IMG/VR virus record: IMGVR_UViG_3300027816_000056
DNA length: 64,000 bases
Source: a virus
Direction: 5' to 3' (one strand)
Positions 1-64,000 of this stretch are shown here, in pieces (the first letter of the stretch is position 1; every line of letters begins with the position of its first letter). A program made the position numbers and the translations under genes. A model generated the notes under the pieces. It was not told the origin of the DNA, ran no database searches, and was given only the letters and a program-made list of their open reading frames with translations.

Positions 1-329
1 GTTGATATATTCAAGTTGTTAATTACGTTTTGAAATAAAGACTCAAGCAATTGCAATCGTTCCTGCAATTTAATTAATTCAGAACGCCTTACAATTGGAG
101 TTAAATCCATTTCCGACATATTAGCAAAATAATCATCTAAAAATGATATAGGATACAATTGCACTTGAGTATATTCCGGTTTCTGAGCTTCTTTCGGTAA
201 CATTCTCCATTTAATCTCAACGCCTCGTTTAATAGCTTCTGCTGTTACTTCTCGACCAATATTGGTACCTCCAGATCCTTTACCTAAATATTCAAAAAGC
301 GATAGATATGTCTCATTATTATTCTTCAT
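1..329 (-). CDS. Hypothetical protein, runs off the window edge (MKNNNETYLSLFEYLGKGSGG...QLYPISFLDDYF...)
   Basis: Hand translation: ATG at 329 overlaps the queD 3' end; frame stays open to position 1. Not in the ORF track. Confidence 0.7.
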   Translation of the reverse strand, partial: MKNNNETYLSLFEYLGKGSGGTNIGREVTAEAIKRGVEIKWRMLPKEAQKPEYTQVQLYPISFLDDYFANMSEMDLTPIVRRSELIKLQERLQLLESLFQNVINNLNIS

Positions 330-795
330 ATATACTTGAATTATTATCGTTTTCAAAACATTCTACTTTGATACATCGACATCTGCCAGCATCTGTATTT
401 GCTAAAACTTCATTGAATTTATCATATACTAGTTTAGCACACGATTCAGCACCCATCTTTTCTAGAAAATGTACTTTTGCTAATCCAGATACTTGAAGCA
501 TTTCAAACATATCTCTATAAGGATCATCTGCTTGAATAAGTGTAGTATGATCCCACATATGATCCATCCAATCTTTAAGACCATTGCCTTTTGGTGGTGT
601 CTTGAAACCTCCATAATCAACAATCCAATTCATATCATCAAGTTGATTCTCAATATCTGGTTCGTTAGATGCAAACCATACTTTAAATTTAAGTGCATAT
701 CCATGTAGCAGTTGACAATGAGAATGTTGAGCTTTCCATTGACGTATTGCTACTGAATAGTTTTCAAATAGTTTTGTTGAAATGTAACGTGCCAT
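319..795 (-). CDS. queD: 6-carboxy-5,6,7,8-tetrahydropterin synthase (QueD/PTPS family)
   Basis: HSHCQLLHGY Zn/catalytic motif, WIVDYG, WDHT, GAE, VECFE; adjacent to folE. Confidence 0.9.
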   Translation of the reverse strand: MARYISTKLFENYSVAIRQWKAQHSHCQLLHGYALKFKVWFASNEPDIENQLDDMNWIVDYGGFKTPPKGNGLKDWMDHMWDHTTLIQADDPYRDMFEMLQVSGLAKVHFLEKMGAESCAKLVYDKFNEVLANTDAGRCRCIKVECFENDNNSSIYEE

Positions 796-1496
796 TAATT
801 ATAACCTTTTACAAATTGATAAAATTCTGATCTTGCATTACCATCTTCTAAGAATGCTCCGGATAGCTTTGCTGTCTTCATTGAAGCTCCGCCATGCTTA
901 ACACCTCTGCATTGCACACAATTATGCGTTGCTTCAATCATGATTGCAACACCTTTATTGTTTTCAATTAATTCATCTATTGCGTGATGTATTGCTACTG
1001 TCAATTGTTCTTGAATTGCACCTCGTCTGCCAAAGTGTTCTACTACACGATTCAATTTACTCAAACCAATAACATTGCTATTCTCACCTGGAATATATGC
1101 AACATGTACATTACCCATAATTGTCTGATGATGATGACTACACATTGAAGTTAATGGAATACCTCCTTCAAATACAATACCATCATATCCGTCACTAGGA
1201 AATGCTGTAATGTCTGACATTGGATTATATCGGCCGGCCCATAAATCATTTACATATGCCTTTGCTACTCTACGTGGAGTATCAGCTGAATTTGGATCCG
1301 TTTCCCATGTTACTCCTAATGCTGTTAAAAATTGTCCGTAATGATATGCAGCTTTATCAATAATTTCTTGTTTTTCTTCTGCAGTTAGTCTAGCATCAGG
1401 ACCTTCTAATGTTTGCTTAACTGCTAATTGCATAGAAACACCGTTAGCAAAACCAGGATGCACTAACTCTAAATTTGTTCTTTGTTTTGTTGTCAT
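795..1496 (-). CDS. folE: GTP cyclohydrolase I
   Basis: TPRRVAK, SMCSHH, GLSKLNR, IQEQLT, HNCVQCRGV motifs. Confidence 0.97.
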   Translation of the reverse strand: MTTKQRTNLELVHPGFANGVSMQLAVKQTLEGPDARLTAEEKQEIIDKAAYHYGQFLTALGVTWETDPNSADTPRRVAKAYVNDLWAGRYNPMSDITAFPSDGYDGIVFEGGIPLTSMCSHHHQTIMGNVHVAYIPGENSNVIGLSKLNRVVEHFGRRGAIQEQLTVAIHHAIDELIENNKGVAIMIEATHNCVQCRGVKHGGASMKTAKLSGAFLEDGNARSEFYQFVKGYN

Positions 1497-1512
1497 AACT
1501 TAATTCTTAATT

Positions 1513-1543
1513 ATAATATAGAATAATTTATTGGGCTTTCAAA
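1513..1543 (-). promoter_or_regulatory. Putative host-sigma (Bacteroidota-type) promoter for folE-queD
   Basis: TTTG-N19-TATATTAT on the minus strand; same pattern precedes several other genes. Confidence 0.5.
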
Positions 1544-1743
1544 GTTTTTTCGCCTTTTTTATGCGCTGGATCAAAAGGACAGTGTCTACAACCATTGCCA
1601 CAACATGAGCCTCTTCTTTTATGATATGATTCAGTCATTACTCGATATCCATTTTCATAATAAAAGTCTGTAGGAAGGAGCTTGTTTCCAAACTCCCTCA
1701 CATACAGCTGATATATCCAATCATATTGAGTAGGTACCATCAT
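1528..1743 (-). CDS. Small Cys-rich protein (DUF5522-like)
   Basis: YYENGYRVMTESYHKRRGSCCGNGCRHCPF; start overlaps the nrdJ stop (TAATG). Confidence 0.7.
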   Translation of the reverse strand: MMVPTQYDWIYQLYVREFGNKLLPTDFYYENGYRVMTESYHKRRGSCCGNGCRHCPFDPAHKKGEKTLKAQ

Positions 1744-3599
1744 TATTTTATCTCACACGCTCCGCCGGCACAAGCTAATTCACCTGACAGATCTGTATTG
1801 TCATCTAATTCAATTACTTGACTCAAATCAATGTTGTGCAGAGATTTCATCATTGTTTCATATGTTTCTTTGCTGCAATCTTCAAATGGTGCTTGAGTAT
1901 AGGTACCACCGTCATATGGTAATACAGATAAGCCGTTATAATGATCTCTATTGTTCCACATCCATTCTCCTGCCAATTCCCACTCATCTGCTTTAAGTGA
2001 AACTGTTGCAGATACATTGTGAGTATTATTTCCGCTTCTATGACCTGGTTTAACCCATTCTAAGTGCACCTTTTTGATACGATCCAATAATTGAAAAGGT
2101 GATTCCGTTCTCATGATAGCTCCATCTGGCGCCTTTTGCGGAATAGAAATTACTGCAGTATCATGTGGACGAAAATATTCATCTTCAATTAGTTCTGGGT
2201 GATTAATTGCCAAATAAGAATAAATTGCTTCATTTTTTCCAACACGGATTCTACGGATATAATAATCATTGTGCCATGCATGAATACCCGATGAAGTTCC
2301 TAATGCCAATGATGTAGTACCTGCAGGTTTTACTGTGGTTGTACGAGCTGAGCGATTAATTCCGATCAATGCAGCTACTCGTTCATTTTCTTCTTTAACT
2401 GCCTTTGCTGCTGCTTTCATATCATAACCTAATACAACTCCAGAACCAATACCTGTCATTGATACCCCAATAAGAGCATCTTTTTCAGTTGTACGTTTCC
2501 AAATTGGACGAAGGTAATGAAAGTCAGTGTATCCTGCTTGAAGCGTTCCAATAAATGCTGCTGCTTTAACACGTGCTTCTAAATCTTCCTGTGATTCAAT
2601 ATCTGATGCATTTACTTCACACAAGTTACAGAATTGGAATGGACGAAGAGCAATTTCGCAACATGGATTAGTCCCCCAATCTTTATCATTTGTTAAATAA
2701 ATACCTGGTTCGCCTGCTCCTGACAATTCAACTCGTTTCCACAAATCCATAAAGAATTCTTTTGTCAATTTATGACGCATTAATGTTGCTGAATTGTTTG
2801 CACGTCCGCGTTGTGGATTATGTTCCCACCATGCACCAGACTTACATGCAATCATATCCTCATCATCGGCACTGAACAAACTAATAAGAGCTGCTCTGCG
2901 AATGCCACCTGCCAATACTGCATCTGCGATATGACATACCATATCATGCACTTCAATTGCTGATAATTTTTCTCCATCTTCTTTTGCATCTAAAATTCCT
3001 TGTAACTTGATTAAACATTCTTTCAATGGTTGTGGGCCTGGTGCTTTTCCTCCCGAAGTAACTAATCTTGCACCTTTAGCACGAATATCCGAAAAGTCAA
3101 ACGTAAAAGTAGATCCACCCTCAAAATAAGATTTAACTAGTGCCTTTACTGCATCTGCCCATCCTTCAATTGAATCTGCTATAAGATATCTGCGAGTACG
3201 TTTTGGATTTGGTTTGCGAATTTCTGGCAATTTTTCTACATGATGTGTTTGAACGGAATATCCAACACCTGTACCTCCTAGTAGCAAAAACATTGCTTCA
3301 CCAAACGCTCGAAAATCGTCAATTGGCAAATAAGCACAGTTATAAATTCGGTTAGGGGAGATTTCAATTGGTTTTCCGCCAAATTGCAAACTGCGCATTG
3401 AAGGTAATACTTTTTTATCATACACGAATTTGTATGCATCTTTAATTTCCGATTCTAATTTTGGATATTTTTTGATGTGCATATTCATGTTTCTTGTAAC
3501 TAATTCTTCCCATGTTTCTCGACGATTGAGTTCGGGAATGTATTTGGCGTATTTCATATACACCGTAATTTCACTCAAAATTTTGTTTGAAATCTCCAT
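1743..3599 (-). CDS. nrdJ: Class II (adenosylcobalamin-dependent) ribonucleotide reductase
   Basis: RRETW, PSMR, YNC, GTGVG, TNPCCEI, VKPAGTTS, C-terminal CAGGACEI; no small subunit nearby. Confidence 0.92.
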   Translation of the reverse strand: MEISNKILSEITVYMKYAKYIPELNRRETWEELVTRNMNMHIKKYPKLESEIKDAYKFVYDKKVLPSMRSLQFGGKPIEISPNRIYNCAYLPIDDFRAFGEAMFLLLGGTGVGYSVQTHHVEKLPEIRKPNPKRTRRYLIADSIEGWADAVKALVKSYFEGGSTFTFDFSDIRAKGARLVTSGGKAPGPQPLKECLIKLQGILDAKEDGEKLSAIEVHDMVCHIADAVLAGGIRRAALISLFSADDEDMIACKSGAWWEHNPQRGRANNSATLMRHKLTKEFFMDLWKRVELSGAGEPGIYLTNDKDWGTNPCCEIALRPFQFCNLCEVNASDIESQEDLEARVKAAAFIGTLQAGYTDFHYLRPIWKRTTEKDALIGVSMTGIGSGVVLGYDMKAAAKAVKEENERVAALIGINRSARTTTVKPAGTTSLALGTSSGIHAWHNDYYIRRIRVGKNEAIYSYLAINHPELIEDEYFRPHDTAVISIPQKAPDGAIMRTESPFQLLDRIKKVHLEWVKPGHRSGNNTHNVSATVSLKADEWELAGEWMWNNRDHYNGLSVLPYDGGTYTQAPFEDCSKETYETMMKSLHNIDLSQVIELDDNTDLSGELACAGGACEIK

Positions 3600-3644
3600 T
3601 GTTTGTAATCTCCTTGTTAATAAAAATATAAATTGTTTTTAGAT

Positions 3645-3674
3645 AAAAAAAGGTCGGATATTTCTACCCGAACC
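3645..3674 (-). terminator. Hairpin plus U-tract between helicase and nrdJ
   Basis: GGTTCGGGTA-GAAA-TATCCGACC-TTTTTTT. Confidence 0.7.
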
Positions 3675-3682
3675 CAATCTAA

Positions 3683-3692
3683 TATAAATATC
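3683..3692 (-). promoter_or_regulatory. GATATTTATA motif (putative late promoter)
   Basis: Copy of the motif recurring in about 18 gene-upstream positions. Confidence 0.55.
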
Positions 3693-3695
3693 GGT

Positions 3696-5063
3696 TTACC
3701 CTAAAGTTCCACCTAAATCTTTGAACTTTTGTGCTAAATTTTTCTTCATAATGTTTTCACCAGATTTCATTGTTTGAGTAGTTTGTTTACCCTGTGTAGT
3801 CTGCGGTTCAAAGAATTGAAATTGTCCGTTATTGGTATTGATTTTACTTGGTAATGTAATACCATCTGGACCAAAACGATTCTTAATAACGTGACCTCTA
3901 CCGGTACCTGACATTTTATCTTCTACTTTACGGGACAATGACATTAAAAAGTCAGCAACCATCACTTTTCCATATGATGATGCAATCTTATCTGCTTCAA
4001 TAACATCTTCTTCTAAGGCGCTTCTTCCTGCTTGAGACGCAGTCCATACTGGAATATCATATTCCCCTGCCATTCCTCGTAACTCCTCGTAAAGTTCTTC
4101 TAATGCTTCGTGTTTGTCCTTTTTTGCATTGATTTTCAACAAATCACCGTAATCCACAATTACTAATGCAGGTTTATTTCCTAGCATAATTGTTTTTTCT
4201 AAATGAGCTTTAAGTCCCATTACTCCAACCGATTTAGTTGGGAAATACTTTACAATCAAATCTCCTGACAGAGTTTTCATTTTTTCTTCAACGGTATCTT
4301 GATGATGCTTCAATGTCTGTGCATTAATTCCTGTTAATACCGAATCATAGCGTTGTCCTACATAGTTTTCATTGAGCTCCAATGTATAATGTATAACACA
4401 ATGGCCGGCTCTTACTGCATTAGCACCTATATTAATAAGCATCCAAGATTTACCGATACCTGCAGGTGCCATTACTACACCCAATTCGCCTGGCGCTAAT
4501 CCACCATCCATTAAGTCATCAATAACATCCCAACCCGTAGTTATAGTGTGTCGTGATGCTTCTGCATATCGTGCTGATATATTAGATTTATATTCTAACC
4601 CAATATTGGTATCAGCACCAGCTTTCATAGCCGTATCAATTTTGCTTTTTATTTCATCGTAATTACCTCGTTGAAGTAAATTTACCGAATCCATAATAGC
4701 TCGTTTGATTTCTTGATTTTTGCAAAAGTTTAATATTTCATCTTTAACAAATGTCAAATCATCTGACTCCATGTATCGAAATACGTCTTTGAGCTGTTCT
4801 AATATTGCAGCTTTCAAAATAGCTTCTGGGCCAGAATCACTTAATTCTGTTAATTTTACTTTCAATACATCTTTTGTAGGCGGTGCTTTGTATTGTCGAA
4901 AATGTTCTAATACTGTTTCTAACAACCAACAATTGGCATCTGATTCAAAATAGTCAGGCCGGATGATGTCTGCAATTTGTTGTAAAAACATTCTGTCAGT
5001 AAACATAGCGGCAATAACTTTTACTTGAAAGCCCCATCCATATTCACTTAATTTATCTGTCAT
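3696..5063 (-). CDS. Replicative DnaB-like helicase (gp41-like)
   Basis: Walker A APAGIGKS, HYTLE, IVDYGD, WTASQ, KNRFG. Confidence 0.95.
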   Translation of the reverse strand: MTDKLSEYGWGFQVKVIAAMFTDRMFLQQIADIIRPDYFESDANCWLLETVLEHFRQYKAPPTKDVLKVKLTELSDSGPEAILKAAILEQLKDVFRYMESDDLTFVKDEILNFCKNQEIKRAIMDSVNLLQRGNYDEIKSKIDTAMKAGADTNIGLEYKSNISARYAEASRHTITTGWDVIDDLMDGGLAPGELGVVMAPAGIGKSWMLINIGANAVRAGHCVIHYTLELNENYVGQRYDSVLTGINAQTLKHHQDTVEEKMKTLSGDLIVKYFPTKSVGVMGLKAHLEKTIMLGNKPALVIVDYGDLLKINAKKDKHEALEELYEELRGMAGEYDIPVWTASQAGRSALEEDVIEADKIASSYGKVMVADFLMSLSRKVEDKMSGTGRGHVIKNRFGPDGITLPSKINTNNGQFQFFEPQTTQGKQTTQTMKSGENIMKKNLAQKFKDLGGTLG

Positions 5064-5069
5064 GTAACA

Positions 5070-5099
5070 ATAATATTAAAAAGAAATGTTTTATCCAAA
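5070..5099 (-). promoter_or_regulatory. Putative host-sigma promoter for the helicase
   Basis: TTTG-N18-AATATTAT. Confidence 0.4.
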
Positions 5100-6164
5100 T
5101 TATTTTTTATGTGTTTGTTGAGCGAAGGCACTTAAAGATAGCCAAGTATTTGTCAACCAGTCTGGAAGATTCTTCATTGCATTCCACATTTTATCTTCCA
5201 TAAACAAGCGTTGAAATTCTTGTCGATTAAGCATAGGAATAGATTGATTCATAATTCCTCGGATTGTGCTACAATTCTGCGCAGGAATATTCAACAATTT
5301 GATATTCATTAATCGATAATTAGTTTCAACGGTATCGTAGTTATCTAAAACTTTTTGATACATTTTACCTTCCTTAAGAATGCGTTTATCATTGCATTTT
5401 TGTTGCAAATCATCCAAAGTAAATTCCGTAGGATCTGCTAATTCTGGAAATGTCTTTAATATGGTTTTAGGTCCAATACCATCTACCCCGGAAATATTAT
5501 CCGAAGCATCACCAGTAAATGTTCTATAAACTACATAGTTATTGGGATGTACCCCAAACTCTTCTAAAATTGCAGCTTCATCATACATTTTCTTTTTGAT
5601 AGGTGACCAAACTTGCAACTTGTTATCAACCAATTGATAAAAATCTCGATCCGTAGATACTATAGTTATTTTTTTGCTAATGTCTTTATACATTTGTGCA
5701 ATATAAGCAATTGTATCGTCTGCTTCAATTCCATCGATTGCTAAAAAGGTAACTGGTAAATTATCTAGATATGATACCAATCTACTAAATTGCCAGCGCA
5801 TTGCTTCTTGTTCATCTTCAATAGAAGCAAATTGTTGATGATCATGTCTACGCAATCTAGTTTTATTGGCTCGATTTGCTTTGTAATCGCCATGTATTTT
5901 TCTACGACGAGCACTACCACCTCTGCCATCAAACACAATAACGCATCTACTAGGACGAAAATCTCGTACTGCTTTACCAATAGAAAAAAGGAATCCTGTA
6001 ATTCCTCCAATGTGATCTCCATCTTCATTTGTGGACGGAGTTGCTCCAAAAGCTCTGATAAAAGTATTCAATCCGTCAAATACCATGATATGATCATTGA
6101 CATCTGACGGACCGTTTACTTTTTCTTCTTGTAACTTTTTGAATAGCTGTTGATACTTATTCAT
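5100..6164 (-). CDS. 5'-3' exonuclease/flap endonuclease (Pol I N-terminal domain / T4 RNase H-like)
   Basis: FDGLN, VFDG, YKANR, EADDTI, STDRDFYQL, GDASDNISGVDGIGPKT. Confidence 0.95.
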   Translation of the reverse strand: MNKYQQLFKKLQEEKVNGPSDVNDHIMVFDGLNTFIRAFGATPSTNEDGDHIGGITGFLFSIGKAVRDFRPSRCVIVFDGRGGSARRRKIHGDYKANRANKTRLRRHDHQQFASIEDEQEAMRWQFSRLVSYLDNLPVTFLAIDGIEADDTIAYIAQMYKDISKKITIVSTDRDFYQLVDNKLQVWSPIKKKMYDEAAILEEFGVHPNNYVVYRTFTGDASDNISGVDGIGPKTILKTFPELADPTEFTLDDLQQKCNDKRILKEGKMYQKVLDNYDTVETNYRLMNIKLLNIPAQNCSTIRGIMNQSIPMLNRQEFQRLFMEDKMWNAMKNLPDWLTNTWLSLSAFAQQTHKK

Positions 6165-7327
6165 TAGCCTTCTTCATCTATAACTGATTCATCGATTATT
6201 ACATCGTCAATACCCCCATCAATACCTGCTTGATATTTAAAAATGTAAGCATCGCAAATTCTTTGATACAATCGATTTTTTATTTCTAGTTGATTAATTA
6301 TCTTTTCAACAAAAGTCTTTGATTGAAATTTAATTTCGCCAAATGTTTCTCCGGTTTCAATATCAACATCATCCAATGTATAATGTGCTCCAGATTGTTT
6401 AACTAAACTATATTTCTTCATAGTTTCCAACCAACCGCCGTAATTATCAATACCTGAATCATAATAGATATCGTAATTAATTTTGCGATGTGGTGGTCCC
6501 ATACGATTCTTAACAACTTGCACTTCTGTCTTGCTTCCGACTACTTGATCAACGCCATCAATTTTTGCTTTGATCATTCCGGTATTTTTAAGACGCAATC
6601 TAACCGATGCGTGAAATGGAATTGCTTTACCACCCGATGTAGTCCATGCATCTCCAAATGATACACCTAATTTGGTACGAAGCTGATTAGTCATAATCAA
6701 ACAAATTCTCTCACGTGCAATCCAATTGGTTACTTTACGCATTGCTTTGGATAGAATGATTGATTTACTTGTAGCATAACCATCTTTGTCATATTCAGCC
6801 GCCATTTCAATTTTTGTTGATGCACCCATTATTGAATCTACAATGATTGTAACTAAACGATCTTTGTCTGACTTACGTACTTGTTCAACAATTGTTTCAA
6901 TGGTTTCGAATATTTCTTCAACTGTTTCCAATGGAACATAAAGCATTGATTTTAAATCAATTCCAATTGCCGACATAAATTCAGCACTTGATGCCGCTTC
7001 TGTATCAATATAAACTGCTAACCCGCCTTTCTTTTGTGTTTCAGCAGCTACGTGTGATACAAGCAATGATTTTCCGGATGCTTCTAATCCGGTAACTTCA
7101 GTTATCCGACCTACTGGGAATCCTCCGTTCGGTCGGTTTGAAATTGCCAAATCGAGCATATCGCAACCAGATGAAATCCATTCTGATACATTGCTTGGTG
7201 AATCTGCATCGCCTTCTAGAAAGAAAGCTGTTTTAAGAGCTTGTCCTTTAAATTGCTTGTTGATACTTTCTGCTAATGTATTTGCTAACGAATCTTCCAG
7301 TTCTAGTTTGCTTTTACTCTTTGCCAT
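6164..7327 (-). CDS. recA: RecA/UvsX recombinase
   Basis: GRITE, GLEASGKS, YIDTE, IVDS, NQLR, SGGKA, VKNR; SD AAGGAG upstream. Confidence 0.95.
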   Translation of the reverse strand: MAKSKSKLELEDSLANTLAESINKQFKGQALKTAFFLEGDADSPSNVSEWISSGCDMLDLAISNRPNGGFPVGRITEVTGLEASGKSLLVSHVAAETQKKGGLAVYIDTEAASSAEFMSAIGIDLKSMLYVPLETVEEIFETIETIVEQVRKSDKDRLVTIIVDSIMGASTKIEMAAEYDKDGYATSKSIILSKAMRKVTNWIARERICLIMTNQLRTKLGVSFGDAWTTSGGKAIPFHASVRLRLKNTGMIKAKIDGVDQVVGSKTEVQVVKNRMGPPHRKINYDIYYDSGIDNYGGWLETMKKYSLVKQSGAHYTLDDVDIETGETFGEIKFQSKTFVEKIINQLEIKNRLYQRICDAYIFKYQAGIDGGIDDVIIDESVIDEEG

Positions 7328-7337
7328 CTATAACTCC

Positions 7338-8111
7338 TTAATTGAAAAGATCATTGAATGCTGAAGCAACATCGTCAACTTTACCTGCTACTGGCTTTGA
7401 TGCCTTTGCTGGTGCTGGTTCTGCTTTTACTTCTTCTTCATCTGCAGCTACATCAGAATCAGCATTTTCTGGATTCATCCATTCTTGCAATGCATATTCC
7501 AATTCTTCATAAGTTGGCTCAGGAAATAAATCAGTAATTTCTGGTTGATTCATGATTTTTTCAGCAATTGCTTTGTCTTCAGTTGCTGGTTGTGTATTTG
7601 GCTTAACACGAATCGTAGTCTTAGGATATGCTCCTCCTTCTGCGGGAACAAATTCTACATCAATATCACGACCATTCATCAAATCCGTAATATCACCATA
7701 ATCAGGATCAGAAATAATTGAAAGAAGTTCTGTGTAAATTGTTTTTCCAAAACCCCAGAATTTAACTCCTTCTGCTTCTTTACCACGAATAATAACCGGA
7801 ACATAAGTTCTCATTTTAGGTTCGATTTTACGACCCATGATCCATTCATCTTTATCGCCAGTCTTTTTTAGTTTGTCTGAAAACTCTACGATTGGATCAG
7901 CATTTCCAAATGTAATTGGTGACAACATGGATTTTTTACCAATGTCGTAATGAAAATACAATTCTAGAAATGGATTGTCTTTGCGATGTACATACGGTAC
8001 AATGCGGATACGTGTCTTACCTGCTTCAGGTTTCCACAAATTTTGTTTTTTGTCATCAGCTTTGTTCAACTGATTCAGCTTTGCTTTAATAGCATCTAAA
8101 TTTAAAGCCAT
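7338..8111 (-). CDS. Single-stranded DNA-binding protein (gp32-like)
   Basis: LWKP-RIRIVP, FWGFGK, DYGDITD, acidic tail ending FNDLFN; next to recA. Confidence 0.85.
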   Translation of the reverse strand: MALNLDAIKAKLNQLNKADDKKQNLWKPEAGKTRIRIVPYVHRKDNPFLELYFHYDIGKKSMLSPITFGNADPIVEFSDKLKKTGDKDEWIMGRKIEPKMRTYVPVIIRGKEAEGVKFWGFGKTIYTELLSIISDPDYGDITDLMNGRDIDVEFVPAEGGAYPKTTIRVKPNTQPATEDKAIAEKIMNQPEITDLFPEPTYEELEYALQEWMNPENADSDVAADEEEVKAEPAPAKASKPVAGKVDDVASAFNDLFN

Positions 8112-8156
8112 TAGTTAACTCCTTTTAATTGGTTAATAAAATATAAAATATTAATT

Positions 8157-8187
8157 ACAATATAAGTAATTAAATCGTTAAATCAAA
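8157..8187 (-). promoter_or_regulatory. Putative host-sigma promoter for ssb-recA-exo
   Basis: TTTG-N19-TATATTGT. Confidence 0.5.
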
Positions 8188-8206
8188 ATAATTAGTTAAG
8201 TTTTTT

Positions 8207-8707
8207 TTAAAATAAAAAGTCGTATATTGTTTCGACAGTTATACCATATTTCTGTGCAATAGCTTCATCTTGAATGTCTACACTTTTCAAATCACCATCT
8301 TCTTCAAATACAGCTGTAAAATTAATTTTATCCGAGCCGGCTTTCAATTCACAATCAAATTCAATATCTGATACTAAACGAGTTTGATCATATGCTCCGG
8401 TTGGGTCGTTTTGACTTTCAATATCTTGTTTGATATCATCAATGATATCTTGGAATGTATTTTTATCGGCTAATTGAGAACCTTGAAATGTCATGCTAAC
8501 GATACCAGATATATTAGTATCATAATCAGCTCTGTTTATCATGATCTTTAAATTTTTAGGATCTACCATTAAGTTACCAGTACGTGGATCTCGATTAGCT
8601 CCGCTGTCAAATCCTAATTTATTTTCTAGATCACTTAAATCAGCTTCGTTAAGATTCTTAGTTTTGAATCTACGCATATTTTCTGCTAAGATATTTTTTT
8701 TCATCAT
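8207..8707 (-). CDS. Acidic hypothetical protein with LAENMxRFxTKNxNE leader (putative internal head protein)
   Basis: N-terminal leader shared with the neighbouring ORF. Confidence 0.6.
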   Translation of the reverse strand: MMKKNILAENMRRFKTKNLNEADLSDLENKLGFDSGANRDPRTGNLMVDPKNLKIMINRADYDTNISGIVSMTFQGSQLADKNTFQDIIDDIKQDIESQNDPTGAYDQTRLVSDIEFDCELKAGSDKINFTAVFEEDGDLKSVDIQDEAIAQKYGITVETIYDFLF

Positions 8708-8735
8708 AATAGTATTTTTAATTATCTAGCTTGAT

Positions 8736-9056
8736 TCAAGATTCACTGTACAGCGAATCCTGATTAGACATATCTTGTTCAATATGATCAGCAAGTTTTT
8801 GTATGGTTTGTATAATTTGTTTGAATTCTTTTAAATAAAAATTTTTATTGTATTCATCCGTAAAATCATCAATAACATCTGCCGGAGTATTTGGTATACA
8901 AGTTTCTAAAGCATTTAAAATATGATCGTATATTTCAATCTCTTTTTGATTTAATGGACCAGTTGCATTGGCTACATATGTATCAAGCTCATTGATGTTT
9001 TTAGTACCAAATCGATGCATATTTTCAGCTAATAAATCTTTTAATTTTTTCATCAT
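8736..9056 (-). CDS. Hypothetical protein with LAENMxRFxTKNxNE leader (putative internal head protein)
   Basis: Shared leader; AAGGA SD and late motif upstream. Confidence 0.6.
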   Translation of the reverse strand: MMKKLKDLLAENMHRFGTKNINELDTYVANATGPLNQKEIEIYDHILNALETCIPNTPADVIDDFTDEYNKNFYLKEFKQIIQTIQKLADHIEQDMSNQDSLYSES

Positions 9057-9069
9057 GTTCCTTATATAA

Positions 9070-9079
9070 TATAAATATC
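9070..9079 (-). promoter_or_regulatory. GATATTTATA motif overlapping upstream TGA stop
   Basis: TGATATTTATA. Confidence 0.6.
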
Positions 9080-9464
9080 AACTCCAAGTAACTTTCTTAA
9101 AGAACATTAAATTGATAATTCGATATCCAGCATCATCCGTAAGTATGAATGAATTTTGATATCTAGACCAATCCAATTGATATGTTTTATCTAAAACTCC
9201 ATTATTTACTGCACGTATCACTTCATTAAGAGCATTAACTGTATACAATGTATTGGTTTCTTTTTTGCGATGTATACTTATTGTGTTTTGCCCTCTGCGG
9301 CCGGAATCAAATGCATTGTAAGTGCAATATAAATTATCAGTTACGTCGGCATTAGAAAACACAAATATTCGGTGTTCTGGAATTTCGTAATTTGTTTGTA
9401 TGTATTCGGTGATTATATTTAAATCGCCTCGATGTGCAAATGTGCAAAGTAATTGTGTTTTCAA
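9078..9464 (-). CDS. Hypothetical phage protein
   Basis: 128 aa ORF (TTG start) tightly packed in the operon; function not recognised. Confidence 0.7.
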   Translation of the reverse strand: MKTQLLCTFAHRGDLNIITEYIQTNYEIPEHRIFVFSNADVTDNLYCTYNAFDSGRRGQNTISIHRKKETNTLYTVNALNEVIRAVNNGVLDKTYQLDWSRYQNSFILTDDAGYRIINLMFFKKVTWS

Positions 9465-9473
9465 ATCATGTCC

Positions 9474-10730
9474 TTAAGATTGAAGTTGTATAAATTCATA
9501 TTTAGGATATGCAGATTTTAATCCAAATACCCACATTCCTTGAGATAATCCTATAATTGACCATTCTGATGCTATAGTTACAATTGGAATTCCAGGATTA
9601 TTTACATCATATGCAATAAGTCCTAAAATTTCTTCAAAGAATTTATTTTTTGTTGTATTTAATAATTTAATCATAATGTTTGGATCTAGTACTAAATCAT
9701 TATGTTTTAATTTATTAAACCAAATTGCAGCATTATTAGTTTCATTACTAATTTGTTGACCTATTTTAATAGAAACTTCAGTTTCATCGCCAGAACCTCG
9801 TTGTATTTTATCAAAATCATCAGATGTTATCCAATATGATATTGTTTGATTTCCAGTTTTTATTGTTAAACGAGTATCTCGTATATCAGTATCTAAATCA
9901 GATTTCCATAAAATTTCATGCAGTAGTTGCCACCCTTTATATAGTTGTGACCATCCGCTTTTATAACTTAATTCATTGCTAGAAACGTTATCCATTAATG
10001 GAACAAATATTTTTTCTAATACTTGAATCAAATCATTTAGTTGTTTCCATGAATGTGGATCTACTAAATCTTTTAATTCTTCAAATGAATCTCCCATTGC
10101 AGTTAATGGTTTTATAATATCATTGAAAAAATTTGTGGTATATGTTAATAAATCACCATCAATTGGCATTCCTGCTTTTGCTGGTCGAAAAGTTTTTCCT
10201 TCGGGAGCTTTACCCATTTCACCTGATTTAGTTAATCTAGGTAGCTTACCAATTTCTTTAACTTCCCATTCTCCGCCAGGCATAATAATATCATGAGATG
10301 CCGTTCCACCAGGTTGTGAATCTTTTACTGCTAATAATATTTGTATTTCACCTTTACCCATTCCAGCAGCAGATTTGCCGGTAGGTAATATATCATAAAA
10401 TTTAGTAAATGCTTTATAACCGGTAGACATAAATGAATCAATAGTATGCTGACGATAATTTTTATCAAATTCTATTTTTTCTTCCGGGGACAAATCTTCG
10501 TAGCGATCTAATATTTGTTGTGTTAAATCATCAGATAAATTTAATTGAGAAAATTCTACTTGCTCTGTTATTATACCTTGAGCTTTATTAACTACGACTC
10601 TTGCTTCTAATGGCGTTAAATCAGTCATTTCCAAAATAACATGATATAACATTTCATAATCTTTAGGTCTAGTAGGATAACCTTTCGGTAATCTGTAACT
10701 CCATTCTACTAGTATTGAATCTATGGTCAT
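9474..10730 (-). CDS. Putative PD-(D/E)XK endonuclease with N-terminal leader
   Basis: GKGE...HDII...WEVKE fits E..D..ExK; AATATTTATG motif at 10753-10762 inside the polA 3' end. Confidence 0.5.
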   Translation of the reverse strand: MTIDSILVEWSYRLPKGYPTRPKDYEMLYHVILEMTDLTPLEARVVVNKAQGIITEQVEFSQLNLSDDLTQQILDRYEDLSPEEKIEFDKNYRQHTIDSFMSTGYKAFTKFYDILPTGKSAAGMGKGEIQILLAVKDSQPGGTASHDIIMPGGEWEVKEIGKLPRLTKSGEMGKAPEGKTFRPAKAGMPIDGDLLTYTTNFFNDIIKPLTAMGDSFEELKDLVDPHSWKQLNDLIQVLEKIFVPLMDNVSSNELSYKSGWSQLYKGWQLLHEILWKSDLDTDIRDTRLTIKTGNQTISYWITSDDFDKIQRGSGDETEVSIKIGQQISNETNNAAIWFNKLKHNDLVLDPNIMIKLLNTTKNKFFEEILGLIAYDVNNPGIPIVTIASEWSIIGLSQGMWVFGLKSAYPKYEFIQLQS

Positions 10731-12049
10731 AAAGATATAGTTTTCATTTTATCATAAATATTGCCCACTTTTACTTTTACCGGAAAATCTCCATCTTCTA
10801 ACAGCTGTTTTATCTCCGGCAATATTCGTGTGGCTTCCGAATATTCTACATCAATTAATATTGAGTCATATGTATATAAAATTATGCAACTTGCAAAGTC
10901 TTGTAAATATGTTTGCAATCGTTTTAATTTTTGCACTGATACTTCTGTCTCAACGGCTTGTAAATAGTAATTAAACAATTTATTTGCTGTCATGTTTTGC
11001 ACAACATCTTTGCATATTTTTCTACGTGTTATTGGTGTTTCAATGCAACCCGAAGCCTTCCATTTAGCCCATAGTTTATATACATAATCATTTACTTCTC
11101 GAAAGAATGGAATAGTTAAAAATTCTGAATCTATTCCTCCATACAGCAAACGAAATGTTATGGATTTGCTTTCATTGCGTTGTTCATCAGTTAATTCTGA
11201 TGCACCGAAATAATATTGTCCTAAATAATCATGTATAGATGTTGTTGGTAACTTGTATCCAATTATCCGTGCAATCAATCTAACGTGATATGAATCAAAA
11301 TCCATTTCAACAAGTGCGCCGTTAGGAAATCTACTACAAAATGCAGATCTAGTACCATCTTCTTTGTTCATGGCCGCAAAATTAAAACCTCTGTATGCGT
11401 TACTAGGTCGACCCGTTACGGTATGATAATTGTATTGTGAATACACAAATCCATCTGTTATTAGATCAGGCATTCTAAAATCTTCTGTAACTTGTAATCC
11501 GTTGCTTTCTATTGCAGCAAATACGTCTGGATATGTTGCATTGAATCTTTGATATGAATCTGATAGTTCTGCATTCATACACATAGGCCAGGCATAATGA
11601 CGAATTTTTTGACACATTGCTAAATGTTGTTGCAAAGGAACTATGCTATTAACGTGTGGCAATGCAGAATGCCGCCGCCAATAAAATGTATGTGCTGCAG
11701 TAGGATAATGAGATTCATCATAAGCTTCTCCGTAAGTATACCACCACAATGTTTTAATATCCCATACAGCCCCATTTCCTCCGATTTGAAGCCAGGTCTT
11801 TTTGTCATGAACAAAGATATTCTCCAATTGCAAAAACCGGGACAAATGTTCTGGAAAGCCCCTTAGTTGTTCAGTATGACGAAATGGAACTAGACGCTCT
11901 ACATCATCTTCTGTATATACATACAATGCAATAACTGTATTTGTTACGGGGTGCAGTATCGGACTGGCCAGTACCGGAACAATCAGCGTACGCTTATCAG
12001 CAATACATTGTAGCAATGCATCGATTTCTTCTGCGTGATCCAGTATCAT
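10727..12049 (-). CDS. polA: Family A DNA polymerase, short and atypical (no 5' nuclease, degenerate 3'-5' exo)
   Basis: TVTGRPS, motif A DFDSYHVR, motif B RNESKSITFRLLYG, motif C YTYDS, FPVKVKVG. Confidence 0.88.
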   Translation of the reverse strand: MILDHAEEIDALLQCIADKRTLIVPVLASPILHPVTNTVIALYVYTEDDVERLVPFRHTEQLRGFPEHLSRFLQLENIFVHDKKTWLQIGGNGAVWDIKTLWWYTYGEAYDESHYPTAAHTFYWRRHSALPHVNSIVPLQQHLAMCQKIRHYAWPMCMNAELSDSYQRFNATYPDVFAAIESNGLQVTEDFRMPDLITDGFVYSQYNYHTVTGRPSNAYRGFNFAAMNKEDGTRSAFCSRFPNGALVEMDFDSYHVRLIARIIGYKLPTTSIHDYLGQYYFGASELTDEQRNESKSITFRLLYGGIDSEFLTIPFFREVNDYVYKLWAKWKASGCIETPITRRKICKDVVQNMTANKLFNYYLQAVETEVSVQKLKRLQTYLQDFASCIILYTYDSILIDVEYSEATRILPEIKQLLEDGDFPVKVKVGNIYDKMKTISL

Positions 12050-12053
12050 ACTT

Positions 12054-12085
12054 TAAATATATGAAAAAAATTTCATATAAACAAG
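12054..12085 (-). promoter_or_regulatory. Putative host-sigma promoter for polA
   Basis: CTTG-N20-TATATTTA. Confidence 0.4.
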
Positions 12086-12086
12086 T

Positions 12087-12698
12087 TTATGCATTAATAT
12101 CTGCTGGTGTTTTAAAATCAGTATCAGTATAATATTGCAATGGATTTGTTAGTACGGCACCAATTCCTGGCATCTGTTGTTCTGCAAAACGAATTTGTGC
12201 TAAATTTTGTGATTGAACTCCAGGTACATTAATTCCGCGTGATGATTTTGTATCATCAATGTTTCCTGCAATGCTCCATTTGATTTCAATTGCTTGATAT
12301 ACATTAGGATCTATAACTTGAGATTTCCAAGCATCATATTGCAATTTATTTACTTCTATGATTAATTGTTCATTAACTTTTTTAATAAAATATCTAGTTA
12401 TAAATCCAGCAGATCTATCTTGCACTGTTACGGTTGGTGGTATTACTTGCGGAGTTATGTATTTAGTTTTTAATCTAGTTTTAAGTTTGATATATGTTGT
12501 ATCTCGAGTATCTTCAACATATGGTACTAATTTTTTAGATGTTTTTGCATTCCACGTAGCACCAGTATATACTTCTTTAGTTATATATTTATGATACGCT
12601 CCGCGATATTCTGTTCCATCTTCAGTTTGCCACTCCTTACCATTTGTATGTAAATTGGTAGTAATTTCATCTGGCATATAATACGACTTGATTCTCAT
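12087..12698 (-). CDS. Hypothetical protein at the end of the baseplate operon
   Basis: 203 aa ORF, 2 nt from the upstream gene. Confidence 0.7.
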   Translation of the reverse strand: MRIKSYYMPDEITTNLHTNGKEWQTEDGTEYRGAYHKYITKEVYTGATWNAKTSKKLVPYVEDTRDTTYIKLKTRLKTKYITPQVIPPTVTVQDRSAGFITRYFIKKVNEQLIIEVNKLQYDAWKSQVIDPNVYQAIEIKWSIAGNIDDTKSSRGINVPGVQSQNLAQIRFAEQQMPGIGAVLTNPLQYYTDTDFKTPADINA

Positions 12699-12700
12699 AC

Positions 12701-15073
12701 TTATTCTATACTAGGCCTCATTATACATCTAACATTAGTTGTCCAATCCCCATCTGTAGTAACATTATGTGTAATACTAATTATACTAAACACCGTATGT
12801 ACACGATATCGCAACGGTAATCCATCAAATGTTAAAACATCTCCATAACGCAATCCATTTATACCATCAATAGTAAATTCAACTTCAAATGGAAATAATG
12901 GAGCTGTAATTTGTTGTGATTTTGTTATATCATCAGTTGGAAATTTTATATAACTTTTTAAAGCTCGATTTAATGCACCAATAAATTCTGGTTCATTTGG
13001 TGATAAACTTAAGTTTTTTCTAGTCTCACTCAATGTTTTTAATACATTTTCATGATTATTTTTATATTTTGATATAGCTTTATTTATAGCAACTTCATCT
13101 TTAGAATTATACATAAAATTCATATATGGAGCAATCTGTTCTTCAGTAACTTCATTTCCACTGTTTAATACATAAGATAAATTTTTAACTGATTCTGGTA
13201 ATCGTGCTTTAAATTGAAATTCTCGAACTACGGTACCATTAGGATGATTTGCTAGCATTGGTACCGAATATGGTTCTACACGCGTAACTTGACCTGTTTT
13301 TGAAGTTTTAATATATTTAGTATCAGAAAAATACATTTTATTTAAAAAATCTGGATCTGTTCTTAATTTTAGATCTATAGAGTCTCCAGATGCATATGCA
13401 ATTCTTGCAGAAATTGTTGCTAAGAAATTTTTTAATGTAAAGTTTCTAGTATTTGTTGCAGATAAATCATTTAATACTTTTTGTATGAATTCTATATTAA
13501 TAAAAATTCTAGATGGATAAATAACAGGATCCGTATTATTTGTTGTTTGAGAGTGCACTCCTGGCCATGTAGATCCATCGACAGTTTTAATATCTCCATA
13601 ATATGCTAAATCACCATAATGATTCATTCCATTTTCTTGATTCGGATCTGCTGGCAAAAATAAAATTTCATTAGGAATGCATGATGTTAAATTAGGCAAA
13701 TAATTACTAAATGCAGTTAAATCATCACATAATATTCTAGGAAACTCAACCGATCCAGAAACTTTAGAAGTAATAAATTGATTCGTAAATGAAATTAATG
13801 AACCTAATGTTATATATCTATGATAAAATGATACATTAGTTTCTGATTGATCATTTTCTGAAATACGAGTTGCTAATTGCAATGATTGTGTTACTGCAGC
13901 TGATCCTGTTAATGATGATCTAGATGTTTTTTCTTGTTCTAAAAAATTTTTGATTGCTGCATCATTTAAATCTGGTCTATATGGTTGGCCGTATAATATA
14001 AAATGATCGGTTACTGCTTGTTCGCCGGCTAAATTTTCAAAACGTATAATTCCTGAACCTGCATTATCTGGATTAAACTTTGATATAGATGATTTTATTA
14101 TACTTTCTAAATCATTGAAAAATTCACTCTTTGGTGGTAAATCATCTTTTGTGTTAGATTGTTCTTGCAGTTTTTCTGTATTGTAATTAGGATTAATGCC
14201 AATATCTGTTTGTTGTTTTTTAACATCGGTTTGTTTTGTTGCAGGAGGCATAAACATTGATATATCTGTAAATACATTGCTAGTACCTGTTAAACTTATA
14301 GTAGCATCAATAGTTCCGGCGTCTGTATATGAAAAATCGAATGATGTTATTAAACCTTCAAAACGAAATTTATTCATTCGTCGTATTTCTTGCTTTAAAT
14401 CATCTAAATCCCATCCAGTATCTTTATAACGTTCTTGTAATGCTTTTTCATTAGGTAGTGATCCACTTGTTAATAAACCGTTTGTAGTTGTTTCTTGATT
14501 TATGTTATAATCATTTGCAGTAATAATAGCAGATCTTGGATGTTCTATTTCTATACTAACAAATCTACCAGGACGAAACCAAGTATCTTCAACATCTTCT
14601 AGATCTCGAAATACATTTGGTATAGATAAAGCAACAGTTGCTTTGTTTAGTAATCCCATTGAATGATCACCGATTGAAACATCTACTTGCGTAATATATG
14701 GTCCTGTTCTTCTAGAATCATCTATAAATTTTGTTGATTTTGGAGCTACTTTATTTTCTTTTGAATCGAATATAAATGATGTTTTTGTATATTCCGATGG
14801 AGTTAAAAATCCATCAATAAACCCAGATCCAGAAGCAGAACCATTAGGTAAAAATCTTCCTTGACGAGTTGTAGTTCCACCTAAAACAGAAAATGGTTCT
14901 TTTTTTGGAGTTTTACTAGAATTTCCAGTATATGCCGTAATTGTAACATTGGCTATCTTACCCAACATGAAATCTAATGCTGCATTACTACGATCGCCTT
15001 TACCCGCTTTACCTCGAGCATTTAATTCTTTTTGTAAATTTGCATCAACGTTTGAATAAAATATATTACTCAT
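12701..15073 (-). CDS. Putative baseplate hub protein
   Basis: Follows the LysM gene; FEGLITSFDFS and C-terminal FTIDGINGLRYGD...ITHNV...WTT resemble gp27/late-control-D hub proteins. Confidence 0.6.
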   Translation of the reverse strand: MSNIFYSNVDANLQKELNARGKAGKGDRSNAALDFMLGKIANVTITAYTGNSSKTPKKEPFSVLGGTTTRQGRFLPNGSASGSGFIDGFLTPSEYTKTSFIFDSKENKVAPKSTKFIDDSRRTGPYITQVDVSIGDHSMGLLNKATVALSIPNVFRDLEDVEDTWFRPGRFVSIEIEHPRSAIITANDYNINQETTTNGLLTSGSLPNEKALQERYKDTGWDLDDLKQEIRRMNKFRFEGLITSFDFSYTDAGTIDATISLTGTSNVFTDISMFMPPATKQTDVKKQQTDIGINPNYNTEKLQEQSNTKDDLPPKSEFFNDLESIIKSSISKFNPDNAGSGIIRFENLAGEQAVTDHFILYGQPYRPDLNDAAIKNFLEQEKTSRSSLTGSAAVTQSLQLATRISENDQSETNVSFYHRYITLGSLISFTNQFITSKVSGSVEFPRILCDDLTAFSNYLPNLTSCIPNEILFLPADPNQENGMNHYGDLAYYGDIKTVDGSTWPGVHSQTTNNTDPVIYPSRIFINIEFIQKVLNDLSATNTRNFTLKNFLATISARIAYASGDSIDLKLRTDPDFLNKMYFSDTKYIKTSKTGQVTRVEPYSVPMLANHPNGTVVREFQFKARLPESVKNLSYVLNSGNEVTEEQIAPYMNFMYNSKDEVAINKAISKYKNNHENVLKTLSETRKNLSLSPNEPEFIGALNRALKSYIKFPTDDITKSQQITAPLFPFEVEFTIDGINGLRYGDVLTFDGLPLRYRVHTVFSIISITHNVTTDGDWTTNVRCIMRPSIE

Positions 15074-15366
15074 CTTCTAGAATTTATATTATTTAAAAAA
15101 TTATCTATATCATTTATAGTTGGAATTTGTAGTCTAGTATTTGGAGGTATTACTATTGTTCCTTTGCCAATACCATTTGCTTCAGCAATAATTGGCCAGG
15201 CTGTTGGATCTCCATAAAAACGTTGTGCTAATTTATCTAAACGTTCTGTACTAGTAGTTCTAATTAAAATAAAAGAACCATTATTTACGGGAGGTAATAT
15301 CGTTGTTTCTAATCGACGTTTTCCAGAGTCCGTTTTAATGATTTTAGTTGTTGAATATCGATTCAT
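15070..15366 (-). CDS. LysM-domain baseplate protein (gp53/gpX-like)
   Basis: RLDKLAQRFYGDPTAWPIIAEAN...LQIP. Confidence 0.85.
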   Translation of the reverse strand: MNRYSTTKIIKTDSGKRRLETTILPPVNNGSFILIRTTSTERLDKLAQRFYGDPTAWPIIAEANGIGKGTIVIPPNTRLQIPTINDIDNFLNNINSRR

Positions 15367-17036
15367 GATGTTACCTTTACTGTTCCTTTATCTCTATCTC
15401 GTTTGATCCAACTTTCATTCAATGAACCGGTTGCTGCAGAATTTCCTTTAAAATCGCTTAACCAGTTATCATCTCCCGTTTTGCTTTCACCTGTATTAGG
15501 ATCAAATCTTTTTGCCAATGTATAGAATTTACCATTATTTTGCGGAACTTCATTTCCAATGATATTAAATCCACATTTAACTTCAACACGATGTGGGACT
15601 TGCATGTTAGTAACATCGGCTTCAATATTAGTTTCCCATGTAGAATCTTGATCATGCAATGTATAAGTTAAATCAGTTAATACTACTGGTGTTTGTCGAA
15701 ATAAATCTCCAATTGTTATTCGCATCCATGGGCCGGCCATTGTTATATCAGAATTATAAATTGGAGCTGTATATCCTGCGAGTGCATTTAATTTTCTCCA
15801 TATAGGTTGCAGTTCATCTCGATCTGTTGCATACACAGTAAAATCTAAACTTAAAGATCGTTCAAAACCTTTGTATTGATAATTAGGGTCAGCTCGACCA
15901 ATCATGTTTTGTGCAGCCCATTGTGCATTAAATTGATCACTTAAACTAGAAATCGTAGCTCTGAATACAATAATATCATCAGTTGTATTTCGATCAATAT
16001 CTAGCTCACTTGTAGTTTCTCGAACATCTGGTTGATATAATCCAGGACGAAGTTTTGGTCCAGTAAAATAAAATTTAATAAAATCTTGTGTAAGTCCTAA
16101 TGGTCCAGGAATTGAATGCCAACGATATGCATTCTCCTCAGTTCTTTGACCAAAATCTATAACATTAACACGATCTCCTCGAAACGGAATTCCTAGATCC
16201 GGGAAGCGTTTTGTCTTTTCCCATATTTTTAGATCTTTGTTCCAACGTTTTGATACATGACTTTTCAAAGTAAAATCATTTCGTATAGCAGTTGTAGCAT
16301 CATGACTACCCCAACCATATCCAGTAGTACTAGCACCATCTAAATTAAATACAGCATACGCACCGCCTAACGGATTTGCACTAGCAGCTGCAAACAATCC
16401 GGTACGTGCATTTCCAGTTCTAGTAAATGCAGCAGCGCCATCTAATCTTAACAACGTTGCTGCTCCCGGATTTTCAATAACTCTGCGATTTCTAAAATCG
16501 GCATATTTTACTCCAGGAATAGGTTTAGTTTGATTGGCAGTTAATGTTGCGTATGTTGATGTCTGCGGTCCTATAAATGAATTTACTGCTTGTGAAAGTT
16601 GTGGTATTCCTACTAAACTAGCAACAGCACTGCCGGCTAAACTCAATGCACTTGCACCTATAGAACTTAAAGTAATATTTGATGCTTCTGGGGTCATTGC
16701 AGTCCATACTTTTCCGTTAGAACTATTTCTAATGAATGAAGATTTAAAAAATTCACTATTCCCATCATATACCGGCATTGCTCTGTCTGCAATTCTCGGT
16801 AAATCTTTAACGGTATTATATGGATTTCCAGTATAATATCCAGAAAATGCTGTATATGTAGAAATAAATTGTGGATTATTTCTAGTAGGATTGACGTATG
16901 TTCTAGGTGGACCTATAGGCGGATATGGAGCTTTGAATTGTGCGGTGTTTGCAGTAGGATTTGTATATATTACATCCGGTAATATATTAAATGGAGCCGT
17001 AAATTGTGATTGATTTCCTAATGTTGGATTACTCAT
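15363..17036 (-). CDS. Baseplate/tail-tube initiator-like protein
   Basis: C-terminal FRATISSLSD...W...GRADP.Y.Y.GFERSLSLDF...P.MRITIGD typical of contractile-tail tube initiators; position after tape measure. Confidence 0.6.
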   Translation of the reverse strand: MSNPTLGNQSQFTAPFNILPDVIYTNPTANTAQFKAPYPPIGPPRTYVNPTRNNPQFISTYTAFSGYYTGNPYNTVKDLPRIADRAMPVYDGNSEFFKSSFIRNSSNGKVWTAMTPEASNITLSSIGASALSLAGSAVASLVGIPQLSQAVNSFIGPQTSTYATLTANQTKPIPGVKYADFRNRRVIENPGAATLLRLDGAAAFTRTGNARTGLFAAASANPLGGAYAVFNLDGASTTGYGWGSHDATTAIRNDFTLKSHVSKRWNKDLKIWEKTKRFPDLGIPFRGDRVNVIDFGQRTEENAYRWHSIPGPLGLTQDFIKFYFTGPKLRPGLYQPDVRETTSELDIDRNTTDDIIVFRATISSLSDQFNAQWAAQNMIGRADPNYQYKGFERSLSLDFTVYATDRDELQPIWRKLNALAGYTAPIYNSDITMAGPWMRITIGDLFRQTPVVLTDLTYTLHDQDSTWETNIEADVTNMQVPHRVEVKCGFNIIGNEVPQNNGKFYTLAKRFDPNTGESKTGDDNWLSDFKGNSAATGSLNESWIKRDRDKGTVKVTS

Positions 17037-17047
17037 ATTTTACTCCA

Positions 17048-18811
17048 TTATCCGTAATAAGGTGCATTCATTCCGCCACCAAATAAACGATCGTTTTGTT
17101 TTAATTGTGCTGTTTGATTGTTAATTGCAGCAACTATCATGTTTGCAAATGTTTGCATGTTTGTATTATTACCTCCAGTACCACCTAAGTTTGTGCCAGC
17201 AATAACCATATCATCATCACGTAAATTAATTTGATCAGGGCCCATTAAAATTGCTTTTGAAGACCCTGGTGGTATTACTACATCGCTACCATCTAATTGA
17301 TTAACTTGGTCTGATCCTGGGAGTCCTTTTCCGGTTCCGCCTTTTATTCCTGTTTTTGCATCAGATCCTGCTTTTAATACATTTTTTATTGTTTGCGCGG
17401 TGCCTACAGCATTAATCATTTCATCGGATATGCCTAAGTTTTTTAATAATTCTTTAGCGCCGCCTGTAATACCAGATTTAGTTGCAGAAATTATTTGTTG
17501 TTGATTTCCTAATACTGTAGCAAATAATGTTTCTTGTTCAACATCTAAAATTTGTTTTAATAAATCTTCTGTTGAACGAGTATCAGTTGCATTTTTAAGT
17601 GATTCAAAATCTGCTGGACTTAAAGCTCCAGCTTCTACTGCTGCAGCAGCTTGTTCTAATGCATTTGATCCATTTAAATCTATAGTAATACCAGAAGCTG
17701 CAGCTTTATCTAATATTTTTTTCTTCTGTAGGGCAGATGATAATGATTTTTCATCCATTCCTAATAATTCAGCCATCTGTTTACGAGCAAACAAATTGTT
17801 TTCTAAAGTTTCACCTTCCTGTTCTAAGATTTTATTCATTGCATCTGCTTGTGCATTCATATCACCACGCAATGCTGCCTCTCGGAACGTGTTAGTTAAA
17901 CTCTTACCAGAACTATCAACTAATCGACGACCACTTAGTAATTGATATTCTAATTCTTGTCCGATGCTAGTTTCAATCTGTAACATGTCACTAGATGCTT
18001 TAGCAATTTGTTCAATTGAAAGTCCGAATTTTTTTGCTTTAATTACAGCTGTTTCTAAATTTCCAGGAACCTTTCCATATTGTAATTGTATGTCTTCAGA
18101 TAATCCAGCTATTTCGGTAGTTATCATTGAAAAATAACCTAAATCTCCCGATTCATCACCAAATGCTTTTGCTACAGCTTGTGCTACTCGTAATGATGCA
18201 TCAGCACTTTCATTTTGTGAAGCTGCATATTGTGTATATGAATTTGCTTGTTCTTCAGATAATCCTAAATTAGTTCTTGTTATATCTTGAACTTTTTGTA
18301 AACTTGCATAAAATTCAGTATTAGTATTAGCTGTTTGATTAAACGTTGGTAGCATTTTTTTAATACCAACGGCATACTGCATACTTTGTTGACTAGTAAA
18401 TTTATAAGTAGATGCTACTTTTTGTAAATTTTCTGATAGTTTTGCTGCAGCTGCAGTTGTTATACCAAAACCTTTATTTAATTGTTTATTTCGATTTTCT
18501 AATGCTAATGCATCTTTTGTAGCCTCTGTATATGCATCGCCTAATGAACTTACACGTTTTGCAATTGTTTGTATACCAAGTGAGGTTGCAAATCCTTTAT
18601 TCAATTTATCAAAAGCAGAACCAAAATTATCAACAGCTGTTGTTAAAGTTTTAATTAAATCTAAAAAAGCTTTGCCACTGTCAGTTACTGTATTCCAATC
18701 GATATTTAACGGATTATTATATGGATTATCATTATTTGGAGTGTCTGCCATACCATGCCGAGCTTGTTGTTTTAAACGCAGAATTAAATCATATTGTGAG
18801 TTCTTTATCAT
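17048..18811 (-). CDS. Tape measure protein
   Basis: Ala/Leu/Gln-rich helical protein after tube and chaperone genes. Confidence 0.7.
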   Translation of the reverse strand: MIKNSQYDLILRLKQQARHGMADTPNNDNPYNNPLNIDWNTVTDSGKAFLDLIKTLTTAVDNFGSAFDKLNKGFATSLGIQTIAKRVSSLGDAYTEATKDALALENRNKQLNKGFGITTAAAAKLSENLQKVASTYKFTSQQSMQYAVGIKKMLPTFNQTANTNTEFYASLQKVQDITRTNLGLSEEQANSYTQYAASQNESADASLRVAQAVAKAFGDESGDLGYFSMITTEIAGLSEDIQLQYGKVPGNLETAVIKAKKFGLSIEQIAKASSDMLQIETSIGQELEYQLLSGRRLVDSSGKSLTNTFREAALRGDMNAQADAMNKILEQEGETLENNLFARKQMAELLGMDEKSLSSALQKKKILDKAAASGITIDLNGSNALEQAAAAVEAGALSPADFESLKNATDTRSTEDLLKQILDVEQETLFATVLGNQQQIISATKSGITGGAKELLKNLGISDEMINAVGTAQTIKNVLKAGSDAKTGIKGGTGKGLPGSDQVNQLDGSDVVIPPGSSKAILMGPDQINLRDDDMVIAGTNLGGTGGNNTNMQTFANMIVAAINNQTAQLKQNDRLFGGGMNAPYYG

Positions 18812-18823
18812 TTATTATAAATA

Positions 18824-19052
18824 TTAACGCCTGTTACTTTTGCGTTTTGCATTTTGTTGAGCTTGTAGAACAGATTCTGCATATTCTTCTCGTTCTTTTA
18901 AGATTTTATTTATGCGACGAGTCCAGTGCGTACGAATATGTACGGGCATATAATATATATCATTCCAATGCCATCGACCTTCACCGTGCCATAATAAATT
19001 AAAAAGATTGTCGTGCATGGCTACACGATCTTTTGGATTAAAACCAAAAAAG
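18824..19052 (-). CDS. Tail assembly chaperone, frameshifted C-terminal extension (GT-like)
   Basis: +1 frame open across CTTTTTTGG; W.W..IYYMP..IR..W motif; no SD before the internal ATG at 19018. Confidence 0.6.
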
Positions 19053-19793
19053 TTGTGGTCCGATCGGAAACCCGGTAGTGAAGGTGCTCCCATCTTCACC
19101 TTCAATTTCAACTGTTAAATCTAAACCAGGTGTGTTATCCGAAACATATTTTCGAAAACGTTTTGAATCTAATGATAAAAATTCATAACGAATAAAATTT
19201 TCAATAACAGATTTATCACGAGAATCATTTACTTGTGTTATAATGTTTTTTAAATATCCAGATATAGTATCTTCTACAGAATCTTTTGTTGGATAATGAA
19301 ACCATATAGTGTGAGTATCTGTTTTAAATGAAAATTCTCCTGCTTCATTTGGTTGCAAAGAAAATGTCCTTGGTTTTAAAGTTTTTAAATCTACAGTTCT
19401 AGTAATATCATTGTTTGTTTTTGGATCTGTTACGACTACTTCATAATCTGAGCCATATGCTAATATTCTAGCATTGATAATTAATCCTAATTTGTCTACA
19501 ATAGATATTTCTGATACATTTACTGGAGGTAATATTACAGATTCTAACAATTTATCAAATACTACGCCGTTTTGTATGTAAGATGCATTAGTTAAAATAT
19601 CTTCATCATATGCAGTCATGTAACGCATTTCTACGGTGCCAGAACTTAAAATGGATGATTGCGGATATATTTTTCCTCCGCTTGATAATGGAACAATAAC
19701 CGAAGGCAATTTGCTTTTTTGTTCGGTTTCGTATTGTTTTCGTGCTAAATTAATAATGTTTTGATTGTCAACTCGATCTGTCAATTTACTCAT
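19038..19793 (-). CDS. Tail/baseplate assembly chaperone (G-like; T4 gp26/gp51-like)
   Basis: LSSGGKIY, MRYMTAYDEDILT, ARILAYG, C-terminal LFW; between tube and tape measure. Confidence 0.7.
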   Translation of the reverse strand: MSKLTDRVDNQNIINLARKQYETEQKSKLPSVIVPLSSGGKIYPQSSILSSGTVEMRYMTAYDEDILTNASYIQNGVVFDKLLESVILPPVNVSEISIVDKLGLIINARILAYGSDYEVVVTDPKTNNDITRTVDLKTLKPRTFSLQPNEAGEFSFKTDTHTIWFHYPTKDSVEDTISGYLKNIITQVNDSRDKSVIENFIRYEFLSLDSKRFRKYVSDNTPGLDLTVEIEGEDGSTFTTGFPIGPQLFWF

Positions 19794-19817
19794 TTGAATC
19801 CTTTATATAACCTTTAT

Positions 19818-19827
19818 TATAAATATC
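19818..19827 (-). promoter_or_regulatory. GATATTTATA motif (putative late promoter)
   Basis: Immediately after the tube terminator, 24 nt before ATG. Confidence 0.6.
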
Positions 19828-19835
19828 ATGAACAT

Positions 19836-19862
19836 AAAAAATGGGAGTCATAAACTCCCATT
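19836..19862 (-). terminator. Intrinsic terminator after tail tube gene
   Basis: AATGGGAGT-TTATG-ACTCCCATT-TTTT. Confidence 0.85.
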
Positions 19863-19881
19863 CTAGTTACTAGTATTTTGA

Positions 19882-20406
19882 TTAGAAATTTAAGAATGCC
19901 CAATCGTAACGAAGAGTCATTGAAATTTCAACAGGGTCTTCAGCTGACCAATCTACATCTCCAAATTTAGCAGATTGAATATACGCACCATTCAAGATCC
20001 ACTCTTCAATAATTTCACCCAATGGAGAAAGTTGACGTAAACGAATTTCTTTTTTATAAAATGAAGAATAGCCATCTCTACCGGTTGCAGATTCATGATG
20101 CAAACGTACCCATTCCATTACTGCTTGTGCAGCCGATGGGACAATTGGATCATACAACGTAATATCTAAAGCATTCCATTTAGATTTTCCTTTAACGTAA
20201 CGCTGAACGTTGATATGATCTAAAGTTACTTCCCCATTATCTATTTCTGGTTTTGCAGAAGTTTTAATTAGATATGCAGGTATTCCCTGAATCACCATAA
20301 TAAACTGATGTTTTTTCTTGGGTTCCCATGAATACGCTTTATTAAAGAAATCAACTTCAGCTCCAAAGTCAGCTAGAGCCGGATTCACTTGATCTATTAA
20401 TGCCAT
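19882..20406 (-). CDS. Tail tube protein (gp19-like)
   Basis: EPK, HIN..RYVKGK..W, TLYDPI, VMEW, EEWILNGA, LRYDWA; follows sheath. Confidence 0.9.
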   Translation of the reverse strand: MALIDQVNPALADFGAEVDFFNKAYSWEPKKKHQFIMVIQGIPAYLIKTSAKPEIDNGEVTLDHINVQRYVKGKSKWNALDITLYDPIVPSAAQAVMEWVRLHHESATGRDGYSSFYKKEIRLRQLSPLGEIIEEWILNGAYIQSAKFGDVDWSAEDPVEISMTLRYDWAFLNF

Positions 20407-20427
20407 TTTATTCCTTTGTTATTTTCT

Positions 20428-20437
20428 TATAAATATC
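20428..20437 (-). promoter_or_regulatory. GATATTTATA motif (putative late promoter)
   Basis: Immediately after the sheath terminator, upstream of the tube gene. Confidence 0.6.
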
Positions 20438-20446
20438 AAGCAAAGT

Positions 20447-20475
20447 AAAAAAGGTAGAACCAAAGTCCTACCTTT
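20447..20475 (-). terminator. Intrinsic terminator after sheath gene
   Basis: AAAGGTAGGAC-TTTG-GTTCTACCTTT-TTT. Confidence 0.85.
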
Positions 20476-20495
20476 CTTGTAAATCATTTTGATTT

Positions 20496-22958
20496 CTATT
20501 CTGGAAATGCTGCTCCCGTTGGTTGAATATTGAAATCTAGGATAATAAATTCTGCCGTACGAGTTGGCTGAAGGAATATTTGTCCGTAAAGAATGTTTTG
20601 ATCAATAATATCTGGTGTATTATTTGTTGCATCCATTACTACTCGAAACGCATATAAACCTTGCTGTGCACGTACTGATTCTAAATATGGATTAGCAATC
20701 TGAGCAAATCTATCACGAGTCTGTGTTGTATTTTGATCAAATACTAAATAACGAGTTGATGATGCAATAAACTTCTTAACCGCAATCAACAAACGACGCA
20801 CATTTACTCGGTCTAATGCACTTGGTCGAGCCTGTAAGGTCTTTTGACCCCAAATCACTACTCCATCGTTAGGGAAGTTCGCAATAGGATTAATGCGAGC
20901 TTCATACAATGTATTTCGATCTGCTTGTGATAAATTTTGATATGTATCAGATACTGTAGTCAATCCCCCTCTGTTCAAACCAGCTGGTGCATACCATGGA
21001 GCTGAAACTGCATCATTAAATGCTAATGCCCCTGGAACAACAACACTTGGTGGAACCCAAAGTGGAACATTGTTTGCAGGATTTGTAATTCTTACCCATG
21101 GCCAATATGTTGCCGTATAATTGTTATCCAAAGTAGTGATATCATTAACAACCGTAGAAATTGAATCTGTCAATGCATTAGAATCCATTACATAGAATGC
21201 ATCTTGACGATTAGTTACTAAATTTCTTGCAAGAGTTGTTACTGCACTATGTTTGCTTTGCAATATACCTGGAGTTATAAGCATATTGAAATCATAATAA
21301 TCTGTATTAGATAACAATGTAAATGCTTTATTATATGCTTTAGTACCAGTTGCAGTAGCCGTACTACAATCAAATCCAAATACATTAGTATTTGCTATAT
21401 TGGTTCCTGAATATTTTGGTAAGTTTGGACGAGATCCATCAAAACCACCTTGGAATGGAACAATGAATTTTCTTGTAGTGGTAGCTACATTGCTAGTAAA
21501 ATAGTTAGTACCAGTTGTTAAAGCAGTTTCTATAGATCCGGTATACGGTGCAGTTAATGAAGGGAATGCTGCCTGTGTATCTTGACTAACATTTCCTAGA
21601 TAGAAATCTGCATTGCTACCCGTTGTAGAACCTGATGATGGTGTTGGTGCTAAATAATTTAAATTAGTAGTATTTGTAAAATCAAATCCAAAATAGTTAT
21701 TTGCATTGTATATGTTAGATACTACTTGAGAAGTATTATATGCTGCAGCAGTTAAATTCAATGAACCAGAAACTAATGGAATTGGTGAACTAGGTGCACG
21801 GAATCCAAATGGAATCAATGTTTTTTCATTAGTTTTATTTGCAACACCATCTGTTACTTCTACACGAATGTATTTTGAAAGATTTGGATAATCGCCATTA
21901 ACAACAATATTTCCAGCATCAGTTACAGTTTGATAACGATTACCAATTCTACGTGCAATATAATTAGGAGAATCTGGATCTAAGTTACAATTTAAATATG
22001 TCTCAACAATATCAGGTGTTTGATCTGTATCTTGTGATGCATATGGTGAATTTGGAATATTTGCAGTATTAACTCGTCGTACTTCTACTGTAAATGTACC
22101 ATATCCATTTGGATCTGCAACTTCTGATGCAGTTCTTACATCTCGAATACCAACTTTAACTTCATGACTCACAGAAGTACCATGTGATAATGTATGAAAC
22201 TTAAATAAATTTTTAGTAACCGTACCAATTTTTTGTGAAGTAATCCACGGGGTTGCTGCAGTTGAATAATCAGTTAAGAAATAATAGTTATTCAATATTC
22301 CTAATTCAATAGTAACATCTCCTAAATTATTAAAGAGACTTGTAGCGCTAGAATTTTCATATTGAACATACACAGGATAATCTAAAGATTTTGGAGAATT
22401 ACCAAATATTTTAGTTACGTAGTTATTTTTAGTGGAATCAATTGATGCTGATATGCTAGAACCATTTCCAGATAAAAATGCACTGAATCCAGGTACCGTA
22501 GTAGTTCCGAATGATCCTGACAACGTTAATACAAAACTTCCAGAAGGACCATTTGTTATTGCGGATTGTTCAAATACATTGGTAGTTGAATCTACATATG
22601 ATACTGGTTGAGTTGGATGAAGTACGTGCGTTACTGCTTGTACTGATCCTGATTTTGCAATAACGGCCAATCCGCCGTTTCTTAATCCATATCCATCTTC
22701 ATATAAAAGACGTGTTACGGTAATTACATTTCCATTTCTCAAATATTCTTCAACTGTAAATGGTACATATGAATCTGAGGTATATGAACCAAATATTTGT
22801 TGAAATTCAGAGAAAGATGAAACTTTTGTTGGTATTAGTGCCGGTCCTTTTACAGTTGGACCTACAATTGCAGCACCAATTTGACCGATAGCTTGTGGTA
22901 AAAATGATTGATCTACTTCTCTCGTAAATACCCCGGCTGATACAATTCTTTCTGCCAT
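20496..22958 (-). CDS. Tail sheath protein (gp18-like)
   Basis: SAGVFTREVDQS, GPTVKGP, YWPW, WYAPAGLNRG, INPI, WGQKTL, RVNVRRL, PTRTAEFI. Confidence 0.96.
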   Translation of the reverse strand: MAERIVSAGVFTREVDQSFLPQAIGQIGAAIVGPTVKGPALIPTKVSSFSEFQQIFGSYTSDSYVPFTVEEYLRNGNVITVTRLLYEDGYGLRNGGLAVIAKSGSVQAVTHVLHPTQPVSYVDSTTNVFEQSAITNGPSGSFVLTLSGSFGTTTVPGFSAFLSGNGSSISASIDSTKNNYVTKIFGNSPKSLDYPVYVQYENSSATSLFNNLGDVTIELGILNNYYFLTDYSTAATPWITSQKIGTVTKNLFKFHTLSHGTSVSHEVKVGIRDVRTASEVADPNGYGTFTVEVRRVNTANIPNSPYASQDTDQTPDIVETYLNCNLDPDSPNYIARRIGNRYQTVTDAGNIVVNGDYPNLSKYIRVEVTDGVANKTNEKTLIPFGFRAPSSPIPLVSGSLNLTAAAYNTSQVVSNIYNANNYFGFDFTNTTNLNYLAPTPSSGSTTGSNADFYLGNVSQDTQAAFPSLTAPYTGSIETALTTGTNYFTSNVATTTRKFIVPFQGGFDGSRPNLPKYSGTNIANTNVFGFDCSTATATGTKAYNKAFTLLSNTDYYDFNMLITPGILQSKHSAVTTLARNLVTNRQDAFYVMDSNALTDSISTVVNDITTLDNNYTATYWPWVRITNPANNVPLWVPPSVVVPGALAFNDAVSAPWYAPAGLNRGGLTTVSDTYQNLSQADRNTLYEARINPIANFPNDGVVIWGQKTLQARPSALDRVNVRRLLIAVKKFIASSTRYLVFDQNTTQTRDRFAQIANPYLESVRAQQGLYAFRVVMDATNNTPDIIDQNILYGQIFLQPTRTAEFIILDFNIQPTGAAFPE

Positions 22959-22983
22959 TAAATTACTCCTTTGATTTGTTTAG

Positions 22984-22993
22984 TATAAATATA
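22984..22993 (-). promoter_or_regulatory. TATATTTATA motif upstream of sheath
   Basis: Variant of the recurring motif; SD AAGGAG at 22966-22971. Confidence 0.55.
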
Positions 22994-23010
22994 TAAAACG
23001 ATGTGCTGAC

Positions 23011-23280
23011 CTACACACTAGGAGTAAATGTTCCAGAAGATATATCAATTTGTCCGTCGCCGTATCGTTCTTTAAGTGTTTCAATTAATTGAGACTCTTC
23101 TTCTCGAAGTCGATCAAATTGCGACATCAATTCATCATAACGTGCTTCTATTTGTTCGCGTTGGCGTTCAATAAGTTTCAATTCAATTGATACATTACCT
23201 AACCATCCGGCGTTTTCTGCAAAGCGTGTTCGCAGATCTTGTATTGCATCTAAGTGTTCTTTGTCTAGTTTTCTTGTCAT
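23011..23280 (-). CDS. Small coiled-coil protein
   Basis: Heptad pattern, C-terminal YGDGQIDISSGTF; TTTG-type promoter at 23297-23328. Confidence 0.7.
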   Translation of the reverse strand: MTRKLDKEHLDAIQDLRTRFAENAGWLGNVSIELKLIERQREQIEARYDELMSQFDRLREEESQLIETLKERYGDGQIDISSGTFTPSV

Positions 23281-23330
23281 ACGTAACCTTTTCTTGATAT
23301 AATAAGAAATGTTTTGTTAAGAACCAAATA

Positions 23331-24311
23331 TTACCAACATACAATTAATACTAATCCATCACCACCATTTCCACCTCTACCACCAGTAGTACCAGCTCCA
23401 CCACCACCGCCACCACAACCGATTCCTCCGTTTCCTCCTTGTCCACCTGTACCAGATGCAATACTTCCTCCCCCGGTACCTCCGGTATGTAAAAACGGTT
23501 TAAGTGATCTGATTCCGGGATTTCCATTACCGCCGTTGGCAGCGCCTCCAGCTAAAGTGTTGCTAGGAAGATAAATACCACTTCCTTCAGAATCAACAGC
23601 TCCTGGTAAGATTATTCCGCCACCTGTTCCGCTGGTAGAATTTGTAGCACCGCCTCCACCTGTACCGCCAGTTAAAGGACTTAGATTCCATAGTGCAGTT
23701 AAATTAACAGCATTTGGAGTACCTGAACTTCCTCCAGCAGTTCCTATTTGTCCTGCATATCCAGCATTACCGGCAGTTCCGGTATTTGAAAAAAATCCTA
23801 ACTTTGATATTGGACCATTATTAGCTATACCTGTTGCTCCAGGTGCTGCTCCAGCTGTTCCTCCGTTACCAGCGCCGCCCGCGTTTCCTCCATTTGCTGA
23901 TACTATTACACTAGGTACTGTTGTACCCCCAGATAATCCTGCTCCTAATGTCACAAAGGTTGAGGTACCGCTACTACCCCCATTACCAGCATCTCCACCA
24001 TTACCGCCGATGCCTACATAAATTTTTAATGAATCCGGAATAAAAACTGTTGGAATTATGATAGAAGTAATACCGCCGCATGATCCACCACCACCACCGC
24101 CTTTGTTACCAGCAGCTGATTGACCACCACCACCGCCACCACCACTGCCAATGCAGAGTATATACATCATGGTAATGCCACGTGGTTTAGTCCAAGTCTG
24201 CCAATTCTGTGTTGCGGATGTGGGTCTGCCTGATGCAAAAAACATTTGCACGTCTCCTTTGAATTGAGACGGTAAAAAACCAAAATCTGAAGATGAGTTT
24301 CCAAAAAACAT
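23331..24311 (-). CDS. Glycine-rich adhesin-like protein, paralogue 3
   Basis: WTKP, CIGSGGGGGGG, C-terminal GGNGGDGLVLIVCW; polyglycine receptor-binding architecture (gp38-like). Confidence 0.7.
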   Translation of the reverse strand: MFFGNSSSDFGFLPSQFKGDVQMFFASGRPTSATQNWQTWTKPRGITMMYILCIGSGGGGGGGQSAAGNKGGGGGGSCGGITSIIIPTVFIPDSLKIYVGIGGNGGDAGNGGSSGTSTFVTLGAGLSGGTTVPSVIVSANGGNAGGAGNGGTAGAAPGATGIANNGPISKLGFFSNTGTAGNAGYAGQIGTAGGSSGTPNAVNLTALWNLSPLTGGTGGGGATNSTSGTGGGIILPGAVDSEGSGIYLPSNTLAGGAANGGNGNPGIRSLKPFLHTGGTGGGSIASGTGGQGGNGGIGCGGGGGGAGTTGGRGGNGGDGLVLIVCW

Positions 24312-24315
24312 ACAT

Positions 24316-25338
24316 TTACCAACTAATAATTACTACTAAACCATCACCACCGTTACCTCCACGACCTCCGGTAGTACCAGCTCCGCCTCCACCTCCACCA
24401 CAACCATATCCCCCATCACCACCATTGCCTCCGGCTGCATTATCAGAAGATCCTCCTCCAGTGCCACCGGTGTTTAAGAATGGCCTCCATAATTTAATTC
24501 CAGGACTACCGTTTCCTCCAGGGACACCGGCTGAACCCGCTGTTCCACCAACTAAAAGATTAGTAGCAGGTGTAATTGTTCCGCCGGCATAATCTACAGC
24601 TGTAGGTCCAGATATACTTATATTTCCACCAGCAAATCCTGCCTGAGCTGGGGTATTAATTCCGGCGCCGCCCGATCCAGGAGTGGTTGATATTGAAGCC
24701 CATGCATTAGCAAAACTAGCGCCAACTGCTCCGGTATGGACACCGCCGGCGGCACCATTTTGACCTGCATATCCGGCATTTGTAGCTAATATTGTTGCAG
24801 AAAATAATCCTGCCTTTCCTATAGGCCCTAGTGAAGCAATTGTTACAGCAGATCCGCCGCCTCCAAGTCCGCCAGCGGCTGCAGTTGTACCAGCACCGCC
24901 CCCTGTACTTGGATTTGCTTGTAATATTAAGTTAGGTATTACTAGTCCAGAACCAACACCTGTACCTAACGATATATATGAAGAATTTCCAGAGTTACCG
25001 GCGTTATTAGCATCGCCGCCAGCTCCACCAGCACCTACTGAAATTTTTAATGCATTTGGAAGAAAAATCGCAGGTACCATTAAAGTAGTAACTCCGGCGC
25101 CCCCAGCACCACCACCACCTCCTCGAGTCGTATTTGATGCACCACTTCTACCGCCACCACCGCCGCCACCGGCACCGATACAAAGCATATAAACCATAGT
25201 AACACCTTTTGGTTTAATCCATTGTTGCCAATTCTGTGTTGCTGTAGATGTTACTCCTGTTGAAAAAAACATCTGAACATCCCCGTTAAATTGAGATGTT
25301 AAGAATCCAAAATCTGATGGTGACTTCCCAAATTGCAT
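24316..25338 (-). CDS. Glycine-rich adhesin-like protein, paralogue 2
   Basis: Same conserved termini and Gly blocks as its neighbours. Confidence 0.7.
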   Translation of the reverse strand: MQFGKSPSDFGFLTSQFNGDVQMFFSTGVTSTATQNWQQWIKPKGVTMVYMLCIGAGGGGGGGRSGASNTTRGGGGGAGGAGVTTLMVPAIFLPNALKISVGAGGAGGDANNAGNSGNSSYISLGTGVGSGLVIPNLILQANPSTGGGAGTTAAAGGLGGGGSAVTIASLGPIGKAGLFSATILATNAGYAGQNGAAGGVHTGAVGASFANAWASISTTPGSGGAGINTPAQAGFAGGNISISGPTAVDYAGGTITPATNLLVGGTAGSAGVPGGNGSPGIKLWRPFLNTGGTGGGSSDNAAGGNGGDGGYGCGGGGGGAGTTGGRGGNGGDGLVVIISW

Positions 25339-25347
25339 ATATTTACC

Positions 25348-26364
25348 TTACCAGCTTACTATCATTACTAAACCATCACCACCATTGCCGCCCCTACCTC
25401 CGGTAGTGCCGCCACCACCTCCACCTCCGCCGCAGCCGTAGCCACCGATGCCGCCATCACCTCCAACTTGATTAGAAGCAGATCCACCTCCACTTCCTCC
25501 AGTATTTAAAAATGGTTTAAGTGATTTTATTCCTGCGCTTCCATTTCCTCCAATAATGGTCGCGTTACCTGCCGTTCCGCCGGTTATTTTATTAGCTGAT
25601 GGGGTAAAATTTCCATCATCAAAACTCACTACTGCCTGTAAAGAAATATTCCCCCCAGCAAATCCGGTGTTTGCAGTAGTACCAACTCCCGCACCGCCAC
25701 TACCTCCGCTAAGCGGTGATACGTTAAATACGGCAGTTATAGCCGTACCATTAGCCCCAGTTTGTGCACCTCCAGCAGTTCCAGATTGTCCCGCAAATCC
25801 TGCATTTAACGCATTTCCATTACCTGGGAAGAATCCTAGTTTGCTTATAGGTCCATGGACGGCTATTGTTGTTACGGTACCGGCAGCACCGCCACCGCCA
25901 CCTTGCAATGACGTACCAGTACCTCCATTAGTGCCTCCTAGTGCTCGTAATATTAAATTAGGATTTGAAATTCCCGTTGTTAATGATGAACCTAATGATA
26001 TATACGATGGACCACCTGAAAGTGCTGGGCTAGAAGATATTCCACCTTGACCACCAGCACCTACTGAAATTTTTAATGAATCTGGTATTAAAATAGCAGG
26101 GAGTAATAAAGTAGTTATAGCACCACTTCCGCCACCGCCGCCGCCTCCTCTAGCATTGCCAGTAGCAGCCGAAAAACCTCCACCACCACCTCCACCACCT
26201 CCGATACACATCATATATACCATTGATGTTCCTTTTGGTTTAGTCCAAGTCTGCCAGTTTTGAGTTTGCGTAGGAGCTATTCCTGTTGGAGTAAATACTT
26301 GCACATCACCTTTAAAGCTAGGAGGTAAAAATCCAAAGTCTGATGGTGAATTTCCGAAAAACAT
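25348..26364 (-). CDS. Glycine-rich adhesin-like protein, paralogue 1
   Basis: Same conserved termini and Gly blocks as its neighbours. Confidence 0.7.
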   Translation of the reverse strand: MFFGNSPSDFGFLPPSFKGDVQVFTPTGIAPTQTQNWQTWTKPKGTSMVYMMCIGGGGGGGGGFSAATGNARGGGGGGGSGAITTLLLPAILIPDSLKISVGAGGQGGISSSPALSGGPSYISLGSSLTTGISNPNLILRALGGTNGGTGTSLQGGGGGAAGTVTTIAVHGPISKLGFFPGNGNALNAGFAGQSGTAGGAQTGANGTAITAVFNVSPLSGGSGGAGVGTTANTGFAGGNISLQAVVSFDDGNFTPSANKITGGTAGNATIIGGNGSAGIKSLKPFLNTGGSGGGSASNQVGGDGGIGGYGCGGGGGGGGTTGGRGGNGGDGLVMIVSW

Positions 26365-26380
26365 AACTATTTCTTACTAA

Positions 26381-26833
26381 TTAATAATCACCACCAAATA
26401 CTGTTGCTTGCCATCGTTGGTTGGTAGTTTGTGCAATATGTTGAGAAACTAATATATAATGACTTGATGGTATTGCTATGTTTAATGGTATTTCATAGTA
26501 TGAAACTGCATTAGTTGAGTTTGCTGTTGAAATAATTGGTACTGAAATTTCTGCTAATAGATTGGTATCTGAATCGGTGGTAGTTCCTGTGTTCACTGAG
26601 CTTAAAAATACTCGAAGTGTAGTTGCAACAGAGTTAACTGCTGCAGCTGATGCTACTGGTATAAATCTTACACGTTGTACAAAACTTCCGTTTGCTCCGG
26701 CACTAAATGCAAGAAATATATCTGTACCCACCGTACCTCCTCCAGCAGAACTAACGTTAGCTGCAGTTGTTGTAATTTTTGCTTCACCTACATTTGGTGT
26801 TAATGCGAATATTGGACTTGTATTTGCTGGCAT
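26381..26833 (-). CDS. Small beta-rich tail fibre-associated protein (possible adhesin adaptor)
   Basis: MPANTSPIF...GGDY; between fibre and adhesins; late motif at 26856-26865. Confidence 0.55.
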   Translation of the reverse strand: MPANTSPIFALTPNVGEAKITTTAANVSSAGGGTVGTDIFLAFSAGANGSFVQRVRFIPVASAAAVNSVATTLRVFLSSVNTGTTTDSDTNLLAEISVPIISTANSTNAVSYYEIPLNIAIPSSHYILVSQHIAQTTNQRWQATVFGGDY

Positions 26834-26863
26834 AATTTTTTCTTTTTTATTTTATTATAAATA

Positions 26864-27586
26864 TCAAAATCCAGAAAATGGATACATTGTTTGTGTTATA
26901 GCTATAACTTTACCAAAATCCGTTCCTGCTGAAGGTGTTGAATTTAATGCATATGATGCTGTTAACGCAAATGAAGCTGTTCCTTGTAGTGAACCGGTAA
27001 ATGAATTTGCTGTAACATTGCCGGTTACTGCTAATGTAGATCCATCAAAAGTTGCATTAGATTCTCCATTCAAAGTTGCTGCAGTTCCAGTTGCTGTTAC
27101 TAAGTAATTATCTGTGTTATTATTTATAGTTACTCCGCCACCCCCTGGTGCCCATGATGCTGATACTGCAAATGAAGCTGTTCCTTGTAGTGATCCCGTA
27201 AAACTGTTTGCTGTTACATTACCAGTAACTGCTAATGTTGAACCATCAAATGTTAGATTAGATTCGCCATTTAACTCTGGTGTTGTACCGGTCGCTGTTA
27301 TTACTCTATTGTTAATGTTACCGGCAGCAAATGTAGTGCCTCCGCCGCCTCCTGGTGCCCATGATGCTGATACTGCAAATGAAGCTGACACTACTGAGTT
27401 TGCACCATATGGCCCATATACTCCAGATGCAGTAACAAATGAAGCAGTTGACGCGGTGGTTACTGATCCTAATAAGTTTTGTGCTGTTGTAGCAAAACTT
27501 GCCGTACCTTGTAATGATCCCGTTGCATCGAGAGATGCTACGGTTAAATTTGTAATACTACCAGAGTCTGTATAAAATATAGGCAT
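26864..27586 (-). CDS. Short tail fibre-like protein with internal duplication
   Basis: Two ~67-69 aa repeats (N.V.TATGT...LNGESN.TFDGSTLAVTGNVTANSFTGSLQGTASFA); late motif at 27591-27600. Confidence 0.65.
   Translation of the reverse strand: MPIFYTDSGSITNLTVASLDATGSLQGTASFATTAQNLLGSVTTASTASFVTASGVYGPYGANSVVSASFAVSASWAPGGGGGTTFAAGNINNRVITATGTTPELNGESNLTFDGSTLAVTGNVTANSFTGSLQGTASFAVSASWAPGGGGVTINNNTDNYLVTATGTAATLNGESNATFDGSTLAVTGNVTANSFTGSLQGTASFALTASYALNSTPSAGTDFGKVIAITQTMYPFSGF
26967..27387. repeat. Tandem ~200 bp duplication in the fibre gene
   Basis: 37 nt identical at 27144-27180 and 27351-27387; 26 nt identical at 26967-26992 and 27168-27193. Confidence 0.9.
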
Positions 27587-27601
27587 ATATTATAAATATC
27601 T

Positions 27602-30600
27602 TTACATGTTAAATTCACCCGTACGAATTGCTTGCCAAAATACATCGTTAGTAATTGCAACAGAGCTATTTGAATTAATTTTAAATCCAGCAGGGCCGAC
27701 ATCTTGAACGGTCCATGATCTAGCATCTCCTCCTGTTACAGTTACTGTATATGTACCTGGAAATTGTGTTGCAAATGTTACTGTATAAATTAACGGAGTT
27801 CCAGAAAAACTATTTCCTTTTGCAACTCCAGATTTTACAACCATTCCGTTAACATATGAAGCGGTTGCAGCATATGATGCAGAAGTAGCAAAGCTAGCTG
27901 TACCTTGCAATGAACCGGTAATACCAGAAGTTACACTTAAATTACCCAATACATCAACAGTGGTTGTACTAACTCTAAATACATCAGCTCTTGTAGAATC
28001 ATTCGCGCCGGCACCTATAACAAAAAGTGATGTAGTATTGCCATGTTGATTGTATTGTCCAATAACTAGTTGTCCTGACCCAGATGCAATTGTTCCAAGT
28101 CCTTCCGCATGCGAGTAATCTCCTAGCGCAATTGTACTTTGACCTTCAGCATGAGAATATAATCCAATGGTGCGTGTTGAAAATCCTTCGGCGTGAGATG
28201 CCTCTCCAATTGTAGTAGTGTCACGTCCTTCGGCGTGTGAATACGTACCAAGTGCACGAGTGTTAAGCCCTTCAGCATGAGAATAGTTTCCAGCTGCACA
28301 TGAACCCCTACCTTCAGCATGCGATGATAATCCTATAGAAAATACACTATTACCCTCAGCGTGTGAATATTGTCCTAATGCAGTTGAATTTGTACCTTCT
28401 GCATGAGCGTGTTGAGCAGCATATGGTTGGTCTCCAATCCAACTAACCGGAGCATTATCTAGATCGCCAACAACTGCTGTGGTAGTTGTTATGGAAGGAT
28501 CTTGTAGAAAAATTAACGTTGAAGCACCATCAAACGATGCAGAATCTATAACAACAGCTGTTGTACCATATGAATAATCATATAATGTATCATCTAGATA
28601 CAAATATGATCCATTTGCAAAATAAAATGCAATGTCTCCATATGATGCAGATAATGATGCCGTGCCTGCAGTTACCGATGTTGCTAAATATCCATTTGTT
28701 CCACCAGTCGATGTAACACTACCTTCAGTGTGTGAATAATTACCAACCGCTGTTGTAATATATCCTTCTGCATGTGAATATAAACCAGATGCTACCGTAG
28801 TTTCGCCATGTTGCAAACTTTGACTTGTATGTATGAACGAAAAACTTGCAGTTGCTGCAAATGAACCTGCTTTATTATATTGAATCTCATTGTTGTTTCC
28901 TGCTGCTGCTACGTATGAAGCTGTTGTAGAATTTGTTGCGTTTACAGCCCAACTTGCCGTACCTTGTAATGATCCAGTAAATGTTGATGAAATGGAAGTA
29001 GCGTTAGTTACGTTATATCCACCCATATTCAAATTACCAGACATTGCACGTGTACCATTGACAAGCAAATACTGCTGATGGTCATCAGCATTTAATCCTA
29101 ACAAGTTTCCATGCACAGATGATGCATTTACACCCGCTGCTCGGAATCCAATAATTGGACGTATATCTTGTATTTGTGTAATGTTTGCTGAACCAGATTG
29201 TACGTATATAGAAGCTAATGCAACTACGCCATCAGAAAAATAAGTTGGTGGTGCCGGTAGACCGGCATTCTCTGCTTCAACTAGTGTTGCATATTGACTT
29301 GGATTGATTACTAAAAAATATTCCTCATCCGGTCCTCGGCCAACTGTATACAAACTATGCTTAGTGTAGTAGGATGCAGACATTGCAACCAATGCACTAC
29401 CGGAGTTGTATACGTTATTTGGTACTAGTGTTTGCGATGATTTATTCCAACCAAACGCTCCTGATCCTGATTGGTAGTATTGTGTAAATGCAATTGCACT
29501 ACCGCCAGTTGGATCATATTCGTTTTCTCCAAAGTAATACAAACCAGCTGTTACATCAAGTTGACGAGGCGTTATATCTTCCGATACTATACACCCTTGA
29601 GCAAATACCGGACCTAATGCATTTCTATTAAACTTAGATAATGCATTTGACATATGTGCTGCAAAATATGGACTATTGTCTACTAACTCGATTCCTGTAT
29701 CATTTGTTACAACGCGGCCTAATATAATGTTATGCGCACTAGGAGGTTGTATTGCGTTAGCTGTTAGTGTTGCAGTTTCATCAATGAATATGTAGTTATC
29801 GGTATTTGGTGATAAGGTTAGATTGGTATCGGCCCAATCAATTCTTTGAAATACTTCCGTACCCATGTTATGTAAATAACCATATCCAGCTGCTGTCGTA
29901 ATAGTTAAACTTCCGGAAATTGTTATGTTACCTCCAGACATTACCCCCATCGGACTACCTTCGAAAATTAGTGTCGATGCATCTGTATGAGTACCATCTG
30001 CAAATGTTACTGATAATTTTCTTGTAATGTCTAATTCACCATCCGTTTCATCTAGAAATGTCCAAAAGAAGTTTTGACTTGCATTAGTTATTTTACTATG
30101 ATCAGCAGTACCTTGGAATCTGCAAGATGCACTAGGATGTAGAATTTCAAAATCATAATTCACTGAATCGTGGATCATGGATCCTACTATATTGAAGCTT
30201 GATGAGTTTGCTAAGTTTGGAATATATACTGCAGAACCCCAACCTGGCATATCCATTCCTAAACCCTGAAGGTCTGCACCATTTTCAAGTTGAATAGCTA
30301 CCGAAGTTGCATCTCCTTCACCAATTAGACCAGCTGCATAAATATCCATTTCTGCTACACCACCTACAGCATAATTTGCAATTAACCCGGTGGCTCCTAT
30401 CGGAAACTGATAGTAATTTTCTAAACTTGCTAATGCTTGATATCCATTTGATGAACTTACAAAACTACCCGTACTATAAACTCCATTATAATCTAAATAC
30501 TCACCATAAAATTTAGTATCTTGCGTTCTTGATATAACTGTAACACACATATCGCAATCGTAAAAAGAAACTTTATGTGCTTGTGCAAAATCTCCAATAT

Positions 30601-31978
30601 CATCTATATATAAAGCAGAATATCCTGCAGGTGCGTTTGTTAGTGTTAAAAATGATACTTCATTATTAATACCCATCTTAATCAAGTGCTGATTAGATGA
30701 GCTTGGGAATATTTGAGTAGTTTGAATACTACTACCAACAATACTAACGTACGGTTTGCCGGTTAGATCAATTTCTTTTTCTGTGTATCGACCCGGGCCA
30801 ACTTCAATTACATATCGATTAGTATCTGATGAGTCTGTGATATATGCAACAGATGCACTAATGCTAGTAAAGTCAGCTCCTTTTGTTCCTACCGTAATTC
30901 TTCTAGGATCTTGTCCTACTTCATAAAGTGATGAGCTTAGTGATATTTGTGTTTTTAAGAAGTTATCCGTACCTTGTACTTTACCAGTAGATCCAGAGTG
31001 TTCAATTGCAACATCAGTCGTACAGTTTTCAAAGTTAAGTGCAATTGCATCTATGGATGGACCAGATCCTGTCTGAGGTGCCCAAATACCTTTATCCCAA
31101 CGTTGAAAGTTAACACCCGTTAGACGTAGGTTACCTCCATTATATACTTTAAATCCAGTACCTAGAGCTGATCCTGCTGCTCTTGTTAGCAAACATCCAT
31201 TAACAATAAATGCACAATTAGGAGCATCGGATAAAGCAAATATTTGATTATTGTCAGATCCTGCTACACCTCCGTTAGTAGAAGTTACATTACGAAGCTG
31301 CATTCTACCAATACCAGCACTGCCGGTTCTTGTTACATGAAATCCTACGTCGAATGATTTATTGAGTTCGGTAAATCCGCCATATTTGACATTGGAACAC
31401 TGTAATATACAGTTACCATTACTTCCAGTACCAATAACTTTAGCGTTGGTATAGTTAGTACCAAATCTTACATTTTCAACATATGCAATTGCATTTGTTT
31501 GAGGTGTTGTAGGAGATGAATAAATAATAGCAGAAGCTGACGGGGCTGTAGATCCTTGTATTTGCATATCAATGATCATTGATTGATCACTCATTATAAA
31601 AATACTTGCACTAGGATTAGATGCAGATACTACGGTTGAAATTGAACTATCTCCTTTTACGGCAACATAAGAAGGTACAGTTATTGTATCTTCTATATAG
31701 ATACCAGGAAATACTTGCACCGTATACGTATTAGTTGCCGTTGCATCGACTATACTATCAACTGCAGATTTTATTGAAAAGTAATCTGTCTCACTACCCG
31801 GTAAACCTACTGTTACTAGATTATCAACGTACGTTGTTATACCTGTAAGTCCTGATCCATCACCAAAAAATGATCCAGAAAAAGATCCTGTTACTCCGTT
31901 ACTTACGTTAAGTGATCCTGTTACCTCAGAGTTTCCTTCAGAACGGAAACCGTTTTTTATGCGAAATTCATTTGCCAC
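27602..31978 (-). CDS. Long tail fibre/spike with two beta-helix-like domains and YadA-head (SHAEG) repeats
   Basis: Two VTVG..G.D..SI..AV/SV...Y...V.PG.Y.E caps; about 11 HAEG/HTEG 14-aa repeats; GTG start with SD. Confidence 0.75.
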   Translation of the reverse strand: MANEFRIKNGFRSEGNSEVTGSLNVSNGVTGSFSGSFFGDGSGLTGITTYVDNLVTVGLPGSETDYFSIKSAVDSIVDATATNTYTVQVFPGIYIEDTITVPSYVAVKGDSSISTVVSASNPSASIFIMSDQSMIIDMQIQGSTAPSASAIIYSSPTTPQTNAIAYVENVRFGTNYTNAKVIGTGSNGNCILQCSNVKYGGFTELNKSFDVGFHVTRTGSAGIGRMQLRNVTSTNGGVAGSDNNQIFALSDAPNCAFIVNGCLLTRAAGSALGTGFKVYNGGNLRLTGVNFQRWDKGIWAPQTGSGPSIDAIALNFENCTTDVAIEHSGSTGKVQGTDNFLKTQISLSSSLYEVGQDPRRITVGTKGADFTSISASVAYITDSSDTNRYVIEVGPGRYTEKEIDLTGKPYVSIVGSSIQTTQIFPSSSNQHLIKMGINNEVSFLTLTNAPAGYSALYIDDIGDFAQAHKVSFYDCDMCVTVISRTQDTKFYGEYLDYNGVYSTGSFVSSSNGYQALASLENYYQFPIGATGLIANYAVGGVAEMDIYAAGLIGEGDATSVAIQLENGADLQGLGMDMPGWGSAVYIPNLANSSSFNIVGSMIHDSVNYDFEILHPSASCRFQGTADHSKITNASQNFFWTFLDETDGELDITRKLSVTFADGTHTDASTLIFEGSPMGVMSGGNITISGSLTITTAAGYGYLHNMGTEVFQRIDWADTNLTLSPNTDNYIFIDETATLTANAIQPPSAHNIILGRVVTNDTGIELVDNSPYFAAHMSNALSKFNRNALGPVFAQGCIVSEDITPRQLDVTAGLYYFGENEYDPTGGSAIAFTQYYQSGSGAFGWNKSSQTLVPNNVYNSGSALVAMSASYYTKHSLYTVGRGPDEEYFLVINPSQYATLVEAENAGLPAPPTYFSDGVVALASIYVQSGSANITQIQDIRPIIGFRAAGVNASSVHGNLLGLNADDHQQYLLVNGTRAMSGNLNMGGYNVTNATSISSTFTGSLQGTASWAVNATNSTTASYVAAAGNNNEIQYNKAGSFAATASFSFIHTSQSLQHGETTVASGLYSHAEGYITTAVGNYSHTEGSVTSTGGTNGYLATSVTAGTASLSASYGDIAFYFANGSYLYLDDTLYDYSYGTTAVVIDSASFDGASTLIFLQDPSITTTTAVVGDLDNAPVSWIGDQPYAAQHAHAEGTNSTALGQYSHAEGNSVFSIGLSSHAEGRGSCAAGNYSHAEGLNTRALGTYSHAEGRDTTTIGEASHAEGFSTRTIGLYSHAEGQSTIALGDYSHAEGLGTIASGSGQLVIGQYNQHGNTTSLFVIGAGANDSTRADVFRVSTTTVDVLGNLSVTSGITGSLQGTASFATSASYAATASYVNGMVVKSGVAKGNSFSGTPLIYTVTFATQFPGTYTVTVTGGDARSWTVQDVGPAGFKINSNSSVAITNDVFWQAIRTGEFNM

Positions 31979-32019
31979 GTCTTTTCCCTATCCAAGCCTG
32001 GTTTAGAATAAATATATAT

Positions 32020-35000
32020 TTAGAAACTTCTTATTATAGTTTTAATTGTCCATCCGGATGTTGCAGCAGACGATGTTAATGCCATATCTCCCCCAATTAC
32101 AAATACACCTAATGCTAAATCTGTAGTTGTTCCAAAATCCGTAGTTGTAGTTTCTGTAAAGTTTACATGTGATCCAGACCATATAGATGTTATTTGTCCC
32201 GCACGTGCATTACTTCCTGATCTAGCAGAGTACTCAAACCAAGCTCCATCATATGATGCCGTTGGCAGTGCGTATATTGTTGTAGCTCCGGCATTTGTAG
32301 TTACCCATACTGCTGTGCTTAAGAAGTTATTTATTATTAGTGATCCGGTAATCTGTGCCGATCCTGTGTATGGGAATGTTGTATCTGGTGCATAAGATGC
32401 ACTTAGTGCTTGAGATGCATATGAAGAGCTTAAAGTATATGATGCTGTAGTAGCATTAGTTGCCCAAGATGCTGTACCATATAATGAACCAGTAATGGAA
32501 GATGCATTAACAAACGATGCTGTTAAACTCTGCGCATTTATACCTTCACTAGCATTTAGAGATCCTGATAAGGAATAACTACCACTTAATGTTTTTGTAT
32601 TAAACCAATAGGTGCTATCATACATTAATAGATCACCGTATGTAGGAGTAGTTAGAGTTACATCCGTTAGTGCATCTAAAGTTGAATTACCTACACCCCC
32701 ACCAATAATGTTACCAGAACTTCTAAATAATCCAGCTTCCCTAAATTCGTAGGATGCAGGTACTGTAAAATCAGCATTTTTCCTCAACAACATGACTCCT
32801 ATAAAGAGAGCGCTTGCTGCCGTATTTGGTGCTTCTGAGAACGCTTCTGTTGGTATAGCGGCTAGTGCATCTTCTTTATTTGCATACTCATCATTTCCGT
32901 AGTAAACAAACAACGCCTTTGTTGCACTATTAGGAAAATAAAACACTCTTTGTATAGTCCAATGGTTTGTAGATACTGTTGTTAAGGTTCCGTTTAGTGA
33001 ATATTTTGAAGGATCGATTACTGGATATCCTACTCCTCCATTAGTATCATAAACCCAACTAGATCCTGATTGGTAGTATCGGAAAATCTTAGAAGTAGTA
33101 ATACCAGTTGCTTCTGTAATATAGCTTGGAGCATTTGGATCTACTGTATAGTTTCGGCCGTCAACAAACGATACACCGCCGGCTAAAAATAAACTTCCGG
33201 TTGATGATCCACTTGGTGATAACGTATATCCAGATATTTTTAACGGACCAAATGCTTTAATAAAATCAAAAGATCTTTGTTTCCATCCATATGCTACACC
33301 TGGGAAAGTTTGAACTCCATTTATTGAAGAACGATTTTGGTGCAGAACAATACCAATTGGAATAAAATTGTTATAATCACCATCAATATATGGTGTTCCT
33401 TGTGCTTTAATTACTGCAGTACCTGCTGATGAAGATATAGCTACAAATTGTTGATCAAATGATCCACTTAAAGCACTAATACTACTAGTTAAATTTTCCC
33501 AGTTTAAATACTCTACTACTGGGTATGGGTCATTGTTAAATGAACTATTAAGATTTACTACAATACCACTACCACTTGATATTTGATATGTAGTAGAGTT
33601 TACTTGTGATATTATACCACCATGTAATAAACCTGTATATAGATTACCTTCTAACCAACGTAAACGAGTTACATTATTATAACCTGCCCCATTTTGGCTA
33701 AAGTATAAATCTTGGGTTGATCCAGAGACGTAAATATAGGAAGCTGATATATTAGAGTTTATATTAGAATTAACTGGATCAAAACGTAAATATCCATTTA
33801 AGTCTACATTACCAACAATGGATACAGATGCCGATCCAGCAGCAGGTGGATATTGTCCTTGTACTTGCAAACTACCAGATAAGATTGTATTACCTATTAA
33901 CGTGTTAGATCCGGTAGTAAGTAAACTTCCAGTTACAATTTGAGTACCAACAAAAGTATTAGTACCAGTAAATGTATTTGAACCAGTTGCATTTATTGAC
34001 CCGGTTATTTGTACTTCTTGTCGTAGTGGATTAACATATGATGCAGTTAGTGCATAGGATGATGTAGTTGCATTAAATGCATAACTAGCAGATATAGCAT
34101 ATGATGCCGTTGTTGCGTATGATGATGTTATTGCATATGATGAACTTAGTGCCGATCTAGCATAACTAGCAGTACCGGCAACTGAACCAGAAAACCATGC
34201 GGATGCTGTAGAATTCCAATTTAATACGTGATCTAAACCATTACTAGCTACTAATTCTCGATTTTCCCAATCAATACTAACACGATTACCTGTTGAAATT
34301 AATTCTTTTGTATTCCAATCTGCGGAAATACTAATTCCATCAGTATCTATTAACTGTCTACTAGTCCAATTTAAACTATCGGTATTTGTTCCAGAATAAG
34401 GATTTTTTAAAATACCAGAGTTCCAATCGATTGATACTAATGAATACACACTAATTAACTGTCTATTAGTCCAATCGATTGACACAGCTGGTGCACCACC
34501 GCCTATTCCGAATAAATCATATGTTTTACCTTCAAACCAATCTAAACTTTTAACATAAGGTGTACCCGAACCAGGATCAGGAGTTCTCCAAAGTTGATTA
34601 AATGCCCAATCTACAATAAGGTATGAAGAACCGGCATAATCAGGTATACTTAAACCATGTCCGATCCAATCAACTGTAGCTATATCTGCTACCCCATCAT
34701 TATATAATAGCTGTCTATTAGCCCAGTCAACTGATTTAGTATTGTTTTGATCTTTTAATATTTTAGTATTTGTATCTAATATTGTATATGTACCATCATT
34801 AACAAACAAAGATCCGGTAAATTGATGTGTATCATCTGAGGTATTACCAAATTTAGTTGAACCGGATGTAAATATTACGGATGATGTTTCATATGTAGTA
34901 TATAATAAAGAAACTGATGCTGTTCCGTTAACCGTAATATTACCATTAATGGTTTGATTTCCTATGAACGTGTTTGAACCTGTTGTTGCAAATGATCCAG

Positions 35001-35199
35001 ATTTTGCTACAAATATAGGATCAGTCTCAACAAAATAAGATGATGTTGCTGCCGTTGTAGCAAAACTAGAACTCAATGCTTGAGTTGCATATGATGCGGT
35101 AACAGCAATTTGTGCGTAAGAGGCAGTTAGGGCAAAACTAGAAGAAATATTATATAAAGAACCTGTTTGTAATTGACCTGGTTTAAACTGTCTTGCCAT
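32020..35199 (-). CDS. Large tail fibre/structural protein
   Basis: Ser/Thr-rich, S.DW..R.L repeats, ASYA repeats; start placed at 35199 (TAATG overlap with upstream stop). Confidence 0.65.
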   Translation of the reverse strand: MARQFKPGQLQTGSLYNISSSFALTASYAQIAVTASYATQALSSSFATTAATSSYFVETDPIFVAKSGSFATTGSNTFIGNQTINGNITVNGTASVSLLYTTYETSSVIFTSGSTKFGNTSDDTHQFTGSLFVNDGTYTILDTNTKILKDQNNTKSVDWANRQLLYNDGVADIATVDWIGHGLSIPDYAGSSYLIVDWAFNQLWRTPDPGSGTPYVKSLDWFEGKTYDLFGIGGGAPAVSIDWTNRQLISVYSLVSIDWNSGILKNPYSGTNTDSLNWTSRQLIDTDGISISADWNTKELISTGNRVSIDWENRELVASNGLDHVLNWNSTASAWFSGSVAGTASYARSALSSSYAITSSYATTASYAISASYAFNATTSSYALTASYVNPLRQEVQITGSINATGSNTFTGTNTFVGTQIVTGSLLTTGSNTLIGNTILSGSLQVQGQYPPAAGSASVSIVGNVDLNGYLRFDPVNSNINSNISASYIYVSGSTQDLYFSQNGAGYNNVTRLRWLEGNLYTGLLHGGIISQVNSTTYQISSGSGIVVNLNSSFNNDPYPVVEYLNWENLTSSISALSGSFDQQFVAISSSAGTAVIKAQGTPYIDGDYNNFIPIGIVLHQNRSSINGVQTFPGVAYGWKQRSFDFIKAFGPLKISGYTLSPSGSSTGSLFLAGGVSFVDGRNYTVDPNAPSYITEATGITTSKIFRYYQSGSSWVYDTNGGVGYPVIDPSKYSLNGTLTTVSTNHWTIQRVFYFPNSATKALFVYYGNDEYANKEDALAAIPTEAFSEAPNTAASALFIGVMLLRKNADFTVPASYEFREAGLFRSSGNIIGGGVGNSTLDALTDVTLTTPTYGDLLMYDSTYWFNTKTLSGSYSLSGSLNASEGINAQSLTASFVNASSITGSLYGTASWATNATTASYTLSSSYASQALSASYAPDTTFPYTGSAQITGSLIINNFLSTAVWVTTNAGATTIYALPTASYDGAWFEYSARSGSNARAGQITSIWSGSHVNFTETTTTDFGTTTDLALGVFVIGGDMALTSSAATSGWTIKTIIRSF

Positions 35200-36425
35200 T
35201 ATGCCCACCTTCCATTTATAATTATCGTATCAGTGGAATCTATGGTATATCCTAGTATTGCTGTATCAAATACAATAGTTTGTGGGGCTGTCAATGTAGG
35301 TGTCCAGGTATATGCAACTTTGTCAATATACTGTCCATTAATGTATATGTTAAATTCATTTTTAGATGCTGCGGCAGTTGTTACTGGATTTAATCCTGCA
35401 CTTGCTGTTACAGTAACCGTAGTTGCGTTTAAATATGTGGCAATTTTATCCGATAAATTGGTAAGATACATCATTGTAGCTGCATCAATTGTTCCTGTAC
35501 CACCCCCGGCTGTTGAAACTTGTAGTGTAGCTCCACTAAATATTTGCTGAGATACTTGAAGCAATGCTACTGGTACGGTTGTCGTACTAAATATATCTCC
35601 ATCTAAATCTATAACCGTATCAAAGCTTATTTTTTTAATAGAATACATCTTTTTCAGGGTTGAAATACGGGCTTCTTGTTCTGACAGCAATGTACCTTTA
35701 ACTGTCAATGGAATTGTGGCTCGTACTAAACGATCTTCTCCAACCGTATTTACTGTTTCAAATGATGCTTGTCCAATAGCCGTTTCAAAACGATTTCCTT
35801 CATTTCCCCACAAAAATCTACCATATGGAAGTATTTGATCATACAATTCATTCATCTGTGTAGTAAAATCGCACCACAACATCATTTCATATTCAATATC
35901 TACGTATTTAGGAATATCAATAACATATATAGTTTCTGAAGGTTGTGGTTGTGTAGTTGGCAACGGAAATAATTCGTCTTCATATCGATTTCTAGAATTG
36001 TATTTATTTTTATATACATGTTGATTTCCAGATATCTGTCGATTAACATCTAATGTACGTGTACTATCTCGTTCCGTTGAACTATTTCGTTTCAACATGA
36101 TAAGTGGTGATTGAAGCATTCCTTTTTCATCACGTAAATATCCTAAACGACGTACATTATCCCATTTTTCTCCATTTGCAAAAATTACAGGAACTGTTAT
36201 CAATTGTTGATTAGATGTAATTTGAGGACGTATTTCATTGTCAATATACCATTTAATAGCAAAATCGATGTCATAAAGTGTACGTTTTGCGGATCGTATT
36301 ACGTCATCATCTCTTCTAGTTTGATATGCACGATTCAACAAAAGATCGTTACTTAATCCTTCTGTAGCAGCGGGATTCGGTTTATTAGTTTTACGATCTA
36401 TATTTTCTCTGTTAAATCTAGGCAT
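35199..36425 (-). CDS. Tail terminator/sheath stabiliser (gp15-like) with C-terminal extension
   Basis: Follows neck genes; DIDFAI, VPVIFANGEKW, P.YVDIEYE. Confidence 0.55.
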   Translation of the reverse strand: MPRFNRENIDRKTNKPNPAATEGLSNDLLLNRAYQTRRDDDVIRSAKRTLYDIDFAIKWYIDNEIRPQITSNQQLITVPVIFANGEKWDNVRRLGYLRDEKGMLQSPLIMLKRNSSTERDSTRTLDVNRQISGNQHVYKNKYNSRNRYEDELFPLPTTQPQPSETIYVIDIPKYVDIEYEMMLWCDFTTQMNELYDQILPYGRFLWGNEGNRFETAIGQASFETVNTVGEDRLVRATIPLTVKGTLLSEQEARISTLKKMYSIKKISFDTVIDLDGDIFSTTTVPVALLQVSQQIFSGATLQVSTAGGGTGTIDAATMMYLTNLSDKIATYLNATTVTVTASAGLNPVTTAAASKNEFNIYINGQYIDKVAYTWTPTLTAPQTIVFDTAILGYTIDSTDTIIINGRWA

Positions 36426-36427
36426 TG

Positions 36428-36946
36428 TTATTGTCCTTTATATGCAAAGTTATTGTCTCCGCCTCTACGTAAATTTTTAATAGCTTGTGGTGTTTGACGA
36501 GTTGCATGTGCATCGCAAATTACTGACACGCTATAACCATGTTCTGATCCGTTAGGCCATGTATCTGGATTTTTACCTACGAAGTATTGATTTGCATCTA
36601 CATTATCTAGTTCATAGTATTCATTATCCCAAAATATAATATCTCCTACTTCTGGATAAAAATCTGCACGTTCTAAAATATCTCGAGATATACTAAATTG
36701 AGCTGTTCTGGTATATGTATGACCGTAATCATCCATATTAGCAGTCTTGCTTTCTTTAGTTATTAAACATGGAATTAAAATAGAATCATAATATGATTTA
36801 GTTTCAGATTCACCGTAAATATTAGAATTGGTTGATTCTACAATTAATTTGAAAAATTCTATTTCAGTATCAACAATTGCATTTAATAATTCTGCGTTAA
36901 TAGAAGCTAAAAATCTAGCATCTCGTTTTCCCCCAAATAGTGCCAT
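36428..36946 (-). CDS. Neck/head-closure protein (gp14-like)
   Basis: NIYGE, YPEVGDIIFW...YYE; position after gp13-like gene. Confidence 0.65.
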   Translation of the reverse strand: MALFGGKRDARFLASINAELLNAIVDTEIEFFKLIVESTNSNIYGESETKSYYDSILIPCLITKESKTANMDDYGHTYTRTAQFSISRDILERADFYPEVGDIIFWDNEYYELDNVDANQYFVGKNPDTWPNGSEHGYSVSVICDAHATRQTPQAIKNLRRGGDNNFAYKGQ

Positions 36947-36955
36947 ATTTTACTC

Positions 36956-38200
36956 CTATCCAACATAAATTTTTAACGGAACCTTGCCGAGAATTTCGGT
37001 CATTTGAGTTGCTTCAGAATTTTGACGTGTTAACATTTGTTCTTTTGTCAATTTTTCCAAAAATTCTCTTAACTGTGTTATTAATGCTTCTTTTTCTGTT
37101 TGTCCTTGTGATACTAGATCCGATCCATTAAGTGTTACTTCTGAATTAGGAATTGGAATTGATGAATATTTACCACGTACATAACCTAACATTTCCTTTA
37201 CAGTTGCAACACCGTATTTAAATATCCAGGAACGCCCCATATCATTAATTGTACTGTATTTATGATTTGTATATGGTATATTAGATGCGTCACTTACAAC
37301 CCCCGTTAAAAGTGCTGTATTGCCGAATAAAATAGCCTGTTTGCTTTTTTCTTCTTCAAACAAATATTCAATCCATACTTTGCTATAAAATATTGATGAT
37401 GCCGATGATCCTGTACCTGATGTTGGAATTGGCCAAAATTTAATATCATCACCATGTATTTCAAATGAGTAATGTGACTTACGAACCTGATCATTAAATT
37501 CAATAGCTTGCAATCTCATTAAATCTGCATGAATCGGCATCATCATGAAACTAATAGAAGGAGAAAATCCTCCAAAATTAAATGCGTCTAGAAGTTGTTG
37601 AGATCCTAATCCAGTACCAACAAATGGATCGAAATATCTTACAATCGCTGGTGGTGGTGTATGCATTACTCTGCGAATTTCTATAGAACTTGTATTAGAT
37701 AATGAAATACCATCTTCAGCTAATGATGCAGATACTGCATTTCGAATGCTATACGTTTGTTGTCCGGGTGTTACGTTAATTGCAGCTTTACGCCATCTTA
37801 CATCACCTCCCGAATCAGCTTCAGTACCATATGCTTTAGATAGTTTAGTTATATATCCTAAAGACTGTCCAATATTTGTGCCAGTAAATGATCCATTATT
37901 TGCAGTTAAATAACTAGAACCAGTTTGAACTCCTAATGTATTAATTAAATTATTTACAATGTTAACTTGATTAATTTGATTAGAATATTCTAAAACTGCA
38001 GCTTCAAATGCCGTATAAAAATTTATATCTAAAAGTTCTACATCCATGATAGGATATCCAACATGTTGTGCTGCAAACTTTGCAAATCGATCTGCATGTT
38101 GTTGAAACATTGGATCTGTATCAAAAAAACCAAAAGGAGTAGAACCTGTTGTAAATGATGAACTTCCTGGCCAAATTGGTTTATTTGCACTATAATCCAC
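36956..38200 (-). CDS. Neck protein (gp13-like)
   Basis: GYPIMDVEL, KEMLGYVRGKY..IPIP..EVTLNG, P..IYVG; late motif at 38218-38227. Confidence 0.8.
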   Translation of the reverse strand: MDYSANKPIWPGSSSFTTGSTPFGFFDTDPMFQQHADRFAKFAAQHVGYPIMDVELLDINFYTAFEAAVLEYSNQINQVNIVNNLINTLGVQTGSSYLTANNGSFTGTNIGQSLGYITKLSKAYGTEADSGGDVRWRKAAINVTPGQQTYSIRNAVSASLAEDGISLSNTSSIEIRRVMHTPPPAIVRYFDPFVGTGLGSQQLLDAFNFGGFSPSISFMMMPIHADLMRLQAIEFNDQVRKSHYSFEIHGDDIKFWPIPTSGTGSSASSIFYSKVWIEYLFEEEKSKQAILFGNTALLTGVVSDASNIPYTNHKYSTINDMGRSWIFKYGVATVKEMLGYVRGKYSSIPIPNSEVTLNGSDLVSQGQTEKEALITQLREFLEKLTKEQMLTRQNSEATQMTEILGKVPLKIYVG

Positions 38201-38225
38201 GATGATTTCCTTTTATATATAAATA

Positions 38226-38891
38226 TCAATATTTTTCATTTAGAAGGTTTAAAATTTCTTCTAAAGCTTCATGTCTATGATTATCTGTTAAAATAATTTC
38301 ATTAACCCATTTAGATGGTTTTAATTTAGGTACTTCGTGAACTGCTGAATCATTACCGAATTTCAAATCAATTTGATATCTGTCTCCAGTTAATATCATT
38401 ATACTATCTTTACCTAATCTGGATAAAACCATTTGTAATTGTTGTTTAGTTAAATTTTGAAATTCATCCACAATACAAATTGCATTATCAAATGTTCGTC
38501 CTCGAAAATGTGCTAATGACACTAATTCAATATTTTCTTCTCGTTCCATTTTATCTAGAAGTTCTGGTTTATTGTACACTTTACGCATATTGCTTCGAAG
38601 CGGAACTAACCATGGATCCATTTTTTCTGCTAATGAACCAGGTAAAAATCCGTTATCTTCATTAGACACTGTAGGACGAGTTATTATAATTTTATTTATT
38701 CTGCGTTTAAAAAACATATCCAATGCAATTTGAACTGCTAACAATGTTTTACCAGAACCAGCTTTTCCTAATATAAAATTAAATGGAGTATGCAATATTA
38801 ATTCTTTTGCTCGTTTTTGTTCTTCTGATAATGTTATTGAATATTTAATATCAGTTTTTGGTGGAGTTTTCTCCTTGTTCGTTGTTGCCAT
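38226..38891 (-). CDS. phoH: PhoH-family ATPase
   Basis: GKAGSGKT, ITRP, GFLPG...EK, RGRTF, VDEFQN, SRLG, GD..QIDL. Confidence 0.95.
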   Translation of the reverse strand: MATTNKEKTPPKTDIKYSITLSEEQKRAKELILHTPFNFILGKAGSGKTLLAVQIALDMFFKRRINKIIITRPTVSNEDNGFLPGSLAEKMDPWLVPLRSNMRKVYNKPELLDKMEREENIELVSLAHFRGRTFDNAICIVDEFQNLTKQQLQMVLSRLGKDSIMILTGDRYQIDLKFGNDSAVHEVPKLKPSKWVNEIILTDNHRHEALEEILNLLNEKY

Positions 38892-38910
38892 AATAACCTT
38901 AAAATAACAA

Positions 38911-39186
38911 TTAAAATAATTTTGTAAGTGTTGATTCCCGAAGAGTCATGTCTTTAAGTGTTTCAATTTTACCTAAACACATTTTTCGAATTGCTTGAAA
39001 TGTTTGACGTGCCGGATATGGTGTCATAACTTTAAGTGTGATTAATTCTTTATCAGGTCCTAAATCTTGTTCAATGTGAACCATTAGTACTAATCGAATT
39101 GCGCGAATTCTATCTAATACATCTACGAGGCGACCATCATAGCGAATAATTGCTTGCATGGAATATTTGTTTCTAGGTACTGCCAT
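38911..39186 (-). CDS. Small hypothetical protein
   Basis: Start placed at 39186 (MAVPRNKY) because the longer ORF crosses a terminator and the late motif at 39201-39210. Confidence 0.65.
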   Translation of the reverse strand: MAVPRNKYSMQAIIRYDGRLVDVLDRIRAIRLVLMVHIEQDLGPDKELITLKVMTPYPARQTFQAIRKMCLGKIETLKDMTLRESTLTKLF

Positions 39187-39217
39187 ATTAGTTCTTTTAA
39201 TATAAATATCATACAGT

Positions 39218-39245
39218 AAAAAAGGGATGACCGAAGCCACCCCTC
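39218..39245 (-). terminator. Intrinsic terminator after major capsid gene
   Basis: AGGGGTGGC-TTCG-GTCATCCCT-TTTTT (UUCG tetraloop). Confidence 0.9.
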
Positions 39246-39293
39246 TTTCTTAATCATTCTTTAATTCTTTAAGTCAATTTATTCAATTAACTA

Positions 39294-40958
39294 TTAAAGA
39301 GTGTTTAATCCGTGTACGTATACTTTACCGTAGAATTCTGGACGAACTACTTTCTTCGCGTAACGTGTCATAACACCTTTACGTGGAGTAAAGTTAACTG
39401 GATCATATACAAGCGGAGTCATAATCAATGGAATATATGGAGAGAATACAGCACCTGTTTCAAGGAATTGCGAACCTCTGAAGCCCATTAAGATTACATT
39501 TTCTAACATGTATGGATTTTTATAAACCGTGTAGCGATTATTAATTGAACCAATTTTTTGTACACCTGCTGCAAATTCCATCTTTGTTCCATCAGTATCA
39601 GCAGCAAATCCAGGAATTGATTCAAGGATAGTTGCAACCGCAGGAGATGTTACTAGGAAGTTAGCACCACCACGCAATGTTTTTTGGTGAATCTTATTTG
39701 ATACTTTTTGCAGTTTAGTACCGAGAGTTTGGAACCAACCACCTTGTGTATTGTAATATCCATCACCAACCGCGGTTGCAGCGCCAGCACCTGATTGTGT
39801 AAATCCAGATCCGTTCCAGAAATTATTATTTAATGCTGACCAATACTCAGTTGTCGGAGCTGCGGCAATCAACATATCGAGAATTTCGAGATCAATTTCC
39901 ATTGATACATACTCAGAAAGCATTGAAGTCAATTCAGCTTCAGCATCAATTGAGTGGTACGCATTAAGATCTTGAGCAAATTCAGGAGTCCATACTGCTT
40001 TCAACTTACGAGTCTTAGCAACGATTGGCTCTGATTGCATTTCAAGATTGATTTCCGGAATATCAATATCTGTACCAACATTAATACCAGATTGACCGGA
40101 TCCTTTGAAAGGATTTTTATCTTCAAAATCTCCTCTAGTAATGTCAGTAGGTTGAATACTATAATTGATCTTTGGATTTGCAGATGCACTAACTAATGTA
40201 GCTAATGAAGAAGATTGTGCAGTAGTTACGATAAACGATGCAGTATAGTTACTATCAATTTTAGAAAATGCCTGTACAGGAATCAATTCAGTGTTTCCAG
40301 AACCTGATAATAATGTAAATGAACGAACTGCATATAAATCAGCATTAGTAGGAATAGGCATTGTAACTAAAGCGTATTGACTTGGCAAGAATGCACTATC
40401 AAAATTAAGAGATGCTGATGTAGCAGCTCCAATTGTAAATGATGCAAAACCTACAGATCCAGTTACGTTATTAATTGAATAACCAAAACGACCTGCACCA
40501 TAAAGACCGCCAGCTGCATCAGAACCGGTAGTAGTAACACCAAACATGGAATCTAATGCATTAGGATTACCAAATGGATCACCTGTACGAAGATTATTAT
40601 CATCATCAAATCCAGGCTGAGCTGTACCATACTTAAAATCTAGATAGAAGATAAGTCCTGATGGCAAGTTCATTGGCTGAACTGAAACGAATTCTTTTGC
40701 AGCAAATTCAGCAAAAATTCTTCTTACCAAAGGAAGTGCAACACCTGCCCATTCTTCTGATCCAGCCGTTGTCCCTGTAGAAGTTGCTTCTTTTACTAAT
40801 TGACGTGCTTGGTTTTCAAGCAATTGGGCCATACCTGCTCTTTCGGTTTCACCCTTAAGACCTTCCAATAGTCCGGTCTTTTCCCATTTTGCTGATAACG
40901 CTTTTGCTTGATTTCTTTGTACAAAATCGTTAGTTTGCAATAAATTTGAAATACTCAT
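39294..40958 (-). CDS. Major capsid protein (gp23-like)
   Basis: LLENQ, LVRR, VQPMNLPSGLIF, AKTRKLKA.W..E.AQDL.A.H.IDAE.EL, PYIPL, TRYA. Confidence 0.97.
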   Translation of the reverse strand: MSISNLLQTNDFVQRNQAKALSAKWEKTGLLEGLKGETERAGMAQLLENQARQLVKEATSTGTTAGSEEWAGVALPLVRRIFAEFAAKEFVSVQPMNLPSGLIFYLDFKYGTAQPGFDDDNNLRTGDPFGNPNALDSMFGVTTTGSDAAGGLYGAGRFGYSINNVTGSVGFASFTIGAATSASLNFDSAFLPSQYALVTMPIPTNADLYAVRSFTLLSGSGNTELIPVQAFSKIDSNYTASFIVTTAQSSSLATLVSASANPKINYSIQPTDITRGDFEDKNPFKGSGQSGINVGTDIDIPEINLEMQSEPIVAKTRKLKAVWTPEFAQDLNAYHSIDAEAELTSMLSEYVSMEIDLEILDMLIAAAPTTEYWSALNNNFWNGSGFTQSGAGAATAVGDGYYNTQGGWFQTLGTKLQKVSNKIHQKTLRGGANFLVTSPAVATILESIPGFAADTDGTKMEFAAGVQKIGSINNRYTVYKNPYMLENVILMGFRGSQFLETGAVFSPYIPLIMTPLVYDPVNFTPRKGVMTRYAKKVVRPEFYGKVYVHGLNTL

Positions 40959-40985
40959 TTTGTTTTTTCCTTTTCTTTTTTAATG

Positions 40986-42032
40986 TTATAGCAATCCTGC
41001 TAATTTTTTCCATCTGTTAGCTAACTCAAATCCTTCAGACAATACTTGAGTTGTTTCTTTTTTAGGAGCTGTGGTTGCAACTGGTTTAGATGCATACGAC
41101 TCTTTAACTACTCTTTTCTTAGTTGCTGGACGTTTGAATGATTCAGCTAACGTTGTAAATACTAATTTTACTTCTCTAGTGTTTCCTGCACGATCAAAGT
41201 TTTCAATTACTTTCATTTTTTGACCTTCATTCAACTCAAAATTGCGGAACAATTTGTTTGTGTAAAGAAGTTTTGCATTAAGAAGATTAACTTCGTTGAT
41301 GATGCTAGTAAGTTTTTTAACTGTTCGATAAGCTTCTTCAAGCTCTTCTTTCATTGTTTCAACTTCGCCATCAGTTCCTGCAGGTACTCCTACTTCTTCT
41401 TCAGCATCCATGTCATCTTCACGAAGAATAGCTTCAATAATTTCGTCGATTGATTCATCTAACTCTTCATCTTCGCCTTCTTCTAATTCTTTGTCATCAT
41501 CATGATGCATTCCCTCTGGCATTAGATCATCTTCTTCCTCTTCCATTTCTTCAGGCATTCCTGCTTCCAATTCGCGGATGATAGATTCTAATTCTAGATC
41601 TTCATCATCATGACCATAACCTTCATTGTACTCTGCATTCGCGTCTTCATCTGAAATTGGAGCTTCTTCGCCTGGAAGTTCTTCACCTCCTAGATCTTCT
41701 TCATCTCCACCAGCCATTCCGACTTGAAAATCATAATCTTGACCGCCTACTGTTGCTGACAATGAATCATCAGTCCAAGTAAAGTCTTCTTCTCCGCCTT
41801 CAGCTCCCATATCAGCTCCCATATCAGCATCAGCATCAACACCCATAGTGTCAGCTGCAGCATCTATTTCTTCTTCTTCGCCTTCGATTTCATTTGTTAG
41901 TTTTGTAGCTAACATTCTTTCTAGACGAGGAGCAAAAGCTTCTTGCAGAGCAATTTTTGCGTTTGCTAATGCAGTTTCTTTAACAGCATTTGCGTCGGCG
42001 ATTGCTTGTTTTAGCAAATCTGATTTTGCCAT
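40986..42032 (-). CDS. Prohead core/scaffold protein (gp22-like)
   Basis: Highly acidic, many [LIV]xE sites, EVNLLNAKL; directly upstream of MCP. Confidence 0.8.
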   Translation of the reverse strand: MAKSDLLKQAIADANAVKETALANAKIALQEAFAPRLERMLATKLTNEIEGEEEEIDAAADTMGVDADADMGADMGAEGGEEDFTWTDDSLSATVGGQDYDFQVGMAGGDEEDLGGEELPGEEAPISDEDANAEYNEGYGHDDEDLELESIIRELEAGMPEEMEEEEDDLMPEGMHHDDDKELEEGEDEELDESIDEIIEAILREDDMDAEEEVGVPAGTDGEVETMKEELEEAYRTVKKLTSIINEVNLLNAKLLYTNKLFRNFELNEGQKMKVIENFDRAGNTREVKLVFTTLAESFKRPATKKRVVKESYASKPVATTAPKKETTQVLSEGFELANRWKKLAGLL

Positions 42033-42065
42033 AATTGTTTTCCCCTAAATTTTTTTTTTTGGAAA

Positions 42066-42133
42066 TAAGATTATTCGAAATCTTAATAGAATATTTTATT
42101 TGGTATAGACGCTATATAAAGATTGAATAGCGT
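42066..42133 (-). promoter_or_regulatory. Two-hairpin 5' leader of the scaffold-capsid operon
   Basis: ACGCTAT..ATAGCGT and TAAGATT..AATCTTA stems downstream of CATATATATT (42141-42150). Confidence 0.5.
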
Positions 42134-42170
42134 ATTCTTTAATATATATGACACAGTTTGAAAAAACAGT

Positions 42171-42203
42171 AAAAAAGCCCTAACTTTTTACAGAAAGGGC
42201 TTT
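42171..42203 (-). terminator. Intrinsic terminator after rpsU
   Basis: AAAGCCCT...AGGGCTTT-TTT. Confidence 0.75.
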
Positions 42204-42216
42204 AATTAATTTTTTT

Positions 42217-42462
42217 TTATTTAGAATGCATATCTCGTATGTATTGTAAATAAGAAGCTTTAGAATGTTCTTGCCGTTTAACTACGCTAGGCTTGATGTA
42301 TTCTTTGTGTGCTTTAATTGTTTCTAATACACCTGATTGCTTTACTTTGCGTTTCCATGTTTTAAGTGCAGCTGCTAAATCTTCTCTACTACTTCCTGGT
42401 ACATGTACTGCTAATGAATTGCCAGGAACAATCATTTGATGTTGTTTTTGTTTTTTACTCAT
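42217..42462 (-). CDS. rpsU: Phage-encoded ribosomal protein bS21
   Basis: ALKTWKRKVKQSGVL...EYIKPSVVKR...KASYLQ matches the S21 consensus; located in the head gene cluster. Confidence 0.85.
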   Translation of the reverse strand: MSKKQKQHQMIVPGNSLAVHVPGSSREDLAAALKTWKRKVKQSGVLETIKAHKEYIKPSVVKRQEHSKASYLQYIRDMHSK

Positions 42463-42471
42463 ATATTGTGT

Positions 42472-42978
42472 TTAAATATTTTCTGGAGCTTGTGGTGTTG
42501 TACGTTGTGGCATTTTTTTCTCACCACGTACATTGAATCGAAAATGTTTGATTTCTGGTTTTTGTGCAATGTATCCTTGTATGCGTTGCGATTCTCTTGC
42601 AGGATCTTGCCCTAATCTAAAATAAAAATAACCAACTTTACCGGTAGGAGATATAGTATGTTTAACTACGGTAAATCCTTTACGCTCAGCCCATTCACGT
42701 ATTTCTTGTGCTACAGCTTTTGCCTCTGCAGGATCTCTAAGTACATATTCAACACCACCTCGATAATCGGTTATGTTATTAACTAATTGAGCTTCATCTA
42801 TTTCTTCAGAAGTCATGCCTTTCATTAAAGCTTGAGTCTTTTGTAGTTCTTTGTTATAGTTTGCTAAATTTACCGTATCTTTTGGATCTAATCCAGGAAC
42901 TACCGGATGTTTAGATGTTGGAGTTGATTGTTCCGTTAAACCAAAAAAGTCTCGATATAATTTTTTAAGTTTATTCAT
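42472..42978 (-). CDS. Hypothetical protein (possible head protein with LTE/IDE processing sites)
   Basis: Start placed at 42978 (MNKLKKL), downstream of TTTG-N20-TATATTAA at 42987-43018. Confidence 0.65.
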   Translation of the reverse strand: MNKLKKLYRDFFGLTEQSTPTSKHPVVPGLDPKDTVNLANYNKELQKTQALMKGMTSEEIDEAQLVNNITDYRGGVEYVLRDPAEAKAVAQEIREWAERKGFTVVKHTISPTGKVGYFYFRLGQDPARESQRIQGYIAQKPEIKHFRFNVRGEKKMPQRTTPQAPENI

Positions 42979-43018
42979 TTTATACCTTAATATAAGTAAA
43001 TTATGTATTCTATCCAAA

Positions 43019-43396
43019 TTAATTTACATCAAAATATTTATTAAGTCCTTGACCGATACTTTCATATGCCAATGCCATTCTGTGTTGTGCTTCATTCACT
43101 TCGCGAGCTGCATTTTCAAAATCTCTATAATCTTCACTTACTCGTTTAAAATATTTTTTATGTGCTTGATTAGATGCCCAATCATCACTTTCAGTCATTA
43201 TTCTTTCTGCACGTTCTACAATACGTTTAACGCGTTCAACAATTTCTTCCAAGTCACCTTTACCATAAACTGATTCTCCCATAGCAGAAAAATTGGCAAC
43301 TTCTTGTACGAATTGTTGTTTTTCTTCTCTAGACATTGGTTGTGGTTTGTCTTCTAATATTGTTTCCAATATAAACTTTAAATTTGGCGTTTTCAT
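43019..43396 (-). CDS. Hypothetical helical head-associated protein
   Basis: Start placed at 43396 (MKTPNLKFILE) just after the protease stop. Confidence 0.65.
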   Translation of the reverse strand: MKTPNLKFILETILEDKPQPMSREEKQQFVQEVANFSAMGESVYGKGDLEEIVERVKRIVERAERIMTESDDWASNQAHKKYFKRVSEDYRDFENAAREVNEAQHRMALAYESIGQGLNKYFDVN

Positions 43397-43397
43397 A

Positions 43398-44024
43398 TTA
43401 TATCCTACATTTTCCATCTTCACAGAGTATAGATGTAATTGCATCATGTACTCTTGCGTATTTATTTGTCGTTGTTTTATTTACTGATTCATTCATTCGT
43501 GTTGGTCGCATAAAAGCTCCATGTGTCGATGGATTTGATACAAAGTCCCAACAAATTAATTCAAAATCTTCTTGTACTTCTACAGTGCCTTCATTACGTA
43601 GTTCTTTTACAGATCCCAAACCACGTGATGATATTCCCAAAGTAATTCCTGCACGAAATAATTCTTTAAGGATTTTTCCCGAAGGTGTATCTAATACTTG
43701 AACCGTTCCAAGTAAATCATCACCATTCCACCATATTTTTAAAACGTTATGTGATACATTGTTCAAGTTAACTACAGATGATTCTGGATGATCTAACTCG
43801 CCTAATGCTCTATGCTGATCAATATATTCACGCTGATAACGTTGACATTCTCTTTGCAATATATGTTTAGGATATACTCGTCCGTTTTGGTTTTTAGCTC
43901 CTGCTCTTTGTAAAACTCCTTGCACTACAAAACCACCCGGTATTCCATATGCAGAACCATTTGATTCCGTTAAAGAACCAACAGGTCGAAATGGCATATA
44001 TTCTACTATAAGTTGTTTTGACAT
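43398..44024 (-). CDS. Prohead protease (gp21-like)
   Basis: NQNGRVYP, ALGELDHP, SHNV, TPSG.I, GISSRGLGS, DFVSNPS. Confidence 0.96.
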   Translation of the reverse strand: MSKQLIVEYMPFRPVGSLTESNGSAYGIPGGFVVQGVLQRAGAKNQNGRVYPKHILQRECQRYQREYIDQHRALGELDHPESSVVNLNNVSHNVLKIWWNGDDLLGTVQVLDTPSGKILKELFRAGITLGISSRGLGSVKELRNEGTVEVQEDFELICWDFVSNPSTHGAFMRPTRMNESVNKTTTNKYARVHDAITSILCEDGKCRI

Positions 44025-44025
44025 A

Positions 44026-44736
44026 TTATTCCCCTAATGATCTTACTCGTTCTGATATTTTGATTAATTTTTCTGAAATTTTTTGTAGTGCCTTTGTGGT
44101 GCTAGGTCCATATGCTGAGCTAGTTACTCCTGCTTCAGTTTTTAATCTGGTATTGTAATTTACCATAGTTTCAATTTCATGAAGTTTTTTAGCAATTTCT
44201 TGAATAGTCTTTTTAACTTTTTGTTCTGGGGATGTATCTTTATCACCCGTTACAAAATCACGATATCCCTCAATTAATTGTTCATATTTACGTTCTAGAA
44301 CTTCTTCTACTTTTAATGTATGTGGGTTTCCCACTTTCAATGTTTTATGTTTTTTAGTAGCGGTACCATGTCCTTTAGTATTATCTACAGAAGGATATTT
44401 ATATTCATCATGTTGCCAATCTGATTCATTCATTGAAAATGGAAATTTTGCCATATATTCTTCTTCTTCTGATTCTGGTCTTTGGTGATGATAATCATCC
44501 TTTAAAGAATAATTTGGAGGAGTATTAACTGATTCTTCTACACCAGATGCATATCCTACTCGTTTTACTTTTTTACGAAAAGCATTCGGTGTATTATATC
44601 CGGCAATAGCACCAGTAACATTTTGTTCATCAATTTCTTCATCACATTTGCATTGATCTTTTGGTTGACCACAATCATCGCAATGATTTTCTAATTCAAC
44701 AAATTTATCTTCTATTTCACGCAAAAATGATTTCAT
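44026..44736 (-). CDS. Putative prohead core protein
   Basis: Between portal and protease; many xxE sites; GYNTPNAF. Confidence 0.55.
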   Translation of the reverse strand: MKSFLREIEDKFVELENHCDDCGQPKDQCKCDEEIDEQNVTGAIAGYNTPNAFRKKVKRVGYASGVEESVNTPPNYSLKDDYHHQRPESEEEEYMAKFPFSMNESDWQHDEYKYPSVDNTKGHGTATKKHKTLKVGNPHTLKVEEVLERKYEQLIEGYRDFVTGDKDTSPEQKVKKTIQEIAKKLHEIETMVNYNTRLKTEAGVTSSAYGPSTTKALQKISEKLIKISERVRSLGE

Positions 44737-45584
44737 TATTTAACTTCTTTCAATTCACGAATTAAATCATAATATCTTAGCAACGATAAAACGTGTGATT
44801 CTTTTATCGTTTTTAAATTTTCAACATTGCACAACATTTCAGAAAGTTTTTGTACTTTTATCTTAATAACTTTGTCATCTACCGGTTTTGCAAGTTCTGC
44901 AAGTTCGCGTTTAATATTTGGTATTATGGTATGTACATACTCTCGCAATGTTGCTGTGTCATTAACGTGTGTAATGTATTTATTTAATAGTTGTTTTTGT
45001 GATTCATCTAATCCAGAATATTTTTCATTAAATTTATCAACAAGTAGTTTATACGTTAACAAACGCATTTCTTTTGGTTGTGATTCAAATTTTTCTAGAA
45101 CAGCATCTTTTGTAGGTTTAACACGTTCAACTATAAGTGAGTTTTCAATAATAGCACGTTTGCATTCTAACAATTGTTTTGGATTATCTGTTTCTTCATG
45201 TTCAAAAATCATGTTGATAGAAGCCAATACTTTGTAATTGCTAATATGCATTTTTGACATGTTTGCAAATATAAATCGATCTGATATTTCTTTAACTAAG
45301 TTATATCTTTGTCTTTTTAAAACAGATTGATTTAGTTTTGCATGTGCTGCTTTAACCGTACGTATGTAATCTAATGCCTGAGCTTCACTTCGAAATTGTT
45401 CTTTAAGTAGTGCATTGTATAGTTGCAATTCCTTTGACAATTCAGTATTACGTCCGAAATATTTTTTAATAATATCAATTGTTACTGATTTATTAGATGA
45501 TAATGTTTCCGAAGTTAATTTTCTAACCAACATTTCAAATAAAATACCAGTGTTTTTATATTTTGAATGTTTTAATTTCTTCAT
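44736..45584 (-). CDS. Head-module protein of unknown function
   Basis: KHSKYKNTGILFE; between portal and protease; late motif at 45610-45619. Confidence 0.65.
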   Translation of the reverse strand: MKKLKHSKYKNTGILFEMLVRKLTSETLSSNKSVTIDIIKKYFGRNTELSKELQLYNALLKEQFRSEAQALDYIRTVKAAHAKLNQSVLKRQRYNLVKEISDRFIFANMSKMHISNYKVLASINMIFEHEETDNPKQLLECKRAIIENSLIVERVKPTKDAVLEKFESQPKEMRLLTYKLLVDKFNEKYSGLDESQKQLLNKYITHVNDTATLREYVHTIIPNIKRELAELAKPVDDKVIKIKVQKLSEMLCNVENLKTIKESHVLSLLRYYDLIRELKEVK

Positions 45585-45626
45585 TTGTTATTCGGCGCCT
45601 TAATTTTTATATAAATATGGTTGTAA

Positions 45627-47459
45627 TTATAAAATATTGTTTTCATCTAGCATTGTGCCTGCGTCTAAATCTGTTTCTGTAGATTTCTTAAATGTTTCTG
45701 TAATAATACTTACTCCAGATTTACCTGACTTCATACCTTTTACAATGCTTTCTGTACGCGTTACTGATAATTTTGATTTGAAATTTGGATCAGGTTGATA
45801 CGTTGTTTTTCTTTGTTCTGGATTAAAAGTTTGCCTAACTTGTTTTGTCCCTGTAGGATCCCATCCAAACTCATTACGATGCTGTCCTGATTTTATTCCT
45901 TCAGGTGGACGACCTCCTTGATCTTTTTCTTCAACTTCTTTGCTTGACATATGTACCGTTGCTAAATCGTGTGGTGTTCCAAATGATACTCCCGTTACAG
46001 CAGGGTCATTACCTTCTTGTTCAATTTGATTTTGACGGAATCTAAGTTTAAGATCTTCTAAGACATCATTGCGTTCTTGCAACCATTGATCTTCGGACAT
46101 ATTGAATATAAACTCATAAATGTATCGATCTGAAACTAATTTGCTATCTTTCATTGCGTTTGCTAATGTAATTTTTTCATTCATTAACGCAACTTTTTGT
46201 TGGTCATAAATAATAGAAGGAGCTGTTAATTCTAACTCAAATCCAACTAAATCTTCTCCTTCAAAGCCTTGTGCATATAAATGTACAATAGCAACTTTTA
46301 CTAATTCTGATACTACAATTTTTTGTATGCGTTCAATAGTTCTAGCAAATCGAATATCAATTGATGCTAAGTTAACTTTGCCTTCTTGTGACTCACCATA
46401 ACCTAAAAATGGTTTAGGAATTTTAAGAGCGGCCATCATTTTATCTTTGATATATTCAATATCATCCATACCCGTAAAAGTCATTCCGGGCAATGTATCA
46501 ATTGTAGTAGATGATTGACCTCCACGAACTGGTAAGTAATAATCTTCCATCATGTTATTAAGATTAAATCTTAAATTGTAATTTCCAGTTTGTGGATCAA
46601 TATGTGGAATTTTTTTCATCTTATTGATAATTTGTTCCATGAAAGTATCAACTTCATTAGGAGGAATATTACCAATATCAATTTTAAAAATACGTTTTTC
46701 CGGAGCTCTCATGATACGATGTATTAACATTGCATCTTCCATCATCATTAATTTTTGAAATTCTTTACGAGCTCCTTCTAACATGGATCTACCGTACGGT
46801 AAAAAGTTAGAATCGGATAACATACGGAAATGTGCAATCTCAAATGTATCATATGTCATTTGTTCTGCAGCAACATTTTTAAATTTTATTTCATATTCGC
46901 CAGTAGCCTGATTATATTCTTCCCATCGCTCCATTTCATAACTAGAAAAAGGACGTGCATTGATAATTCCTATTTCTTCAGCAATATCTAATTTTAAAAA
47001 GAAATCACCATATTTGGTCATGTTTCGAATCCATGTCCACAGATTAAATTCTACATTTAAAACATCATAAAATAAATTGTATAGAATTTTTTGTATGCGA
47101 GTGTTGTTAGTTTTAATAGTAAGTATTTCTCCAAACTGATCTGCTAATGTAGATTCATCTGAATAAATATCTAATGCCGCAGATATAATTGGATCTTTAT
47201 CCATCATTTCATAATCAGCATAAAGCTGCATACGATTTTGATGCATATAATAGTTAGAATCATATCCACCCATACCTCCTACACGATGTTTATTAGCACC
47301 ATGCAGACGCATATATCGGTCCGCGACTTTGCTTTGAGCTAAATTTCCAACACCTTGTAAACGATTGGTATCTACTACTCGTAGTTTGTCTTTTCCATAC
47401 GCACGTACAACTACGTTAGTACTAAAAAGATTTTGTAAACGTTTTCTTAATGACGCCAT
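45627..47459 (-). CDS. Portal protein (gp20-like)
   Basis: MEDAMLIHRIMRAPEKRIFKIDIGN, EDYYLP.RGG, IDTLPG, ALKIP, DIRFAR. Confidence 0.96.
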   Translation of the reverse strand: MASLRKRLQNLFSTNVVVRAYGKDKLRVVDTNRLQGVGNLAQSKVADRYMRLHGANKHRVGGMGGYDSNYYMHQNRMQLYADYEMMDKDPIISAALDIYSDESTLADQFGEILTIKTNNTRIQKILYNLFYDVLNVEFNLWTWIRNMTKYGDFFLKLDIAEEIGIINARPFSSYEMERWEEYNQATGEYEIKFKNVAAEQMTYDTFEIAHFRMLSDSNFLPYGRSMLEGARKEFQKLMMMEDAMLIHRIMRAPEKRIFKIDIGNIPPNEVDTFMEQIINKMKKIPHIDPQTGNYNLRFNLNNMMEDYYLPVRGGQSSTTIDTLPGMTFTGMDDIEYIKDKMMAALKIPKPFLGYGESQEGKVNLASIDIRFARTIERIQKIVVSELVKVAIVHLYAQGFEGEDLVGFELELTAPSIIYDQQKVALMNEKITLANAMKDSKLVSDRYIYEFIFNMSEDQWLQERNDVLEDLKLRFRQNQIEQEGNDPAVTGVSFGTPHDLATVHMSSKEVEEKDQGGRPPEGIKSGQHRNEFGWDPTGTKQVRQTFNPEQRKTTYQPDPNFKSKLSVTRTESIVKGMKSGKSGVSIITETFKKSTETDLDAGTMLDENNIL

Positions 47460-47507
47460 ATTTCTTTTTTAATATAAATATAACCATGTTTAGAACCATG
47501 CAAGTTT

Positions 47508-49088
47508 TTAACGTATCAACCAAGTTAAATCTTGATCTCCGTCACCTGGATTCCAATTCCATCCGTTGTTTTGTTGAGTATTTTTGCCGGTATATATAAC
47601 TTCACTTGTTTTTGTAAACTGAGATAAAGCACGTTTATTTAAATCAATTCCTTGTTGACGAAGTTTTAAAGCGGTATCACGTAACCAAAGTGTAATAGCA
47701 AATGACATTACAAGGTCGTCATTATATCCTTGTTGTGCCTGTGCTTTGCCGTTCAACCAAACAAATACTAGTAATTCTTGTATAAGACGTTTACTTCGTA
47801 TTACGGGAGTTCGTTCTCGCATATACATTTCTAATGCTGATATCATTAATGGGCGTGTTCTACTAGTAGTTGATACTCCAGGAACCATTTGGCTCTTATC
47901 TTTCATATCATAGCCTTTTTTCAATTGAACCGATGCATCTGTATATCCGTCATCTTTATATGTATAATGTAGATTTTGATAACCTCGATCTAATGCCGGT
48001 TGAATTGCAGCCCAACCAATATTAGCATTTTCAATTGCTAGTAAAGCATTATTCCATTCTGTTGCAACCGTTACAAGCATATTACCAAAATCATTTGGTG
48101 CAATTTTACCTTTATATTCTGCAACTTGTCGTACTGATTCAACATCAAATATTTGAAATGTAGAATAATCTCCCCCATCACCTCGTGCAACGTCAGCTAC
48201 TACTGTGTAATCTTTTGCGTAGTCTGGATATTCCCATATCCAATAATTTCCATCAAATCCGCGTCTTTCAATCGGATCTTCTGTTTTAATGTCATATTCA
48301 AGCAACAATGGACCATCTACTACAGTATGACCAGAACTGACGAAGTCACAATCGCATTCTTGTGCCGCACCTCGTTCCCCTAATAATTGTGTTTGTTCAT
48401 CACGCCAGGCCTGGTCTCGTTCTGGATGTACGGTCCAATGCAATTTAATTGTATGAAATCCATTTATTCCAGCTTCCGCATCTGCCCATGTTTGATGAAA
48501 CCAATTACCAACACCATTTGGAGTTGATAATACAATTGCACCACCACCCGTTGATAGTGTTGCTTGTGATGCTATCCATATTTCTTCAATATTACGTATA
48601 AATGCTGCCTCATCCACAATTAGCAGTGATAATGCTTCTGAACGTGCACCGGTGGTTGCAGATGATACTGCTTTGATTTGTGAACCATTTTTAAATTTAA
48701 GTGATAATTTATTGTCAGCTTCAACTGTTCCTTTTAACCAACTTGGTAAATTATCGTGCATTACACGTACTTTAGTAACTAAGTTTTTTGCTACTTCTTG
48801 TGTTGTTGCAATAACAAGTACGTTAAAATCTTCTGCAAACAACATGCTCCATAGAGCAAATCCTGCTGAAAGAGTTGATATACCCAACTGACGAGACTTG
48901 AGAATAACATTGTATCTATTATCTCGTAGTTCTGTTAATGAATCTTCTTGAAATGGAAATAGATTAAATTTAATTTTACCACGTTTAGGATGTTGAATGT
49001 AACAATAGTTACGCATAAAAAATACAGGATCTTTAGCACATTGCATGTACTGTTGCTGTATTATTTGCTTTATGTTCGGCTGAGACAT
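47508..49088 (-). CDS. terL: Terminase large subunit (gp17-like)
   Basis: KSRQLGIST, VDEAAF, STPNG, QECDCDF, ADVARG, IENAN, NDDLVM. Confidence 0.96.
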   Translation of the reverse strand: MSQPNIKQIIQQQYMQCAKDPVFFMRNYCYIQHPKRGKIKFNLFPFQEDSLTELRDNRYNVILKSRQLGISTLSAGFALWSMLFAEDFNVLVIATTQEVAKNLVTKVRVMHDNLPSWLKGTVEADNKLSLKFKNGSQIKAVSSATTGARSEALSLLIVDEAAFIRNIEEIWIASQATLSTGGGAIVLSTPNGVGNWFHQTWADAEAGINGFHTIKLHWTVHPERDQAWRDEQTQLLGERGAAQECDCDFVSSGHTVVDGPLLLEYDIKTEDPIERRGFDGNYWIWEYPDYAKDYTVVADVARGDGGDYSTFQIFDVESVRQVAEYKGKIAPNDFGNMLVTVATEWNNALLAIENANIGWAAIQPALDRGYQNLHYTYKDDGYTDASVQLKKGYDMKDKSQMVPGVSTTSRTRPLMISALEMYMRERTPVIRSKRLIQELLVFVWLNGKAQAQQGYNDDLVMSFAITLWLRDTALKLRQQGIDLNKRALSQFTKTSEVIYTGKNTQQNNGWNWNPGDGDQDLTWLIR

Positions 49089-49092
49089 AAAT

Positions 49093-49467
49093 TTATTTTG
49101 TTAATTCAATAACTAGTTTAGTAGTAAATACGGAAGTTAATATTCCAGCAGTAAACCAAATTGCTTTGTGATCGTACCAACGTGGTTTTAAATATTTTTC
49201 TCGTTCTATATATAAATCTACATTGTTTTTAAGCAAATCTACTTGTTTAGTTCGATATGCCATTTCCAATGAATCTAATCTTACTGTAGTTTTCAATTGA
49301 CCTATTAATTTGTCTTGTCGTTCTATAATTAGTTTATTCAATGAATCTAATTCATATAATGAATCTATTGTAAATGATATATCCAAAATTTCATCTGGAG
49401 TAAAACATGTATCTGTTTGTGAGTAACTTATAACAGGAAACAACAATATCAATAATAACTTTTTCAT
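49093..49467 (-). CDS. Secreted/membrane coiled-coil protein (possible spanin-like lysis component)
   Basis: Signal peptide, coiled coil, C-terminal hydrophobic helix after PRWY. Confidence 0.45.
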   Translation of the reverse strand: MKKLLLILLFPVISYSQTDTCFTPDEILDISFTIDSLYELDSLNKLIIERQDKLIGQLKTTVRLDSLEMAYRTKQVDLLKNNVDLYIEREKYLKPRWYDHKAIWFTAGILTSVFTTKLVIELTK

Positions 49468-49805
49468 GATTTTTTAGGTTTTCTACCTCGACGTGTTTTA
49501 TTTAAAATGTTTTGTTTTGCATTTTCAACCGTACGTTCTTCTGGTTGAATTTCTGTAACTTGTTGTTTTAAATCTTCAATCTCCGTTTCGGTTTGTTTAA
49601 TTTTTTCTGCTACTTGTTCACGTTGTTCTTGAATTTGTTCAATACGTCCTTCTGCTTCAGCAATTTGTTCGTTATTGTCTTGTATTTGATCTTGTAATTT
49701 ATCTAGTTTCGTTTCTCGTCGTTTACTAGAAAACATTACGAATGCTGCAAAAATAGCACCAATAGCTGCTACTATTAGTAACCAATATTTTTTAATAAAT
49801 TTCAT
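49464..49805 (-). CDS. Membrane-anchored coiled-coil protein (i-spanin-like)
   Basis: N-terminal TM helix plus long coiled coil; ATGA overlap with the next gene. Confidence 0.45.
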   Translation of the reverse strand: MKFIKKYWLLIVAAIGAIFAAFVMFSSKRRETKLDKLQDQIQDNNEQIAEAEGRIEQIQEQREQVAEKIKQTETEIEDLKQQVTEIQPEERTVENAKQNILNKTRRGRKPKKS

Positions 49806-50454
49806 TATTCATCTCCTTATCTAAATTATTTTCTAAATTATTTAAAAATTTTTCTTTGAATATATCAAATTGTTTTTGAATTGTAGCATCAAATTCTTCT
49901 GGTGTCATTCTTGCTGTCCAATGTTCTTGTTCTCCATCAGAATTAGTTACAAATTTAGAAGCTTGTGTATATGTTTCTTTCAATAATGCAACATCACGTT
50001 CTGCTTCTGCTAACCAAGCAAGTTTATTTTGTCGAATTTTTTCTCGTTCATATTCTTCAAATTTACCAGCTTTTTTAAGTTCATGCTCCATTTCGATTAC
50101 GCAGTCAAAACACATTCCGTGTAGTTTACGCATTTTTTCATTTAATGGATGTTTTGTTATACATGTACATGTTTCTTTGCGACAGTTTGGATATGATCTT
50201 AATTCTTCTCGAACTGATTGCAATACATTTGAAGCTTTTGTTTTTCTAATTCTATAACCATCGCGTTGTTCAATAACATACGTTAATCCAGTAATTGGAT
50301 CTGTTTCTTCCCAGACGTCTCCAACATCATGTTTAGTATTTTTCTTAGCAACATCTGATGCATCAGAGAATCCTACCGTTTTTTTAGTTTGAAACTTGTG
50401 ATTACCTTCCAACATCTGTTGAATGGCTTTGACATTTTGTAACTTTTTAGACAT
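49792..50454 (-). CDS. Hypothetical protein with Cys/His cluster
   Basis: GDVWEE, CRKETCTC...HGMCFDC. Confidence 0.7.
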   Translation of the reverse strand: MSKKLQNVKAIQQMLEGNHKFQTKKTVGFSDASDVAKKNTKHDVGDVWEETDPITGLTYVIEQRDGYRIRKTKASNVLQSVREELRSYPNCRKETCTCITKHPLNEKMRKLHGMCFDCVIEMEHELKKAGKFEEYEREKIRQNKLAWLAEAERDVALLKETYTQASKFVTNSDGEQEHWTARMTPEEFDATIQKQFDIFKEKFLNNLENNLDKEMNNEIY

Positions 50455-50465
50455 ATGATTTTAAT

Positions 50466-51323
50466 TTAATCGTTGTTATTAGATTGTCGTTTAGGTGTTA
50501 ATAAAGATATTTTTTTATTAGAAAATTTTCTTAATAAACGATAAAAATCTCGTTCTTCACTAGGATCATCTGGATTACTTAATACTTTTAAAAATTTACT
50601 AAGTTTAGATAATCTTTTAATATTTCCTAATTCCGAGGAACCAAATTCATCTGATTTTAATACTTCTGGTTGTTCTATATCTGCAGTTGGAGTTGCAGCT
50701 GCAGTTGGAGTTGTAGGCGTAGTTGTATCAGTTGGAGGTGTTGCTGCAGCATCAACCGGTGGTGTTGCAGATGCATCTGGAGTTGCTGTAATATCAGCTG
50801 GTGGTGTAGCTGTTGCATCAGTTGGTGGAGTTGCAGTTGCATCAGCTGCAGGAGTTTCTGTTTCTGGAGCTTCTGGTTCTTCTGTTGGTGTAGTTTCAGG
50901 TGTTGGTTGTTCTAATAAAACTTTAACTATTTTTCTACGAACATATTCTCTAACTAAACGTTCTTTTTGTTCGCGAGTTAAATTTTCAATTTTATCTTTT
51001 ATTACGTCCTTTGTTTCTTTTTCTTCTGTATCTTGACGCTTCTTAAGACGTTTTGCTGCGGTTTTAGGATCATAATCACCAGTCTCTATGTCTTTATATA
51101 GACGATCATCATCATTGTATTTAACATACATATCGCCAGTATCAACCATTTCTTTATCACGTTTTCTCAAAACATTGAGTTGTGCATCTCCAGTAGAACG
51201 AGGATTTTGACCTCCTTTTTTATCATCTTCTGTATAATCTTTGATATCTTTACGTGGTTTTGGTTTTTGAGATTTTTCAAAATCTTTTGGTGCCTTATAC
51301 TTGCTTTTATGTTTTTCAGCCAT
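50466..51323 (-). CDS. Hypothetical protein with Pro/Thr/Ala repeat linker
   Basis: ATPP.D repeats at ~50680-50910; VRRKIVKVLLE leader-like motif. Confidence 0.7.
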   Translation of the reverse strand: MAEKHKSKYKAPKDFEKSQKPKPRKDIKDYTEDDKKGGQNPRSTGDAQLNVLRKRDKEMVDTGDMYVKYNDDDRLYKDIETGDYDPKTAAKRLKKRQDTEEKETKDVIKDKIENLTREQKERLVREYVRRKIVKVLLEQPTPETTPTEEPEAPETETPAADATATPPTDATATPPADITATPDASATPPVDAAATPPTDTTTPTTPTAAATPTADIEQPEVLKSDEFGSSELGNIKRLSKLSKFLKVLSNPDDPSEERDFYRLLRKFSNKKISLLTPKRQSNNND

Positions 51324-51351
51324 TACAATTTTCCTATTTTTATAATAAATA

Positions 51352-53844
51352 TCATCGAGCGTACTTTAATACTCCTAAAATCTGATTTACCGGTGCGAAT
51401 GCGCCTGTCATCTTATATGTATTACCTCGATATGTAAATACTATGCCTTCTGTTGGTACAATTGCATCAAATCCTCCTAATTTTTGAATTCTTTTAAGTT
51501 CTAATTCCAATTTTGCAAGTGTTGCTGGATTTGGCGATATTTGCAATTCTTTAATAAGTTGTGCTAAATCTGTTTTAATATCTTGCACTGTTTTTGATGG
51601 ATTTGCTGCTAAAAAGTTTGTAGCATTTTGTAATACTAAAACACCTAATCGTAAAAATATAGATTCAAATGGTTCTAAATTTTGTTTGCGATATTTTTTA
51701 AAATCTGATTTATCAAATTCAGTTACCCAAGCTTGGAATGCATCATTATCAATTTGTTTTTTAAGCATTGCAATGTTTACGGATTTATCTTCAAATGCCC
51801 AACGATATATCAATGTAGTTAATACTGAATCTGGTATATCATATCCTAATTCTGTAGCTTTTGTTTGTATTACATCACGCCACCACGCTTTATGGTAATC
51901 ACTTAATAAATCTGTATCTTTTAAACTAAATTTATCTCGTAACTGATCAATTTCATTATAAAATGCAGCTTGTTGATCTTCAAAATCATAAACCTGACCT
52001 AATTTAATTTGCTGTGGAGGAATAAATGAAAACGTTTTTTGCATATGTGCATTAGCATCTTGTATAATGTTTTGCATTAATGCACCACCTGTTAAATCCG
52101 TTTCAACAGTATTTCCTCGTTCATCATATTCTACAAGATTATGAAATTGCAAATGTGCTTTATCATATGCAATAACATTTTTAGTTGCTGGATAAATTAT
52201 TTCCATGTTAGCAAATACTCGACCATTTTTAAATATTTGTTGCAATTTATCTGCAGGTATTTTATTTAAAGCTTCGGTTAAGTCTTCAGCACATGCACGA
52301 TATGCATCTACTATTAATTTATATCCTTCAGCAGCTTCTATACCATTTTTATCGACAGATTCTTGATACTTTCTTTCAAAATCTGCAATTAATTGATCCG
52401 GGGTCATTGGATTAATGATAGTACCTTTATTACGAGCAAATCCGGGCTGACCATCTTTCCAAGTAACTTGTATGTTTTGTCCATCTGTTTTCTCAGTTAC
52501 AGCTTGTTCTATATCTAAACGTCCAGATAATGCTCTAGATACAATTTCACGTACATCATTAAATGTTAATCCGTGATCATCCCATGGATGTGCCATATGA
52601 CCTGCAGCACCTCCTTCTGTTAATACGCCTCCCGTTTTTAAACGAGATTCGATGGTATAAATAATATCTTCTGGATTATTTGATTGCCAACGTTTGCGTT
52701 GCTTTTTAATTGTTCTAGGAATCAATTCAATCATTTTTTTGCGAGGATTCCATTGTAACATGAACGGCATATGAATTGGAATATCAAATTGATAATCAGA
52801 TCCAACACCGGTAGGTCGTTCTAAATTCAATTGTCTTGCAATTTTATCGCCATATTCATTAGCTAAGTCTTCAAAAAAGTCTCGTAACTCATCCGTATAG
52901 ATCGGAGCTTCGTTTCTGGGATCATTCAATCTATCAATGAAATGTGTAAACTTGCCTTGAAAATCTACATCGATTCCATATTCTTTAAAAAATCCATCAA
53001 CTGCAGATTCAATAGCTGATAATTCTTGACGTGTAATGTAGTTTTCTGTTATGATACTTTCTACTAGTTTTGCACCATATACAGTTTTGTTAAATGTATC
53101 AAAATCATATACAAAATCCTCACCTCGATGGTTATCTAAGAATGCACGTAATTTTTTAATTTTATCTGCATGACGTTTCTTTTCACGCGGAAACATCATT
53201 GATTCTGCAACTTCTTCTACATCTTCCTGCAGTTGTTTTGTCCACCAATTTTTAGTAAATACAGCTTCCTGTACACCTGTTAATATTTGCCATGCATTTT
53301 TAACTTTAGCATCATCGTATTGTGGATACGCAGTCCTAAACGCAGCATAATCTCCGGTAGCAATAGCATTACGAACATTAGTAGCTGATATAGGTTCATC
53401 ATTACTTGTTAATGGATCTACATTGATGTTTAATTCTACAGCATCAACACCGCGCGGTATAGTTCGACCTTTTTTATCTCCTATAGTAGCATATTTATCT
53501 ACATTTGGAATAAAATCTTTTGCTCGAACATAATCATCCCCTTTTGCAGATGCAGCCATTGCATAACGACCGGTAGCATCTTCCGGCAATGCAAATAAAT
53601 ATTCATACGCAGCCATGATAGGAGAATTAAATTCGGTTGGTTGTATTTCAATTTGTGGATTGTCATTTAATAAATCAAACATTTCCATAGTTTTTTCACG
53701 CGTAATTCCATCACGTTCTTTAGGACCAATTAGTAATATAACTCGATTAACATCTGGATGCTGTGCATATCGATTTGCTAAATCTAAATGTGCCCCTGTT
53801 ATAGGTTTAAATCCTCCTGGAAAAAGTACTGTTGTTTCGTTCAT
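51352..53844 (-). CDS. Multidomain protein: HIGH-type nucleotidyltransferase + putative BECR-like RNase + RNA-ligase-like domain
   Basis: GGFKPITGAH / ISATNVR; FTHFIDRLNDPRN; TEKTDGQN...EGIVF...YKMTG. Confidence 0.6.
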   Translation of the reverse strand: MNETTVLFPGGFKPITGAHLDLANRYAQHPDVNRVILLIGPKERDGITREKTMEMFDLLNDNPQIEIQPTEFNSPIMAAYEYLFALPEDATGRYAMAASAKGDDYVRAKDFIPNVDKYATIGDKKGRTIPRGVDAVELNINVDPLTSNDEPISATNVRNAIATGDYAAFRTAYPQYDDAKVKNAWQILTGVQEAVFTKNWWTKQLQEDVEEVAESMMFPREKKRHADKIKKLRAFLDNHRGEDFVYDFDTFNKTVYGAKLVESIITENYITRQELSAIESAVDGFFKEYGIDVDFQGKFTHFIDRLNDPRNEAPIYTDELRDFFEDLANEYGDKIARQLNLERPTGVGSDYQFDIPIHMPFMLQWNPRKKMIELIPRTIKKQRKRWQSNNPEDIIYTIESRLKTGGVLTEGGAAGHMAHPWDDHGLTFNDVREIVSRALSGRLDIEQAVTEKTDGQNIQVTWKDGQPGFARNKGTIINPMTPDQLIADFERKYQESVDKNGIEAAEGYKLIVDAYRACAEDLTEALNKIPADKLQQIFKNGRVFANMEIIYPATKNVIAYDKAHLQFHNLVEYDERGNTVETDLTGGALMQNIIQDANAHMQKTFSFIPPQQIKLGQVYDFEDQQAAFYNEIDQLRDKFSLKDTDLLSDYHKAWWRDVIQTKATELGYDIPDSVLTTLIYRWAFEDKSVNIAMLKKQIDNDAFQAWVTEFDKSDFKKYRKQNLEPFESIFLRLGVLVLQNATNFLAANPSKTVQDIKTDLAQLIKELQISPNPATLAKLELELKRIQKLGGFDAIVPTEGIVFTYRGNTYKMTGAFAPVNQILGVLKYAR

Positions 53845-53867
53845 TACGTGTTTCTTTTATATAAATA

Positions 53868-56564
53868 TCATATTATTGGATTCGCAGGAACGGAAATAAC
53901 AGCTCCTACAGATCTACTAGATCTAAATACGAAGTTTTTTAATTTTAATAAACCAGATGCTCCGGTACTACTTACAGAAATCATGGTATGAATTAATACA
54001 TACATTCCTTGTCGGTTTGAAATATTGTTATTTAAATCTACATATCCTAAGTTTACAGCACCAGAACGTTCACCCGTTATTGGAACCGTAACAATATTTT
54101 GCGTCCCAATTGACCCTGAATTAGTAAAAATTCCATATGAATTTAAACCTACATTAGAGCCAGTAACGGCATTCATTAAAAATGTAGTTAAATTAAATGT
54201 TTTATTTCCGCCGGAAGAATCAAGTCTATCTGCTTGATATGTAAATGATGTCTGAATTCTTGTTTCTCCTGGTAATATAAATGCATGAAAAGCTGGACCA
54301 GCAAATATAGATCCAGTAACACCAGATGCCGTTGTTGGCAATGTTGCCATGTCATATGTATATTCAAGTTGATCAAAATATAAAACTCGACCTACATTCA
54401 ACCCATCAACAAATTCGCTATTTGAATCAAATAATACATCGCTTCCATTAACTGCAATAAATGATGATGCAGTAACGTCACCATTTGCAGTTAAATAAAA
54501 ACCACTTGATGATATTTCTAAATTACCATTACTACCAGATATATATTGAGAATTTGGATCTCCTAAAAAGAATGTTTCTGTGTGTACATCTAATTCGGAT
54601 GGATTAGTTGAATACCTAAAATAGTTATTTGCATCTCCATATAATTCTAATCCAACGCCACTATACGGCACTCCTCCTTTAGTTCCTAATGATCCACTTA
54701 ATGCAGATCCACTCCACAATAAAAATCCAGGAAATGCTGCAGTAAATCCTTCATATCCTAATGATCTAACAAATCCTGTATTTTTATATCCAGATATTGC
54801 TACTCCCGATTCTAATGAATCTGCTACATACAAAGAACCGGTAAGCATAGAATAATCGCCATCAATATATCGATTACCACCTTCCCAATTTTTATTATAT
54901 ACGTAACTTATCTGCCGGCTCTTTTCTCCGTTAACGTTGTAATATTCTGCTTTAAATGTTAATTGATTGTTAGATTTATGTGCAGTTGGTACTAAAGTTC
55001 TTAATCTAGTATAATTTGGAGAATATCCAGGATCATTATCTGTTGTAGTTCTAACATCAGAAACTTGCCAAGCACCTTCTTCTACAACAAGCAATAAAAC
55101 ACCATCACCTTCACGATCCGTACTAAAATTAAATACTTCATCATCATATCGTTGCGATGTTTGTGATATGTTTAATTCGCCAATTCTTTTTCCAAATTTT
55201 ACCGGAAACTGTTGATTGAAATAATCTGTTGCATCAAAATCAAATGCACTTCCGGACATGTACAATGAAAGTTTTGCCGTGCTAGACCCAGAAACAGATC
55301 CAATTGCATCTAACGTAACTTTGTATTGTGAATCGGCAATAAATATGCCTTTATATGAAGAATTAACGCGAACTACTGTTGCTGAGTTTTTTGCGGTTAT
55401 ATCTACTGCATTTTGTATCAACATGGAATTGTTAAGAGATTGAGTTGTCCATGTTAATGTTGGTGCTGTTGTAGTTGCACCGTTGAGATATGAAACTCCT
55501 TGCCAATATGTATCAATAGTACTTTGAGTTACAAAAGTTCCTATGCTTACATCTGGAAATAGTGATGCTGTGCTAGGAATAAATATTTCTGTTTCTTCTA
55601 ATTCTACATCATTTAGAAGTTCCCATGTTCCAACGGTACCGTTGTTATTCATAAAAACTTTAACACGAGATACATCACCAGTAGCAGGTTCTAATCCTTT
55701 TATTTGTATGAGAGCAAATGATTCGGAATTTTGTGTAGCTGTATACGTCGGTGTTGCTTCATATGTTAAACTAAATGCAGATGCATCAAAATTAGTATAT
55801 GTATGTTGTGAGATGCTTTGGTTACTATACGCCGTATACTCTGTATCTAACAATGCGATTGTATCTGTTAATATCTTTTTTATCGTAGACACATAACTAG
55901 TTGTAGAGATAGTAAAATTAGGCGTAGGCGTAGGATTATTTGGTGCTGCGACAGTCAACGTACCCGTTTTCATATCACTTGTAAATTTTGCACCTATTAA
56001 TTCAACAGCTGGCTGATTGTTATATGAAAAATATCGTACTGTTCCCGTTGTAAAAGTTGGAAACTGTTGTGAGCCAGAGTATGTACGATTTAATTGTACT
56101 CCAACTACTTCTGAAATTACTAGTTCAGGTTCTGTCTCAAAAATTATTTCGGATATGTTTGATACATTCGGATTAACTGGTACAGATCTCGTCCATTTTA
56201 CATTAGATTTTCCTTGCCATTCTGCAGGTACATTAAGCGCTTCTGCAGTTAATGTTATCGTGCAATCTCCAGGAGATGTTTCTTCATAAATGTATATTGC
56301 AACAACGCGAGACTTGTCATCATCAATAAAATCTACTATTTCATGATAGATTGGATCACCATTATAATCTAAAACTTCAATATTTAAATATCCGCCGGGT
56401 CTTAAATTGGTAGGATGACCTCGCAATTTAAAAAGATTTTTTCCAGCAGTTAGACGTGTTGGAAACTCAGTTATTTGAAAGTATTCGGGGGATGTTAACG
56501 ATGTATCTTCAAACCAAACTGGAATAAATTGTAAACCTTTGTATACCGCTTCTTTACGTTTCAT
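53868..56564 (-). CDS. Large beta-rich virion structural protein
   Basis: Late motif at 56584-56593; many SGS/TGS motifs; GDVSRVKVF. Confidence 0.55.
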   Translation of the reverse strand: MKRKEAVYKGLQFIPVWFEDTSLTSPEYFQITEFPTRLTAGKNLFKLRGHPTNLRPGGYLNIEVLDYNGDPIYHEIVDFIDDDKSRVVAIYIYEETSPGDCTITLTAEALNVPAEWQGKSNVKWTRSVPVNPNVSNISEIIFETEPELVISEVVGVQLNRTYSGSQQFPTFTTGTVRYFSYNNQPAVELIGAKFTSDMKTGTLTVAAPNNPTPTPNFTISTTSYVSTIKKILTDTIALLDTEYTAYSNQSISQHTYTNFDASAFSLTYEATPTYTATQNSESFALIQIKGLEPATGDVSRVKVFMNNNGTVGTWELLNDVELEETEIFIPSTASLFPDVSIGTFVTQSTIDTYWQGVSYLNGATTTAPTLTWTTQSLNNSMLIQNAVDITAKNSATVVRVNSSYKGIFIADSQYKVTLDAIGSVSGSSTAKLSLYMSGSAFDFDATDYFNQQFPVKFGKRIGELNISQTSQRYDDEVFNFSTDREGDGVLLLVVEEGAWQVSDVRTTTDNDPGYSPNYTRLRTLVPTAHKSNNQLTFKAEYYNVNGEKSRQISYVYNKNWEGGNRYIDGDYSMLTGSLYVADSLESGVAISGYKNTGFVRSLGYEGFTAAFPGFLLWSGSALSGSLGTKGGVPYSGVGLELYGDANNYFRYSTNPSELDVHTETFFLGDPNSQYISGSNGNLEISSSGFYLTANGDVTASSFIAVNGSDVLFDSNSEFVDGLNVGRVLYFDQLEYTYDMATLPTTASGVTGSIFAGPAFHAFILPGETRIQTSFTYQADRLDSSGGNKTFNLTTFLMNAVTGSNVGLNSYGIFTNSGSIGTQNIVTVPITGERSGAVNLGYVDLNNNISNRQGMYVLIHTMISVSSTGASGLLKLKNFVFRSSRSVGAVISVPANPII

Positions 56565-56591
56565 TCACTGATATTCTTTTAAATATAAATA

Positions 56592-59500
56592 TCAGTTATG
56601 GGAGATTTGGCTGAATCCGTTTATTTTGTTTACTTCAATTAAGTTGTCTACCATATCACGCATTGTATCTACGTGAGATATGATAATTGAAAAATCAAAT
56701 TTAGTTCTAAAATAATCAAATAGATTTACTACTGCAGAAATATGTTCTGCATCTAATGAACCCCATCCTTCATCAATTGCAATGAAATTTGGACGTGGTA
56801 ATGCTGATACATTGATAAGTGCAATCCGAATTGCTAAAGATGAAATAAATCGTTCCATACCGCTTGTTAATTCTAATGGCCAAAAATTATCTTCATCATA
56901 TATAATATATCCGTTAATATTTTTACCATCACTTTGAAGAACCATGTTAAAATCAACAACTTGATTTAATACGTTATTGATTTCAGTTTCTATTTTAGGC
57001 ATAGCTTTTGAAATTAATTCATACGGTACGCCATCTCGTTTAACGGATTCTAAATAATATTCATATGCTTTGTATTCTGTTTCTAATTTTCGATATGAAT
57101 CTAGTTGTGATATTGCAGTAGATTTATTAGTTTTAGCAACTTCAATAGCCCCATGTTTTTTACGAATTGCTTCTGTAATTTCTTTGATTAATGTAGTGCA
57201 CGATTCTATTTTTTCTTTGCATTCTAAAATTTCAGCATCAACCGTTTTGTTATGTTTAATTGCAGATTCATTTGAACGAAATGATTCTTGTCGTTCTAAA
57301 CATGTTTCTAATTCGGATTCTCGTGTTTGCAATTCACTTTCTAGTAATTCTAATTGCAATTCTTTTACTTTTAAAGTATTCAATGAGTCCGTAATAGTTG
57401 TTTTTATTTGATTTAACTCATTGTATTGAGTTTCATATGTTTTTAATTCAGCATATTGCGTTTGATTAATTTCATATCGTTGCATCAATTCTTCTAATAC
57501 TTTTCTATCTTGATCAATTGTATGTTGCGCCGACATTGCATCTTGTACAAAAACGTTAGATGTACAGTATTTACATTGTGGGTCATATTCATGTGATTCA
57601 AGATGCTTAATTTTTTCTTCTTTGGCATCAATCAATCCTGTTTGTGTTTTAATTGCATCACGTAATTCTGTAAATTCTGTTTGAAGTTTTTGTAATGTTT
57701 CTACGTGTTGCAACAACTGTGTTTCATTGTAATTGTTTCGTATGTTTTGTTTTGCTTGTGATATATTTGTTTTTATGAGTTGTATGCCAGCAGATGCTGT
57801 ATCAATATCTGATAGCAACGTTTCAATTTGTTTTGTTAAATCAGTTTCTTGTGTTTCTAACGCAGCAATATCCGGACCTTCATATGTTGTTGGAAGTTTT
57901 GTTTCAATTAAAGAAACAATTGTATTTTGTAATGCGTTTCGCTGTTCTTGAAAATCATCTTCCTGTGTTTCTAAATCTCGAATACTGTCTTGATTGTTAG
58001 TTATAACGGCATCGGCTTGTATAATAATTTCAGCAAAATCTGTTTTCTTATATTCTTTAAGTTTACCAGCTGTTTCTTTGATTTCTTCATTTGCTAGTTG
58101 ATACAATTGTTCAAACACCGTAATATCTAAAAATTGTGAAAGCAAATCTTTACGTTCTCTCTGAGACTTTTCTATAAAATTATTGTTATCTGCTTGAAGT
58201 GAAAATGCAGTTAAAATAAAATCATCATATGTACCTAAATAACGACGTATTGATTTATTTGTATCACTTCGTTCTTCACCATTTAAATTTTCTGTGTCTG
58301 TATAAAAGTCTACTAATACTTTAACATGTCCGTTTTTTTGTTTGATTCCCGTACGTTCAATTGTATACGTTGTACCATTCATTTCAAATGTAAACTTGCC
58401 TCGAAACGTAGATTTTTTGTTATTTAAAACTTCATTAGCTTTTCCAGTTTTACTACATTTATCAAAAATAGTATATGTTATTGCATCTAATAATGAAGAT
58501 TTACCTGATGTATTTGCAGCAAATAGGCCGCATACATCTTTCATATTTTCAAAATTAATCACGTTGCCTTCACCATATGAAAACATGTTATCAAATTCAA
58601 ATTGAATAGGATGCCAAGTCATGTGACGTACTGATTCTACTGCCGGTAGTTTTGAATTTATTGTGCGATTAATATAACGAATTGCATCTGTTTCTTCCGA
58701 AGTAGCTTGTGGAAAATTTACTGCAATATAATCTGTTATCAATGTATTTTGATATTCAACGTCTCGTACATTACCAATAGTAAATGATGATGTTGTTTCA
58801 GTTGCAGACATTGCAGAACTACGTTGAATTGTAATATCCTGAACATCATACTTTTTACGTATCGTTGCAATTAGCTTTTTCATGTCAGCCGCTGAAGTAC
58901 CGTTAAATTTAATTCTAACGCGAGGTTTTTCTGGCATTCGATGTGGTGCTTTAACAACGGTAGTTCCTTCTACTTCAAGTGTTACATAACCATAATCATT
59001 TTGTATTTCTACAAATTTTGCCTCTCTACATGGAAGATCCCAAACTAAAATTCCATGGTCTAATGCTTCGCCATGATTTTGTTGTATCAATGAACCAGGA
59101 TATGCAATTGTGCCAGCATCATTTAAAAACTGTGCCGGTTTGTGTATGTCTCCTAGCAATGTTATGTCATGTCCTTCAAACAAATCAACGCCAACATGTT
59201 CATTAGATATCTGATATCCTATATCCGTTTTAGCAGAATTTACAGCTCCATGATGCAATGCTATTTTATATGCTGCTTGAAACTGATCTGCTTTAATATA
59301 TTCACTTGGCGGAACATCAACTGCCATGTGATTGAATACAATACCAGCACATTCAAACAATCCGTTATCTTTAATGAAATGAATGTTTGGATTTTTAATA
59401 ACATTGATAATAGGACTAATTGCATCGATTCTATGCATATTGTTTAGATTCATGTCATGATTTCCTAGTATTACTATGGTAGGAATCATAAATCCATCAA

Positions 59501-59735
59501 AAAACTCAACAAGCATTTCAATTAGTTCCGGAGACATATCTAGTTTGCTATGAACAATATCTCCCGTAACTACTGCAATACTGGATCTTGTACTGTTACA
59601 TGCAATATGATCAAATAAATTTTGAAACACTTCGCGATATTCTTTATGACGTTTTAAAGTACGTATATGTACATCGGATATATGAAATATCTTATCTATA
59701 TAATCTAAACCTAGATCTAGTTGTTTTATATCCAT
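56592..59735 (-). CDS. Fused Mre11/SbcD nuclease - Rad50/SbcC ATPase (gp47-gp46-like)
   Basis: SDVH, TGD, GNHD, HHG, GDIH, YPGS; N.SGKSS; CKYC hook; SGME; IDEG; ISH. Confidence 0.93.
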   Translation of the reverse strand: MDIKQLDLGLDYIDKIFHISDVHIRTLKRHKEYREVFQNLFDHIACNSTRSSIAVVTGDIVHSKLDMSPELIEMLVEFFDGFMIPTIVILGNHDMNLNNMHRIDAISPIINVIKNPNIHFIKDNGLFECAGIVFNHMAVDVPPSEYIKADQFQAAYKIALHHGAVNSAKTDIGYQISNEHVGVDLFEGHDITLLGDIHKPAQFLNDAGTIAYPGSLIQQNHGEALDHGILVWDLPCREAKFVEIQNDYGYVTLEVEGTTVVKAPHRMPEKPRVRIKFNGTSAADMKKLIATIRKKYDVQDITIQRSSAMSATETTSSFTIGNVRDVEYQNTLITDYIAVNFPQATSEETDAIRYINRTINSKLPAVESVRHMTWHPIQFEFDNMFSYGEGNVINFENMKDVCGLFAANTSGKSSLLDAITYTIFDKCSKTGKANEVLNNKKSTFRGKFTFEMNGTTYTIERTGIKQKNGHVKVLVDFYTDTENLNGEERSDTNKSIRRYLGTYDDFILTAFSLQADNNNFIEKSQRERKDLLSQFLDITVFEQLYQLANEEIKETAGKLKEYKKTDFAEIIIQADAVITNNQDSIRDLETQEDDFQEQRNALQNTIVSLIETKLPTTYEGPDIAALETQETDLTKQIETLLSDIDTASAGIQLIKTNISQAKQNIRNNYNETQLLQHVETLQKLQTEFTELRDAIKTQTGLIDAKEEKIKHLESHEYDPQCKYCTSNVFVQDAMSAQHTIDQDRKVLEELMQRYEINQTQYAELKTYETQYNELNQIKTTITDSLNTLKVKELQLELLESELQTRESELETCLERQESFRSNESAIKHNKTVDAEILECKEKIESCTTLIKEITEAIRKKHGAIEVAKTNKSTAISQLDSYRKLETEYKAYEYYLESVKRDGVPYELISKAMPKIETEINNVLNQVVDFNMVLQSDGKNINGYIIYDEDNFWPLELTSGMERFISSLAIRIALINVSALPRPNFIAIDEGWGSLDAEHISAVVNLFDYFRTKFDFSIIISHVDTMRDMVDNLIEVNKINGFSQISHN

Positions 59736-60670
59736 AACATTCCCATTTTGAGTTGCATTAACCGTTCAAACGTTAATACATCAGTATCTTGTATAATATT
59801 GTTAATTTGTTGAAATCCTAATTCTGATGCATCAGCATCTTGCAATTCTATAAAATATACATTAAGACCTTCAGCCATAAATCGTTCAGCAATTTGAATG
59901 GCATTCTTAAGTGCATCAGCATCTAGACAAATATAAATGTCTCGTACGCGTTGTTCAATAATTTTTTTCTGAAGTGTGGATTGAATTATTTTACCAAACA
60001 AAGGAATTGCATTACGTTTAATTGCAATTGCATCAAAAGCTCCTTCGCAAAGAATGATTGGCTGTGACCAATTAACGAAAAGATCAAAACCAATTATGTC
60101 TTTTGAAATTTTTGGATTTTTATGTTTTTGTGTATCTGATTTATAAAATGCTCTACTTACAAAATAATTTAATTGACCGTTACAATCATAACTAGGAATA
60201 ATTATTTTTCCAGAATATTCTCCGGTTTCACAATATCCAATTCTATATTTAATGATATCAAATATAGTTACTCCTCTATTTTTAAGATAATGTATTGCAT
60301 TTCTATAGTCCGGAGTAGTTTTAGGTAACCATAATGGTTTATAATCTTTTGGAAGTTGTATTGTTTCTGTTTTAACATCAGCATCTTTAGTAACACGATA
60401 TCGAGTTGATTCAATGATACGTCCTAGTTGTTCAAACTTTTCTTTAGGAAGATTTAGTTGTTTAAATAAACTAGAAATAGTACGACCTTTACGATCACTA
60501 ATCCAACAATGCCATACATTTTCTCCTTGAGAATTTGTATTGATGTTTATTTCTAATTTAGGTTTGTAATGTGAAACAAATGGTGAGAAAAATGCTACGT
60601 TATCTCCAGAAGTAGTTTTACCTTTACCAAGTACTGATTCTAATAACTGAAGTAACTTAATATGTTTCAT
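59726..60670 (-). CDS. DNA primase (gp61/DnaG-like)
   Basis: YL..RG, IIIPSY, Toprim CEGAFDA and LDADA. Confidence 0.9.
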   Translation of the reverse strand: MKHIKLLQLLESVLGKGKTTSGDNVAFFSPFVSHYKPKLEININTNSQGENVWHCWISDRKGRTISSLFKQLNLPKEKFEQLGRIIESTRYRVTKDADVKTETIQLPKDYKPLWLPKTTPDYRNAIHYLKNRGVTIFDIIKYRIGYCETGEYSGKIIIPSYDCNGQLNYFVSRAFYKSDTQKHKNPKISKDIIGFDLFVNWSQPIILCEGAFDAIAIKRNAIPLFGKIIQSTLQKKIIEQRVRDIYICLDADALKNAIQIAERFMAEGLNVYFIELQDADASELGFQQINNIIQDTDVLTFERLMQLKMGMLWI

Positions 60671-60736
60671 TACTATTAATATAATGAAATACTAGTATAT
60701 ATCCTAATTAATTATATTAATATATTAATAATATTA

Positions 60737-60859
60737 GTTAGACACATACATTACATTTCTGGTCTAACGATCGATTCAATTTCATACTGAATCAATCTAT
60801 TAATTAAATAAATTTCATTAATCATCAATGAATATATTATTTTTTTATCAAAAATCAAA
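60737..60859 (-). ncRNA. Candidate structured small RNA / origin element
   Basis: TTTG-N19-TATATT promoter (60829-60859) with no following ORF; 12-bp and 7-bp hairpins. Confidence 0.35.
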
Positions 60860-60862
60860 TCT

Positions 60863-61345
60863 TTAAGCAAAAAAAGTTTTAATTGTTTTCGGTTCTTCAC
60901 CTTTTTTCAAACATTCCGCCATCCATTCCGACGGAATTTCTTTTTTTGCAACATGTTTTATTCCTAGTTTCAGCGCATAAGATTCATAAGTAGTTTTACT
61001 GCCTTTTGATATTTTTTGCGTTGGAGATTGAAATACCATACGGATATCTATTCCAGGATTAGATGCTAATACATGTTTCATTTTTAAACGATCTGCACTA
61101 GTCCATCGTCCTTTTGTTTCAACATACATGAATTCACCATTACGTTTTACAAATACAAAATCTGGAGTATATTTTGCTTTACGCTCTGGTACTATGTAAT
61201 TTAATGTTTCAGTTTCATATTTCAAAGGATAGTCAGTAGTTTTAATTTGTTCTGCTACTGTATGTTCTAGTCCTGATTTATATCCGTATTTAAGTGCAGC
61301 TGCACGTTTTGAATTTCCAGATGAATGATAATGATTTTTTGCCAT
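60863..61345 (-). CDS. T7 endonuclease I-like Holliday junction resolvase
   Basis: YKSGLE, YTPDF, VETKGRW...DR.K, DIRMVF, IPSEW. Confidence 0.92.
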   Translation of the reverse strand: MAKNHYHSSGNSKRAAALKYGYKSGLEHTVAEQIKTTDYPLKYETETLNYIVPERKAKYTPDFVFVKRNGEFMYVETKGRWTSADRLKMKHVLASNPGIDIRMVFQSPTQKISKGSKTTYESYALKLGIKHVAKKEIPSEWMAECLKKGEEPKTIKTFFA

Positions 61346-61363
61346 AACTTATTTTGTTTTATT

Positions 61364-62332
61364 TTACATATAATTCCATATGTATTTTTTAGTTACTATT
61401 TCTAATTTTTTAGTTTTTCGATTATACTTCCAAAATTTTGCAGTAAATGTTGACGGCCGATTCCCTTTACGTATGGTATCAATCATAAATTCAACTAGAT
61501 CTCTAATCATTTTTATATTAGCTTTATCATATCGTTTAGCTTGTTTTTCTAACGAAGTTAAAAGTTCCATTTCGTCTTTACGAAATTCCGACTTTAACCA
61601 ATTGGCAGCACCTTCTTCATCATCATTAAATACTCCGCTAAAATTATCGAAATATTCTGCAGGATTTTTTGTAAATACATCATATAAATGTTTTGTATAC
61701 CATTGTATCTTATCATGTACATTATTTAAATAAAGTGCAAATGCAATATCCATTTTAGTTACATTTTTACTAGGTAATGTAGAAACATGTATATGATCAT
61801 AATGATCGGCTGCTTGCCATATATAAGATTTTTTATTTCCACTTTCCCATAAAACATAACCCAATTTTTTAAGTTCTGCTACTAGTAAATTTCCTAATAC
61901 TGTAAATGTTTTTCTATCATCCTGATATGTTATGCCGTTTAATCTACTAATATCAACAGCATTTCCGGTATAATGTCTACTTATATTTCCAGATTCAGTA
62001 TATTTATCATGCCCCGTTCTAGCAAATGTAATTTCAACATTTCCAATATTTGCTGCCTTTACGGCTTTTTTTAAATCTTGAAACAAATTTAAATCAATTT
62101 GATCAGCCTTTGCTTTATTACTTAAAGTCAATCGGCCGGGTTTATTTATTGGATTTTTTATAGGTATATCATCTGTTTTCTTGATATTTGTATCAGTATC
62201 TGTCTTTTTTACATCAGTATCAGTTTTTGGTTTTATAACTGGTTCAGTTTTTACTATAACATCAGTTTTTTTCTTTTTTGCAAAAATAGAATCTAAATTT
62301 GGATCTTGTTCGTATAATATTGAAGTATTCAT
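61364..62332 (-). CDS. Zn metallopeptidase (M15/LAS-type), putative peptidoglycan hydrolase
   Basis: SRHYTGNAVDI (H-x6-D) and HYDHIHV (HxH). Confidence 0.7.
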   Translation of the reverse strand: MNTSILYEQDPNLDSIFAKKKKTDVIVKTEPVIKPKTDTDVKKTDTDTNIKKTDDIPIKNPINKPGRLTLSNKAKADQIDLNLFQDLKKAVKAANIGNVEITFARTGHDKYTESGNISRHYTGNAVDISRLNGITYQDDRKTFTVLGNLLVAELKKLGYVLWESGNKKSYIWQAADHYDHIHVSTLPSKNVTKMDIAFALYLNNVHDKIQWYTKHLYDVFTKNPAEYFDNFSGVFNDDEEGAANWLKSEFRKDEMELLTSLEKQAKRYDKANIKMIRDLVEFMIDTIRKGNRPSTFTAKFWKYNRKTKKLEIVTKKYIWNYM

Positions 62333-62342
62333 GATAATATAT

Positions 62343-63902
62343 CTATTGAATTTTTTGATTTTTATGTTTTATAATCCACTGATGTGTATCTTGTGTAATC
62401 TGATCACGATCTACTTTATTTATATCTATATCACGATTTCCAGATTTATATGCAACAATTACATTAATTAATTCTATTAATTCTTGCATATCGTTATCCC
62501 ATTTGCCGGATGGTGTTTGATTGATAAATTTATCTATAGGATAGTCTTGTTTTCTAGATTCAAAAAATTCTAAATTTGTTGTGAACATTTCGATCATATC
62601 TACTTGTAAACTTCGTATAACATTAGTATCACTATCTTCATAAACCGGACCATCATATGATTTATAATCAACTTGTATTCCGTTTACATATTTATTTTTT
62701 GGTTTATTATTTTCATCCCATAAAATTCCGTTAAATGGTTTATTATTTTTAAAATAACCTTCAAAATATTCGTCAGCTAATACTCGATTTAATTTTCCTT
62801 GTGATAATTGTCCATTTCGAATAATACCTGTAAATTGATGTGTTGGTAATCCATCTGGTGTTTCTTGTCGATTACCAGTTTTTATATCTAATTGTAATGG
62901 TAAATTATTTGCATTTCCATTATTTAAATCTATAATATTTATAGCATAATATCCAATCTGATCAGATCCATATTTAAATTTTGAACGTTCATTTGTAGAC
63001 TTAAATGACCCATCATATATAATAATCGTCGTCGGATCTGTAAGTATTAATTTACCATCTAACGGTATATTATTTTTAGTATCAAAATTTCCATAAAATT
63101 GAATTTTAGATATAGTTCGACTCCATATATTTTTTGATAATTGGACTGTTAATGGATCTGATTCTGATACCAATATTGTATCTGGAATTTTTAATAATTC
63201 CTCTGGAGTTTGTAAATCAGCTGTTGATATTTTTTTATTAATTGTTTTTAATTGTACTAACCACTCATATGCTTTTTTATATCTCGTTGCATCTATAAAA
63301 GTTTTATCGATAATTGATGTAACTGGTTTTAAATTAATCAAATCTATAATTCTATTGGCTGATAGATGTGGAGTATTATTAGCTAATGGTAAAGCACCGC
63401 TAGATACAGTAACTTCTGGATATATCGATTGAATTCCACCACTAGGTAATCCTAATGCAACATTGTATTGTCCAGATTTACTTTTAGTTACACTAGATTT
63501 ATATATCCACATTAATTCTTCAATATAATTTTTAGGTAATATCCAATAATTATATAAATAATTTTTTTTTGAATCACGTTGATCTGCAGAACGAATGAAT
63601 AAATAATTACCGTTTAAAAAACGTTGCAATGTTTGATTTTGATTGATTCGTTGAGCAATTGCCTTTTCTACACTTTGTTTACTAGCTAGTTCTCCATTTC
63701 TTCTTTTAGCAATTGCTTTTAATTGAAATCCAGCTACAGCGCCTGCATCTTGAGCTTCTGCTATATCAGCTGATCGCAATCCGGTTTTAATAATTACCGT
63801 AATAACTTGCGTACTTGTTTTTGGTACAGCAGCTGTTGGTTGCAGATTTGATTGCTCTAATAATAATTTTCGTATAATTTGTTCTATCATGATGCGTTTC
63901 AT
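62343..63902 (-). CDS. Hypothetical protein with MORN-like repeats, putative virion protein
   Basis: FTGIIRNGQLSQG, FEGYFKNNKPFNG, YVNG; leader IIRKLLLE; late motif at 63908-63917. Confidence 0.6.
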   Translation of the reverse strand: MKRIMIEQIIRKLLLEQSNLQPTAAVPKTSTQVITVIIKTGLRSADIAEAQDAGAVAGFQLKAIAKRRNGELASKQSVEKAIAQRINQNQTLQRFLNGNYLFIRSADQRDSKKNYLYNYWILPKNYIEELMWIYKSSVTKSKSGQYNVALGLPSGGIQSIYPEVTVSSGALPLANNTPHLSANRIIDLINLKPVTSIIDKTFIDATRYKKAYEWLVQLKTINKKISTADLQTPEELLKIPDTILVSESDPLTVQLSKNIWSRTISKIQFYGNFDTKNNIPLDGKLILTDPTTIIIYDGSFKSTNERSKFKYGSDQIGYYAINIIDLNNGNANNLPLQLDIKTGNRQETPDGLPTHQFTGIIRNGQLSQGKLNRVLADEYFEGYFKNNKPFNGILWDENNKPKNKYVNGIQVDYKSYDGPVYEDSDTNVIRSLQVDMIEMFTTNLEFFESRKQDYPIDKFINQTPSGKWDNDMQELIELINVIVAYKSGNRDIDINKVDRDQITQDTHQWIIKHKNQKIQ

Positions 63903-63919
63903 ATATTAATAAATATCCG

Positions 63920-64000
63920 TTACCAATCAACCATTACCAAATTTCCGTTCCAACTCATTACATTATCAGATCGAAAATCTAAATCTAAATCAAATTCTGG
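63920..64000 (-). CDS. C-terminal fragment of a protein-kinase-like protein
   Basis: Hand translation PEFDLDLDFRSDNVMSWNGNLVMVDW*: DxxxxN catalytic loop and a DFG-like DW. Confidence 0.55.
   Translation of the reverse strand, partial: PEFDLDLDFRSDNVMSWNGNLVMVDW

What the first reader, a model, noticed from the sequence alone, without database searches (positions are those of the whole stretch)
20496..40958. [ST]-[GAS]-S tripeptide marks predicted surface-exposed virion regions: candidate sequon for a whole-virion glycosylation/modification system
Seen (hand counts): SGS/TGS/SAS/TAS/SSS/TSS occurs 7 times in the major capsid protein, all within residues ~144-260 and none in the conserved core. 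It occurs 9 times in the sheath, all in residues ~100-480 and none in the conserved C-terminal ~330 aa. There are about 7 in the gp13-like neck, more than 30 in each of the 1458 aa and 1062 aa fibres, and more than 10 in the 898 aa protein (53868-56564). I found none in the portal, tail tube, tape measure or scaffold, and only 1-2 in NrdJ, helicase and Mre11-Rad50. The motif recurs in unrelated folds with varied codons, so it is selected at protein level rather than being a DNA repeat. Known: some mycobacteriophages glycosylate capsid and tail proteins on Ser. Inference: a short sequon was installed convergently on outward-facing loops so that one enzyme (encoded outside this window, or by the host) can coat the particle.
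Basis: partly seen in the sequence, partly recalled or inferred. Interest (0 to 1): 0.85.

Follow-up and report, generated by a model that had tools for sequence, protein, structure and literature searches.

The report
Ser-rich tripeptide on outer virion proteins
The outward-facing parts of this freshwater T4-like phage's capsid, sheath, neck and fibres carry the tripeptide Ser/Thr-Gly/Ala-Ser three to five times too often, and the phage has an 18-kb sugar-synthesis gene cluster, so the tripeptide may mark sugar-attachment sites, though no sugar has been measured.

Summary
Every hand count is exact.

- **Enrichment.** It survives local-composition shuffles and a dipeptide (Markov-1) expectation (non-fibre proteins 33 vs 14.1, P=1e-5). 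In an unbiased scan, SGS is the most enriched of all tripeptides.
- **Refined motif.** It is hydrophobic-[ST]-[GA]-S-hydrophobic. SSS and TSS are not enriched. It is directional (TGS 10 vs SGT 2; TAS 24 vs SAT 1), and its codons vary.
- **Lineage trait.** It is enriched in Mel-JY01, immuto and 73 metagenomic sheath homologs (523 vs 192). Sites sit only in the outer domains and mostly at changing positions.
- **Controls.** T4, a cyanophage, RM378 and LR756508 lack it. LR756508's sheath is homologous over its full length.
- **Gene cluster.** Just beyond the window lies an 18-kb, 21-gene glycan cluster with no membrane segment. Immuto, which carries orthologues of the four transferases, has no glycosylated nucleoside in its DNA (PMC10516641).
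- **Association.** The motif tracks GT427 and GT2_215, with one independent contrast.

Virion O-glycosylation is therefore plausible (about 0.4) but unproven. A structural loop and fibre-repeat idiom is nearly as likely (about 0.35). First readers of this scan flagged the same motif in related genomes.

The parts
39294..40958 (-). Major capsid protein (gp23 family, 554 aa) with 7 motif sites, all in the insertion region at residues 144-257
   Evidence: Pfam Gp23 E=1.6e-73. 7 sites vs about 2.4 expected, p about 0.008. In 120 relatives the mean is 5.8 vs 2.6; sites 218 and 239 occur in 118/120, the others turn over.
20496..22958 (-). Tail sheath (820 aa) with 9 motif sites at residues 103-473 and none in the conserved C-terminal core
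   Evidence: Pfam Phage_sheath_1 and 1C. AF2 model pLDDT 82; sheath fold Z 27-31 against solved sheaths. 9 vs about 4 expected. 8 of 9 sites lie in loops, turns or strand ends.
36956..38200 (-). gp13-like neck / head-tail adaptor protein (414 aa) with 7 sites
   Evidence: PHROG 211, head-tail adaptor Ad2, E=1.6e-10. 7 vs 1.9-3.1 expected. Sites 13 and 18 are shared with Mel-JY01.
27602..31978 (-).
   Evidence: 24 isolated sites vs 7.9 expected for the whole protein.
32020..35208 (-). 1062-aa fibre with 50 sites (39 by [ST][GA]S), 17 of them in period-6 arrays
26864..27586 (-). 240-aa fibre-like protein with 14 sites, mostly in repeated TGSLQGTASFA-type modules
   Evidence: No PHROG or Pfam family.
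53868..56564 (-). 898-aa protein of no known family with 14 sites; presumed virion protein
   Evidence: 14 vs about 5 expected, p<0.001. No Pfam or PHROG match. No homolog in the immuto, Mel-JY01 or LR756508 regions fetched.
45627..47459 (-). Portal protein: internal control, 0 sites
   Evidence: PHROG 213; 0 sites.
19882..20406 (-). Tail tube: internal control, 0 sites
   Evidence: PHROG 4542; 0 sites.

Best explanation
Hydrophobic-[Ser/Thr]-[Gly/Ala]-Ser-hydrophobic is a preferred acceptor site for O-linked glycosylation of outer virion proteins, probably on the third-position Ser. The glycosylation is done in the host cytoplasm by the phage's own soluble enzymes.

**Shown**
- The motif excess is real, directional, at protein level and confined to outer domains.
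- It is a trait of one clade of aquatic T4-like phages.
- The phage encodes an 18-kb, 21-gene glycan cluster with no membrane segment. It lies outside the window at L010:3077 to L011:12099.
- The cluster holds GT-B enzymes of 497 and 427 aa and GT2 enzymes of 215 and 400 aa. It also holds a GDP-mannose 4,6-dehydratase, CapE/CapF-like UDP-HexNAc enzymes, a DegT aminotransferase, three methyltransferases, an ATP-grasp enzyme and a PIG-L deacetylase.

**Inferred**
- These enzymes build 6-deoxy, amino and methylated sugars and transfer them stepwise to Ser in exposed loops and along fibre repeats. This would coat the sheath, neck, fibres and, in this subclade, the capsid insertion domain.
- GT427 and/or GT2_215 is the protein-directed transferase.
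- What the coat is for (shielding, stability or adhesion) is not addressed by any data here.
For: 1. **Specific, directional excess.** Non-fibre proteins: SGS 13 vs 2.4 and TGS 10 vs 2.2, but SGT 2 vs 2.2. Fibres: TAS 24 vs 4.6, but SAT 1 vs 4.5. SGS tops the unbiased scan. The excess holds against the dipeptide expectation.
2. **Numbers kept, positions not.** 73 sheath homologs (29-81% identity) carry 523 sites vs 192 expected. All lie in the two outer-domain regions, spread over 155 alignment columns. Each sheath has 3.1 sites in semi-conserved columns and 4.4 scattered. 120 capsid relatives average 5.8 vs 2.6 expected.
3. **The fold does not need the motif.** LR756508's sheath is 41% identical over its full length and has 1 site vs 0.97 expected; its capsid protein has 1 vs 0.8. 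The cyanophage sheath has 1 vs 3.1.
4. **Transferase distribution.** This phage and immuto have GT497, GT427, GT2_215 and GT2_400. Mel-JY01 has the first three. LR756508 has GT497 only. RM378 has a distant GT497 and a weak GT2_215 match. The cyanophage has none of the three it was searched for and did not appear in the GT497 search. Five near-complete GT427-positive IMG/VR genomes have sheath counts of 9/2.6, 8/2.3, 7/2.8, 4/2.1 and 10/2.6.
5. **Soluble cluster.** No protein of the 21 has a membrane-like segment, while the adjacent holin does. Among those with a Pfam match, none is a flippase, polymerase, initiating phosphoglycosyltransferase or oligosaccharyltransferase.
6. **DNA is an unlikely acceptor.** Digested immuto DNA gave only dA, dC, dT and fdPreQ1 (PMC10516641).
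7. **Site context.** In the confident sheath model, 8 of 9 sites are in loops, turns or strand ends.
8. **Precedents.** Mycobacteriophage virion glycosylation by phage transferases is summarised in PMC12363180. Cytoplasmic, virus-encoded capsid glycosylation in chloroviruses, using viral GMD, is described in PMC5408694. GT497's best solved sequence relative is the chlorovirus transferase B736L (3oy2, E=2e-10).
Against: - No chemical evidence of any modification exists.
- 33 of 83 fibre sites sit in period-6 arrays [TS]-[GA]-S-[LYFW]-A-x, with a conserved aromatic and Ala that look structural.
- The hydrophobic flanks suggest partly buried strand ends.
- Several sites are conserved in position (capsid 218 and 239 in 118/120; sheath columns with 35-60% occupancy), as structural residues would be.
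- Immuto has all four transferases, but its capsid and neck proteins show no excess.
- The association with the transferases rests on essentially one phylogenetically independent contrast (LR756508). That phage's structural proteins are also poorer in Ser and Thr.
- Soluble GT-B enzymes can act on host lipid-linked sugars at the membrane, so a host-surface target is not excluded.
- Solvent exposure of the Ser side chains could not be computed.
Confidence: 0.4

Rival explanations
1. The motif is a structural idiom and is not modified. [ST]-[GA]-S makes small polar turns and strand ends in the beta-rich outer domains, and it forms the outward face of a period-6 repeat in the trimeric fibres. The clade inherited this way of building loops. 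The glycan cluster serves another target, such as host envelope sugars made through host lipid carriers, or a soluble metabolite.
For: - The hexad consensus [TS]-[GA]-S-[LYFW]-A-x covers 33 of 83 fibre sites.
- Residues -1 and +3 are hydrophobic 2-3 times more often than background.
- In the sheath model the sites sit at a hairpin turn (103), before or after strands (139, 276) or inside a strand (170).
- Some sites are conserved across 38-60% identity.
- Immuto's capsid protein shows no excess although the transferases are present.
Against: - A full-length homologous sheath (LR756508) and the T4, RM378 and cyanophage homologs do without the motif.
- Most sites are not conserved in position, yet their number is kept.
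- The strong preference for Ser over Thr at position 3 and the directionality are not what a generic turn or strand rule predicts.
- The same tripeptide is enriched in unrelated folds.
Confidence: 0.35
2. The motif marks a Ser modification other than glycosylation, such as phosphorylation, glycerol-phosphate or another phospho-linked group, or acylation. The enzyme would be phage- or host-encoded and is not yet recognised.
For: - Ser is specifically required at position 3.
- The phage encodes cytidylyltransferase-like proteins: L002:5982-6398 (E=5.8e-14), and a weak match in the 830-aa protein at 51352-53844 beside the head genes (E=0.003). The latter's Mel-JY01 homolog is annotated as cytidylyltransferase-like.
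Against: - No kinase or transferase of this kind has been linked to virion proteins here.
- The cytidylyltransferase with a significant match sits in the DpdA DNA-modification operon.
- The large glycan cluster offers a simpler source of a modifying group.
Confidence: 0.08
3. The excess is a by-product with no function. Fast-evolving, weakly constrained surface loops drift towards low-complexity Ser/Gly/Ala/Thr sequence, and loop segments are exchanged among relatives by recombination.
For: - The capsid insertion loops are hypervariable and rich in S, T, A and G among 120 relatives.
- The GS dipeptide is itself 1.7-fold enriched.
Against: - The excess survives shuffling within 10-residue blocks and the dipeptide expectation.
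- Reversed forms (SGT, SAT) are at or below expectation.
- Codons vary, so slippage of a DNA repeat is not the source.
- The excess is kept across sheaths of 29-81% identity.
Confidence: 0.1

Closest known systems
Virion O-glycosylation of mycobacteriophages (Che8, Corndog, Myrna) by phage-encoded glycosyltransferases (Freeman et al. 2023, as summarised in PMC12363180)
   Same: A tailed phage encodes its own glycosyltransferases, and its structural proteins would be glycosylated in the host cytoplasm.
   Different: - Glycosylation there has been measured; here it is only inferred.
- The hosts are Actinobacteria and the phage lineages are unrelated.
- The four transferases here have no significant Che8-, Corndog- or Myrna-type relatives among the phage records searched.
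- Here a short tripeptide is scattered through exposed domains and fibres.
- The cluster here is far larger (21 genes).
[quoted passage not shown]
   Same: - The virus encodes the sugar-nucleotide enzymes (GDP-mannose 4,6-dehydratase) and soluble transferases.
- Glycosylation takes place in the cytoplasm, at sites that do not fit the canonical sequon.
- GT497's best solved sequence relative is the chlorovirus GT4 enzyme B736L (3oy2, E=2e-10).
   Different: - The chlorovirus glycans are N-linked to Asn; a Ser O-linkage is proposed here.
- The host is eukaryotic and the capsid fold differs.
- B736L's own function is unknown.
- The similarity covers only the C-terminal Rossmann domain.
Bacterial autotransporter heptosyltransferases (TibC/AAH) acting on TibA and AIDA-I (PMC4358343)
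   Same: A soluble cytoplasmic enzyme hyperglycosylates many sites on a repeat-rich, beta-structured surface protein. This is a model for how the period-6 fibre arrays could be modified.
   Different: - The enzyme family is different, and no TibC-like iron-finger protein was found here.
- The sugar donor is ADP-heptose.
- The substrates are autotransporters, not virions.
General O-glycosylation of Bacteroidota with the sequon D-(S/T)-(A/I/L/V/M/T) (my own knowledge; Fletcher et al. 2009)
   Same: It operates in the phylum of the likely host: the cultured relative immuto infects Flavobacterium. It also uses a three-residue sequon with a hydroxy amino acid followed by a hydrophobic residue.
   Different: - That sequon is not enriched here (0.76-0.86 fold).
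- The system acts in the periplasm through a lipid-linked glycan, whereas virions assemble in the cytoplasm.

Membership tests
Phage-encoded virion O-glycosylation (mycobacteriophage type) | Phage genome encodes glycosyltransferases | tested here: met
   Four transferases lie in one cluster. GT497 and GT427 match PF00534 (GT427 below the curated cut-off); the 215-aa and 400-aa GT2 enzymes match PF00535.
Phage-encoded virion O-glycosylation (mycobacteriophage type) | Glycans covalently attached to capsid or tail proteins | not testable with these tools
   This needs glycoprotein staining or mass spectrometry of virions.
Phage-encoded virion O-glycosylation (mycobacteriophage type) | Transferases homologous to Che8 gp110 or Corndog gp38 | tested here: inconclusive
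   tblastn of GT497 found matches only in immuto, Mel-JY01, LR756508 and RM378. The DpdA-operon GT346 matched only Pseudomonas, Xanthomonas and Acidovorax-type phages. No direct comparison with Che8 or Corndog proteins was made.
Virus-encoded cytoplasmic capsid glycosylation (chlorovirus type) | Viral sugar-nucleotide enzymes and soluble transferases, with no membrane-bound steps | tested here: met
   GDP-mannose 4,6-dehydratase E=4e-115. CapE/CapF-like pair and epimerases. No membrane-like segment in any of the 21 proteins.
Virus-encoded cytoplasmic capsid glycosylation (chlorovirus type) | N-linked glycans on Asn outside N-x-S/T | not tested
   No Asn-centred motif was searched for beyond N-x-S/T, which is at expectation in the non-fibre proteins (1.00 fold).
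Bacteroidota general O-glycosylation | Sequon D-(S/T)-(A/I/L/V/M/T) on the target proteins | tested here: not met
   7 vs 9.2 in the non-fibre proteins and 10 vs 11.7 in the fibres.
DNA hypermodification by phage glycosyltransferases | Glycosylated nucleosides in virion DNA | tested here: not met
   This is evidence from a relative, not from this phage. Immuto carries orthologues of the four transferases. Its digested DNA gave only dA, dC, dT and fdPreQ1 (PMC10516641).
T4-type myophage structural module (gp23 capsid, gp18 sheath, gp13 neck) | Homologous capsid, sheath, neck, portal and prohead protease | tested here: met
   Pfam Gp23, Phage_sheath_1 and 1C, and Peptidase_S77; PHROG portal and adaptor families. 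The sheath model matches T4 gp18 at Z 27.

The most novel reading that the evidence does not exclude
A large clade of uncultured and cultured aquatic T4-like phages (at least 568 IMG/VR loci encode a GT427 relative) coats its sheath, neck, fibres and sometimes its capsid with a phage-made glycan. The glycan is attached to the last Ser of a short sequon, hydrophobic-[ST]-[GA]-S-hydrophobic. This would be the first defined O-glycosylation sequon for a phage virion. Its sites turn over in evolution like those of a glycan shield.
Probability: 0.4. Interest if true: 0.8.

Novelty: new variant of a known kind. Interest (0 to 1): 0.62.

Why it matters
- **Scope.** Virion glycosylation is established for a few mycobacteriophages and for giant algal viruses. 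It is not established for T4-like phages of Bacteroidota or cyanobacteria, and no phage has a defined sequon.
- **What a sequon would allow.** With a tripeptide sequon and a recognisable transferase set, glycosylated virions could be predicted from sequence across abundant freshwater and marine phages.
- **What it would explain.** These phages spend about a tenth of their genome on sugar genes. Those genes have usually been read as tools for remodelling the host surface or for modifying DNA.
- **Testable now.** Two relatives with both the motif and the transferases are in culture: Flavobacterium phage immuto and Microcystis phage Mel-JY01.
- **If the structural reading is right.** The result still defines a clade-specific sequence rule for outer virion domains and a period-6 fibre repeat.

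Tried and rejected
- **DNA-level repeat.** Rejected: 89 distinct 9-mers for 135 sites, and Ser codon use equals the background.
- **Pure composition effect.** Rejected by block shuffles down to 10 residues and by the dipeptide expectation.
- **Generic property of T4-like structural proteins.** Rejected: T4, cyanophage S-8S53, RM378 and LR756508 show no excess.
- **Known sequons and motifs from other scan windows.** D[ST][AILVMT] and N-x-S/T (non-fibre proteins) are not enriched; N-x-S/T is 1.32-fold in fibres. [ST]-G-x-T and GSP are also not enriched, and DGY counts (2 and 0) are too few to judge.
- **Solved relatives of the fibres.** None found by sequence.
- **tblastn of the fibres against phage records.** No match for the 240-aa protein, and only a non-repeat domain matched for the 1062-aa fibre. 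The cause was not established.
- **Literature search for the repeat peptides.** Nothing relevant.
- **AF2 model of the capsid protein.** The shallow alignment gave a poor model (pLDDT 38), so only secondary structure in the insertion region was read, with caution.
- **Transferase searches in 16 IMG/VR contigs carrying sheath homologs.** All empty, but the contigs are 11-55% complete, so this says nothing.
- **LR756511.** Neither a sheath nor a GT427 match was found; dropped as uninformative.
- **Protein-atlas look-up of the 734-aa cluster protein.** Only weak leads, scores 0.84 and 0.77.
- **Freeman et al. 2023.** The paper is not held in the library.

Full report
**What the window is.** All genes lie on the minus strand. 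The structural genes are those of a distant T4-like myophage.
- Pfam or PHROG matches identify a gp23-family capsid protein, sheath, tube, portal, large terminase, prohead protease and gp13-like adaptor.
- The nearest cultured relatives by capsid protein are Flavobacterium phage immuto (57% identity) and Microcystis phage Mel-JY01 (54%). The uncultured 484-kb phage LR756508 is at 55% and Rhodothermus phage RM378 at 39%.
- At least 120 metagenomic capsid proteins are 82-100% identical, on contigs of up to about 210 kb.
- The genome held for this window is a 97-kb piece. A 156-kb JGI contig is 100% identical to it over 12.8 kb and extends it.

**Checking the observation.** Every hand count is exact.
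- Counts are capsid protein 7 (residues 144-257), sheath 9 (103-473), neck 7, fibres 34 and 50, and the 898-aa protein 14.
- Portal, tube, scaffold and the tape-measure-like protein have none.
- Shuffling within blocks of 10-40 residues preserves local composition, and the excess remains. The capsid protein has 7 vs about 2.4 (p about 0.008), the sheath 9 vs about 4 (p about 0.015) and the neck 7 vs 1.9-3.1. The 898-aa protein has 14 vs about 5 (p<0.001), and the fibres are 3-4 fold over (p<=2e-4).
- The pattern was chosen after looking at the data, so I scanned all tripeptides. In the four non-fibre proteins SGS ranks first (13 vs 2.4) and TGS is 10 vs 2.3.
- Against a dipeptide (Markov-1) expectation the totals are 33 vs 14.1 (P=1.2e-5) in non-fibre proteins and 83 vs 34.8 in fibres.
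- Codons vary: 89 distinct 9-mers for 135 sites, with Ser codon use equal to the background.

**Refining the motif.**
- A middle Ser does not belong. SSS is 3 vs 2.7 and TSS is 1 vs 2.5.
- The motif is directional. In non-fibre proteins TGS is 10 and SGT is 2, both vs 2.2 expected. In fibres TAS is 24 vs 4.6 and SAT is 1 vs 4.5.
- Ser is preferred to Thr at position 3.
- The residue before the motif is L, V or I about twice as often as background. The residue after it is L, Y or F about three times as often.
- The other 42 proteins of the window have 13 sites vs 21.3 expected. T4 structural proteins show a similar ratio (14 vs 20.5), so this is a baseline and not avoidance.

**Is it generic?** No.
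T4 fibres gp34-37 have 14 vs 14.0.
- A cyanomyophage sheath has 1 vs 3.1. RM378 shows no excess.
- In Mel-JY01 the sheath has 11 vs 4.4, the neck homolog 5 vs 1.0, the capsid protein 5 vs 2.2 and a fibre-like protein 24 vs 6.7.
- In immuto the sheath has 10 vs 4.5 and one fibre 17 vs 3.2. Its capsid protein (3 vs 1.9) and neck protein (2 vs 2.2) show no excess.
- 73 sheath homologs from IMG/VR, at 29-81% identity, carry 523 sites vs 192 expected. They carry only 94 of the reversed form S[GA]T.
- In an alignment of 68 of those sheaths, the sites fall only in the regions matching residues 100-250 and 350-550 of this sheath. The core has almost none.
- The sites occupy 155 alignment columns, of which five have 35-60% occupancy. 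Each sheath has on average 3.1 sites in semi-conserved columns and 4.4 elsewhere.
- The 120 capsid relatives average 5.8 sites vs 2.6 expected. Sites 218 and 239 occur in 118 of 120, while the others move within hypervariable S/T/A/G-rich loops.

**A natural control.** LR756508 is about as close to this phage as immuto is. Its sheath aligns over its full length at 41% identity yet has 1 site vs 0.97 expected. Its capsid protein has 1 vs 0.8, and none of its neighbouring large proteins shows an excess. The fold therefore does not need the motif.

**Structural context.**
- With a diverse 49-sequence alignment, AlphaFold gave a confident sheath model (pLDDT 82, pTM 0.80). It matches solved sheaths at Z 27-31, including T4 gp18 at Z 27.
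- Site 103 sits at a hairpin turn, 139 in the turn before a strand and 147 in a loop. Site 170 is inside a strand and 276 directly after one. Sites 397, 442, 446 and 473 are in coil.
- The capsid model was poor (pLDDT 38). In its better-predicted insertion region the sites fall in strand, coil and helix alike.
- In the fibres, 19 of 80 gaps between sites are exactly six residues. 33 of 83 sites lie in hexads [TS]-[GA]-S-[LYFW]-A-x. The 50 isolated sites are still about three-fold over expectation.

Two earlier notes of this scan pointed to a transferase in a DpdA operon. I confirmed that operon, with a cytidylyltransferase and a GT-B enzyme; the adjacent 118-aa and 420-aa genes, read earlier as QueD-like and DpdA, had no Pfam match. 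It is most simply a DNA-modification module. More relevant is a second transferase, which is cut off by the end of the held contig.
- Walking along the identical JGI contig revealed an 18-kb run of 21 genes.
- The run holds a SLOG-domain protein, GT497 and GT427 (both GT-B) and a 215-aa GT2.
- It also holds an FkbM-type and two other methyltransferases, a DegT aminotransferase and a GDP-mannose 4,6-dehydratase (E=4e-115).
- Further genes are an ATP-grasp enzyme, a CapE/CapF-like pair, a PIG-L deacetylase, a 400-aa GT2 and an epimerase. Six proteins have no family.
- The lysis genes follow directly.
- None of the 21 proteins has a membrane-like segment, whereas the adjacent holin has two. Among those with a Pfam match, none is a flippase, polymerase, initiating transferase or oligosaccharyltransferase.
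- GT497's best solved sequence relative is the chlorovirus GT4 enzyme B736L (E=2e-10).

**Which acceptor?** Immuto carries orthologues of GT497, GT427, GT2_215 and GT2_400 in the same order behind the same nuclease. Its digested DNA gave only dA, dC, dT and fdPreQ1 (PMC10516641). DNA is therefore an unlikely target. Remaining candidates are cytoplasmic proteins, or host lipid-linked sugars reached by peripheral enzymes.

**Co-occurrence.**

| Phage | Motif excess | GT497 | GT427 | GT2_215 | GT2_400 |
|---|---|---|---|---|---|
| This phage | strong | yes | yes | yes | yes |
| Immuto | sheath and fibres | yes | yes | yes | yes |
| Mel-JY01 | sheath, neck, fibre-like protein | yes | yes | yes | no |
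| LR756508 | none | yes | no | no | no |
| RM378 | none | distant (27%) | no | weak | no |
| Cyanophage S-8S53 | none | not found | no | no | no |

- The table rests. T4 also shows no excess but was not searched for the transferases.
- Five IMG/VR genomes that encode GT427 and are at least 93% complete all carry this sheath family. Their counts are 9/2.6, 8/2.3, 7/2.8, 4/2.1 and 10/2.6.
- The pattern fits a link to GT427 and GT2_215. It amounts to roughly one independent contrast, and LR756508's structural proteins are also poorer in Ser and Thr.

**Verdict.**
- A phage-made glycan attached at this motif is the single most likely reading (about 0.4). It explains four things together: kept numbers with moving positions, the Ser-specific direction, restriction to outer domains, and the soluble glycan cluster.
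- It remains unproven. A structural loop and fibre-repeat idiom with an unrelated role for the cluster is nearly as likely (about 0.35).
- Other Ser modifications (0.08) and functionless low-complexity drift (0.10) are less likely.
- Known sequons, and the motifs this scan reported in other phages, are not enriched here, apart from a slight N-x-S/T excess in the fibres and too few DGY counts to judge.
- First readers flagged the same motif in related genomes. Those notes are not independent evidence.

Noticed in passing
L010:3077-20720 and L011:11191-12099 (same phage, beyond the end of the held contig; about 13 kb before the window start): An 18-kb, 21-gene glycan biosynthesis cluster lies between a PD-(D/E)XK nuclease and the lysis genes. 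It has four glycosyltransferases, a GDP-mannose 4,6-dehydratase, a CapE/CapF-like pair, an aminotransferase, three methyltransferases, an ATP-grasp enzyme and a PIG-L deacetylase. No protein has a membrane-like segment. Six proteins, including one of 734 aa, have no family.
   Followed up: yes
L002:5560-8999 (about 5.5 kb before the window start): Five overlapping genes: an unknown, a cytidylyltransferase, a 118-aa protein, a 346-aa GT-B enzyme and a 420-aa protein. Only the cytidylyltransferase and the GT-B enzyme have Pfam matches. The GT-B enzyme has relatives in Pseudomonas phage PA5oct and Acidovorax phage ACP17. Earlier notes of this scan read this as a DpdA-type DNA hypermodification operon.
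   Followed up: partly
window 23331-26364 (-): Three adjacent paralogous proteins of 326-340 aa are 29-31% glycine (Pfam Gly_rich_2 in the first). They sit between the sheath and the fibres. Unlike their neighbours they show no motif excess (1, 0 and 2 sites).
   Followed up: no
window 27602-31978 (-), residues about 1190-1300: The 1458-aa fibre contains about nine YSHAEG-type repeats that match the YadA head repeat (PF05658, E=1.2e-7).
   Followed up: no
window 51352-53844 (-): An 830-aa protein beside the head genes has a weak N-terminal cytidylyltransferase-like match (E=0.003, below the curated cut-off). Its C-terminal half is 36% identical to a Mel-JY01 protein annotated as cytidylyltransferase-like, found at the same place in that genome.
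   Followed up: partly
window 39294-40958 (-), residues about 160-200 and 245-262: The capsid insertion domain has hypervariable, S/T/A/G-rich loops. Among 120 relatives the protein is otherwise 82-100% identical.
   Followed up: partly
L005 and L006 (phage T4): T4 structural proteins have fewer [ST]GS tripeptides than local-composition shuffles predict (1 vs 7.3). The baseline for ordinary structural proteins may therefore lie below 1.
   Followed up: no
window 38226-38891 (-): A PhoH-like ATPase gene sits between the capsid and neck genes, as it does in immuto and Mel-JY01.
   Followed up: no
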